DNA of 64,000 nt from Octopus sinensis (GCF_006345805.1 NC_043005.1:33666001-33730000), one strand, 5' to 3'; positions 1-64,000 are shown, counted from the stretch's first letter. Made by a program: numbers and translations. The notes: generated by a model from the letters alone, not told the origin.

Positions 1-2348
1 ATGATGGCTCACTTGAATTTAATGAGGCTACAAAGAGAGAGACTTGGAGACACCACTATGAAAGGTTGCTAAATGAAGAGAATGAATGGGAGAAAAAGAA
101 TCTACCAAATGTTGACCCAACAGAGGGACCAGTTGAATTGACAGTACCTTGGTAGATAAAGCAATTAAGGGTATGAAGACAGGGAAAGCCTCCAGCCCAT
201 TAGGAATCACCACAGAGATGCTCAAAATATCTGGCAGTGTAGGCTATAGTCTAGTCACCTGAATAGTCAAACAGGTGATACATGAAGGAGTCATACCCAA
301 TGACTGGTGTAGCAGCACCATACTCAACTGCTACAAAGGTAAAGGTGATGCATTAGATACGAATAATTACAGAAGTATCAAATTGTTAGATCAGATGATG
401 AAATTCACGGAGTGGGTCATAGCCCAACTAATTAGGGAGAGAATTAGTTTAGACGAAATGCAGTTTGGGTTTGTGCCATGGAGAAGCACCATTGATGCTA
501 TATTTCTGGTAAGACAGCTGCAAAAGAAATACCTAGCCAAAGATAAACCTCTGTACTTGGCTTTTGTTGACATGGAGAAAGCCTTTGACAGGGTCCCGAT
601 CCCTTATCTGGTGGTCAATGCAGAAACTAGGGAGAGCTGAGTGGTTAGTGAGGGCTGTACAAGCCATGTACAGGGATGCTGTCTATAAGGTGAAGGTTGG
701 CAATGAGTATAGTGAAGAACACCGGGTAATGGTAGGGGTTCACCAAGGATCAATCCTCAGCCCCCTCTTATTCATCATAGTGCTCCAGGTAATAACAGAG
801 GAATTCAAGACAGGATGCACCTAGGAGCTCCTCAATGCTGATGACCTTGCTCTAATAGCTGAGTCACTATCAGAACTAGAGAAGTTTCAGATGTGGAAGT
901 AAGGTCTAAAATCAAAGGGCCTTAGAGTCAATTTAGTAAAAACCAAAGTCTTAATAAGTAGGAAGACAGACAAATCAAAAATCCCTTCAGGTAGATGGCC
1001 CTGCTTGACCTGTAGAAAAGGTGTAGGTAGAAACTCCATAAGATGTACCCAGTGTAAGCTATGGACACATAAGAGGTGCAGCAATATCAAAGGAAAGCTA
1101 ACTTGGACAATAGTTTTTGTGTGTGGCAGATGCACTGAAACACTGAAAATGTGCAGAAAACAGCTTCTGTTACATGCCAGAGGGAAAAACTAGAAGTAGC
1201 TGATAGCTTCCGTTACCTAGATGAGTAAGTCTGTAGCAGGGGTGATTCCTCTGAGAATGTGGCTGCTAGAATAGGAATAGCCTGGGCAAAGTTCAGAGTG
1301 CTCCTACCTCTGCTGGTGACAAAGGGCTTCCCGCTCAGAGTATAAGGTAGACGACTATGATACATGTGTGCAAATAGCCATGCTACACAGCAGTGAAACA
1401 TGGGCTGTGACTGCTGAGGACTTGCAAGAAATGAAGCTACTATGCTCTGCTGGATGTGTAATGTCAGTGTGCATACACAGAGTGTAAGTGTCCTGAGAGA
1501 AAAGTTGGACATAAGAAACATCAGATGTGGTGTGCAAGTGAGACGACAGCACTGGTATGGTCACATTATGTATGGATGAGGACAGCTGTTTGAAAAAGTG
1601 TCACACCCTAATAGTGGAGGGAAGCTGTGGAAGAGGTAGGCCCAGGAAGACCTGGGATGAGGTGATGAAGGAAGACCTGGGATGAGGTGATGAAGCACGA
1701 CCTTCAAATGTAGGGCCTCACGGAGGCAATGACAAGTGATCAAGACCTTTGGAGATATGCTGTACTTGAGAAGACCTGGCCCTTCAATCATTGGGCAATA
1801 TACTGTACCCGAGAAGACCTGTTGAGTCAAGTGAAATCACTGTCGTGGCCAATGCCAGTACCACCTGACTGGCGACACACAAAAAGAACCATTCAAGCAT
1901 GGTTAATGCCAGTCCCACAGGATTGGCTACCGTGCCAGTGGTACATAGAAAGCACCATACAAAGGTGGTCGATGCCAGTACCACCTGACTGGTCCCATGC
2001 TGGCAGCACATAGAAAACATTTGTGCATGGTCATTGCAAGTGGCACATAAAAAGCACCATTTGAGCGTGGTCGTTACCAGTGTTGTCTGACAGGCTCCCT
2101 TGCTGGTGGCACATAAACAGCACCTTTCAAGTGTGATCCAAGCCAGTGCTGCCTGACAGGCCCCTGTGCCAGTGGAATGTAAAAAGCACCCACAACACTC
2201 TTGGGGTGGTTGGCTTTAGGAAGGGCATCCAGCTGTAGAAACCTTGCCAGATCAGATTGGAGCCTGGTGTTCAGCCCCCTGGCTTGCCAGTCCTCAGTGA
2301 AACCGTCCAACCTATGCCAGCATAGAAAGTGGACGTTAAATGATGATG
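1..2348 (+). mobile_element. Decayed RTE-clade (RTE-X-like) LINE: RT, inserted PHD finger, 3' UTR with tandem subrepeats and (GAT)n tail
   Basis: ORF fragments NYRSIKLL, QFGFVPWRSTIDAIF, FVDMEKAFDRVP, VGVHQGSILSP, LLNADDL (YADD), FRYL, ending DLWRYAVLEKT. Multiple stops and frameshifts. 3' end ccgtccaacc...ggacgttaaatgatgatga. Confidence 0.9.
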
Positions 2349-2349
2349 A

Positions 2350-2423
2350 ATGGCTATGGGAGTCCACCAGAATAAAATAGCAATCAAAGGGGTCCAAAGA
2401 CAAAAAATGTTTGAGAACCCCTG
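2350..2423. mobile_element. hAT (Charlie/Buster-type) terminal fragment
   Basis: Ends in gtttgagaacccctg (reverse complement caggggttctcaaac, a Charlie-like TIR) followed by the TA-centred 8-mer gtctaaac. Confidence 0.5.
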
Positions 2424-3149
2424 GTCTAAACTTAGCTTTAAGTTTCCAAAGAATTCTTTTTCGAGATAATCAATGTGTTCAATATTATTGATAAAATTGA
2501 AAATGTTGCTTGTTCTATGAAACATATTCTTGTACAAAACTTTATATCATCAACAAAAACAGCAGTTTTATCACAAATGTCCTCATAAGGCTGCTCTTGA
2601 GTCAATAGTAGATGGTGCAGGGTTCAATAACAATACATCATACCTGTTGTGACTTTTAAACATTCCAAACTGCAAAACAAATCACGATTTAAAATTTTTT
2701 ATGTTGTCCAGATAAATTCTCAGAACTTCATCTTAAGGTAAAGATAAATGCAATATAAACCTTCAAGTGGAAATTTTCTAAAAGCAAAACAATGAAAAAT
2801 TTCTTATTGTTTAATGTGCATTTATCTATATTAACATTGTATTTAGTTAGTAAATTTTATTGCTGTATGACCTTTCAAACATGAAACACCTAAGTGTAAA
2901 GTAGAAGTGGTACCTTTCATCAGTTTGACTCAACTAAGATAAACAGTTACATACCTTTCTCAGCAATGACTTTAGTCTAAATACCTATATATATCAATGA
3001 TTCGTTCTACATTACTTTTTCTTCAAGGCCATTGAAATCTTAGTTGGTTCTGACTGTTATTTCTTATCCTTATACATAATTTGAAGACAGGTATAATTTG
3101 CCAGGTGTGAAGTAGAAAAAAAGAAGTCTGCCAATTTCCTGTGGCATGA

Positions 3150-4180
3150 GGTGTTTTGGATTGCAAGACGGTGTGTCAGAGAAAACCATGATGTTGTAGG
3201 AGAGAAGTGCATTTGCAAAGGTGGCTTGGAAGTGTACTATGAAATGTTGCTAATTGTAGAGAATGCATGGGAGAAGGGGAGCCTGCCTAATGTGGACCCA
3301 ACAGAGGGACCAGTTATCTGAATTGACAGTGGCACATAAAAAGCACCCACTACACTCTCGGAGTGGCTGGCATCAGGAAGGGCATCCAGCTGTAGAAACT
3401 TTGCCAAATCAGAGTGGAGCCTGGTGCAAACTCTTGTATAAGTTCTGTGGGTTAGGGGAAATCTTTAATGAACACCCCTTGTACAGAGATGCTGTCAGGA
3501 AGGTGAATGTCAGCAATGAGTATTGCAACAAATTTATTGTACAGGTAGGAGTTCACCAAAGATCAGTTCTTAGCCCTTTCTTGTTTATCATATTCCTCTA
3601 GGCCATAACAGAGGAACTTTAGGATTGACTGTCCTTGGGAGCTCCTCTATGCTAATAATCTTGTCCTAATTGATAAATCACTACCTGAACTAGAGAAGAA
3701 ATTTCAGGTATTGAAGCAAGGTCTGAAATCTTAGTAAGTCAGAAAACAGATAAATCACAAATCTTGTGTAGAAAAAGTGTTGGTATAAACCCCATATGGT
3801 GTACCTAGTGTAAGCTATGGACACATAAGAGGTGCAGCAGTATCACAAGAAGGTTAATAGAGAAAGTAGTCTTTGTGTGTGGTAAATGCACAGGTACATT
3901 AAATATCAGGGATGTACAAAAAATAGACTTTTTCAAAAGTTCGGGGGTGAATCCTTATAAGTAGAAGATAGTTTCTGTTACTTAGGTGACCAAGTTAGCA
4001 GTGGAGAATGTAGTTTTGAAAGCATGGTTGCAAGAAAAAGAACAAGCTGGGTAAAGTTCAGAGAGCTGCTATTTTTGTTAGTATTGTTTCCCTCAGAATG
4101 AAAGACATTGTATGATGCCTGTGTATGAAGAGCTATGCCACATGGCAGTGAGACACAGGCTGTGACTACTGAGAACAAAC
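3150..4180 (+). mobile_element. Second, more decayed RTE-X-like LINE fragment with an embedded short-repeat piece (about 3325-3430)
   Basis: Similar to 100-1420: VGVHQRSVLSPF, PHD remnant gtaagctatggacacataagaggtgcagc identical to copy 1, and an FCYLG-like segment. Confidence 0.8.
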
Positions 4181-4798
4181 AAGGGCTTGAATCATACAGC
4201 CATACCTAAAGTATATATACATGTGTGTGTGTGTGTATGACTCTAAAAGATGCTGTTGATTCATCAGCAATATACTAATCCTAATTTTACTGGCATTAAA
4301 GACACAAAAGACAAGAGGCAATCAAAGGAAATTCAAACTACAATTTGTGAAGCAATCCCGTAAATAATGTAAAGTGTCTTAGCTCTCTTTCACTAGTATT
4401 GTCTTAAATAATTTCTTATAAAGTCACAGATTGTTAAAATTCTAAGGAAAGGGAAATAGTGAATTGGTGATTCTGATGCCTTTCCTGTCGGCCTAATCAA
4501 AAGTAGTGTTGAACTTACCATGTGTCATGATATGGGTAACAACTATGATGATGATGGTGATGATAGGTCTGGAGTCCAAAACTTGTAGAGGAATAAAAAT
4601 ATCAGCTGTGGAAATAGTTCATTTCCCAAATACTATGACAGCAAGACAATGAAAGAAGTTACAAAGATGTTTCTTCTACAAGATAAACAAAAATTATTAA
4701 TGAGCCAATGGTGCTTTTATCTCTTTCTCTCAGCTTCTCTAAAAACCACTGAGTATCATGGAAACAATGCCAGTAAAAAAATTTCTTGCTCAAGCATA

Positions 4799-5172
4799 GG
4801 AGTGGCTGTGTGGTAAGTAGCTTGCTTACAAACCACATGGTTCCGGGTTCAGTCCCACTGCCTGACACCTTGGGCAAGTGTCTTCTATTGTAGCCTTGGG
4901 CCAACCAAAATCTTGTTGGATTTGGTAGATGGAAACTGAAAGAAGCCCGTCATATATATATATGTGTATGTGTGTGTATATATGTTTGTTCCCATAACAT
5001 CGCTTGTCAACTGATGCTGGTTTGTTTACATCCCCATAACTTAGTGGTTTGGCAAAAGAGACCGATAGAATAAGTACTAGGCTTACAAAGAATAAGTCCT
5101 GGGATCGATTTGCTCAACTAAATGTGGTGCATGGCCATAGTCAAATGATTGAAACAAGTTAAAGAGTAAAGA
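4799..5172 (+). mobile_element. tRNA-derived SINE (family B) with internal TA/TG microsatellite
   Basis: Head ggagtggctgtgtggtaag (A-box-like) and ggttcagtccc (B-box-like). Body and tail match the copy at 20325-20756 and the partial copies at 10735-10920, 15380-15530 and 41010-41190. Confidence 0.8.
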
Positions 5173-8100
5173 GAGAGCATCAATCTTCTAAAACTGGCAA
5201 TTTTAGTTTAGTGTATCTTGTTAGGGAGACTTAGTTTAATGTCAAGTTCTCGAACACAGCATTGTGCTAAGGATAAGTAAACTCAGACAAACAATACAAG
5301 GGTTTTAGTTCTACAACTGAAATAGATTGTTGTTGGTTGTGGCAAAAGATGTAACAGACTGTGTTTCTGCCACTGATGTTGTGTTGTGTCCCTGGATAAG
5401 TTTCTAAAAACTCAACAGAACTGCCAACTGCAGCAAGTTTGAGGGGCTCTAAGGAGCAACAACTATGTTAGTAACTTGCAATACTGGGTTCAAATCTTCC
5501 AATCAACTTGAAGGCATGAGGTAATCTCTATGTTGTATTCTCTACAAAACTAATGAAACTGAAATATTTCTGATACAAGATTATAAAAATATAACATTGT
5601 ACTGCAAAGTGTTTAATAGTTGAAAGAAGTTTGCAAACTTTTCCTGCATGACATGCTGATACACCTTGTTTGCAAGTGAAATAGCCAAGTGGACATGATT
5701 TTGGAAAACTTACCAATTTCAATCCATTATCGTGTCTCATTACATATTTGATGATTTCTCTTAGCTCTTGGGAAATGAGGTTAAAGCAGCACCTGCAAAT
5801 GTTACCTATAACAGATCAGAGTCACCATTCAGAAATATTTCTTTCTCATTCTCTAAACATTATAAAACATGAACTAAACACCAAGCAAAAATTTATAGAA
5901 CATTGCACATAACAGCAGCAGCAGGGAAATAATTTAGTGTCAGTGAACTTTAGAGACTACAACACAGAAAAACATTCTCACAAGAATAAACAACATCAAC
6001 AATATTTACTGTTGTTAGGGTCACATTTACCATATTAGTTTGGACAATAAGTTGGTTAGAAATAGGAAAAAAAAAAAAAGAGCAATAACATGAAGAAAAT
6101 AAGTAACAAAAAGAGTGAATATCAAATAAATGTTATTTGGTGCTAATTTGTTAACATTAGCTGCATGTTAAAACTCACAGCAGTGACTAGAAGACATTAA
6201 AAACGTAATTTTACTAATGACTTAATTGAACATGCATGCTTAAAGGAAGTACAAATGTAGAAGTTATTTAGCTGTGTATACATAAACACACACACACGTA
6301 TTAGAAACTATGCTTAATCTTGTCTTGTGCAAATCATATTACAAAAAGCTGTGGTAACCAAAAAAATAAATAAATAAATAAATACATAAAATAAAAAGTT
6401 CAATTAAATGCAATTTACAAGTAAACAGTCAACAATAATTTTAGAAATTTGGTGGATGGAAGAGCCCAGGTTTGTCTTGTTTAATTACTTTGGTTTTAGA
6501 AGCACAAACAATGATTAAAAACTCATGGAACTGTGGCAGTGAGAGAACAGATGAATTGACAGAAGCAAACATGGTTGGCAGCATTTCCATGTAAGAGAGC
6601 AGTCAACAACAATGTTAGGTTGAAGGGGGAGGGGGAAAACAAATGGTTATGGATTCACTGATCTGTAGCAAAAGTGGACAACAGCTGGAGATATGGATCA
6701 TTAAATTAAGGAAATGCTCAACAGAAGTGACTGTCCTGCAATTATTTTTTTTAAAGTAACGTATTTTGGTTGAAGCATAATTGGTAAGAACTTTTCACTT
6801 TTTAAAATAAATTTGAACCAGGAAAGGATAGAACATAGCATCCTAAGCTTAAAGAACCATTTTCTTTTCCATTTCTTCTTTATTTTTTGTTCATTTGGAA
6901 GGTTCTAGAAATGTCATATTTTTAGCAAAAGTTTCTGAAGATTCACAATGCATATGGAGTGATACCAACCATTTAATCATCAAATGCTGTGAGAAGTCTT
7001 GTATAAGAGACAGAACACCATATATTTTAATAGAATTTGAACTTTGAATAATGAGCATTACAGTACAGGAGTTTCTGACTATTACAGAGAAGATGAAGGG
7101 AAGGAAAGGGAAAGAATACCAAAAGGTAAAATGATTCTACTCCTGCCATAAATGATATGGAAAAAAATCCAGAATAAAGATTCCAGAATAGAACAAGGAT
7201 TTCATAATTAAGCATAGAGATGCATTCACAAAGAATTATTCAAACTGGAGAATTCTTTCAGATAATAACAGGCATTCACACATGGCAATGTGGCATTTTA
7301 ATAAATAATTGTAAGTGATTTTACTTCGAGCTATGAGATGACAAGTGCTTCAGTAAAGTCACAAACAGTTAATAGATGGGGGATGTGTACAACTTTAGTC
7401 ATTGTTGTAGATGTAACAAACAGAGGTGAAACTTTACAAATAAAACTAATTTTGATTGTATCGATACATATGATGTACATGAATGCTATGTATGAAAGTG
7501 TGTATATGACAATATATATATATATATACAAACATACATACAAATATGATTAAATCATTCTGGTGTTGGCCTACAGATTGAAGAGATGGCACTTTGTATC
7601 CCATAACAGTACTGTGTCCATGGCAAAAATACTTAACTCTAAGTGGGTCAGTCCATATAGTTGTAAATAGGATTTCACAAGCACAATAAAATAATTAAAA
7701 AAAATTACTTGCAATAAATATACATTGAAGTGATGAAGGTCACGAAACTGACTTCTTTCAACTGGCAACACCCACATAAAAAATTTTCCTCAGTGCCCCA
7801 GTGACCAAATGAAGTCTAGGGTTCATCACCATATATAATAACCCAAGGAGGGATCAATCAAAATAGGTCACTGAAAACTGAAGATATGTTTTATGTTATG
7901 ATGATGTGCAATTTCATTACAAGCTGAGGTCACAAGGAAGTTGTGTGTGTGTGTATTTATGCATGTATGCATGCATACTTATTTCATTTTGATAAAATTT
8001 TCAGATCCTGAAGTTTCATGCAGATAGAAATAGCAATATTTCAGGATGTATTAAAATTACAAATGATATTAGTAACATTCTCTGCTATTTGTAAGACTCT

Positions 8101-8756
8101 CATCATCTTATAATAATAGTGTCACTGGAAAATTACTGATTCCTTCAGCATGAACCTATGTTCTAGAGATTCAACATGAACTCAAAAGAATTGTTTATTC
8201 ACCTTCTTGGGGTCGAGCACTCATTCATCTAGTTCATTACTAACATACACAATTTATTAATCCCCTCCAGTAAGATGTTAATTATCTAATCTTTCAAAAT
8301 CAGATATTGATATACAAGTGACTGGCCATATTCACTTTAGAGGTTGGGAAAAATGTGAGTTTCCAAACATCAACAATTTCGGCAAGAATATTTTCTCTTC
8401 ATTAGAATCAATGGCTAACTTTGTATCTTGTATTTGGTACTTTCTTTTATGAGATCAAGAAGTTGACACATTTGTGACTGAACCTGGCATGATTTGAACT
8501 CAGAATAGCAAAAGCATCCAACAAAAAATACTAACAGACAAATAAACCAAAATTCTGTCACAAACTTAGTTTGCCAAGAATTTAACCTTTACGCCATGCT
8601 ATGAAAATAATGGTTTCTCACAGAGGCTTGGAACATAAATTATCAAAGAAAGGAAACTGGGATGTTTTTAGGAGCAATAAGCAATATATATGAATTGAAA
8701 TGATTTCAACTGAGATGAGAAAACAAGTCAGAAATGATAATAATAATTGTCTTAAA

Positions 8757-8975
8757 TTTTGGTACAAGGCCAGCAATTTTTTTAGAGAGAAAGGATAACC
8801 AAACATTGTCATACATCAACCCTAGTACTTGACTCATACTTAATTCTATCAATCCTAGAAGGATGAAAGGCAAATTTGACCTCTGCAGTTTTTGAACTCA
8901 GAGCATAAAGAGTTAGAATAAATGTTACTGACAATTTCACTGGGTGCTAATGATTCTGCCAGCCTGCCACCTTAG
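8757..8975 (+). mobile_element. Short interspersed repeat (family C)
   Basis: Shares acaaggcc..gatgaaaggcaaa..gaactcag..gattctgccagc with copies at 25453-25918, 30186-30405 (minus), 58137-58347 and 60290-60475. Confidence 0.7.
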
Positions 8976-11667
8976 TAATAAGTTCTCACTGAGACAGATG
9001 GCAAATTACTAAAGGAAGAGGGGGAGTCAATCAAATAAACTTCAGCATATCATGAGTACAGTAGAGAAGGTGATACTGGTGGGATTTGAACTCAGAAGCT
9101 AAAAAGCATGATGCATTTAGTACAGCACCACTACCACAATAATGAGCGGTGTATATCTCCTGCCATTGTTATTAATAAGGGTGCATTCTTTGAGGGTATG
9201 GGGGAAGTGGCTTTCAAAGAAATGTGCAAATAAAAAAGGGAGGGACACAATGCAGATTTAGTAATAATAATAATAATAAATTCAAATTTGAATGTGAAGA
9301 GATTTTAGACTCAAACTTAAATATATATCTTTTGCCACATCTTCCATAGATAATACATAAATGCAAGGTTATGTGTAGATGAATGCCTAAGTTTCTTTTT
9401 TAAGAGTGCATCTACTGGCTGTGTTTATAGCATGTAAATGTATACATGTTTGATACAAACAAATACTTATTTTAAAATAGTATTAACCCCTGAATTCTTT
9501 CAAGGAACAAAGAAAATATTTTAAAATGACTGTATTCTTGAAAAAAAAATGCCCCTAAATCAGGCAGAATGACTAAATAGTAGAAAAAGAAATGTAATGT
9601 TGAAGAAAAATGGGATTCACCATACCACATAGAGGTGGGGGAAGAAAACCAAACTGTTGATGAGTTTCCTTATAAAGTATGTAAATTTTAGCGACAAGTT
9701 ACTATTCCAGAGAAATGCCACCTAGTTATTTCCCCTGAAATGTTAGTCATTCAATTCATTATCTCCCTTCCACCTTCTGCTCGCCCTTTTCTTTCTATAA
9801 TAGCAATGCAATAGGGATTAAAGGTTCTTCTGGTTTATAGTTCACCTCTTGGTGTGGCTTTGTGACATGAAATTTGGTTGAGTTTGGATGGTATGGGTTT
9901 GATGTGCTCAACTTCACAACCCTGATGTGGATGGCTTTTAATGGCGTATGCTCAGGCCACTAGATGTGGAAAGACACAAATTTGATGGCTGTTGCTGCTG
10001 CACTCAGGAGCATACAACAGGGACTTGTACCTGCAAAAAATTAGAAAAAGAAAATGATTTTTTATTAGTTTGTAACTATGATGATGATGATGAAGGTGGT
10101 TTTCCTAGAGAGCCCTTTTAATTTTACGGTAACTATTTGGTACAATGACTAGTTTATTCAACTGTAATTAATTGCTCATCAATATTTTGCTACTACAACT
10201 TGCATTAATGGTGAACACGAAGAACTACCACTACTCATCTCAATCCATTATCAGCAGCACAATTCTCCATAAAAGGTCTTGGAAGGGCACCCATAGTTTA
10301 CCATGCCATGAGTTGGTTCCCAGATGATCTACTGGCAGGTACAATTTATACATCACTTATTGTAGTCTGTATTTCAGGAGCCAAAGATAGTGGTTCTTCG
10401 TGGACAGCTGTAGTTATAGCAACTAAAGCCTAGTGCACAAAGAATATTAATAGGATGTCAGTAGTCAGACCAGGGTGGACAAAGCTCCAAGATGCAGACT
10501 GGATATGACAGTTGTTGATTAATTACAATCTTCCTACTGCCTTCTTGGTGGAGGTGGGAAATAAATGACCCGGTCCATTGATTATTAATGATGAAAATCT
10601 GCCCAATTAAGTCCTAAATATACTTGTTGTTTAACCATAACTAAATCCTGCAGTCTTGTAAAAAGAGGAAGATAAAAAGATTCTGGCACCCAATTTCAAA
10701 GTATTTTTCCTCTTAGAGAGCCATAGGAAGGTGCAGGTGTGGCTGAGAAGCCTCATTTCTAACTATGTGATCTTGGGTTTAGACCTACTGTATGGCATCT
10801 TAGGCAAGTGTCTTCTACCAAATCAGTCCAGAGTTACAGTAGGAGACACTTGCTTAAAGTGCTATGCAATGGGATTGAATCGAAAACCACATGGTTGCTA
10901 AGCAAGCTTGTTAATCACACAGCCATACTTGTGTCTGTGTATGTATAAAATTTAGAATACTGTTTTCTAAAAGATGACAGAATGCTGACTGTTCTAAAAG
11001 TGGCCCAGTATAACAGTAATTCTGCTCCTGCTTACCTGTTTGGGCATACCTCATTCAACTGTCAGGAGCAGTCCATGCAGGTGGATGTAGAAAAAGAAGA
11101 CAGTAGACCAGCAATCCTAGTATCCCTGAGCCTTAGCAATCAATGGAGTTACTAGGGTTGGGGTGTAAAAACCCATATAGTTTGTGCACCTGTGCAATTT
11201 ATGCAGGTGATTTTCAGGATAAAATTTGTTAAAAAAAGCTACTACTCATGTAAAATTTGCACCCAATAGTTCAGAATTGCCGATATAGCCAGGGAAAAAA
11301 AGGTTTTCAATTCAGTTGTATTCATAATTTCACTTACTTAGGATTAGATTTTATTAAATAAAAATAATTTCTGTTTAGCAGGTATCACATTGAAAGCTAT
11401 TAAATTACAAAATGTTTATGTTGTTCATAATAAACTTTATTTTACATTTCTTGTCCACAAGAAATTATGTCCGATCTTTAGCATACTGCTGTATGTCTTC
11501 TCAAATCAAGGACATGATAGATTTATATATTTCATTTGCACTTATATTTAGTGGTGTGCAGGACTGTATTTCAGAAGTTCCAATCTCCAACACTTCTGAC
11601 AATGGTTGAGTAATTTCTTAATGAAGCAATTTTGAATTTTGCTTTTGTCTTTTTATTGCTTTAATTC

Positions 11668-11825
11668 ACATGTGAAGGCAGGTGGTTTCACATACAACTG
11701 TTAGAGCACTGGACCCATGACTGCAAGGTTTGATTCCTGGATTGGGCAGTATATTGCGTCTTTGGGTAAAGCACTTCATTCTGCATTGTTCCAGTCTACT
11801 CAGCAGTAAATGCAGTTGACTATTA
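11668..11825 (+). mobile_element. tRNA-headed SINE remnant
   Basis: gttagagcactggac...ggtttgattcctgg (A/B-box-like) followed by a cttgggtaaagcacttc..ccagtctactcagc core typical of SINE bodies. Confidence 0.5.
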
Positions 11826-12381
11826 ATGCATCTCTCTCTCTCTCTCAATATCTCATCCTCAATGTTTCATTGGATCAGGAGGTGGGGAGTCTGAAACTAT
11901 ATAGGCAACCTAAAAATTTTAGCAAAAGCACAGTTCAAGTGATCAAGCCATATTCACATGTGATGGCTAAGCTTTAGTTATATTTTTTACTCTTCACAGA
12001 CTGGTTGGAAGTTAAATCTTGATGAAGAATTCAATAAAGATTGTGAAGAGTGAAACCAAATTGAAACATTGCCCATATTACATGGATTAGTTTACTGATG
12101 AATAGGTGAAATAAATAATACTGAATCAGTAATGTAGGGATGGTACTTGCAAGTCTAGCAAACTAAGACAAACAGGGTAATGTGCCTAGCTTAGGAGCAT
12201 GGCATAATGACAGCAGTTCTGTTTGAACTAACAAGCATGGAAACAATTAATGCAAGACCTTAATGGTTGTTTAATAAAAGATAATATACATAATAAATAA
12301 ATAAAAGCAAAATTATTTCAAAGCACTCACCTGTAATAATGTTTACACAGGCTAACATTCCCTGATTGATAATGGGACAGG

Positions 12382-13500
12382 TCACACCTTGAGTTTATGA
12401 ACCCATCGCCTGTGATTATGTAGCTGTATGAGATTGCCTAAGCCTCGTCCACATTCTCGACAATGAACAGGTGTGCAATTTCTCTTTCGGTGCTGATCAA
12501 AGTAGTATTTGCATATAAAACAATATTTACACTTGTCACAGAAAAACAGGCCTTCACCATTATGCTTCTTTTTAATGTGCAGCTTTAGAGAATATAACCG
12601 AAAGAAGGTTTTTTTACACTTGCTGCATTGGTGCTTGGCTTCTTCATGCACACCAATCATATGCCGCTGGCAGGCAGATCGATTGGGAAACTTCATGCCA
12701 CATATTGCACATGTGTCAGAGGTCACAGCATATTTTTTGGGTACTGTTGAAACAATTTTTACAACCTCTTTCTCATCAGAACTGCACACTTCCTCAGTGA
12801 CTGTATACTCTTCCCCTATAGTTTGTACCCCAACATCGAGGTATGTATTCCCATAGCCATCAGCTGAGACAACTTCTAGAGGAATGCAACTTTCTTCAGT
12901 TTCAATGTCCTTCTGAATAAGAATAATGTTAGATTCAGCTGGATTAAGCATTTCATGCACCCTCATAGAATTATCAACAGCTTCAACAAGGCATTCTTTA
13001 TCTGCAGGTTCACCAGAAGCAGTTACTGTTTCTTCATTTTCTACTTTTACCTCAGAATCAGAAACCAAACTAATCAGTTGAATTTGCATATGCCATTCAT
13101 CTCCCAACTCACCAACTGTTTGTATATTTTCTGTTTTCACATCAGTGACAAGACCTGTGGTATCTATATCACCATTGGCAACCATCTGCATATGCCAGGC
13201 AGTATCCAATTCTGTGTAGCCAGATTCAATTACAGTCTGTTGTGACACAACAGAATCATCGTCTGATGGCTGATTGAATGATAAACAGCCCTCAAGTATT
13301 ACTGTGTTTTCATCAGTGACACCATCTGATGAAATAATAGTTTCTGTTTCTTCATCAGGGCTCTGGTTAGCAATTAGCATTTCAGAATTGTTTCCTTTTT
13401 CTAAATTAAGAGTGCAGTCAAGATCTGAGGACTCTAAGTTGCTGTCACGGATATTTGAGATAATCAAGCCACACTCATGGCTTGCCGAGTCAACTTCCAT
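12382..13500 (-). CDS. C2H2 zinc-finger protein, 372 aa: long acidic N-terminus plus 4 C-terminal fingers (putative transcription factor)
   Basis: Uninterrupted ORF. Fingers CAICGMKFPNRSACQRHMIGVH, CSKCKKTFFRLYSLKLHIKKKH, CDKCKYCFICKYYFDQHRKRNC (C2HC) and CRECGRGLGNLIQLHNHRRWVH. Splice acceptor ttcatctttttatag|G opens the exon at 13541; donor CAG|GTGAGT closes it at 12331. Confidence 0.92.
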   Translation of the reverse strand: MEVDSASHECGLIISNIRDSNLESSDLDCTLNLEKGNNSEMLIANQSPDEETETIISSDGVTDENTVILEGCLSFNQPSDDDSVVSQQTVIESGYTELDTAWHMQMVANGDIDTTGLVTDVKTENIQTVGELGDEWHMQIQLISLVSDSEVKVENEETVTASGEPADKECLVEAVDNSMRVHEMLNPAESNIILIQKDIETEESCIPLEVVSADGYGNTYLDVGVQTIGEEYTVTEEVCSSDEKEVVKIVSTVPKKYAVTSDTCAICGMKFPNRSACQRHMIGVHEEAKHQCSKCKKTFFRLYSLKLHIKKKHNGEGLFFCDKCKYCFICKYYFDQHRKRNCTPVHCRECGRGLGNLIQLHNHRRWVHKLKV

Positions 13501-13789
13501 AATGATGTTTCATACCGCAAGAAATAAATATATGTTTGCACCTATAAAAAGATGAAATAAAAAACAATATCATTACATTTGAAAATCACAATACCTGCAA
13601 CATCATTATCAATATAGCGAAGGATGCCATCATGCATTGCACAATCTGCAGTCCCTACCCTTCCTACTGTAATTGATTCTTTTAGTCCATTTTCTACAGA
13701 ATCTCTACAAAATCCACTTTTCTTCACTTCTTGGCCAAAACGATTTTGTGAACAGTATTCCTGCCAAGACAACCTCTACATTTCCTCTC

Positions 13790-14560
13790 CACCTCACACA
13801 CTAAAACTCCTCTATTTCTATCCCATTCTACTCCATCAGGTGTGAAAATACATTCACATGCTTGAAATTAACATGGCCACCAGCCTGATATTATCTCTTC
13901 CATAACTTTGAAATAGAGCTACCCTCTATCCTCGCCAAATTATCAATCTCTTTCTCACTTAACAGATTACTCAATCTTTGGAAACATGTTACAATGTGAC
14001 CCAATTTCCAAGAACTGCAACCCCTCTATTCTTGCCAACTAAGAATCTTCTTGCACTCACTTCTAATAACTTAAAAGTGATGAAGACAGTCACTAACAAC
14101 TAACTTCTTGAATCTCTTCTCTTTCTCTCTCTTCTTAAAGTTTGTCCCTGATACCAGCAATTCCCTGGTGTGTACCACATCTGCTCTTAAAACCAGCTAA
14201 CTGTGGTCTCTGCCTGTCTTTCATCTCTTCAATCAAATTACCAACACAGTATGAACAGATGAAACTCTCTCTCTCTCTATTGTTGTAATCCAACATTCAG
14301 GTCCCACCCCACTTCTTTGTCCAATATCTTAATAATCTATTTGTTATCACCATCAACAATGCCCACTCCTACACAGATTACACTACCCTTTAGTCATCCC
14401 CAATCTTCTACATACAAGCATCATTCTCATATATCTAAACTCTTTAAGCCATATTGACCAGATGAGCAGAGACCTTGAAAACATCCAGCAATGGAGTCAA
14501 TCCAGTTTTGTTTGCCTCAACAATAGAAAAAACATAAACAAACAATCACTGCACATCTCA
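13790..14560 (+). mobile_element. Very old Penelope-like RT remnant (tentative)
   Basis: C/T-rich degenerate tract. The segment MPTPTQITLPFSHP resembles the PLE KPT.T..YL.F.S.HP motif. Confidence 0.3.
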
Positions 14561-14795
14561 AGAAAAGCATTATGATACTCCCCACAAAATGAACAGACTG
14601 CAACTAGAACCCACACAACCCTTTCAAATAGGTTCCACCATCAATAAAGATCACTCCTGGTGGACACACACAGTGTTGCTATAAAAAAGGCTATATCTCA
14701 AAGACTGATTTTCTTCTTCAGAACCAGAAAATATCACAGCTCCCAATAAGTATTAACCATCAATAAAACTTAGGTGGTGGATGAGGTGGGTACAA

Positions 14796-15050
14796 TGGAG
14801 TACTCATCCTTCCCCATCTGGAATGGTGCTGCTGTTATGTACATAGTCATCCTGGATCATATCCAAAGAAAGGCAACTTATCTGATTGGTATAAAGTCAT
14901 TCACCAACATCCTCCAACCTCCAGCCTACAGATAAAGTGTCTCCTCCTCCTGTCTTTTTTATTACTACTATAGTGGTCTCTGCTCTTGGTTTCCTGTTCC
15001 CACCATTCAGGCTACACCACTTTTTCTGTCCTCTACAGACCCACACTAAA
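14796..15050 (+). mobile_element. CR1/L2-group LINE RT C-terminal remnant
   Basis: Translates to MEYSSFPIWNGAAVMYIVILDHIQRKATYLIG...LQPPAYR*...YYYYSGLCS, matching the typical MEY.S..W.G...LD.VQRKA..LIG...HRR...FY.YY.G.CS end of such LINEs. Confidence 0.65.
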
Positions 15051-16559
15051 CATTACACCTAAATCCTTCTTGCCCTAGATGTTGGATTCCCATGTTTTTC
15101 CTGAAACCATCAAACTGGAACAGCTATAGTAGTACACAGCATCAATCCCACCAGTCTGGAGTACTTGTGAAGGACATGGACCCAACCTCTCCTTCCAGAT
15201 CAAATCACTAACAATAAAAAAAATGTCATGTTTGAAGATACAAAGCGAGATGTTAACTGAATCCAAATCTAGTGAAAACTGAAGGCAGAAATGTGCAACA
15301 GTGACTATTCCCCATTTTACAGCACATCAAATTAGGAAAAACATGAGTGAAATATATTTTATTGACATGAGTATGTGCAAGCATGGCTGTGTGGTTAAGG
15401 AGCTGGCTTCCCAATTACATGGTTTTGGGTGGCACCTTGGGCAAGTGTCTTCTACTATAGCTCCAGGCAGAATAAAGGGTATTTGAGTGGATGTGATAAA
15501 AAGATACTGAAAGGAACCAGTGTGTGACAGTATATATATATTCTAACGTTCACAGAGCCATACCTGTACCAATTATATACATATCTACCTAACTATATAT
15601 ATATGCATAAATGTAATTGTTTTCCCAAATAAACAGCACTTCATGTCTGAGGCTCTGATGAAGCTATAAGGTGTTACTCAGGCACTCAAGTATAAGCCCA
15701 CTGCATTTTATAGCAGAAACAGCTGAAAGCTATTGAAGTTCATAAGATAATTGTTTATTCCTTTGTTATTTCATTTTCTTAATATTCCTCAGTAGTTGAC
15801 TAATGCTCCTTTCTGAAGTACATGTATTCTGAGTTCTATACTAAGTTATTAGTTTCACAATGCCTAAGCAATACACACATACACAATCAAATTCATGATC
15901 ATCATCCAATGTCCATGCTCCATGCTGATATAATCTCAATGATCTCACACACATACATCATATGTGTGTATGTATGTCTCCTTGCCTTGACATAGTGTGT
16001 TAGTTGTAAATGAGTGCCACTTGTTTCTAAACTTTTGAGAAAACATATCTGACCATGGTGAATTACCTTGATTGGAAATAGGTAAAGGTTAGGAACAAGA
16101 AGGGCAGCTGGTCCTAATAAATCAACCTTAAATTTCATCTGGCTCACACAAGCATGGAAAACAACAATGACAGTAATGATAGAAGGCTGAAAGTTAACAA
16201 CAGTATGATTTGAACTCATCAACTAAGTGGGTAGAAATAGACACTAAGCAGTATTTATAAAAATAATTGTTGCTAAAATAGGCACAGGGAATGACATTTT
16301 AAGGAAGGAGCTAGCTGGTACCATCAACCCCAGTACTGGACTGGTGGCAGAATTTAAATATAATAATATATTGTAAAGTGATTGGCATTAGGAAGGACAT
16401 CTAGCCATAGAAACCATGCCAAAACAGACAATAGAGTTTGGCACAGCACTCCAGGTTACCAACATAGAGAATGGATGATAAACAATGATGAATAATGATG
16501 TTTTACACTTATACTACTACTGCTACTAATAATAAAAATAATGATTTCTTATTAATATC

Positions 16560-16914
16560 ATCATCATCGTCATTTGACGTCTGTTTTCCATGCTGGTTTG
16601 AGTTGCTTGGTTTGACAAGATCTGGTGTACCACAGAGTTGCATTGTGCTCCATAAAGATTAAGCTTCGCCGGTGGCACGTAAAAAGCACCATCCGATCGT
16701 GGCCGTTTGACAGCCTCGTCTGGCACCTGTGCCGGTGGCACGTAAAAAGCACCCACTACACTCATGGAGTGGTTGGCGTTAGGATGGGTATCCAGCCGTA
16801 GAAACATTGCCAGATCAGACTGGGCCAGGTGCAGCCTTCTGGCTTCCCAGACCCCAGTTGAACCGTCGACCCCATGTTAGCATGGAAAGCGGACGCTAAA
16901 CGATGATGATGATG
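16560..16914. mobile_element. Two family A short retroposon pieces in opposite orientation (older minus 16560-16650, younger plus 16666-16914)
   Basis: catcatcatcgtcatttgacgtctgttttccatgct at the left end and gcatggaaagcggacgctaaacgatgatgatgatg at the right end. Confidence 0.8.
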
Positions 16915-16979
16915 AAGCAAAGGTAAGACAATGATAATAAAGCTAGATTAACACCTAACTACACAATTTACTACAGCTT

Positions 16980-19400
16980 TGTGTTAAGCACTAGAGAGAA
17001 AAAATTCTTCAAATTATTCCCCAATCGCGCAGAAAATTAACATTGCTATAATAGATTTGAAAATAAAGTTAACCGCTCAATTTCCCCATTATTAACTAGT
17101 TTCCATTGTATCAAAGAAAAGAAAAAAAGTGAACGAACGAGTTTCCAACAAATCAAAAGAACCTATCGATTAGAAATCTCAGAACCATATATACAAACCA
17201 ATTCTGAGAGGGTACAATTCTAGTGACTATACTTAACTGCACAATATATTGAGAAATTTTCGATATAATTATAATTCCTCGATATGGGCGTTTACAGAAT
17301 TTCGTTTCATGCAACCTCTGTAAACTGTTAACATTAAAAAAAATATTCACCTATTATTTGATAAAATGTGGAATCTGTGTGCAAATTGGTGAAATGTACA
17401 TTTCACCATATTGAGGAATTTATCGTCTAAACAGCGTTTTCAGTCTGAAGGTTTTTGCTATTAAAACCTAGAGACGTAAAATACGCAAATGTCAATAAAA
17501 ATATTGGGTCTTAACAACCAAACTTCCTCCCCTTTACCTACTCTTCCAATTCCTCAAAGAGGGAACATTTCCACAAAAAAGGAAGGAAAACATTTGGAAA
17601 TTGTTACAAAAGACCAGCTTAGCAGTTTCGACATAAAAAATACCAATAATGATGATTTATGGTGAGGAGACGTAAGACCTTGTAGAAACGAGCAATATCA
17701 TATTGGTACCAGTCAACACCGAGCCTATGATTAAACGTATTCCATCCATGACCATGTCAGAGATGTGTAACTGGGACTACAGTATCTAAAGTGTCCTCAC
17801 ATTTTTTAAGAGTATGATTAGGGGAAGGTTTATTCGCTATTTCTAACAGACCAATAGACAAACAATATAGAGGATCAGTAACTGGTGAATAATACCTATT
17901 TTACCAATACCGGAAGGATGAAAGGGAAGGCCCAAAGTCGACAGGGGAAAACCGACCTCTGTAATTATGGAGTTATGTATTTGATCACATTCTACTTTTC
18001 TTGTCTCCAAGAAACTACACGAATGAAATGTCTACAAAAGGAGGAGAAGGTAATATTGATACTGAAAAGTGACTGAGAACAAATAAGGAAAATCTTCGTT
18101 TCATTTAAAGAAGTTTATGTATTTGGTAGAATTCTCTTTCGTCCGATAACTGGAACAATATTTCAAGAATAAGGCTCTAAAATATTTGGTCTTTTACAAT
18201 ATTTAATACATACAAAAACAGGAAAAGAACAGCGATCTAATTAGGTAGGCGTTAGAATGTATTTAAGTAGTTGATGACCATTATGATCTGATCAGAATTA
18301 TAATTTACATCATAAAATATAGAGAGAAAGGAGGGAGATCGAGCAGAGAAGTGGATTAAGATAATCCTAGTAAGTTAAATACAACAAAGACTGAAGTAAC
18401 AAAATACAGGAAATGCTAAGTAAATAAAACTAACGAAGACATATGAATGATATACAATGTTGAAATTTGATCTTGTTGCAGATTAATAGAAGACAATTGC
18501 TTAATATAATTGATTATTATAGCAAGAAGAGTGTTATATCCAGGATTGACGTCATTTAAAGTAAAGGAACAAAGATTATGAAATCGCCTCTCAGATGTGA
18601 CTGTTTTAATAAATAAAAATAAATACAAAAAGAAAAATACATCTAATCAAGGAAAACATCAAACCGTAATTAACGAAGAATATAAGCCGATATTATAAAG
18701 AATTCTCAATAAAAAATCTTTTCAGAAAAGACAATTATAGAACACAATGCCAAACTGGCCAATAAATATTTGTTATAATGTTTATAAACATAACATGAAA
18801 TATATAAATATCAGCAATAATTACAACAAAGCCTACAAATACTTACCTTTAAATAATTATTTTTGTTGGAAGTTTTCACAAGAAATATAATCTGGCAAAA
18901 TTTGTAAAGTTATTTGAATGAAAGAAAATCATTTATTTGAAGAAAACCAGATTTTTAAAAACTATTGACACCTTATTATCTCCCTTGACTAAAGAACCTG
19001 AAAAGGTAGATGAACCGTATCACGATGTCTTGAGTATTCTGATTTGTTGAATTTTGTTTGCTAAAATAACAAGCTTTTTCATTGGTTTAACTTACTGTAG
19101 TATCTAACTAGTCCGTGTAATTAATTATCTTGATAGTTCTATTTTTTCAGATCATTTATAACAACATGGAGCTGTAGACAGGCATCTATTTATTTATATA
19201 TAACGCATTTTGTGAACAAGAGCGTCGTTGGTTACAAGGATCCAATGGACTAATTGATGGTCCAATGCATTTACGTTCATGAAGTAACAAGGAATCATGA
19301 ATGCAACACAGACGGAATAAATAGCACCGGATATTTTTATTAGTTTGCACCGATTTAGCTATTTTTCGCGCCGTAATACATATCTGAGAATATTTTCAAT
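16980..19400. promoter_or_regulatory. CpG-retaining island; candidate bidirectional promoter and first non-coding exons
   Basis: I count 14 CpG in 16981-17500 versus 0 in 13981-14520. Outward-facing donors: TAG|GTGAAT (minus, exon end 17351) and ATG|GTGAGG / GAC|GTAAGA (plus, 17661/17671). Both genes have an acceptor upstream of their ATG, so both need an upstream exon. Confidence 0.5.
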
Positions 19401-19469
19401 AGTAAATATCAACAAAATATAAACACACATTTATATGTGTATTTGTGTGATGTATATATATATATATTT

Positions 19470-20526
19470 AGTACACAAACTTCGATGAGTAAATTTTGAT
19501 CCTTTCACCCGCACAATTTTCACTTAGAAAGAAAAAAAAAACTCGCATTTTTTGCGTGGAATCAAGTACCATGACCGAGGCTAATGCAATTTCGCACCTC
19601 TCCTTGAAAAATGCATTTTTTGGAAAAAAAATTCGGATTCCTACGTTATAGATATCGGAGACTACGAATATGCAAAAAAATTTCTTTTTTATTTCATCAC
19701 TCCTTTCCTTCACCCAATTTAAATTTTTGATTTTGTTTACTTTAAAGAAATCGTAGCGACTTGACGAACACATGCAAATCAAAATTAAATACAAAAACAT
19801 TAACGTGAAAAGAACTAGCGTTTTACTTGTGTTTGCCTTAAATAATCGTAAATAATAATTAATGTAATGTAAATACACCAGCAAAACAAGCATTAATGTT
19901 TAATAATTAATGTAATAAAGATGCAGCACGGATTTTTGTCAGTGAACAGGTCGCGGTCTTATAGCGACGAAAATATTTTGACAAATAAAACTTAAATGTT
20001 GAAGTGAATCGAACGGCTTCTGTGTGTTTCTTAAATAGCTTACAAACACCTTCCACGCTGCAATTGTTTTCGTTCCAGCACACGATCTCAGATCAAATCA
20101 CTTGCTATGCAAGTACATCTCTGTTATAAAGTTTAATGGTAAAATTCAATAGGGGCTCAAATTTCACCCTTCCCCCAATTTTAAATTTTGAACTTTTTCA
20201 TCCATTTATTTATCTATCTGTCAATATATCCCTGTCCGTTCATTCATAAAATATATTTGTTAACTAAATGTGGCGGTCCGAGAAGACGGTGTTACTGTTG
20301 TTTTTAACCCCAGGAAGACATTCATATTCTCTTATTCTTTTACTTGTTTCAGTCATTTGACTGCGGCCATGCTGGAGCACCGCCTTTAGTTGAACAAATC
20401 GACCCCAGGACTTATTCTTTGTAAGCCTAGGACTTATTCTATCGGTCTCTTTTGACGAACCGCTAAGTTACGGGAACGTAAACACACCAGCATCGGTTGT
20501 CAAGGAAGGGGACAAACACATACACG

Positions 20527-20623
<97 letters not shown>

Positions 20624-21430
20624 GACGGGCTTCTTTCAGTTTCCGTCTACCAAATCCACTCAAGGCTTTGGTCGACCCGAGGCTATAGTAGAAGACACTT
20701 GCCCAAGGTGCTACGCAGTGGGACTGAACCCAGAATCATGTGGTTGGTAAGCAACCTATACATATCTATATGCTTATTGAATTTCTTGCATATTCGGAAT
20801 CTCCGTCATCTAAAACATACAGAAAAAATTTCGAAAAAGTTCAAAATTTTAGGGGGTGGGGTAGAAGCGGGGAGTGGGTTTAAACATTTTTTTATTGCAT
20901 ATTCGTAATGTCCGACATCTAAAATGTAGGGATACGAAAAAATGCATATTTCAAGGAGAGGTGCGAAACTGCATTAGCCCACCCCACCCTAATATGCTGC
21001 AAACTCCTTATTTTTATTCAGGAAAAAAGTGGTGTTGGTGGGGAAATATTTTTTTTTCATTGAATGAATTCCGGTGACCTCCAAATATACTACAAAACCC
21101 CTTTCTGGGTTCGGAAAACGGGCTGGGGTTATGTGGAAGCCTCGTAAATTTAGCAACGAACCCCCATTGATATTTTCACCTGCACGATTTTCACTAAGAA
21201 AAAAATTTAAAAACCTCGGATTTTTTGCATGGAATCAAGTACCCTGACCTAATATGCTGCAAATCTCTTATTTTTGTTTGGAAATATTGGAAATTTCTTC
21301 AATTTTTTGTTGACTGAATTACAGTGACCTAATATGCTACAAAACCCTGTTTTGAGTCCGGAAAACAGGGTGAGGTGGAAGCCTCGGAAATTTCACCTTA
21401 CCCCCATTTTCAAATATTTTTTGCTATTTC
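19470..21430. repeat. Unclassified non-autonomous repeat modules with internal duplications, interrupted by a SINE
   Basis: The motif ttcacc.gcac.attttcact.agaa...ttttttgc.tggaatcaagtacc.tgacc occurs at about 19503-19576 and 21175-21249. The taatatgctgcaaa / ggaaaac..gg..ggaagcctcg.aaattt blocks are duplicated between 20990-21150 and 21250-21395. Confidence 0.5.
20325..20756 (-). mobile_element. Near-intact tRNA-derived SINE (family B) with a long internal (CA)n(TA)n tract
   Basis: Reverse complement of the 4799-5172 family. CpGs are retained, suggesting a young copy. Microsatellite at 20520-20622. Confidence 0.85.
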
Positions 21431-21711
21431 TTTCTTTACCCATAATTTTGGATAACATTTTGCAGAAATGAATTTTCGAGAGAGTGTGGATTACATTAGA
21501 CTAAAAATTCAAAGAAGTTTGAAATGAATAAGTGAAAATGCAGAGGTTATAGAAGTTAGTGGTAACGAAGTGTGTGGAGAGATAAAGAATGATAAATAAT
21601 TCATCAAAAAAAAAAAACGTTAAGAGTTTTTGCAGGTGTGTGTGAAACGAAGTAAAACAAAAATATCTTTTTCTTACCTCTTAAAATACCTGGATATAGT
21701 ATATATAATCA

Positions 21712-22055
21712 TCATCATCATCGTCGTTTAACGTCCGTTTTCCGTGCTAGCATGGGTTGGACGATTTGATCGGGGTCTGGGAAGCCAGGTGGCTGCACCA
21801 GGCTCCAGTCTGATCTGGCAGTGTTTCTACAGCTGGATGCCCTTCCTAATGCCAACCACTCCGTGAGTGTAGTGGGTGCTTTTTACGTGCCACCAGCACA
21901 GGTGCCAGGGGAGGCTGGCAGTGGCCATGATCTGTTGGTACTATTTATGTGCCACCGGCACGGAAGCCAGTCAAGGCAGCACTGGCTTTGGCCACGTTTA
22001 GATGGTGCTTTTTGCATGCCACCGACACGAGTATCACAACTACAATTTCCATCTG
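21712..22055 (-). mobile_element. Family A short retroposon with (GAT)n tail
   Basis: catcatcatcgtcgtttaacgtccgttttccgtgctagcatgggttggacg plus ggtgctttttacgtgccacc subrepeats. Confidence 0.85.
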
Positions 22056-25000
22056 ATTTTAGTCCTTTTCAGGTCTATCCACCAATGGCTGTTGACGATT
22101 GCATCTGCCAACTCTCGATGGACTAAGTTGATAACCCAGTTTCTGAAAGCTTGGCGCACCAGGAAGGACACGTTCTGCTTCCAGTATCCAGGGCCCTGTC
22201 TGTGGATCCTATCTATGTCAACTGTACAGATCACACATTTATGTTCTGTGTAGCCAACGACTTTGAAATGTGGACAGCTTATACTACTTCTATCTACAGG
22301 CCTACAAAATACTCTATCTAGATATGATCTGGAAGACCCGATGTGGTTTGCCCATGTCCACATTGGTACATTCAGGTAATCTAATCAGTACCTGTCAGCC
22401 AACTGGAAGCAGCTGAGCAGGCTTGTGTGGTTTTTACCCCTTTCCTATCAGCTAGCCCCACCCTATCCAGGTGTGCATCCAAGATAGCATTCCAGTCACA
22501 CACTAACATTAAAGAGCATGATGTCCCAAGGAAAACCTCCAAACATCTGAAGAAATCTAACTGCCCTGCTCCTGTGGGGCCATAAACAGCAACTAGTCTA
22601 AAGGTACTGCCTTCACTGTCACTCACATCCAGGACCACCAACTTACCTTCCAGGTCCAGGAAGATTGTCTGAATTTCAAGATCCAGGCCTTTTTTAAACA
22701 GCACTGCCACCCTACCTCCCATTCTGGGTGGACTAAGAGATGTGTAGATCTCATAATTGTCAAAAATGGGTGCAAGATCCCATGTTGGAAATCCTGGTCT
22801 CCCTAGCTGCTGTCACATCCAAACCTAGCAACCTGAGGTCATTGAGCAAGTGAACCTGCTTCCAGGGTGACTTCAGGCTGTGAACATTTATGCATCCTAC
22901 TCTGGCAATCACCATGATGGCTCGAAAGGGTTGAGGAAAAGAAGAAAAAAAAACAGTTCCTGGAGCTGTTGGCAACCCAGTGACCCAGACTCCAGATCTG
23001 GTTCCTCTGAGAAACCAGCTAAAAGCCTCTTGATAGCGCAGACGTTTGGCCTTCCCATGTCATGTGAGAAGTCCCTCTGAGTTTCTTTATATAATTTGAG
23101 GAGTAACCATATTAACATTAAATGATCCAGAACTTTAAGGGTACTAGTGTCATAAATTTCACCCTCTCTCACAATTTGCTTGTTTTTGGCTATGAGAGCC
23201 AACAAATTTTTGTTGGCTCTCCTCATGAGCACATAGTTTGGTGTTTTCTTGTAGGTGACTGAGATTTCTTGGGGTGGGGTGGGGCTACACGTGGTTGTGT
23301 GTGCAATGGTAGATTTGGTTGGGGATGGTGGTACTGGTGTTGTTTGTGCTGTTTCTATGTTTGATGTGCTGGGGATTCTGTGTGTTTGGGTGTTGGTGTC
23401 GGTTCTTTTGTTTCCTTTGCCTTTTTTGTTTTTTTCACTTTGTGGGGTTCTTTGTCATCTTCACTATGGGATGAGAAGTGGCTAGTATCTGTATGGTCTG
23501 TCTCAGGGAGTGTGTCTGTGAGTGTATGCTTGAGAAAGGGGTGAGGGTGATTGGTTTGAGAGATACACCGGTTGGTTTTCCCCATTGTATGGGGTTCATG
23601 TGCTTCTGTTGTTGTTGTTGTTATTGGAGGTGAGGCTGCAGGTGTGGCCATGCACCTCCTGAATTTTGAGGGCAGAAGGCTCTCAGGTGGCTTGTGGACC
23701 CACACTTGTCACATCTGGGCTTCCTGCCTTACACAATGACACACCATTCTACCCTGTTGGGCAGCTGGATCAGGTCCAGGATCTTCTAGATATTCTCTGG
23801 TTTCACATGGATTAATATCTCCAGTTGATCCTGTACCAATTCTCCCTGCTGCTCCTTTTTACCTCCAGGAGTGCCTCCAGATCCTGCATAGCACAGGCAA
23901 TGATCCACCAGATGTTTAAACCTGGTTGCACACCGTTTACCCTAATTTTTGTCATTCTCTTCAAGAAGTAGGTGAGATACAGGACCTGCTCCTCAGCCCA
24001 CTGGAATGAAACTGCATGTCTTTGCACAAGGACTTCACTTTTAAAGAGAACCTCAATGTTGGCAAATTGCCTCCCTCTCTGCATGAGAGTCACATCATCA
24101 TCATCATCGTTTAATGTCCGTTTTCCATGCTAGCATGAGTTGGACGGTTCAACTGGGGTCTGGGGAGCCAGAAGGCAGCGCCAGGCCCAGTCTGATCTGG
24201 CAGTGTTTCTACAGCTGGGTGCCCTTCCTAACACCAACCACTCCATGAGTGTAGTGGGTGCTTTTTATGTGCCACCTGCACAGGTGCCAGACGAGGCTGG
24301 CAAACGGCCACGATCAGATGGTGCTTTTTACGTGCCACCGGCACGGGGACCAGACGAGGCTGGCAATGGCCACAATCAGATGGTGCTTTTTACATGTCAC
24401 TGGCACGGAGGCCAGTCAGGGCAGCGCTGGCAATGCCCACGTTCGGACGGTTCCCTTACATGCCACCAGCACTGGTATCACAGCTACAATTTCCATTGAT
24501 GTTGATCGATTTCGGTTTTGATTTTCACATCTATTAAAATTTCTCTGAGGGCCTTCTTCACATGACTAATGGAAGCTATTTCGAATCTCTTACATTTCCA
24601 TGATACACATTTAAAATACACTGTCTTTCCTTCTTTTGCCTCTATTATTTCAGAAGGTATGAGCAATGATGCCTTACCCAGCAACAACTTTGATGATGTC
24701 TTTTGCTTTTGAAAGTTCTAGAATTTTGTCCTTGAGAGGAAGTGTAAACATTTCCTTCTTTGTGTTTGCTACATCAGCAAACCTCTTGTTTTTGTTGTTG
24801 CTGTTGTTACTGCTGCTGCTGCTGTTGCCGTTGGTGGTAATGGTGGTGGTGTTGTGGTCACTTCCACTGTTGCCACCCTCCACACTACTGTCACTACCTT
24901 CAATTGTAGTATTATTTTCTCCACTGAAATCCATTGTGTTCTGAATTGCATTGCTGTTGCTAATATTACTACTACTACTTCCACAGCTGTCTCTGCTGCC

Positions 25001-25200
25001 ATTGTTGTCTCCACCACTGCCACTATCATCGCCAGCACTGCTGTTGCCAATGCTTTCACTGTTGCTACTATGAGGTGGACTTTGAACTTTGGTACCCTTC
25101 TTTTTCTCCTCCCCCTCACCAGTAATGTTTTTAGTAGCTGAGAGAAGAGGAGGGAAATCTTCAGTATTCAAAAGACTTTTTTGAGGAGGGGCAGCTTTTT
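22040..25200 (-). mobile_element. L1/Tx1-clade LINE, 5' half only (ORF1 with CCHC knuckle plus APE endonuclease), decayed
   Basis: ORF1 knuckle GRKPRCDKCGSTSHLRAFC (about 23670-23725). EN motifs VGCINVHSL, RETR, LVAVYGP, CDWNAILD, SYLDRV and GPGYWKQN. No RT remains. Confidence 0.85.
24097..24524 (-). mobile_element. Family A short retroposon inserted in the Tx1 ORF1, with a 7-bp TSD
   Basis: TCACATC at 24090-24096 and 24525-24531. Removing the insert rejoins ORF1 in frame (IDV-TLMQRG). Confidence 0.85.
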
Positions 25201-25434
25201 TCTTAAATCTTCCAAGATGTGTTCTGCCATCTTGTTAATTTATATTGTATTAAAATGTCCACTAAATTTATTTGGGCTGAATATTACCCTGCTAGGGGCT
25301 AAACAAACACAGGTACCCAAAGCCAGGTCCCTAGTGTTTCTATTAACAAACTGCAACAAATAGTTGTAAACTAAAGTTTTAAGCAAAATTTACTTTGTGC
25401 CTTCAAAAATACATCTGTCGTGTTCAGCAGTAAA

Positions 25435-25950
25435 TAATAATAATAATAATAATTCTTTCTCCTGGCAGCACAAGGCTTTAAATTTGTGGAGAGGGGACTA
25501 GTAGATTACATCGACCCCCAGTACACAAGTGGTATTTAATTTATTGACTCTGAAAAGATGACAGGCTAAGTCAACCTCGGCGGAATTTGAACTTAGAATG
25601 TACAGACAGAAAAAATTTTGCAAAGCATTTTGGCTGGCGTGCTAATGGTTCTGCCAGCTCACTGCCTTAATAATAATAATGATGATAATAATAATAATAA
25701 TAACCCTTTCCCTTATAGGCACAAGGCCTGATACTCTGGGGGAGGGGTTTAGTCAATTACATCGATCCAAGTGCGTAACTGGTACTTGTTTCATAGGTCC
25801 TGAAAGAATGAAAGGCAAAGTTGTCTTCAGCAGAATTTGAACTCAAAATGTAAGGACAGATGAAATGCATCTAAGCATTTTGCCTGGTGTGCTGATGGCT
25901 CTGCCAGCTTTCCACCTTAATAAATTAAAATAATAATAATAATAATAACT
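25435..25950 (+). mobile_element. Head-to-tail pair of family C short repeats embedded in (TAA)n tracts
   Basis: Two about 215-bp copies (25453-25670 and 25703-25918), each flanked by (AAT)n. Confidence 0.75.
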
Positions 25951-25959
25951 TCATCGATG

Positions 25960-28900
25960 CCTAGGGTCTCCCCGAGGACATCATCACACTTTCCCACTAC
26001 TAATCCTCTGTATATAGCTAATGCAGAACATCCACCAATCCTATTGCCTGTAGAGGACAGTGAGCGCCTGACAACATTCTAAGAACCAGATGCCCAGTCT
26101 TGGCCTATTCTTTACCCAGCACTGCAGCTCTATCAAGGAGATGAGCTGTGGAAAGGTGTGTCTCACAAATGGAGCCCAAACCTTCTAGAAATCGTTGCGT
26201 GACTTGAGTGTGTGTCTGCACATCAAAAGCCACGGTATGCCTAAGCCACCATGCAGAGGGGGTTGGCAGCAGACTACCTGTCCCTTCCACAAGAAAATAA
26301 ATAGAATACACTTCAATCTAATCAATCAGTAACTGGGCAAGGCAGGACGGTCAGATGATAAATAATGACAGAGGTGATGTAGGCATTCACTATCTCTGCC
26401 CGACCTTGCAGTGACAACTTGCTCTCTACCCATTTCTGGATAAGAAAGGCTACCCTGTTCATCACCTCTTCCCAATTTTTATCCACCTGGAGGTCGGGAC
26501 CAAACCAGACCTTGAGTAGTTTAACTGGTCTGTGTCCAATGACACCATTCAACTGCATCACTTTGCCTCTTCAGGTGCCCAGTCACAATCCCACTGACTT
26601 GTTGGCATTGATTTTGGTCCCTGCAGCTGATTCTTATTCGCTTACAATAAACCTGACCGTCTCCATTTCGGAGGCATCTAACACCATTACAGTGATGTTG
26701 TCCACATATGCCAGCATTGCCCTCCCGAGTCCAATTTCAAAGGGGGGGGGGGCTCTTAACTGTTCCAACTCCCACAGCAGTGGCTCGAGAGGTGACAGCG
26801 GTGATAATGGGCAGCCCTGATGGACTGAACATGCGATACTAAATGGTTCCAATAGGAACCAATTTGGGATCTGTGTAGCCAACCAATTTTAATTGTGGAC
26901 AACCCATGCTATCCCCATCCTCTGACCCACTGTGGTTGTTCCATGTGTGGACATGGAACAACCACAAATCCAGTCAGCACCTGTCAGAAACCTGGAAAGT
27001 CCTGAGCAGGTTTTCGAGACTTTTACACCCACTTCTGCTATGTATTAAACCCACACAGTCCTTCTGTGCAGCCAAAATACTATTCCAGTCTTCCAAGAAT
27101 GTTTCTAGATGCCTGAAGAAATCTGGTCATCCAGCCCCTGTTGGGGCATAAATCAACACTTATCTAAAGACACCACCTTCACTGCCATTCATGTCCAGGA
27201 CTACCACCCTACCATCCAGGTCCAGGAAGATAGACCATACCTGGAGATCTAAGGATTTCTGGAATAGCACTACTACACTGCTACCTACTCCCAATAGACC
27301 ACAAGATGTGAATACCTCGTAGTCCTCGAAAATGGATGCCAGAGTATATTTTCTGGGGATCCTTGTTTCACAAATGGTAGCCACATTCAAATCAAACGAC
27401 CTGAGATCATTAAGCAAGCTACCCTGCTTCCAAGCTGATCCCAGGCCACACATTCACACACCCCATTCTCAGCACAGTCATGCTAGTCAGAGAAAGAAAA
27501 TGAGAAGATTACTCACTTTGATTTTTGAGAAGCCTGGAAGTTCCAAGCCTCTTTACTTGCAAAAATTTTTTAAAAGGCCCTTCCAACAGCCTTTTATCAA
27601 GTGGTTTTTAAAAAAATCTCCATACTACATTGGAATCTTTCCTTTATAGTTTTATAAGTGTCTGATGATGTTTTAATTAAAAGTCTGTCTTTGGGGATTT
27701 TGTGGATGAAATCCTCAAGATCCTTTCCCACTGCCTCTATTTTGTTTTTGTTTTGATTTACAAAATCCACCAATTAACTATTGCAGTTGTTCACAACAGT
27801 GAAATTGATGGATACATTTCGTCTACAGTCTGATGAAGTTAAGTAATTGGTTGCTTCTGTGTTTCTGTGATTTCATGCTGTTGTTGATGATGTTGCTGTT
27901 TTTGAAGTTGTTGTTGTTTTTGTTGGAATGGTTACAAATTGTGTTGCCATTGTGGTTTCAGTATATGTTTTTGTTGAGTTCTTGGAGTAGGGCTATGTAC
28001 TCTCCTCCTCTGTTGTCACTGTGATACATTGATTGTTCAGCTCTTCTATCTCCATGTCTTTGCAGTTGATGTTGGTTTGGGAAGTTGAGCATCCAGGAGA
28101 AGCTTGCTTTTCTGTGGCAACCAGGGGTAGACTCTTTCTTTGTCTTAGTTTGGTAGTGAGTGTGTGCATGAGTGTGGGTTAGGTGTAGGAGTCTTGAGCA
28201 ATTGTTCATGATTTTGCATTTGTGGTGTTTGTAGTGTTGGCAGCAGTGGGAATTTAGTTTTTCTTGTTTCAGAGCCTTTAAGTGAGTTTACAAATCCACA
28301 TGTGTGGCATCTTGGCTTTCTACACTCCACTAACACTGACAAGTGAGACCCATCCGGGAGATTGATTAAATCGGGCAGCTGGTCAATATGGTCCTGCTTG
28401 CATTGTAAGGTCAGTTCCATACCTATACCTGACCAGTTTTGCTTAGGTAGTTTCTTGACCTCCAATATTGTCCCTTCATCTTCTTCTAAGCCTGCCAAAA
28501 TGGCCACCACTAATCAGGTAATGGATATTTCTGGCGGCACATTCAGCACCCTAATCTTAGCAAGGCATTGGTCACTATAACTGGGGATTAAAAAAAAGTA
28601 GTCATTCCTCAAAGTGGTTGTGGACTTGCACCTGGCTTCTTCTTCCATCCCCAAATCTCACCTCAATAGTTCCAAAATTCTTTCCTCAAGTGATGTGGGT
28701 CTTTTGTTCTCACACGTGCCCAAGGCATTTTTGCATTTCACTTTCAGGAGCATTTTCCACCCAGCATGATTTAACTCCGATGCTGCGGTATGTGACAGTC
28801 CATCTTAAGATATTTTCTATCACGCTGGTTTAGAGTTACCCTTCTCCCATTCCTTTTTACAATTTTCTTTGCCATTTTAAAATCTTCTTCATCTCTGCAA

Positions 28901-29250
28901 AGATTTTCCATATTTCTCGTCAGAAATGCAAAAGAAACGGAGGTGATATTCACATTTTTATGTTTCATTTCTTTTGTATTTTGTTGTAGCTGTTGTTGTT
29001 GTCAACACCAAAAATTTTGATTTTGCTTAGAGATGAAACATTATTCACTTTGGTGACATCATTAAATTCAGGCCATGCAATATTCTTGTTCTCATTTTAT
29101 ATTCTGATGAGGAACGTGTTCTTTTGTCGAATTTTATCAGCGATCTTTAACTGAATAATCAAAAAAGTAAAATATAATTTTTTTCCGAAAGTTGCTAAGA
29201 TTTAAAAAATTATAGATGCACTTTCCTGCAAAACAGTGGGTGTTTCTACA
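25960..29250 (-). mobile_element. Second L1/Tx1-clade LINE (ORF1, endonuclease, internally deleted RT), decayed
   Basis: ORF1 VECRKPRCHTCG; EN LLNDLRSFDLNVATICETR, VVVLFQK; RT SVHQGCPLSP, AYVDN, KLSLQGRAEIVNAY. The EN end is fused directly to the RT middle near 26850. Confidence 0.85.
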
Positions 29251-31189
29251 CAAAATACTGTCTGCTCACTCCAGATAATCTCAGTGATGCAATGATAACA
29301 ATAAAATGAAAACACAGGGACTTAGAAGGCCAGAAAGATTACAAACAATGTTTCAACTTATGGAGCTCCAAATTTCCATGACTTTACAGTATGGCAGCCA
29401 TAATGATGATAACGATGATGATGATGGTGGTGGTGGTGATGATACACTTATCAGTGGAACCATTGCTTATGATAGTGTAGTGTTGTTTCTGATGAAACCT
29501 ATTGAACAGCTACATGGGTTAAGTGATTGAGAATTTAGTGATGTGGCCAGCTGTTACTTTCAGAAAACCAATATTTGTGGTTTTAAATGTCAGGTTTTCA
29601 GAATGGAATCAAGTGCCATACTGTTCTGACACTTCATCCAGATTTTATAATCAGTTGATTTATTGTCTTAGACATCTCTCTACCACATTGGCAATTATAA
29701 TTAATCGTTTCTCAAAATGTCACAGTTTTATTGGGAATGTTAGCAGAGATTAAGTGACATTCATGCCTTTCTCAAGAATATTAGCAGTGCACATAAACTG
29801 AACACATTTTAACCAATAGCTACCTGTTTTTTAGACTTGACTGAGTGGTTCTTTACCATTTATTCAAAGGAGCTCACCACTATTGGGGAGAGCCTAGTTG
29901 GACCCTCACCTGGTAATATACATAAGAAAAAATTACAGTACCAACTGGTATCAAAACTTACTGAATATAGAAGAAGCTGTTGCTATTGATATATTTATCA
30001 GTTGAGTACTTCTCAACCTGACACAAAGTAATCTCTACCCAACCAAATGAAAATAATATTGAAGTTTTCATTCTTCTCCATTATCATCGAATAGCCATTT
30101 TGATAATGTTTCTTTCCATGTCACTCATTCAACTCTGATTTATTTTATACCAGACATTTTAATGTTCCCTTTATTTCAATATTTCTCTTCCCCAAGGCAG
30201 TGAGCTGGCAGAATCATTGGCACTCCAGGCAAAATGCTTAGTGGTATTTCATTCATCTTTACATCTAAGTTCAAATTCTGCTGAGGTCAACTTAGCCTTT
30301 CATCTGTTCAGAGTTGATAAGATAAGTACCAGTTGATCAATGGGGTTGATGTAATCAACTTACTCCCTCCCTTGAATTTGCTGGCCTTGTGCCAAAATTT
30401 TGAACCAATATTTCTCTTCTGCTCTCCACTCTTTCTCTATGTCTATGTGTTTGAGGAGAGGGAAAATATTTAGATAAATTGTGCAATGTCTCTCACCCCT
30501 TTCTCTCATTCTTTCTATCTTTATGTTCATATTACTATGCATGCATGCACATGTGTCTGTGTGTGTGCATGCATACATGCATGTGTGTGTGTGTGTGTTT
30601 GCCTCCAGTCCCAAAACATACTGTTGCTAAAACAGGTTGAATATCCAGTTAACCATGCCAGATAATCAGTCTCCAAACAGCTATGTCCAGTAGTCTCATT
30701 CTCCATCCTCTATATCAATGACAAGAAAATTTAGAGTTTACGACCATTTTTTTAAATGATGATTAATTCTGTATTGTGTTTCAGGATGGTCATTGGACAA
30801 GTTTAAATAGTTTAGAAACCATCTTCATTTTATTAACCATCATGATTTGTTTGTTCCTTTTTAATTCTCACAACACTCCCTCTCCCTTCTTCTATGGACC
30901 AGTACCAGTCTGTGGATCATTTGCTACTGGGTTGCAAATAAATAATTAACTTGTTGAACTTTATTGAACTTTAATTTTAAAAGATTTGTTTAAATATTCA
31001 ATATTCATCTACTCAAAACTATCTATCACAACTGTAAGCACTTTTTGCAATTAAAGTATATTTTTTATTTATTTCTAACTAGCATAGATACCTGGTGTTG
31101 CTTGGGATCAAAATGGCATAGTTTTTTATTCTTTTACTTGTTTCAGTCATTTAACTGTGGCCATGCTGGAGCACTGTCTTTAGTTGAAT

Positions 31190-31490
31190 AGAAAGAAAGA
31201 AAAAAAAAGAAAGAAAGAGGGTGGGAGGGAGGAAGAAATAAAGAAAAAAGAAAGGAAGGAAAGAAAGAAAGAACAAAAGAAAGTATGAAAGAAAGAATGA
31301 AAGAAAGAACGAAAGAAAGAGGGAAAGAACAAAAGAAAGAAAGAAGGAGGGAGGGAGAAAGAAGGAAAGGAAGGAAGGAAGGAGAGAGGGAGGGAGGGAG
31401 AAAGAAAAGAAAGAACAAAAGAAAGAGAGAAAGAAACAGAAACTATTACAGAGGGTGAGAGAAAAAGAATGAGAAGAGAAGCAGAATGAG
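31190..31490. repeat. Purine-rich (GAAA)n/(GGAA)n low-complexity tract
   Basis: Almost all purines on the plus strand. Confidence 0.9.
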
Positions 31491-31589
31491 AAAAAGGAGA
31501 GAATCAGTTGAAAACTGCAGTTTTTAGAGAAAAACCTATGTAAAACACGTTTTTTCCCTGTTTCTCACTTTACGCGGGAGCTCTGGGCA

Positions 31590-32414
31590 AAAAATTATAG
31601 AAATGCTGGCAAACTGAAAAATTTCACCTGAGCTTAATAGTGTTTTGCAAGATGTGATTAAAGTTATTAACTACATTTAAAGTATATGCTCTTAACTCGT
31701 GCCTGTTCGAGCAACTTTGTGAAGAGATGGATGCAGAACATTATTCACTGAGTGAGTGCATGATCACCTGTCCCAGCTTTCAAAAGTGTTTGAACATTAC
31801 TTTCCAAACACAAAAGATCTCTGGATAGGAAAGGAATTAATCTGCAATCTGTTTGTGAACAAGTCAGGTGAATCAACTTTAACCCTGATAGAAGAAGATC
31901 AGCTGCTTGCCATTACAAATGATGGTGGCTTTAAAGGTTTATCTGAGACAACTTCAAACCTTCTTGCATTCTAGATTAAAGTCAAGACAGAATATCCTGA
32001 CATCACCACAAAAGCACTGAAAGCTCTGCTTCCTTTTCTAACATCCAGGGTTTTCTGCAATGACAATAACCAAAACAAAATTATGAAGTAGACTAGACGT
32101 AAGGAACACACTTTGAGTGTCATTGTCTCCCATCACTCCCAGATGGGACCATCTAGTTTCAGGGAAACAAGCATAGGGCTCCCACTGATTCTACATTATG
32201 GTGTGTTGATATTGATATGATAATAATGTAATAAGTATTGATTCAAAGAAACTAAACACACAAGTTTGTAGTTGGGCTGGAGCCCAGACATCTTTTTATT
32301 ATTGCTTTCTTTATTGAAATGCACTTAAATTGCACATATGTACCACTACCGGTCTGCAGAAGCATTGTCCAGTATGAAGTCAGTCTGTGGTATAAAAATG
32401 GTTGGAGACCACTG
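31590..32414 (+). mobile_element. hAT Charlie/Buster transposase 3' fragment with right TIR
   Basis: ELNSVLQDVIKVINY..ALNS.LFEQLCEEMDAEH, then KTEYPDITTKALKALLPF..GFSAM..TK..SRLDV..PRWDHLV. TIR ggttggagaccactg at 32400-32414, followed by the TA-centred tcttaaac. Confidence 0.85.
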
Positions 32415-32524
32415 TCTTAAACAACTCAATACTTGAAATATTAAGAGAAACATAACCATCTGATGTGTTTATAAAGAATCTATCTACAATAAAAGAAGGA
32501 CAAACTGCGCAAAGCCTGTTTTAA

Positions 32525-32731
32525 CCCTTTTGTGTTTAAACTGGCCATATCTGGCCCAGATATTCTACATGTTTTATATTCAAACTGGCGATATCTGGCC
32601 TCTCACATGTCATTCTAAATAAAAACAATCACATCATTGAAACCTCAAAGATATAAGATAATGCATAATTAATTCAAAACATTTGAGTGGAAAAGTATTA
32701 CATTTAACAGAGTAATCTGAACACTAAAGGG
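32525..32731. mobile_element. piggyBac-type MITE
   Basis: TTAA on both sides (32521-24 and 32732-35). TIRs cccttttgtgtttaaa / tctgaacactaaaggg (13/16 match). Confidence 0.75.
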
Positions 32732-34539
32732 TTAAGAGTTTTTACAGTTTCATCAGCAGTCACACTACATTTTATTACTACCATGGGATTGTACTTATGG
32801 CTACTGTTGTTATATTACACATGCACACACATATCTAGCTTTCACTTCTCATATAGAAAGTTGTTTTCAGCCATTGAGAATGTTTGTGAAATTGTGAAAT
32901 AGTAAATACCATTTTCGACTACATCTCTAACTGATGCTGTTCACCCTTTCTTAGACATAGGATCATATTGAGAGGTACGATTATAGTAAGCAGAGTCCAC
33001 CTTGGCATGTTGCCAGTAATTTATTGTCATTTTAATCATGTAAGAGAGAAGATGACATGTAAAATTTATCTTAGGTGGTTTCTAAGATCAGTGAAGGAAA
33101 TGAAATACTGCTCTGTCAAATCAATGTTTACTCAGAGCATTGAAAATTGATTAATGACAATGTGCAAGGCCACAGATTTAAGGGCTTCAGTGTAGTTAAT
33201 TAAATCAACCCTAGTATTTGAGAGGAATTTATTTTAGAAACCCTGGAAGAATGAAAGGACTGAAAAGCAAAGTTTACCTTGGTAGGATTCAAAATCTGAA
33301 TGTAATGATGTGTGATGGAATATTTAAAGAATTTGTCAAATATTTTATGGTTCTGTCAAACTGTGTCTCTCCAACACCAACTTTTTTGTCCCACATTGCT
33401 ATGAAATCAGTGGTAGGGTAGTGAATTGGCAGAATTTACTGTCCTACCACTGCAGTGTTGGTTAAAATGTCATGTATTCAGTTGTGATCATGAGTTCAAA
33501 TCCTGCTGAGGTTAACTTTACCTTTCATCTTTCCAAGGTCAATAAAATAAAGTATCAGTCAGGTACTAGGATGGATATAATACTTATATTAAACACCTTA
33601 GATGTAAATGAAATTATAATAAAAGACCTAGAGTTTTTCCACTTTCATTTTAGAAAATGAATCAATTTATAAGAAAAACACAATATACTATGTACTTAAC
33701 AGCCATTCCTGGTTTGGTGTGTTCACTTCAAGAATGACAAAATCACATAGAACATTAATTCTGGCAGAATTAATATTGGTTGAATCAATAGAGGAAACAA
33801 CATTAATGGAAGATGTCCGAAATTAAGATGATAAGATTGTCACATAGTGGGACCAAACCCGGAACCATGTGGTTGGGAAGCAAACTTCTTAAGAATATAT
33901 TGCCCATATACAGTGGTGGTTCTCTAAAGCTTTTCTCTGCCCCAACCCCAACCTTCTTTTTCTGACTGATTTCTGAGAAGTCATTTGTTTTCCTTATTTG
34001 ATTTTCCTAAAAATTCATTGATGACATGACATAAGCTTATTAAATATTTGAAATATACTTTCACATTTCCTCTGTTCCTTCAAACACACAAACACAATGT
34101 GCACGTGGCATACACACAAAGACATACTGATGGTCAGTCTTTAGAAATAGTTACGTACACACATATACACAATTACAAAGAAAAGCATATGTGTATGTGT
34201 GTGTATATGTGTATGTGCATGCATGTATGTAAATATATACATTTATACATACATATATATGAAAATGTACACGGTGTCATGTCTCATGAACATAAACTAA
34301 AATGCCCATCCCCACAATCTGGCATTTGAATGCACAAATGTAATTAATGCGTGAATATATGTACACATTCATATACACTCTCTTTCTCTCTCTGACACAC
34401 TCACATATATACACATGCATACATCTACATATGTATACACATGTATGTTTATGTGTGTGTTTGTGTACATATATACACATAAACATATATACATATGTAT
34501 ATATGTACATACACATACATATAGTGATATATATATATA

Positions 34540-34745
34540 TATGTATGTATGTATGTATATATATATATATGTTTATATATATATATGTGTGTGTATGTGC
34601 ATATATGTGTGTGTGTGTATATATATATGTATGTATGTATGCATGTATGTATGTATGTATGTATGTATGTATGTATGTATGTATGTATGTATGTATGTAT
34701 GTATGTATGTATGTATGTATGTATGTATGTATGTATGTATGTATG
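34540..34745. repeat. (TATG)n and TA/TG compound microsatellite
   Basis: Long near-perfect TATG run at 34626-34745. Confidence 0.95.
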
Positions 34746-35879
34746 TGTGCATTTGTGTGTGTGTGATCATGTACTAAAGTTCAGAAGTTTACACAGTATT
34801 ACTCCCAGCTGTTACTTGATCATGACAAATCTGTTCCTTTTCTTGTTTGCCAGTCTTTCTTGTCTACGTAGAATGTGATCCACGTTTGTTATCTACCTCT
34901 GGTTTATCCATTTTAATCAATGCTGCCATGCAATCACTAATTGTCGTGTTGTCGACGTAGCTAAATGACCAAACAGCTTAACTTATCATCAGCTTTACCT
35001 CAAAAACAAATCTTGCATAGATATTACATTAGTAACACAAAACTGACTGGGAAAAAAAAGTACAAAATCCCTAAAAGTATTAAATATGCATATTTTCTAT
35101 TAAAAAATTATCATTTTAGTGAAATATTTCACAATTTTTCAACAAGTTTTCTCTCTCTGCTTCAAATAGAAATTTGGCAAAAGAAAGGAACACCATTAAA
35201 TATAAAACCATCACAACAAACTTGAGGCTTTAAACATCAAATTATTTATTGTTTTTTAATTCTAAGAAGATTCTTCACTTTAAAGAAAGAACAGAAAGGC
35301 GAAAAAAAAAAAAAACTGACAAAACCCAGGTACTCAATTTGAGTTCATTCATTGATGGGAATATTAAAGATAATCAAGGATTATTACTAATTACTGAACT
35401 GATATCAGACCTGTCCAAACACATTATTTAAGCACCAGAATTGTAAGTTCGATTGTTTATTCTTTTATTTTTTTATTTGCTTCAGTCATTGGCCTGTGGT
35501 CATGCTGGAGCACTGACTTGAAATCAACCACGATATTTATTTTTTACATTTGGTACTTATTCTTCTTTTAGTTCTATTTTGCTGAAACATTAAGTTATGG
35601 GGACATAAACAAACCATCACTAGTTTCAAGTTGTAAAAGAAAAGTACTAACACATATGCATACCCACACATATATACATTCGGACATACATACATAGATA
35701 CTTAGATACATATGTACATGCATGCATACATACATCACACAGCTACATCCTTGTTACATGAGAAAAGCCATTGCCAAGAAGACTTACTGAAATGATTCAT
35801 GATTGTTGCCATGTGATGCCCTTAAATGACTTTTAAGCCCGCCAAGCTTTTACACATTTTATTACATATTAGACAACTG

Positions 35880-37760
35880 TGCTGGCTGACTGGCAGGAGA
35901 AATGGGTACCACCATATGCACTCTCTTAACATGTCTTTTTAGACCTCCAACTGAGAGGTACACCCTTCCACATTTTACACATATTCTGTTATGAATTTTA
36001 ATAGCCACATCATTATTTATCATAGGTCGATTTCTATTAGAATTTTGATGGCTCTCCAGGCCTGCATGACTCAAACACCTCCACACACATAAAAAGCAAC
36101 ACTCTCTCACTTTCCACAGGTTTAGCCCTTCTAAGTCCCCTCCTAATTCTCACATACTTCCCTCTCTCCTTCTCAAACCTTGAACAACCATCATGCACTA
36201 TCTTCTTTCTCCATCCATCATGGTCTTGTACCTCCCTCTCCAATTTCCAGCTGCAATTCCTGTCTGTGCATTTTTAAGGCAATCTTTAAACCTTAGTTTA
36301 GGCTTATGCGCTGGTCTCCTGCCATCTTCCAGCTCATCATACAATAGCTGCTTTGGCAGTCGCCCATCACTCATCCTTACCAAATGCTCCTTCCACCACC
36401 ACCAACTCAAACGTCTTTGCAAAATCATTGACTCTATACTTCTACTGCCACTCCTCTCAAGTACCTCCACATTACTAATGGCCATTTTCCAGTTTATCCC
36501 CCAAATTTTTCTCAGACAGTATTGATGAAATCGTTCCAATTTCCTTACCTGCCTACGGTAAACAACCCATGCCTCACTTCCATATAGCAAAAATGGGAGG
36601 ATGCATGTGTTATACACCTTAACTTTAATTTCTAAAGATATACTATGTTGTTTCCACAGATGTCTATCAAGCCTACTAAAAGCACTACTAGCCCTGCTGA
36701 TTCTGTATGAAATTTCATCATCAAGACCAGCAGTGCTCAAGGTACTTCCTAAATAAATAAATCTAGGTACAGTCTCCAACCGTTGACCATTCACAATTAT
36801 AAAAGGTTCCACATACATCTTGGAGGGAGCGGGCTGGTACATTATAACAGTTTTTTTTATATTGATTGTTAGACCCAATGCTGCACATGTTGCAGAAATC
36901 GCATTCACCATGTGCTGCATATCTTTCTGAAAATGTGCCAACAGGTCACAATCATTTGCATACAGAAACTCAACAAGGTGAGAATGCAGAACTTTCATTT
37001 TGGCACAGAGTCTTTTGAGATTGAACAGTTTTCCTGTTGTCCTATATCAGGGCAACCTTTAAAAGGTATTGCGAAATATATAGCAAACAGTGTAGGAGCA
37101 GAAATATCACCTTGCTTTACACTATTTTCTACAGAAATTGGATCTGATAAGGTACCTCCAACATTAACTCTCAATTCCATCTTGTTATGAAATTGTCTAA
37201 GCATTCTCACAAATTTTTCAGGGCATCCTAGTTTTTTTAGGATCTCCCAAAGTGCAATTCTATTGATAGAAGCAAATATTTTTGTTAGATCAATGAAAAC
37301 CTGGTATGTTCATATCCTGTTTAATGCACTTCTCTTGCAATTGTCTAGCTGAAAATAACATATCCATAGTACTCCTACTATCCACATTGCGATTCTGGTA
37401 GAACCTCATCAGCAATGTGCAGAAGCAATCTATCCAGCATTATCCCACAGAGGACCTTTCCAGCAACAGCTAACAGACATGTGCCACGATAATTATCACA
37501 TACATCCTTTCCACCTTTAGATTTATATAGTATCTCCATAGTTGTATCATGCCAATCCGGAGGAACCTCTTCACTTTGCCAAACTCTCTGAATCACATCC
37601 ATCAACATTACACAAAGATGATCACCACCATATTTATATATCTCTGCACCTAGTCCATCCATACAGGGGCCTTTCCATTGTTGAGTTTCCTGATTGCTGC
37701 TTTATTTCACATAGCAAGCTTCCGCACTGTTAATTTTTACTAAATTCCCTTACAAGCATT
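35880..37760 (-). mobile_element. RTE-clade LINE (BovB-like) RT with C-terminal C2H2 motif, decayed
   Basis: DGLGAEIYK, NYRGTCLL, LPESQCG, VKQGDISAPTLF, LYANDCDL, FIYLGS, PKQLLYDEL..RR...PKLRFKD, then CVKCGRVYLSVGGLKRHVKRVH. Confidence 0.9.
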
Positions 37761-37879
37761 TGTTAAGCTATCAAACAGCCTTCTTGGCAGCTTCAGAGAT
37801 GGAATTTATAGCTCTTGTCTTTGCTGAACTAGTACCTCCAAGTTCAGTAAGAGCTTTGCAAAACAAATACCCTAAAAAA

Positions 37880-38470
37880 CCCTCGCAGCCTACATCAGCT
37901 GCTTCATGATGTGCCCTTCAGCCTTGGTAATAGCAGTCTTCAGTGAAGTTATGGTATTGTGAAGATATTGATTAGTCTCCCTTACAATAACATTCAAACA
38001 TAACAGTCCATGAGATTTAAAGCTGCCAAGTTTGAAGGCCATAAGTTTGGCGTTATATGATCATAAAGATTGTCTGACATCTGTCCTGGGGTTACTTGGA
38101 CTTTTTGAGAAAGTGCTGAGTCTTGTTGAAATACATATGGCCTTCCACTGCATACTTCATTCACCCAGGGCTTAACAACTGTCACCTGCACCTTAACACA
38201 CCCAGCAACATTAATTCTAAGTTGTTGACCCCTGATTTAAATGTTTCTGCCTCTAAAATATGTGGTCTGGTTAGAAACATGACGAGAAGGGATGCAGAAC
38301 ATGGCAGTGGTCCCTTGGTACAACTGTTAAGGGCTGATGAATTTCCTCCTCTGGCTTATCATGTCTCTCAACCCATTAGCACCCATGGTTCGTTTTTTAG
38401 GACCAGCAGGATAATCCATCATATTTCTGCAACACCTGTATTTTTCTGAGATATCTTTAGTTAGTCATCA
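37880..38470 (-). mobile_element. Tc1/mariner transposase 3' remnant
   Basis: YVFQQDSA...HITPNLWPSNLAALNLMDCYV resembles FQQDGAP...WPPNSPDLNPLDY. Confidence 0.75.
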
Positions 38471-39043
38471 AGAATGGAGTGTCTTTCAAATATTGTAATA
38501 AAATTTTTTATATATATTTAGTATCAGATAAAGTTGTATAAAAAAAGAATTTTGTTAATAAATTCAATAAAAAAGATTTGGGCTCTAATGGGTTAATTAA
38601 GGTGGAGGTAACAAAAGTGATTTTGTCCCTGGATGCTGAGAATCCTGGCTCTGCCTCTAGGCATAATACCTATGGTTATTGTTGTTATTCAGGGCAATGC
38701 ATTTAGGTAATGTTATTTAGTTATGAATCTTTTTGTTCCGAGTTCAAACCTTAATGAAGTCAATATTACCTGTTGCCTTTCCTGCGGCGGTAAAATAAAG
38801 TGCCAGTCAAATACTAAGGACAATTTAATCATCATCATCATCATCATCATTTAATGTCTGCTTTCCATGCTGGTATAGGTTATACTGAAACTGGTAAGCC
38901 GAAGAGCTGCACCAGGTTCCAGTCTGATTTGGCATGGTTTCTATGGCTGGATGCCCTTCCTAATGCAATCATCTATATCCTCCCCAAAATCTGCGACCTC
39001 ATGTTAATGTTTGAATTTATTATTGTCTACCTCTAGTATCAAA

Positions 39044-39285
39044 ATGGATATGATGCAACTATTGAAAGTTGCCGCTGTAATTACAGCTGCTCTTTTAGTA
39101 TGGAGTTGTGATAATGTTTCTGCCAATTACCTGAAACGGACCAGCAACACAGCTCTTTCTTCTTACATGAATTTAGAACAACAATTTGCTTTGGAATCAG
39201 AAATCATCAGTTTAATGCAAACCTTGAAAATAGAAGAGATGCGAGCAAAAAAAGATACAGAATTAGATTTAAACGAAATAGAAAT
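39044..39285 (+). CDS. P4HA: P4HA-like coding exon 1 (signal peptide, N-domain start)
   Basis: [27 protein letters not shown]... Acceptor ctctag|at 39037, donor AT|GTAAGT (phase 2). Confidence 0.85.
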
Positions 39286-42200
39286 GTAAGTATTCCTTGT
39301 TTTAATTTTTTTATTTTATTGCTTTCAGGTTTCTGCTACCTGTAAGATATGTTCCATATTTACTCATGTATGATTCTAACATGTGTATAAGTCACATTCC
39401 AGTTTTTTCAGCAACAGTGTGATATATACATGAATAAATATGGTGTTTATTATGAATTTACCACACAATCATACTCTTATATAGAGATGAATCATTTAGG
39501 TGAGGAAACTATTGTACTTAGAATTTATAGGCTACAGTGTTTTATTTAACTGGAAACTGACCTGATTTGTGATTGTGTGTTAAAACTGAAGTAATTACAT
39601 GATTTAAAAGTCATTTTAGCAATCTAAACACTGTTAGATTTTCTTTGTGTTTATTTCCAAGTTACAATAGGACTGTTTCATTGATCAGATTGCAATGGAG
39701 TGACAAAATTTTAGAAATTTCAATAAAATGTAAATTCCATAGATTTTGTTAGTTAGTTACAATAGCTCTGCCATGATGCGATTGCTTATTAATTCAATGT
39801 TTGATATATAAATTCTATACTGAGATGTAGTTTATTTAACTGTGGTGAACAAGTTTACAGCTCTGAAAATGTCATCTGCAATAGGTAAGAATACTGCCTG
39901 GAAAAAAGAACATCATACTTAGAGCTAATAATATGTTTTATGAGCTCCTGATGCTTGTATGGGAAACAGCTCAATGCAAAATAGAATCATCTTTAATTTA
40001 ATTGAAAAGATGTGTTAATTATAAGACTTCATTTATTTTTGTTTCTTTTCAGTCAAGTTAATCAATCCAAAGCTGTCCATAGAGTTGTTGGCACTGATCT
40101 TGAAGAATATCTTAACCATCCTTTTAATGCTTTCCATTTAATAAAACGGCTTTATTATCAATGGCTAAAGATCCTTAAGAAAATTCTTGGGAAGAAAATT
40201 CAACACAAAGGTTTGTGTGTGGAATTAATTTTCTTTTTGTTCTATTTATGGTTTCCTTTTTGCTGTTCTATTTATGTTCTTCTTTCAGAGTAAATCGTTT
40301 TATATTTATTAGAACGATATGTGAATTAAATAAAACCCTAAAGTCTTGGAAAAAGATATATCTAGTGGAAGTGAAATGTAAGAAGAAAATCAATGTTTAA
40401 ATTATATATAATGATAGATATCACTTATATGAACTAAAGGTGTGTTTCTGCCAATGTTTACATTGATAAGCATGCACTATAACCATGTTTACAGGGGAAT
40501 TTTTAGAAAAAAGAATTAAAAAAAGTTCATAATTATAGAGAACACAAAATTCTTTGCCTTTATCATAAGGGAACGAAATAGAGAGAATCAACCAATCTAA
40601 ATTAAATTGTTTATTATGGTATTTTAGATACCAAATTAATTTACTAAGCCCTGTACTGTTACGTTTATTCCTATCCCTAAATGTAGAGTAATGATTAGAA
40701 ATTCTTTTAGATAACTGAGAAGAAGAACTTCATATATAAAAAAAGACATCAGTACCTGAAGTAATTTTACACTGGTATATAGAGTTTTTAATCTTAGAAT
40801 TACTTGACATAAACTTAATTCTGTTGGAATTGACTTCAGAGACAATAACCTTGTTTTTAATATCTCCTCACATAATATTCATCTGTTAAATAAGAATCCA
40901 TTTACTAATACTAACATTAATTTAGCTAATATTATCCATCCCCCTAGAAATATTAATAACAAGGTTATTGTCTCTGAATTCAATTCCAACAGAATTAAGT
41001 TTATGTCAAGTAATTTGTACCCCTACCATCACTTGACACCCAATGTTGCTGTGTTTACATCCCAGTAACTTAGCAGTTCTGCAAAAGATACCGATAGAAT
41101 AAGTACTAGGCTAACAAAGAATAAATTCTGGGGTTGATTTCTTTAACTAAAGGCAGTGCTCCAGCATGGCTGCAGTTACATGACTGAAACAAGTAAAACA
41201 AAAAAAACTATGCCACTCTGCTAGTACTAAATAAAAGAAAATCCTCCAATAACTACGTTATCATTTACTCCCTCTTCTCCTTTTTTTCTCTCTTTTTGTG
41301 TATGTAGCATTCCTTTGTTCATTGCCTACCCCCAAGCCTAGTATGTGTATTCATCCTGTACCTCTTATATTAACTCATTGTGTATCTTTCTTTTACTCTC
41401 TCTCTCCCTCTCTTTATAGGATGTAAAGCTTGACTTGAAAAATCACTCAACCATATTTACATCAGCTACACACACACACACATATTTACCTATTCACTTA
41501 CTAGGCTCTGCCTCTGTACCCAACCTGTTCCCTGTTAAACCTTCTCCACCACTCATCTTCCTAACACCTATCCTTCCATTCTTCTAACTGTGACTCTATT
41601 CAGCTGCTGTAATCATGAGAGCAGAATGCACACATATTTCATTACCCCTTTGTGCTACCAGTTACATCCCGCCTCCTTGGAATCACTTCCTTTCAAAATC
41701 TATCCCGCATACTCAAGATCATCGCTTCTTACTAAATTTTCCACTAATCACCCCTTTCGGTGTGCCTCCTTGAGATATATCTGATGACTGTCATTACATT
41801 ATCTTTAACACTCTTTCTTAACTGCTATCATTCTCATCACCCTGGCATATCTGCCGTTGACAACCTCCTCATCACCTTTGCCCTTTGCTCACTATAGTCA
41901 CCCCAAAGTACCTCTGACATCCATCTCTGTCACCGTGTCTCTCTCTCTCTCTTTCTCTTTTGCCTCAACTCTCCCACCCTGCTCATCATCTCCCTATTCT
42001 ACTCACCTTCTTGAGAGTACAGACTCATAACTGCCATTATTGTCTTTTTCCCATCGACTCCAACTCACACTTATATAATATGTGAGTTAGCCACGTATAA
42101 CCTCTATAGCATGACACTTACACCTATCCCTCTTTCATAATTTAACCTTTCAGCAACTGGTATACAGTTCCTTCCTTCTCTACAACAAAACCACTCAGTC

Positions 42201-45200
42201 AAGGCTCTTTTATTTGTCTGGCAAGTTACATGGTGACCTCACTAGAGCCAGTGTCACATAAAAAGCCCCCCAATGCACTTCGTACAGTGGTTGGTGTTAG
42301 AAAAGACATTCAGCTATAGAAACCATTCTAAAACAGGCACTGCAGTTCAATGCAGTCCTTGGGTTGTTGAATTTTGTCAACCATCCAGCCTATGCAAACA
42401 GACATTAAATGATACCAATGATGATGATGATAATTGCTCCAATGGATGTGCAATGTAAGTGTGCTTGAATGTCATAGTACAAATGTGCTCTGATAAAGAC
42501 TGGGCACAGAAGAAATCAGATGTAGGCTGCAAGAAAAAAAGACTGCACTAGCATGGACATGTGATGTGTATGGATGAGAACAGCTGTACAAAGAAGTGCC
42601 AGTCACTAAATGTGGCTAGAGCTTGTGGACAAGGAAGATCCTAGAAGACATGAAATGAAATAGTGAAGGTTGACTTCAGAATCCTGAGCCTCGAAGAGAA
42701 AATGACAAAATATCAGGATATCTGGTGATATAAGGTTATCAATAAAACTGCTCCTCATGACAAAACTGATTTCTGGAAGCACTGCATGGTTATATATTTA
42801 TATACGAGGGATGTTCATTAAAGATTTCCCGTGATCCACTTCCCAAGGACTGGGATAAAGGAAACTTGGCATAATTATTAGTCCTTCTCTACACAGTCAG
42901 TACCAATGGAGTTACACTTCTCCTATTGCTTTATGCAGCTGTGATGACCTTGTCTGTAGAAGTCGATAGGTAGCATCTGGAGTCATGATTTTACTTTGGA
43001 AATAAGTTCATCATCATCCGAAAAGTGCTTCCCCTTCAAGAAAGACTTCATAGTTGTATAGCGGTGGAAGTTAGATGGTGTGAGCTCTGGAGACTAAGGG
43101 GGATGAGGAAGGATTTCATATCCGCAGGAGTGTGCTTTCATCTGGGTAACATGCACATTGTGAACTGGGGCATTGTTTTGGAGGAGGCAGACTCCTTTGG
43201 TCAGCATGCCATACCTCTCTGCTTTGATGGCATCCCACAATTTCTGCAGCAGAGAAGTATAATATTCCCCATTAATTGTGATGCCCTTTGTCAGGAAATC
43301 CATCATCACTACTCCACACTGGTATCAAAAGCCTGCTGATGGTTGGACACAAGCCTTCTTTGGAGGTGGTGAGTTATCATTTCACACATTTTGACTGCAT
43401 CAACTGCACACTGTTACATGTGCATCTTGGTGTTAATGTTGGCTCAGTATCATCAGGGTAATTGTTTACTGTCATTTGAAGTGAAGCTGAAGAAATCAGG
43501 AAGTTGAATGAATAAATTATTTTTAGGTGTTTGTGTTACTATAAATAGTTGTATTTTCATTGGCCCATGGTTCACCTTGGCTAACTTCAAATCACAGTAA
43601 ACAATGACCCTGATGATACTGTACTGACATTAACATCAGGATGCACATCTAACAGTGTGCAGTTAATGCTGTTGAAATGCATGTAGGTCTATGAAAGAAT
43701 GCTGTAAATAACTGTTTAATAAAATTATAGATGTGTTCTTCTGATTATTATTAATACACACACACACACACACACACATATATGTATGAGCACCTCAATC
43801 AGTCAATCACCACCATACATCACCTCCGACCCCCACACCATATCATCCTCTGCAGCTCTTCCCCTCCCATCCCAATACTATTTTTCTCCTTTGCTACTCA
43901 GAACCATCTCAATTGTTAACCATTCTTCATCCAGTAAATATTGTTCTCCACCCTCATATGTTACAATGGTCATCCTCCTCCCCCTCCCCTGTCTCTCTTT
44001 CCATACATTCTTGCAGACCTCCATTTCCCCCACCCACTACTGCTCCTGCTATCTGTTGTGTTACCTAGACACCTCATCACTACTGTCTATCTCCTTGGAG
44101 ATACACTTAATTCATTCTCACTCTCTCTCTCCTAAATGTGAGCTGCTATGTAGCTCCTCTACAAGAACCTGTTCTACTTCAAACTCTTCCCTCATTGCCT
44201 TAACCCCACTCCTCAGGTTTGTAGACTTGCAAGCAATAGTGCTTGTGGTACAAAAAAAAAAAAAAGAAAGAAAGCACCCAACACACACTGTAAAATGGTT
44301 GGCGTTAGGAGGAGCATTCAGTCATAGAGACTATGCCAAAGCAGACACTGGAGCATAATGCAGTCCTTCGACTCATTGGATTCTTGTCAAACTGCCAACA
44401 CATATCAACATTGAACATAGATGTTAAATGATGATGATGATGATGATGATGCTGTATAGGGATGAAAATATGGAATATCTCTCAAAATAATTTATTGTAA
44501 AGCAATGCTTTATTATTTAAAGTAACAGTTTACAAACTTGTGTAATACAGTAATCCCTCGCCATATCGTGGTTCACTTATTGCGGTTTGTTATATAAGCT
44601 TAGGTCAATTCCTCTGTGGTGTTGCTTTGCATTTATAATAAAATAAATATCTACAAATTATAAAATAATAATAAGAAAATACAGTACAGTACTGTTTCTA
44701 CTCTGTAGAATTTCACCTATCGCAGGGTGGTTTTGGAACTTAACTCCCGTGATAGTCAAGGGATTACTGTACATTATTTTCAAAATCACCACACATTAAA
44801 TAAAGGGAGAACCTGAGAAGCACACATTACTTTCGCTTCAATATTAATCTCCCACTATCCACAAACAGATAATCCCATTGCTTATTTCATTTGTCATCTC
44901 ATCACGGAGATGTAACAGGTATGGATTCATTCACACACACACACACACATGCATGCACACACTCACGCACACACACATGCAGAAATACACACCTGGGTAT
45001 AGTTATATAAGTTCTAATTTTTCTGGTTTAATTGCTCATCTTTTTGTTTTTATTTTCTTTTTAGGTCTGCGTTTGAAGTTAGATAATTTGGTTGAGAGTT
45101 TCCCTGATGAAGAAGACTTCATCACAATTTCATGGGGTCTAGCTAGGATGCAATATCTCAAGAACATAGACCTCACACTTCTAGTGAATGGCACTGTCTT

Positions 45201-45616
45201 CAACAAACATTCCCTACAGAAACCAACAGTCACTGACCTTTTTCAGATTTCACGAATGATTTTTGATGAAGGAAACTTCTACACTGCTAGTCAATGGTTG
45301 CGGGAAACTCTGAAAATATGCAAGAAGAGTGGCGAGAAAAATAAGTGTTCTGATGAGTTGCTAGATAACAAGACACTAAATATCACCAACATCTTAAATC
45401 TGTTAGCATCTTCTTTGTTTGAGGTGAGAAAATTCTGCTTTATTGAAATAAATTTTTGTCACTCAGTTTTATGTATGTGAGTGTGTATGTGTTTTGGCAT
45501 GATTTTTATGGCTGGATGCCTATACCAAAACAGACACAGAAGTCTGGTGCCATCTTTTGCCTGGAGAGCATCTGTCAAACTGTTCAACCCATGTCAGCAT
45601 TGAAAGCATACAATAA

Positions 45617-45660
<44 letters not shown>

Positions 45661-45913
45661 AGATGTGTGTGTGTACGTATATGTATATGTATATGCATCT
45701 ATGTATGTATGTATGTATGTATGTATTTATGTATGTATGTATGTATGTATGTGTGTATCTATATATATTTCCCCCTTCATATTTTTGAAGAGGTCTTAGG
45801 CCACCAGATTTGGGGTCTGACAATACGCCATAAGGCCAAACCCCTTATGGACAAGAAACAAGAAACCCAGGGTGACCCCATGAACCAGCCTCCCCTATTA
45901 CCCTATTATTATT

Positions 45914-45980
<67 letters not shown>

Positions 45981-46407
45981 ATATACATATATATATACAC
46001 ACACAAATATATATGTATGTATATATATATATATATATAAATAATGAGGGAGACAAATTAATATTAATTTTAATATCAATTTAAAACCAGTAGTCCAGCA
46101 TACAAAAATCTGAGGAGTCAGAGAAAATTCTAATATATGTGTATATTGGCAGGGCTTACTGCTAGGGAGTCGGCCATATGCTAGAAATAGACCATCAACG
46201 GTCAAACTACAAGGAAATTCTCTAGAGGAAAAATACAGCGAACACCAGAACCAATTTTGGCGGGCATGACAGATGAAAATTTATATAAAAAACAGAATTA
46301 AATGCATACCTCGGTTTCAGCCTTAACAAGAGAATTACTTATGCAATCCAATTGACCGTTGATGGTCTATTTCTAGCATATGGCCGACTCCCTAGCAGTA
46401 AGCCCTG

Positions 46408-46454
<47 letters not shown>

Positions 46455-47532
46455 ATGTATGTATATATATATATATGTGTATGTATGTATGTATATCCTT
46501 AAATCCTTAAAAATGTTTTAGCCTGAAGGCCGCGGCCATGCTGGGGCACCATATATATATACTTTTATTAAAGTTGCAAAATTGTCACAGAACTATTACT
46601 CAGAGTTTCACGTTCCTGTTTGTCGGACAGATGTGATGAAAACTGAATTAAAATTGTTCTGGTACATATAATATAATGTGATGTAATTCAAATACATGAA
46701 TAAGCATTTAAATTTGATTGGGTAGTTGCTTTCCAAAACATAACAGCTACCAGTTGTGTGTTAGTGAGGACTTTGAAAATTACTAGTAATGTATATGTAA
46801 ATATAAATATTATAAGACTACTTATATGCTCACCTGTGTGTGTGTGCACATGTGTGTAGAGTGTTTTCCCTCATAACATGTACAGATATGTACAGAGTCC
46901 ACCAGAAAAATGTTTATACACTTCAAGAAAAGAAAAGAAATATTTTAATAGTAAATTTATTCAGACATCACACTATTTATAAAAGTTACCTTTAACCTCT
47001 ACAATTACAAGATTTGCTGATAGTAGTGCTCATTAGCTTCCAGATACTTATTTGGTGAACTGTTAATTGGGCAACATTAGCCAAATGGTACAGTGGGCTT
47101 GCTGCACATACCATTTCAGTTTCTTTCCAAACTGTGTAGCAGTTTGTCTGCAATGCATAACATCATTTAGGATACCCCATAATTTTTCTTGTTGAAAAAT
47201 TCATCATTTACAAAAGCACATGCATGGCAGATACAAAAGATGTGCATAGCATGTCTAGGTATGCTTTGCCAGTAACAGTACCTTCAAAGAAAAATGGTCC
47301 TATTTAAACTCTTGATGACACTCCACATCAGACATTGACCACCCCCTGTAAATTGACTGGTTTTTAAAATGCCAACCATGTTGAAAAGGCCCAACAAAAA
47401 CAAAAATGGCTAAACATGACTTGTATTACTCCCATGATGTCTGAATAAAATTAGTATTCAAATGTTTCTACCCGTTTTTCTTTTTCTGAAGTGTGTAAAC
47501 ATTTTTTGGCTGACTTTGTACATGCATGTGTG

Positions 47533-47598
<66 letters not shown>

Positions 47599-49158
47599 TA
47601 AATGAAATAAAACATATGCATATATATAAACATATATGTACGTACCTACCTCTACATGTACATATACACGCATATATGAGTACAGGACACCAAAGGGACT
47701 TTGAACACAAAGAGAAACGGAAACATAGACACAAACCAAAGGAACTGGACATTTTTTTAAAAACAACAAAAAATGGAGTACAGGACAATTAACACAAAGA
47801 AAAAACCCCTTCTTCAGTCGCTATGGTTTCATCTACTCTACGTTTCGAAGGATAAAAGCGAGACATATCTTCCACAAGAAACTTTCCTTCCTGCGAAAAG
47901 CAAATCAATTAAAATTCTGAGATCTTTTCGCAGAGGGGTAAAAAATGGTAAAAAAATGGTAAAAAAGCAGGACAGTAACGACAGTACAAAAAATATAAAC
48001 AGTCAAAGACAGGACAGGGAAAAACAAGATAAGAAGGGCTGTTGACGCCGAACGAAAAAAGTATTGCAAACGCAGAATTTTTTGTGAACGACAGGGGAGC
48101 AGGAAAAATGTCGTCCAGTTACCTTGAAAGGCCAGGCCAGAAAGACAGTCAGAGCAGAAGGAGATAGTACTGCCCTGGGTCAAGAGGATGGCTGCTGGAA
48201 GACCCTGTGTCTGGTAACAGGACTCTGCACCTTGCCACATAAGCCGGAGAACCCAGTCATGGCTGTCAGACAATTTTTACAGCTACATCACCCCTGACAT
48301 CTAGCAACCTAGTTCCCCAGATTATTATGTGTGGGGCACAGTTAAGTGAGAGATCAACAAAACTTCTTGTAACACCAAGGATGAACTGAAGGCAAGGGTT
48401 ATGACAGCATTCACCAACTTAAACAAGGAATATTACTGTGTTCATTTCTTCTGGCAAAAATTCGCATTAGTGTTCTGACAGTATCAATTGTTTAGCTAAA
48501 GCTATTTACAAATTTATAATCAAGCAGAAAGTTCTCTGGGGTTTATGGGTGGTTCCTGTGAGTATTTTGACTCATCATACAGATAGATATATATAAAAAC
48601 AATATAGGAGTGTGGATATAGGTAGTGTTTTACTTTGTATTTAAATCCATGCAAGTGAGTGTGTATGGATAGGAAGAAGAAAAGGGAGAGAAGAAATCAA
48701 AATTGTAAGGAGAGAAGTAAAAGAAAATGGTCTTGAATTTCTTTGTTTTGATTTCAGTGTATATGTATTGTGAGAGGGAGCGTTGAGCATTTGATTTAAC
48801 CTTGATCCTGGTGGGCTGTTACATTAATGATTTTATAAGCTGTAAGGAGAAGGGAGCAAATTTTTGTTTAGATGCAATAAGTTGCAATTTCTGTTCAGGC
48901 ACCAGAGAAGGTGGAAAATGGGATTAGCTTGGTATCATTAAATATTTCACATGGGCCCCTGCTGTTCTGTCAATGTTATTGCTTAAGTGGGCATGTCACT
49001 TGCTAGTGATGCTACTATATGTTCATTGATGATCCCTGACCCCAATATAATATTGTCTTTCCTGTATGCTCAGTTATATAATAATAAAAACCACTGACAG
49101 TATTGTAGGAGCTTTTTATGAACACACTCAAAAACATTTCACATAAACGAACTTACAG

Positions 49159-49216
<58 letters not shown>

Positions 49217-49478
49217 AATAAATCTCTGAACGAGGTATATATATATATATATATGTATATCTTTGAAAAAGAGTAGAGATGGCTTTTTGGGAGAGGATAT
49301 TTTTTGTGTGTATACTTGCATACATTTTTCCATTTGAAAATGGCTAATTGAAGCTCAAAACTCATATGAGAGTAACTCACTGTAAACATTATTATTATCC
49401 CCCCGCCCAAAAAAAGCCATCTCTACTCATTTTTCAAATATATATAGTACTGTACCAAGAATTTTCTTTTTATTATTC

Positions 49479-49512
<34 letters not shown>

Positions 49513-52500
49513 CTAGTTGAGTTAGCAGTTGGAATAACTGTCTAAGGGATAAGAAAATCTAGGCTGTAAGGTTGTAAAAGTGACATGTTTAATAAAATAA
49601 CAGATTAAGATGGTTTTAGACTTTTAAACTTTTCTTCAGCACTGTAACAAAAAAAAAAAAAGATGATATGGATGCATAATTTTCAGTCTTCTCATTAATA
49701 AACAGGGAGAATTGTTAAAAATTTCATTAACTTTTATTTGAGTAGGGACATGGTTTGGAAACTATTGATTCCAAGATTAACTAAAATATTTGTATTTTCT
49801 CTTTTATGGTCAGATGGAACAATATGACGAAGCAGTTAAGGTTTTACAAGAACTCCTTGATGTTGGTAAGTTGGTAAACAATTTAGTTTTTGTTTGCTTT
49901 TCCTGTCTTTGGCAGAATGGATGACTGATATCTTTTGTGGATTTATAAGATTAAATTATATCTTATAACTGGTTAATATTTTCAGGCATGGTAAAGAAGT
50001 TCACTTTAAAGCCAAATGGTTCTGAGTTCATTTCCTCTATGCGACATTTTGCACAAAAATCTTCTCCCAGAGCCTTGAGCTGATTAATATCTTGTGAATG
50101 GAAGAGACATAAACATTTATGAGAAAGCAGAATCCAGTGTTTTGTGAACAATATGAAGCTATTGGACATACAAAACCAGTGACACTTTTTGTTCACAAAT
50201 TATAACATAATAAATAATCTAGTTAAAAAATAAACAAACAAAAAAACAAATCAAAAAGGATTGATTTTTTAATGTCCTTTATTTGAACTTTGCCCAGAAC
50301 TGTTGTCCAGAAACTATTTAAAGAGTATTTCAGCCCAAGAAGCCACCACAAATGTACTGTCATTTCCCTTTTAAATTCTTAATTAGTTCCTTTCTTTTTT
50401 AGTTAATCTGATAATTATCTTTTCCATCTTAGGTGGAGGAATGATGAGTTAAACTAGAAAAGAACCCAGACACAGGTTCCAAGCTTTGTTTTGGTGCACA
50501 AATGACTGTCTGGCCAAGAAGTTTATTTTGCATTCATATATGTTATGGTTCCAATTTCATGGTGCAGGACTTTGGCCAAGTGTTTCTACATTAGTCTTGG
50601 ATTAACTTAGGCCTTGTGACTGAAATTTGATAGATGAAAACTGTACAGAAACCTGTCATGCATATGCATGAGTGTACAAGTATTTCAGTGAGAAAATTAT
50701 TGACAAACTAGTGCATGAAAAAACCCCCACCTTGTGATATTCATTCCAGACACTTCCTTATCATTGTTACTATAGAAACGACAGTGAATCAATGATTTGT
50801 CCATTGGAAACCTATTTCCAACGATGTTGTTCATAAAATAAATAACCAAATATAAATTTCTGCAATATTACACATAGACTGCTATCTTAGTCTGCTACCT
50901 TATACAGACAGTCATTGTAACTTTACAATTGTTGTCTTTAAATATAGACATTATTAACAAGTAACCTTTAAATGTGGGCCCCAAACTACCTCACCACCAC
51001 CACCACCACATTCGCACCTGGGCCCTACAGATTATAGATTAAGTTTGTCACTGATTCTTGTCATTCTACCAATAAAAGTTGATATTCTTTAGAGATATTT
51101 CCTTCCAAAAAATTGCCCTTTACCATATCTAAAATACATGCTATTTTTGTTGTAGATCCCCATAATAATCGTGCAAAGGAAAATAAGAAGTTTTTTGAGA
51201 AGAAACTGAAATCCAAAAAAAAGGCTCCAGGCAAAATGGAACCTAAAGTGCCAGAAGATTTTCAAGAGGCAAACTATGAGAAATTATGTCTGAAACAAGT
51301 TGTTCAGGTAAATTAGTTTGTCTTTTTTACCCTTTAATGATGCAGCCATGTTTGTTTTTCAGAAAGGTATGAACATCACAATCTCACATTTCCAGTTTCT
51401 CTTAAGTTTACTTTATTGAGGATGTACGGGGGTGATGGTAAGTATGGATATGGTGGGTTTAATTTGGGATTGATAGTTCTAAAAGGTGGGAGCCTTTCTA
51501 AAGATGATAGAATGATTGGGACTGATTGGGGTTGATGGCATTACTGCTGATGGTAATGAAGACATCAAGATATGATAGCATTGATAATGGATCATATGGT
51601 ATCATTTATAATGAAATTGGTTATAGTTATATTTTGAAGTCCTTAAAGTCTTAGGAGGGAAGGTGTTGTCAAAAGACCACAAAATTAGAAATTTTGTGAA
51701 TTAAATAAGATTGAGGAGTTAGACTTTTGTGTACTGCAAGAACACATGGTAGAGAAGAAAGTTCTACATGGCAGCAGAGTTTCTAAGGAAAGCTTGAGTG
51801 TTTGGAAGCAGATGGGTTGATGAAATAGGATGGTTGGTGGCTAAATTATAGTCTGGATACTGCCAGTGAGTTGTAACAAGTAAAAGTTTATAATACTAGT
51901 TACAGAAAAGTTAGTGAAAAGATACAGCATATTGCTATTGCAGGACTAAGAAAATATTGATAGGAGATCGTGACAATCACTAGCTTATAGGGATAACATT
52001 TAATGGGGGTATTTGAAAGATATTACTTTCCAGTGATGAAGTTGATGGTTGTAATGTCTGGAGGATATGAAAGTAATTTGTTGTGGGTGGCATCATTGTT
52101 AATAATGGCAACATTTCTGACCTTAGTTCTTGTTGTTTAATCACAGGTTACCTTCATTGAACAGACTTGTAATCAAAAAGTATTGCCATTATGACCACTT
52201 CACTTGCTTTCCTCTGGTAAATGTATCCTTCATTTATTTAAGGTGTTAGGATGTGATTTAAAGAAGATTTGGCTGTTATTTCTAACAGTTCAAATAACTA
52301 CAGAGCAGCTGTCACTCATTGTCCCATTCTGATTGTAGGCATCAATAGTGGGTAGTCTTTCAGGTAACGACTATATTTATAAGGCTAGCATGTTTATTGC
52401 CCATTAATAAGGATAGTATATTTATTACAGATGATGCTTAATTTCTGCCTGTCATTATCCATACTTCTCTATCTCTCCCTCTGATTAGGACCCCTGTATA

Positions 52501-53374
52501 ATGAGAGATTTCATTGATTCTGTTGTTATCTGATAGACTCTTCCATTTACCCTTCCAAAATGCCAGCCATCACTCCCTCTCCCTTAGGTCACTCTTTTTT
52601 TACTGACATCCATCACTCTCTTACCATTGTCACCTCAACTATCTGTCACTCACGCACTTTTATCAGTGAACATTGCCTTTTTATACTTTTATCCACCACT
52701 CCCTCTATCCCCTAGCACTTATTATTGACACCTACCATACTTTATTATCACTAATCACACCCTCATATTACCACCTATTCCTATGATTAACCATCACACA
52801 CTCTCTTTACTTGCTAGCATGTAGCTACCAAAAGTATTTCTCTCCATTTACTCTCTGCCATTACTGTCTCCTATCTCTCATTCCTCTTCCACACTCTCAC
52901 CCTAGTTTCTTACTCACACCTCTTCTTCCATCTTATCTGAGTTCATCTACTACAATCAGCCACTCCTCTACTCATTCTATTTGTTGCATTACATGGAATG
53001 AATGGAGACAACATTGAGTTGTAAGGACCTTTTGTCTTACATAGTGTAGGGAAACCTCACTGATGCTGGTGCCATGATTAGTCACATCTAGTATACTTTA
53101 TAAAGTGGTTGGAGAAGGATAAGAGATAGTTAAGGGTTGACAAGACCCTTTAATTTCATCTATTATAGTATTTATTGACAGTGACTTCAAAGTTTCAGCC
53201 AGCTAAGCCATAATTGAACTGTCCAATGATGGCTTAGCTGGCCAAAACTTTGAAACCACAGTTAATACTATTCTTGCTAAAGAATAATAAGTTTGTTCTC
53301 TAATAGAGAATTCTTCAGTTGAATATAAAATTGTCTTTATTATAACATAAAAGCAAAATACACACAAGTGTGCG

Positions 53375-53414
<40 letters not shown>

Positions 53415-53432
53415 CATACACACACACATACA

Positions 53433-53466
<34 letters not shown>

Positions 53467-56400
53467 TTTGCACATACACATGAATGTAGAAAATAAATTC
53501 TTGGTAGCATAAAGTATTGAGGAAGTGCTTCAAAGAAATTCTCCAAAGTTCCAATCATTCTTGCTTTTAAAGCTTTTCCCGTATTCTTTAAACTGCCAGC
53601 AGGAACTTAGCTTTGGCATTCTCATGCTTTGTATCTTTTTGTCTTTAACAGCCTGTTGAGAAAACATCAAGACTCTATTGTTACCTACATCCGACACATA
53701 AACAGATATTATTTGGAAAAGCAGAGATTCTTAGTCTGAAGCCTCGTATTATTTTATTCCACGATTTGGTGAATAACAACATCACTGACTCAATAAAAGC
53801 ACTTGGTATTAAGGAGGTGAGAGATAGATTTTTTGATATAATGATGTATGGGATTGTAAGATGGCAATCCATTCTCTTAATGAAACTAATCCTGACTTAA
53901 TATTATTCAATTATTATTCGATGTTATTCAATGATATTAGTGCAGTATAGTCTTCTATTATAATTACTACCATTTCTAAAATGTATTGTAAGAGTACTTG
54001 ACCACAATACTCTTGATTGAATCCTCATTTTATCAACACTAGAAGGATGAAATGCAAAACTGACCTGGGTAAAATTTGAACTCAGAATGTAAAATAACAC
54101 AAACATTTGGTTTTTTGTCCCAAATTCTATTATTTCTGCTAATCCATAACTTTTTTTATTGAAAAATTATCTTTACAACTTTAATCTAATGTTCTTTTAT
54201 GTTGCAGCTTTGTGACTAAACCATCATTGATATTTACATACCCAGGTTAGCCTTGATCAAGCTGACCTATGATCAAAGGGTGCCTAAACACTTGTACAGT
54301 TCTCTAAATGTTATTCTAATGAAAATATTTTATTTAGCTTTTAATTATATAATTGTTTTTTTCTTTTTCTGATGAACAGATACAGTCAGTGCTGGAACTT
54401 AATATATACAAATATGAAATGCAGGGGTTTGTACAGTTTTATACATTTTAATATGGAGAGTATTATTTAAACTATGTTACCTCAAGTATAGCAGTAGTAT
54501 TTAATACAGTAGTGATGTTGTGTGTGTGTGTATTTAGAATATGGAATTTGCCAATGAAACAACATCATATATATTCATGACTAAATAATTTCATTGATGA
54601 AAATATTTCAGTGTTGTTAGTTTTATAAATAAAATGTAATTTCTCTTCAGATGCATTAAATTTTTCTTTTTTGTTTATTGAGTATTTTATTCATATTTTT
54701 AGATTAAAGCAAAACAAAATTTTTTAAAATGCTACAACAGCAGATATTAAATAAAAGAATAGAAATAATATTATCAAATCAAAAAATCTCCCAGCTCTTA
54801 ACAAGGAGAAAATAAAATACATAAAGAAAAAAAAAGCAACAAATAAAAGTATTTCAATCAATATTTTCTCTGAAATAAATGTTGTTCAGTAAAAAAAAAA
54901 AGAAGAAAGAATCTAACATGTGAAAATGTTAAACTACAAATAAAAGATGTTTCCCCACCCCATTCCCAACAAATCACTGCTCAAAAGTAATGAATTATTG
55001 ACTGTACATTGTGTTAGGTATTGATGGTATGTCATGTTGAACATTTGTGCTTCAAGTTTCAAACAGCTGGCAGTAAATAGTGATTATTGGAAGAATGGAT
55101 TAATTGTACCATGTGGCAACTTTCATTTTATGTTAACAACAGTGGAAAAAATATAGTGACAACTTTGACTTTTAGATTACTGTACTATTGTTAGTATTAT
55201 TCTTGTTGTTAGTGCTGTTTTTTTTTGTTATTTTAGTGATGTTTATTGTTGATATTTTGTTATTTATTCAAACAAAAATGTTGAAGTAAAATTGTCTGTT
55301 ATTTCTGAATGGATGTGTGTATTTGTGTGTTTGGGTATGCATGTATGTGTGTATGTATGCATGCATTACATGTATGTGTGTTTATATGTATGTATTGTAC
55401 AAATGTATTGTACAATGAATGTATGTATATATGCATGTTTATATATATATCTATATATGTAGTTAAATAAAAGTCAGGTAAAAAACCTAGTAGAATGCTA
55501 TGCCAAGCTCGTCCATAGTTATTGGCTACCTGATGTCCTCATACTGTAGAATGCTCATCATTCAATTTCTTTATTGGAATAAAGGATAAGTGGCTCATCA
55601 TACAGTAGAATGCTCTTGCTGTTGGGTATACATCAGAAATTCCAGAGAATTCATAAAGTTTATATAAATAGATAAATGACATTTTTTTAATCTAAAGTCA
55701 CTACAATTGTTTTGACACATTTTTTACACCTCTAGTACATTGGTGAGGTGTTGTGTAGTCATTATCACACATCGAAGATATAAAATGCACTTTGTGAAAT
55801 GACAGTTGGATCTAACAAAAGGCTTTTTTAAACAATCACCAGAGGATGTGCATTTTAGCAGTAATACCATACGCAGAACTTGAACTCGGAGGGTTTTGTG
55901 ACTGTAAAAACTAATATAGGTAGGAAGTTCTTAAAATTAGTCTCTAAACATTTTCAACCTAGCCATAAGTTTTACAGAATATTTAATAGAAGAATGCTGA
56001 AGATTAACTATTCTTGTAAAAACTTCGCCTCTTTCATTAGCCAACACAACATGAAAATAATTACAAATAACCGCAGTGCCGATTCTGATCCAAAGAATTG
56101 CAATTTCAAAGATGAGGCCACCTGTCCATTGGAAGGAAAATGTCTGGAGAAAGGGGTTGTGTATAGGGCCAAAGTACAAATAGAAGGCTCATGTGAGTAC
56201 AAAACATACACAGAGGCTTCAGAAAATTCTTTCAAAACCAAATTTAGTTTCCATGGTTGGATGTCCCTCCTAACACTAACCACTTGACAGAGTGCACTAA
56301 GTACATTTATTTATTGTGATATTAGTCCTAGAGAGGTTGTCATATCTTTCACAAGACTAAAGGGTCTGCTTGATCTCATATTTAACGGGTGCACTGGTGT

Positions 56401-58727
56401 ATTTTATCATGATTCCAAAACCAGAGAGGACAAGGGTAAAAACATGATGGTTTGAAAGAGGTGAGGGTGAATGATGGATGCCAATACCCAATGGAGTAAA
56501 GATAGAGTGTTTGGGGTTCATCTATATCTGATGCAATTCCTTATATATACGCTTCAGGCTGGTTTTCTTGCTTATCATCCTCATTATCTCCACTGTTCTC
56601 AGTAAGAAGTTTAACCATCCTTTCTTCTTCCATTAACACCTATTACCCAGGGTCACTTGCTTTCTCTCTTTCTCATATAAATCTCTTTTCTTTTTCAGGA
56701 TTTCACTTGATACAAGAATGAAATCACAGAAACAAAATGAGCTGAAAAGACATTTTGCAAATTTAAAGAACTTGGTATTCCCTCCACTGGAATCTAGTGT
56801 TATGGAGGTTTGTATAAAATATACCAGTTTATTAACAGTCACTAGTTTATTATTAATTTTAGGGATGAATGCCACAGAGTGAGAAGTTTTGCTGAGTCAC
56901 TATGTTGACCTGTTTTCTAGATCAAGATGGCTAACTCACTTCACTTATGTTGCCAAAACCACTCTCAAATATCATGATATTCTGTTACGTACTTCTAAAA
57001 CAGGAATCAGCAAACTTCTTATATCATCAAGCCCTTTATAGAATTGTTGATAACATATTGAGACCCATCATGTAAATTTCTAAAATAAAATTAAGAATGG
57101 CGGTGCCCCAGCATGGCCACAGCTCGCGAGCTGAAACTAGATAAAAATAAAAATAAATAAAATAAAAATAAGTACAATTAATAAAAAATTTCTTGATTTA
57201 AAAACATTAAATCCTTTGTTCTTTTATGTCATTACTACTCTTTAATGAAGAATAGTTAATGAAAATTATGGAAAGTATTTTACGAAATTGATAAATAAAA
57301 ATAAAAATTCAGTTATATTGCATTGATATAGTTGAAGATTTACCCCTTGGATAGCCACATAGACTTCCAGAGTTTGATATTAACCAGTTTGCTGAACTCT
57401 GTTCTAGATTACAAAATATTTGTCTTTGGTCACAGGTTTAATGATTTATTGGTAAAGAGTCCTATGATTCCTAGTATGTTCAAATCAATTTAACAGTTCA
57501 TAAAATATAAACAAGAATAATTACAGTGAAGATAGAACTCAGATAAAAGTAAAAAATGGAAATGAATTTGTTGTTGGTTTCAAAAATGAGTTTCCCAGTT
57601 GTTCAATCTCTTTATTGGAATAAAGGATAAGTGGCTCATTATTCCACAGACACTGTTAATGTAAATGCTCAGAGAAAGTCAGCATTGACTCAATGTGACA
57701 AAGCTACTTATTAAAATTACTGGGATCATCCATTCAAAGGACCTCCATATAGTCTCCATTAACTAAGTTTCTCTCACAAAATATAGATCTTTATCATAAA
57801 AAAAAAAAACATTTGTCAATGCTAACCTGCAGAGAGTTTGAAACATTGACTGCATAATTGTAAAGCTAATTTCTTAACCATTCAACCACATCTGACACAT
57901 GGCAGGAAGCAGAGATAGAAAAATGATAAACAAAAATTAAGTGAAAAAATTAACGGAAATTTTAAAAATCAGAAGAGTTTCAGACCATGTATTGATTTAT
58001 TGGGTGAGATGACACTAGTTAATAATATGACACTGGTACCACTATTACTTCTAACTCTAGGATACCATACCAAAATTATACAAATGGCTGAATGACTTAA
58101 TGTGAAACATTATGTTACTGAGTTAAAATACTGCTTTATAATTTTGGCATAAGGCCAGCAATTTTGAGAAGAGGGCTAGTTGATTACATCGACTCCAGTA
58201 CTCAACTGGTACTTATTTTATTGTTGTCAAACAGACGAAAGGCAAAGTCTACCCCTGCAGCATTTGAACTCAGAACATAAAGTATGGAAGAAATGTTGCT
58301 AAGCATTTTATCTAGTTTGGTAACAATTCTACCAGCTCACTGCCTTACAGAATTAAAATATTGACAAGACAAACTTTTACTTCACACAAGCTCCTCTAGA
58401 TGAAGGCCAATAGACTAATATTAGATTTGGTACCATATTGACACCATGAATAATGACTTTGGTTTTAGCTCTATAATCTGTTTCAAAATAGTTTTGGTTT
58501 TAAAACTCTTGCCAGTGATGAAACACAAATTAACTAGTTATTCTTACAGCTATCTTTTGTCACATAGTATTATAACATCATGGTTTTAAGGATCATCTTC
58601 ATTGATATTTGACATAAATATTTTACAGATTCGTAACTTTGGACTCCAAGGCTTTTTTGCACCTCTGTATGCAGTAAGTATACTACTACTACTACTACTA
58701 CTACTACGGCTGCTGCTGCTGCTGCTG

Positions 58728-58772
<45 letters not shown>

Positions 58773-58947
58773 ATAATAATAATAATAATAACAATAATAA
58801 TAACAATGGAACCATTCGAATACTCCGGATGGTGCTTGAAAAATAAGGGGTGTTACCTTCGTTCACTGGTAGTGAACAGCAGACACTGTAGTACATCTCT
58901 AGCATTAGAAGCTGTGCAAAGACAATATAATAATAATAATAATAATG

Positions 58948-58981
<34 letters not shown>

Positions 58982-58987
58982 TAATAA

Positions 58988-59024
<37 letters not shown>

Positions 59025-62000
59025 GGTAATTTGTTTTCTCCAACATCTTTAAACAAGTCTCTTATTGAAGAACCTTTTGAGTGGGATGGGATACTCAACC
59101 TGAAGAAAATTCTAACTGGGCCCAACCTGTAAGGTCATGCACTGTTTGTCTTGATATGAGATCACCATGCTGCGCATATGGCTGTGATACATGTGCCTGG
59201 TGTACCCTGTTTAGACAGGTAGTCATGATGGGTATACTGGGCTTCATATACTTTACCCCAGTGTCACTTTGCTCTCCCACTCAGTAATAATAATAATAGT
59301 GATGCAGCACTAGGTAGTGGTTCTCATGGCTTCTGATTTTAACTTATTGAAAGGGTTAGCACTTATATATTTTGACTTGGCATAAAGGATGGGCTACAGC
59401 AAATATTCTGCTCAATATCACAAATTTACTTGTCAGCTGCTTGACCATAACCACCTGAGCATGTCCCTTAGTAACCAACAACATGTGCATCTCTGACCAT
59501 GAGCAAGAGTAGTAGGGGAGCATACTAGCCATGTGTTGAGAGGAACTTTTTGGGGTTCGAATAATTCACCACTGGAAACATGGGTATTTTGTTTATCATC
59601 CTTAAACAAACCTTTCAAATCATCATATTATCTTACAATAAGATAAACATATTGGATAATGTAATCCTAGATACACTAGACCTGAAAATAAAATGAGATG
59701 GTCATGGTTGGAATGCCTTTGATAATAGATCTGTTCAAAGAAGGTTGATTGAGGATTAAACAATAGCCAGTCCTCACAACATATACCAATGTAATTATGT
59801 TATTTACATCTATTAATTCATGATTTAATAATGTTTCTGAATTGTTTTATTTTGCACTTTTTGTAAAATATTTTTGTTTTTGGAGATGTTCTTGTATAGC
59901 AAGTGTTTTGATTTGAGGTTGTGTGCTGAAACTAAAGTGATTACAGTGTGGAAGACATAAGTTGGCCATTCAGAAACACACGGAGATAGTCAACTTCACT
60001 GAAACATTTATTTGTAATATGATGTTAAAATTTTCATCACTCAAAACTGCAACCTGTCCACTGGCAAAATTGTGCTATTTTGAGCAACAAAAATTTTCAT
60101 ATATTACAAATAAATATTTAAGTGAAGTTGATGGTTGTTGTGTGTTTCTGAATGGCTAACTGATGATGTTGTTTTTTTGTCTTAAACTAATTTTTGCTTG
60201 TTCTTGATTTTCAGCCAGTGCCAACTGCAGGTGGACAAATTGGTTCTTTTTTGGTTGCTGTAAGTATCTGAAAATACTAATTTCAAATTTTGACACAAGG
60301 CCATCAAGTTCAGGGCAGGGGTTAAGTTGATTACATTGGCCCCAGTGTTCATTTGACACTTATTATTTTATTGATCCTGAAGGGATGAAAGGTAAAGCAT
60401 ACCTCAGTAGAATCTGAACTCAGAACTTGAAGATGGACAAAATGCTGCTAACAATTCTACTAGCTTGCTGCCTCAGTATCTGAAAATATTAACTCTTGTG
60501 TTGGACTTTCTAAGACTATCGAATGTTTTCTTTTGTAGATTATCTCTAATTCTTTATAGAAATATCTAATATTATTTCAAAGCTTGATGGTTACCTTGCT
60601 TGAAAACAGGTGAGAGTTGGCAACAAGAAGGACACCCAACCATAACAGAACTGACTCAACAAAGTTTATCTGACCTATGCAAGCATGGAAAAGTGGGTGT
60701 TAAAATAATGATGATGATGATGATGATGCTTAAATTACTCATTATAATCACTAATTTGGGATGAAAAGAAAGCCAAGAGGTTCAAACTTGCTTTTAAATT
60801 AATGTTTACAATGTGTAATAACATTTTACATTGATAATGTTAGTAGAAAATTCATTCATATAAACAGGTGGTAGAGAAATTACCTCCTCCATGTATTGTA
60901 TCAGCTTTTTTTAAAGTTGTCAGGAGAATATTTAATGGAAGCCTTTAAATGTATTTGTTATTTTTATATTTTCTAGTTGAATGACGTCTTGGAAGGAACT
61001 GAAATTGTCTTCCCATTTGGCAATATTACAGCTACTGTAAAAAAGGTAAGCAATTGGCAAATTTACTCTCTCTCTCTCCCCCTCTCCCCTCTATCTTTCT
61101 CTTCATCTCTCCCTGTCTCTCTCACTTCATCTTCTTTTTCTCTTATCAAAGGGTGGTGATGACTTAGGAAAATATAATGCAGGAAGGTCATGGCTGGAAT
61201 GTCTTTGATCACAGGTCTGCGTAAGTCTAAATAGTAACACCACCATCATCACAACTACAGAAAAGACCCCAGTTTGTCCCTCCTATTGGTAAAGAAAGAT
61301 AACAGAGACATAGCTCACAAGGTGAGAGAGCCTCGATAATGGATGAAAGAGATGTAAGAGAATGGTAATGGAGACAGTAATAGAGAGAACAGTGCTGGGA
61401 GTGGAAGTAATAGAGGGGAGAAGGGAAGACTAAAATTATTAAAAATATTTAGAAGGCCAATATGACTTTTAAGTTGAAAAAAAAATATCCACAGAGTGTG
61501 CAGGTTTGAAAAAACATTTTGTTTGCAAAATTCTGTCCTACTCTCCATGCTACACAAGCTCTCTAGTGAGAATAAGACTTAATGCAGGATATCTATAAAG
61601 ATATCCTGCATTAAGCATCATCATCATGATCATTATCGTTTTAAGGTCCACTTTTCCTTGCTTCATTTGATCAGTGGGAGTTTATTGAAGAAGATTTTCA
61701 TTAACTGGATACCCTTCCTGACCCTAACTTTCACTTATTTCCTAGCAAGGTAATATTTCCCCATGGCCAGACATGTTTCCACAGATTACTGAAAATGAAT
61801 GACACTGCTTGTATGACAGTGACACTCATTTACAACTATCAAGACAAAGTGCTACAAAGCTTAGGTGCATTACAATTCATTATTTTATATTGTTTTAACA
61901 TTTTATTTAAAAATTTGATAATGTTAATTTTAATGGAAACAATAATCAAAAGCATTATCCTTTTTTTCTTGGAACAGGGATCTGCCCTCTTCTGGTATGC

Positions 62001-62220
62001 TATTCATCTATACCCAGCAATCTGCCCTATATCTCATGGTTCATTGTGGCGTAAGTTGACTCTCAGTATATTCTTCATTGATTTCATTCAAATAGTCACA
62101 ACTATTGGTTGAGTATCAGTCTCTTGTTGTGTGTATATGTATGCATGAATTCAAGTATATGTGTATGTATGTATGTATATACATATATATGTATATGTGT
62201 GTACACACACACACACCTGC

Positions 62221-62281
<61 letters not shown>

Positions 62282-63534
62282 TATAGACTGCAGTGTCTGT
62301 GAAGGTAAATGGTAATTATCAGTTAACTGTAAAATACAAGCAATTATAAATAGAAATGATTTGCTTTGAGCTTTGACATATGATAGACTGTTATCTTTAT
62401 CCATTAGCAAAGGCATAATGGAGACAAGAAGCATTCTGTTTCCTACCATGATGAGGAAAAATTCTCTACTTTTACTGCAAGATTATTCAAGTGAATTCTT
62501 TGACTCATTGTAATAGAATTATTACGTTTATTAATAGCATAACACTATATGAAGCTCCATATATATGTTAAAGGTTATTCACAATTGTTATACAATCCCT
62601 GAAGATTTGATAATGAAATCTATTTATAAGGGTTTTTTTTTTGTTTTTATAATAGATATTGTTGTTAATGAAATGTAAGATGATGTAATTAAATTATTTG
62701 TGAATACTCTCTCCAGTTTTGCTTTTTTCTATATGTAATCTATGATATTGCTATGGAGAATAGTGATTAGACACTTAACTATAATTCACAAGATCTCTTT
62801 TTAGTTTTCTCTTTTGATATATATATAAGGATGTACTGGTTTTATCTATAATGCATTAAAAGTCAGCTTGAATCATGGTTGGCTGGTTGCTTGCTTGCTT
62901 GCAATGTTACCCAGCCAAACTGGCACTAATGGAGAAATACTATGAATTAGGTCTCCCCTGAAATGTAAATACAAATGGAATAAAATAAATTTCGTGTAAA
63001 TTGGATTAGTGGTTGTGGACATATTAGGAGTTTTCAGGGTATAAATACCCCAAACAGTGCATAATGGGAAAATTCTCTGAAATTAGCTTAATCCTGAAAG
63101 GGAAGAAACTGTTACTTTTCAATTAGTCACAGTGACTTGATAACAAAAAAATACGATTTGTTTTTTAACAGTAAATGTTTCTATTTTCACTTTTGTTAAA
63201 CACAGTATTTTAATCATTTAGAAATGTTTTTAAGTGAATGTGATTTCAAAAATATAAGTTGTTTGTACAGTAAGTATTTATATTTTAGCTTTCTTTAAAC
63301 AGACACTATCTTAATGTTTTTTAAATTATTTTCAAGTGAATACCTTTATAAAAATTCTTTTTAGCATATCTAGAAAATATTTTAAAGTGAAAATGATGGT
63401 AAATATTTCGTAAAAGACCTGTTAATAACCTCAATGGGAAATAATTTCTTTCCATAGGTTTTTGCAAGTGCATTCACCGTCTCTCACCTCCAAAGATTTG
63501 GCTGCTATTTCTAGCATGCCCTGCTACCGCATAA
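39044..63534 (+). CDS. P4HA: Prolyl 4-hydroxylase alpha-subunit family gene, 13 coding exons, 530 aa, predicted catalytically inactive
   Basis: join(39044-39285,40053-40210,45065-45423,49814-49865,51156-51307,53652-53816,54380-54426,56699-56807,58629-58673,60215-60259,60977-61045,61978-62050,63458-63534) = 1593 nt. All introns GT-AG, phases consistent, no internal stop. Signal peptide, N-domain ([18 protein letters not shown]), TPR-like domain and 2OG-dioxygenase-like domain occur in P4HA order. This is a family-level symbol for a divergent paralog, not an orthology call. Confidence 0.88.
40053..40210 (+). CDS. P4HA: P4HA-like coding exon 2
   Basis: [21 protein letters not shown] matches the family motif HPVNAFKLMKRL..EW. 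Flanks ttttcag| and G|GTTTGT. Confidence 0.92.
40798..41015. repeat. Foldback element / MITE, 66-bp inverted arms
   Basis: 40798-40863 versus 40950-41015, 2 mismatches. Confidence 0.9.
42430..42750 (+). mobile_element. RTE-X-like LINE 3' ORF remnant
   Basis: Similar to 1450-1770 (atcagatgt..gtgcaag, tatggatgag.acagctgt, agaagac..g..atga). Confidence 0.65.
42803..43380 (-). mobile_element. mariner transposase 3' fragment with TIR
   Basis: [20 protein letters not shown]...[11 protein letters not shown]...YEILPHPP. Terminal tacgagggatgttcattaaag is mariner-TIR-like. Confidence 0.85.
43387..43679. repeat. Foldback element, 96-bp inverted arms
   Basis: 43387-43482 versus 43584-43679: 83 Watson-Crick pairs, 6 G-U, 7 mismatches. 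Confidence 0.88.
44548..44769. mobile_element. pogo/Tigger-type MITE
   Basis: TA|CAGTAATCCCTCG ... CAAGGGATTACTG|TA; TA target duplication. Confidence 0.8.
45065..45423 (+). CDS. P4HA: P4HA-like coding exon 3
   Basis: FPDEEDF...[47 protein letters not shown]. Flanks tttttag| and GAG|GTGAGA. Confidence 0.92.
45617..46038. repeat. (ATG)n, (TATG)n and (TA)n microsatellite cluster
   Basis: Directly visible runs. Confidence 0.9.
46142..46415. mobile_element. Young MITE with perfect 64-bp inverted arms in TA context
   Basis: 46142-46205 is the exact reverse complement of 46352-46415; 146-bp spacer. Confidence 0.9.
46872..47521 (-). mobile_element. Tc1/mariner deletion derivative with both TIRs
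   Basis: Left tacagagtccaccagaaaaatgtttatacacttca versus right (reverse complement) tacaaagtcagccaaaaaatgtttacacacttca. Internal [18 protein letters not shown] remnant. Confidence 0.75.
48280..48430 (+). mobile_element. Tc1/mariner-type transposase 3' remnant
   Basis: [37 protein letters not shown]; same family as 37880-38470. Confidence 0.65.
49814..49865 (+). CDS. P4HA: P4HA-like coding exon 4
   Basis: [17 protein letters not shown]|D, equivalent to GDLDKALLLTKKLLEL|DP. Donor G|GTAAGT (phase 1). Confidence 0.88.
51156..51307 (+). CDS. P4HA: P4HA-like coding exon 5
   Basis: [15 protein letters not shown]...ANYEKLCLK, equivalent to DPEHQRANGNLKYFE...YEMLCRG. Confidence 0.92.
51430..52100 (-). 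mobile_element. Old Penelope-like RT remnant (tentative)
   Basis: [11 protein letters not shown] resembles the PLE PFLDV.I motif; otherwise highly decayed. Confidence 0.3.
53370..53470. repeat. (CA)n microsatellite
   Basis: Directly visible run. Confidence 0.95.
53652..53816 (+). CDS. P4HA: P4HA-like coding exon 6
   Basis: RLYCYL...[18 protein letters not shown], equivalent to LFCRY...KQEDEWDKPRIIRFHDII. 165 nt, phase 0-0. Confidence 0.9.
54380..54426 (+). CDS. P4HA: P4HA-like coding exon 7 (divergent, short)
   Basis: [15 protein letters not shown]|G. Little sequence similarity; chosen because it is the only candidate I found with the required 0-2 phase and good splice sites. A tandem acceptor 6 nt downstream is possible. 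Confidence 0.6.
55780..56260 (+). mobile_element. Penelope-like element fragment (RT C-terminus, linker and start of GIY-YIG endonuclease)
   Basis: [35 protein letters not shown]...HN.KI...CNFK...[18 protein letters not shown]...[11 protein letters not shown]. Confidence 0.85.
56699..56807 (+). CDS. P4HA: P4HA-like coding exon 8
   Basis: [36 protein letters not shown]. Strong pyrimidine tract, phase 2-0, and length matching the AWL...AEELQ exon. Confidence 0.78.
58629..58673 (+). CDS. P4HA: P4HA-like coding exon 9 (degenerate HxD site)
   Basis: [15 protein letters not shown] aligns ungapped to VANYGVGGQYEPHFD. Flanks ttttacag| and |GTAAGT. Confidence 0.88.
58674..59610. repeat. Compound (TAC)n(TGC)n(TAA)n / (TAA)n(TAT)n microsatellites with nested repeat fragments
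   Basis: Runs at 58680-58805 and 58926-59022. Non-repetitive inserts at 58806-58925, 59023-59285 and 59300-59610. Confidence 0.85.
60215..60259 (+). CDS. P4HA: P4HA-like coding exon 10
   Basis: [15 protein letters not shown] aligns to TGNRIATWLFY. Flanks attttcag| and |GTAAGT. Confidence 0.85.
60977..61045 (+). CDS. P4HA: P4HA-like coding exon 11
   Basis: [23 protein letters not shown] aligns ungapped to MSDVSAGGATVFPEVGASVWPKK. Confidence 0.92.
61978..62050 (+). CDS. P4HA: P4HA-like coding exon 12 (degenerate distal His and Lys)
   Basis: [24 protein letters not shown] versus GTAVFWYNLFASGEGDYSTRHAACPVLVGNKW. Donor C|GTAAGT. Confidence 0.92.
62200..62282. repeat. (CA)n microsatellite downstream of exon 12
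   Basis: Directly visible run. Confidence 0.95.
63458..63534 (+). CDS. P4HA: P4HA-like terminal coding exon 13
   Basis: RFCKCIHR aligns to VSNKWLHE. Acceptor tttctttccatag|, correct phase, stop TAA at 63532-34. Confidence 0.72.
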
Positions 63535-63611
63535 CAGTTATTTGCGATAAAGGACCTGAAATACCTGTTACGTGGTAGCAGAGCATGCAAGAAATAGCAG
63601 CCAAATCTTTG
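63491..63611. repeat. Foldback repeat overlapping the last 14 codons and stop of the P4HA-like gene
   Basis: 63491-63537 pairs with 63565-63611: 43 Watson-Crick pairs, 1 G-U, 3 mismatches. Confidence 0.9.
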
Positions 63612-63829
63612 CTTTTCTGGGGAAAGGAGTTGTTTACGCGTGATTTCGATGTCACATTCATGTGAAAGTATGTGAAATAACCTGGAAAAGAAAAAAAAAA
63701 CCCATGAAACAAAACTTCATTGCTGGGAAACTCAGGCTTTCCCAGTACCCAACAGGTCATGGGTAGTCTAGTTTCATATAATTTTAATTAAAATTACACT
63801 ATATTGTTATATGTGTGTGTGATTTTGCA

Positions 63830-63872
63830 CATACATACATACATACATACATACATACATACATACATACAT
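63830..63872. repeat. (CATA)n microsatellite
   Basis: Directly visible run. Confidence 0.95.
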
Positions 63873-64000
63873 GTATATATATGTATGTGTATAAAGTCAT
63901 ATTATTAATGTTATATACAGTAATATTAAGGTGGCTAGCAAGTTCACACCTTTACAGGTACAATATGTTGTAATTTAAGAAAAGTATGATATAAATACCA

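Follow-up and report, generated by a model that had tools for sequence, protein, structure and literature searches.

The locus analysed here belongs, on the evidence of its sequence, to an old, vertically inherited, mollusc-wide P4HA paralogue, which it represents in Octopus sinensis. Its product is probably a non-catalytic, PDI-associated alpha-type subunit, encoded by a paralogue that is catalytically dead across the molluscs but has kept the whole P4HA fold.

The window (the whole 64,000-nt stretch of O. sinensis DNA under analysis) corresponds approximately to positions 33,666,001 to 33,730,000 of CM016867.1, with 100% identity across a 37,294-nt overlap. A tblastn search of the window with human P4HA1 (a query sequence that agreed with the published residue numbers) recovered only four exons, and the exon boundaries were set instead by orthologue-guided splicing, which placed 12 exons in the window, all with GT-AG borders (Table 1). 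Together with a terminal exon beyond the window, these 12 exons give a translation identical to the 553-aa RefSeq product XP_029640777.1, and all 13 exons are bounded by GT-AG in both O. sinensis and O. bimaculoides. In isoform X1, an upstream coding exon joins the acceptor at 39037, with the donor GT directly after 36741 and the acceptor AG directly before 39037. The signal peptide in exon 1 was called by inspection alone. In Argonauta, the gene spans more than 100 kb. The protein of a neighbouring, catalytic-type paralogue was also sought with concatenated exon peptides, a search that returned unrelated fragments only; the O. bimaculoides flank stops short of this neighbour.

Table 1. Exons of the O. 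sinensis P4HA-type gene, numbered from the first nucleotide of the window
Feature	Position	Strand	Evidence
Optional upstream coding exon (MKFHHQDQQCS), RefSeq isoform X1 (567 aa)	36707..36741	+	tblastn; XP_036361772.1 (P0006)
Exon 1, isoform X2: ATG, predicted 27-aa signal peptide, start of N-terminal helical domain	39044..39285	+	
Exon 2: P4Ha_N domain (12-aa peptide)	40053..40210	+	Pfam P4Ha_N, E = 1.8e-16
Exon 3: end of N domain and most of TPR peptide-substrate-binding (PSB) domain	45065..45423	+	Pfam TPR_P4H, E = 1e-12; PDB 4BTA/2YQ8, E ~1e-16
Exon 4: final TPR helix (17-aa peptide)	49814..49865	+	Orthologue-guided splicing
Exon 5: Cys315 (EKLC), equivalent to human P4HA2 Cys294	51156..51307	+	Splicing, HMM alignment
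Exon 6: Cys331 (RLYCYLH; equivalent to PDI-linking Cys311), hydrophobic ILFG (equivalent to LLIA/Ile324), KPRIILFHD	53652..53816	+	Splicing, alignment; PMC9676403
Exon 7 (47 nt; 16-aa peptide)	54380..54426	+	
Exon 8 (36-aa peptide)	56699..56807	+	
Exon 9 (45 nt; 15-aa peptide): former Y...HxD strand, Tyr421 to Phe432, His430 to Leu441, Asp432 to Ala443	58629..58673	+	
Exon 10 (45 nt; 15-aa peptide): shortened loop, Thr467 to Ser454	60215..60259	+	
Exon 11 (23-aa peptide): conserved DSBH strand with conserved N-x-T sequon	60977..61045	+	
Exon 12 (24-aa peptide and first base of a Leu codon): His501 to Pro494, Cys504 equivalent to Cys497, Lys511 to Leu504	61978..62050	+	Donor GGC/GTAAGT
True terminal exon	Window-equivalent 66051-66196 (L001 39345-39490), 2,051 nt beyond the window end		Orthologue continuation

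An earlier note on this DNA had described 13 GT-AG exons encoding a 530-aa ORF that ended at 63534. Twelve of those exons are exact, including the two 45-nt exons (exons 9 and 10), but the thirteenth (63458 to 63534, plus strand) is spurious. The 530-aa ORF can be reproduced by joining the donor at 62050 to the acceptor at 63458, yet this segment belongs to intron 12, where an acceptor and an open frame occur by chance, and it is used by no orthologue or RefSeq product. In its O. bimaculoides counterpart, a 1-nt insertion just past the acceptor breaks the frame. After exon 12, all of the orthologues continue with LASIGYYEG..YCRMT..R.WDLR. Because no orthologue uses the segment and the real last exon lies outside the window, neither the 530-aa length nor the end at 63534 can stand, and the downstream histidine said to be kept (KWLH to KCIH) is an artefact of the spurious exon; the real residue is Tyr (YYE).

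The protein (553 or 567 aa) keeps the N-terminal helical dimerisation, TPR peptide-binding and DSBH "catalytic" domains of the family. The HMM check suggested in the earlier note found both the Pfam P4Ha_N domain (PF08336; E = 1.8e-16; 60.6 bits against a cut-off of 25.3), with a structural match to 4BT8, and the TPR peptide-substrate-binding domain TPR_P4H (PF23558; E = 1e-12), with PDB matches 1TJC, 2V5F and 6EVL. Homology of the C-terminal region to the DSBH CAT domain emerged when a family profile was compared with the human P4HA2 catalytic domain (7ZSC_A; E = 1.2e-11). An AlphaFold (AF2) model had a pLDDT of 84 and a pTM of 0.83, and Foldseek searches with this model returned 4BT8 (6e-9) and 7ZSC (7e-9), with TM scores of 0.61 to 0.66 on the target.

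Residues were mapped through an HMM alignment in register with human C-P4H-II (7ZSC), for which the roles and numbering of the cofactor residues have been published (PMC9676403). Of the six cofactor residues, five have given way to non-ligating ones in the octopus protein (Tyr421 to Phe, His430 to Leu, Asp432 to Ala, His501 to Pro and Lys511 to Leu). The Fe(II) triad His-x-Asp...His is absent, with Leu441, Ala443 and Pro494 in its place, and the 2-oxoglutarate site has lost both its Lys (now Leu504) and its Tyr (now Phe432), the change of Thr to Ser454 being conservative. An additional critical His is replaced by Tyr. The alignment bears out the core of the earlier reading, that of an intact P4HA-family gene that has lost its Fe(II) and 2-oxoglutarate ligands; the two 13-aa peptides quoted in its support lie on the plus strand at 58635 to 58673 and 62011 to 62049, and its numbering of Leu441, Ala443, Pro494 and Leu504 in the spliced ORF is correct. 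Among 24 canonical P4HAs, Y421, D432, T467, H501 and K511 are kept in every sequence and H430 aligns in 23, whereas all of the cephalopod sequences carry F, L, A/D/E, S/T, P and L/F at the six positions. Alternative exons restoring HxD, HxxCP or GxKW, which the earlier note had itself proposed to look for, were found in none of the six frames across the whole gene span. With five of six ligand residues replaced, no hydroxylation is expected, and the octopus protein is very probably a pseudoenzyme, incapable of Fe(II)/2-oxoglutarate-dependent hydroxylation.

Orthologues are present in O. bimaculoides, O. vulgaris, Argonauta hians, Sepia esculenta and a second decapodiform. The same clade includes bivalves (Sinanodonta, Solemya, Magallana, Ruditapes, Mizuhopecten, Mytilus and Pinctada) and gastropods (Lottia, Nucella, Haliotis, Candidula, Biomphalaria and Plakobranchus), and it was recovered by NJ with 96.5% bootstrap support and a class-like internal topology; a nemertean relative groups with it. 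Corresponding catalytic losses were seen in all of the cephalopod orthologues and across the mollusc clade, with the distal His retained in a few members (Nucella, Candidula and P0035). Intact ORFs throughout the clade indicate long-term retention. Expression is supported in Sepia esculenta, where larval RNA-seq yielded spliced, uninterrupted 554-aa ORFs on contigs of 2.6 to 4 kb. Because the dead version is common across molluscs, we regard it as an old non-catalytic paralogue and not as a decaying gene.

One alternative is that the protein is still an enzyme, with a beta-helix domain that uses other ligands or another cofactor or catalyses a different reaction. Such an activity would fit the preserved fold, the clade-invariant polar residues near the former site (e.g., E428, R430, N431 and S500) and the few members in which the distal His or an Asp survives. 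It is nevertheless highly improbable, given that none of the three metal positions has a His, Asp or Glu conserved across the clade, that the 2-oxoglutarate-binding Lys and Tyr are gone from all of the mollusc members, and that Pfam 2OG-FeII_Oxy_3 (PF13640) was undetected in octopods and sub-threshold in decapodiforms (21 bits versus 27).

Purifying selection had been argued previously from the integrity of the ORF, which by itself is insufficient. Over the long term the claim does hold, as shown by the decapodiform pair, in which omega was 0.11 overall and 0.10 to 0.15 in the CAT-like domain. For octopods, dN/dS was calculated from a single Octopus species pair, O. sinensis and O. bimaculoides. 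Whole-gene omega for this pair was 0.56 (CI, 0.34 to 0.94), with 1.4% of bootstraps reaching 1, whereas omega in the CAT-like domain was ~1.2 (bootstrap CI, 0.51 to 6.95), which is indistinguishable from neutrality and is a noisy estimate because only 24 codons differ there (20 nonsynonymous versus 4 synonymous). Constraint on the CAT-like domain, as judged from these codons, may be relaxed in Octopus.

This contrast with the decapodiforms could be taken to mean that drift is turning the gene into a pseudogene in the Octopus lineage, or that its C-terminal domain has become dispensable there, while the family remains functional elsewhere. The absence of octopus transcript contigs from the protein cluster in the collection searched, where the octopus entries are all genome derived, could be read in the same way. 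We give drift very little credence, however, since the 1,662-nt coding sequence has no stop, frameshift or indel in the three Octopus species or Argonauta and its splice sites are intact, since the whole-gene omega so seldom reaches 1 and since the replacements in the CAT-like domain are mostly conservative (e.g., L/I, I/V, T/S, R/K, N/D and Q/E). Stops, frameshifts and broken splice sites were all sought in O. sinensis and O. bimaculoides without any being found; the 13 exons of this pair differ by 0 indels, whereas their introns show 159 gap openings over 17.5 kb of alignment, and full-length proteins are predicted for O. vulgaris and Argonauta. We therefore reject an unprocessed pseudogene, on the integrity of the ORF and splice sites and on clade-wide conservation.

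The reading of the protein as a PDI-associated subunit draws on its cysteines. Octopus C315, C331, C497 and C519 are the equivalents of P4HA2 C294, C311, C504 and C529, which in human C-P4H-II form an internal disulfide and two disulfides to PDI (PMC9676403). All four positions are kept in nearly all of the mollusc clade members, and the EKLC and RLYC cysteines (C315 and C331) singled out in the earlier note are indeed present and conserved. The position equivalent to Ile324 favours a PDI link in cephalopods and gastropods, where it is hydrophobic, but speaks against one in most of the bivalve members, which have Lys, Arg or Gln there. In keeping with a secretory route, three N-x-T sequons (N239, N364 and N474) are invariant across six cephalopod sequences. 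We propose that the protein would first be translocated into the ER and glycosylated, that its conserved cysteines would then join it to PDI, and that alpha2beta2-like complexes would form next, either with no other alpha subunit or together with a catalytic one. As a non-catalytic subunit there, it would bind, scaffold or regulate clients that are proline rich or collagen like, with a peptide groove that may have been remodelled in a clade-specific manner. Taken jointly, ER entry with glycosylation, cysteine-linked PDI assembly, alpha2beta2-like complexes and a non-catalytic client role make a plausible but tentative scheme.

The nature of the clients is complicated by the groove itself. Its PSB tyrosines are mostly replaced (F/L/S/F/K), with Leu193 and Ser/Thr196 throughout the clade, and collagen-like peptide binding is therefore uncertain. 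The loss of these tyrosines would also suit a secreted or PDI-independent binding protein, in which the P4HA scaffold has been reused outside the C-P4H tetramer, for example extracellularly or in granules, and in which the dead beta-helix pocket is the site for a matrix, shell or cuticle ligand. Consistent with such a protein are the now hydrophobic former metal site (F, L, A, P and L), the basic C-terminal tail of the cephalopod proteins (residues 529 to 553, modelled with a pLDDT of <50), the many transcript contigs from whole cuttlefish larvae and the weaker constraint in shell-less Octopus than in decapodiforms, although any link to shell loss is speculation. The C-termini (NKKS, NKKL, HTKL and NVKL) likewise have no KDEL-type signal, but the same is true of canonical P4H alpha subunits, which are retained in the ER through PDI. 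Conservation of the internal and PDI disulfide cysteines in nearly the whole clade also counts against a life outside the tetramer, and we consider a secreted binder unlikely and prefer the PDI-associated subunit.

Human P4HA1, P4HA2 and P4HA3 (4BT8 and 7ZSC) share with the octopus protein the order of an N-terminal coiled coil, a TPR PSB domain and a DSBH CAT domain with an N-terminal extension, as well as the four cysteines and a predicted N-terminal signal peptide. They differ from it in retaining the five replaced cofactor residues and the extra critical His, in having two active-site loops that are ~10 and ~8 residues longer than those of the octopus protein, in having groove residues Tyr193 and Tyr196 where octopus has Leu and Ser, and in lacking the basic tail added in cephalopods. 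In function, the proposed role is most like that of CRTAP and SC65/P3H4, the members of the Leprecan (prolyl 3-hydroxylase) family that are not enzymes and that serve as subunits of ER complexes together with a catalytic paralogue and a folding enzyme (PMC6221197, PMC4847768 and PMC11381544). Each of these, too, is a collagen prolyl hydroxylase paralogue without catalytic activity, but they belong to a different family and have no dioxygenase domain at all, whereas the octopus protein keeps the domain with a dead site. In its widest form, the analogy would make the clade a P4H counterpart of CRTAP/SC65: molluscs, and perhaps other lophotrochozoans, would have had a dedicated dead alpha subunit since before the split of the classes, which pairs with PDI, and perhaps also with catalytic alpha subunits, and chaperones or gates collagen-like or proline-rich clients, with its constraint relaxing in the shell-less octopods. 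That all of this is correct is rather doubtful.

Abrams and Andrew are said to have described, in 2002, an expanded set of P4HA-related genes in Drosophila. The fly genes resemble the mollusc clade in their lineage-specific diversification of paralogues, and at least one D. virilis paralogue (P0065) also has neither HxD nor the Lys. However, a FlyBase enzyme survey lists 28 peptidyl-proline dioxygenase genes and treats them as enzymes (PMC12869072), whereas the mollusc clade forms one vertically inherited lineage that uniformly lacks the triad. According to the earlier note, no such gene was known to have been described in cephalopods. The gene is in fact already in RefSeq for three Octopus species, as "prolyl 4-hydroxylase subunit alpha-1 isoform X1/X2," but literature searches for pseudoenzyme or inactive P4HA, for six accession numbers and for pseudo-2OG oxygenases found no paper on the dead active site of the mollusc clade.

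The alpha subunits of collagen prolyl 4-hydroxylase (EC 1.14.11.2), a textbook enzyme, are generally taken to be catalytic. The database name "prolyl 4-hydroxylase subunit alpha-1," carried by the proteins of octopus, oyster, abalone and other molluscs, predicts an activity that is almost certainly missing, and the present analysis corrects the functional annotation of the entire clade. If true, a dead alpha subunit that has kept its PDI-contact cysteines across mollusc classes is a natural experiment, one that would separate the non-catalytic roles of C-P4H (PDI assembly and the holding or chaperoning of substrates) from hydroxylation. The difference in constraint between decapodiforms and Octopus offers a testable lead.

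The first 12 exons that the earlier note had assigned to the P4HA-like gene proved exact, and both peptides that it had quoted lie on the forward strand of the window where it had placed them. A draft of the clear exons, used as a protein query, returned four relatives, namely, Octopus bimaculoides "prolyl 4-hydroxylase subunit alpha-1 isoform X1" (91% identity), an Argonauta hians protein (71%), and two 554-aa proteins from Logan assemblies (47%). With these as splicing guides for the exon junctions, we obtained 12 exons with one best GT-AG pair per junction, a model that bears out the residue numbers Leu441, Ala443, Pro494, and Leu504. The first 505 residues of the window protein are identical to O. 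sinensis XP_029640777.1, and the O. sinensis and O. vulgaris products share a 90% cluster with the O. bimaculoides protein. The gene is already in RefSeq under an enzyme name, and literature searches returned no paper on its dead active site. RefSeq isoform X1 has an additional coding exon upstream, which sits antisense within a 266-aa ORF; that ORF is similar to the C-terminal portion of reverse transcriptases from retroelements (RVT_1, E = 4e-4, under the Pfam cut-off).

The window is 100% identical across a 37,294-base overlap to L001, an O. sinensis locus record (CM016867.1, 33,692,707-33,742,196), which places it at about 33,666,001-33,730,000 of CM016867.1. After ...HGSLW, every relative runs on into LASIGYYEG..YCRMT..R.WDLR..., a peptide with no match within the window; the true last exon was found in L001, and joining it to the 12 window exons gave an exact translation to XP_029640777.1 (553 aa). 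The earlier note's exon 13 could be reproduced from the same donor to give 530 aa, but the true exon lies elsewhere. We rejected that exon 13, as its O. bimaculoides counterpart has a 1-nt insertion immediately after the acceptor that destroys the frame and the relatives use another exon; it is intron sequence. As a consequence, the downstream His (KCIH) reported as kept is an artefact of the wrong terminal exon, and the residue that truly matches His501 of human P4HA1 is Tyr, with Phe in Argonauta. Exon structure is identical in O. sinensis, O. bimaculoides (locus record L004), and Argonauta hians, while gene length varies widely, at 29.5, 53.2, and >100 kb, respectively.

Several other features were seen at the locus. 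Some 3.9 kb downstream, in tail-to-tail orientation, is another P4HA-family gene, seen up to the end of L001, with its HxD exon further out. Its terminal exons encode IIFQLSDVLMGGATVF, GAAAVWYNLHRNGTPDTRLLHGGCPVIFGDKW, and VSTKWIREAGQTFRRPC, so its distal His and Lys are intact, and it is possibly a catalytic partner or the parent in an old duplication. The trinucleotide microsatellites of intron 9, the first of which begins 8 nt past exon 9, create extended open frames of poly-Leu, poly-Tyr, and poly-Asn right behind that exon that could lead to false exon calls. A 140-aa open frame in intron 7, weakly similar to RT_RNaseH (E = 2.4e-3), is probably what remains of a retroelement. A 372-aa ORF whose N-terminal half is acidic and whose C-terminus has several zinc fingers of the C2H2 type (Pfam zf-C2H2 matches slightly below the cut-off) is probably an exon of a zinc finger gene.

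Features of the P4HA-like gene and its surroundings (window coordinates unless L001 is named)
Feature	Coordinates	Strand	Remark
ORF, 372 aa	12382-13500	-	
ORF, 266 aa	36198-36998	-	
RefSeq isoform X1 upstream coding exon	36707-36741	+	From RefSeq isoform X1 protein
Exons 1-12	39044 to 62050	+	
Open frame in intron 7	55865-56284	+	
Microsatellites in intron 9	58681-59024		(TAC)31, (TAA)12, (ATA)21, (TTA)11
Exon 13 of the earlier note	63458-63534		Rejected
True last exon	L001 39345-39490		Window-equivalent 66051-66196, 2 kb beyond window end; good acceptor in front
Second P4HA-family gene	L001 43355-49490	-	Window-equivalent about 70,060-76,200, outside window

In human P4HA2, the Fe(II) ligands are His430, Asp432, and His501, and 2-oxoglutarate is proposed to be held by Tyr421, Thr467, and Lys511 (PMC9676403). 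An HMM alignment to the P4HA2 catalytic domain structure 7ZSC, in register with the published numbers (chain positions 148, 157, and 159 being Tyr421, His430, and Asp432), pairs the three iron ligands with Leu441, Ala443, and Pro494 of the octopus protein and the three 2-oxoglutarate residues with Phe432, Ser454, and Leu504, and it shows two active-site loops shortened by about 10 and 8 residues. When 20 relatives were aligned with 24 canonical P4HAs, Tyr421, Asp432, Thr467, His501, and Lys511 were kept in all 24 of the latter and His430 was aligned in 23, the remaining one (P0041) having an Arg that probably reflects a one-residue alignment shift; Tyr421, His430, Asp432, His501, and Lys511 were absent from all cephalopod sequences. 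The loss of catalytic residues was thereby confirmed. We searched the gene span for exons that might restore HxD...H and Lys and found none: a six-frame scan of the full span, extended to the real stop, did not reveal any alternative exon carrying HxD, HxxCP, or GxKW, and tblastn with five canonical catalytic domains returned the known exons only. We conclude with high confidence that the protein is unable to bind Fe(II) and 2-oxoglutarate in the manner of the family and hence is a pseudoenzyme.

Pfam recognized P4Ha_N (1.8e-16) and TPR_P4H (1e-12) but not 2OG-FeII_Oxy_3 in the octopod proteins, and the last was only sub-threshold in two decapodiform proteins (21 bits versus a cut-off of 27). 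Single-sequence searches matched solved P4HA1 N+PSB (peptide-substrate-binding) structures at about 1e-16 and 7ZSC weakly, and a profile of five cephalopod C-terminal domains matched 7ZSC_A over 211 positions (E = 1.2e-11). An AlphaFold2 model built from a 41-sequence alignment (mean pLDDT 84, pTM 0.83) was poor only at the signal-peptide junction, one loop, and the C-terminal tail, and Foldseek ranked 4BT8 (E = 6e-9) and 7ZSC (E = 7e-9; target TM 0.61-0.66) ahead of bacterial, algal, and viral P4Hs. Taken together, the Pfam, profile, AlphaFold2, and Foldseek results show that the protein retains its three-domain architecture and DSBH fold.

When 1.84 billion representatives were searched exhaustively with a profile, the scores fell into three tiers: the cephalopod representative at 996 bits, an entirely molluscan block at 160-283 bits, and canonical P4HAs at about 145 bits and lower. 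The middle block held bivalves (Sinanodonta, Solemya, Magallana gigas, Ruditapes, Mizuhopecten, Mytilus, and Pinctada) and gastropods (Lottia, Nucella, Haliotis, Candidula, Biomphalaria, and Plakobranchus) and was adjoined by a sequence from the nemertean Tubulanus; all lack HxD and the Lys, and a few gastropods keep the distal His. In a neighbour-joining tree (200 bootstrap replicates), support was 100% for cephalopods, 96.5% for the mollusc clade, and 99.5% for that clade with Tubulanus, and internal groups match the mollusc classes, the topology that a single vertically inherited gene, dead before the class split, would give. P4HA-like proteins that lack the HxD...H...K set are also present in the annelid Owenia fusiformis, the crinoid Anneissia japonica, and Drosophila virilis (P0091, P0121, and P0065, respectively), so catalysis may have been lost more than once in the P4HA family.

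The Sepia orthologue is an uninterrupted ORF on 2.6- to 4-kb contigs from SRR19578105 and SRR19578113, larval RNA-seq runs of PRJNA844162 (PMC10141105). One cluster member was observed on 72 contigs, and the protein cluster examined held no octopus transcript contigs. Between Sepia esculenta and a second decapodiform, dN was 0.18, dS was about 1.6, and omega (dN/dS) was 0.11, with dS near saturation, such that the true omega may differ somewhat. All 13 exons correspond one-to-one between O. sinensis and O. bimaculoides, with no indel and GT-AG intact; over 17.5 kb of aligned intron, p is 0.061 and there are 159 gap openings. For this pair, omega was 0.56 over the whole gene (bootstrap CI, 0.34 to 0.94; 1.4% of replicates reach 1) and 0.36 over residues 1 to 345 (CI, 0.21 to 0.70). 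The former catalytic (CAT-like) domain showed a sharp contrast between lineages: omega was 0.10 to 0.15 in the decapodiform pair versus about 1.2 (CI, 0.51 to 6.95) in the Octopus pair, where residues 346 to 520 have 20 nonsynonymous and 4 synonymous codon differences and the replacements are mostly conservative. This contrast may reflect relaxation, adaptive change, or small-sample noise. Thus, long-term constraint on the dead domain is clear, whereas recent constraint in Octopus is not demonstrable.

In human P4HA2, Cys294 and Cys504 form an intrasubunit disulfide, Cys311 and Cys529 are disulfide-linked to the a' and a domains of PDI, and Ile324 plugs the PDI b' pocket (PMC9676403). Equivalents of all four cysteines are present in the octopus protein and in nearly all relatives aligned; the Ile324 equivalent is hydrophobic in cephalopods and gastropods and Lys, Arg, or Gln in most bivalves. 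The N-terminus looks, on inspection, like a signal peptide, and the N-x-T sequons N239, N364, and N474 are invariant in six cephalopod sequences. In the N-terminal alignment columns of the peptide groove, most clade members have Leu/Met in place of human P4HA1 Tyr193 and Ser/Thr in place of Tyr196, positions at which canonical invertebrate P4HAs have mostly Tyr and Phe/Tyr. The main rival reading is a binding protein that acts independently of PDI. Because the dimerisation domain and the PDI-contact cysteines are conserved, our best mechanistic guess, held with moderate confidence, is that the protein would be a non-catalytic alpha-type subunit associated with PDI, whose nearest functional analogy is CRTAP/SC65 of the prolyl 3-hydroxylase family.
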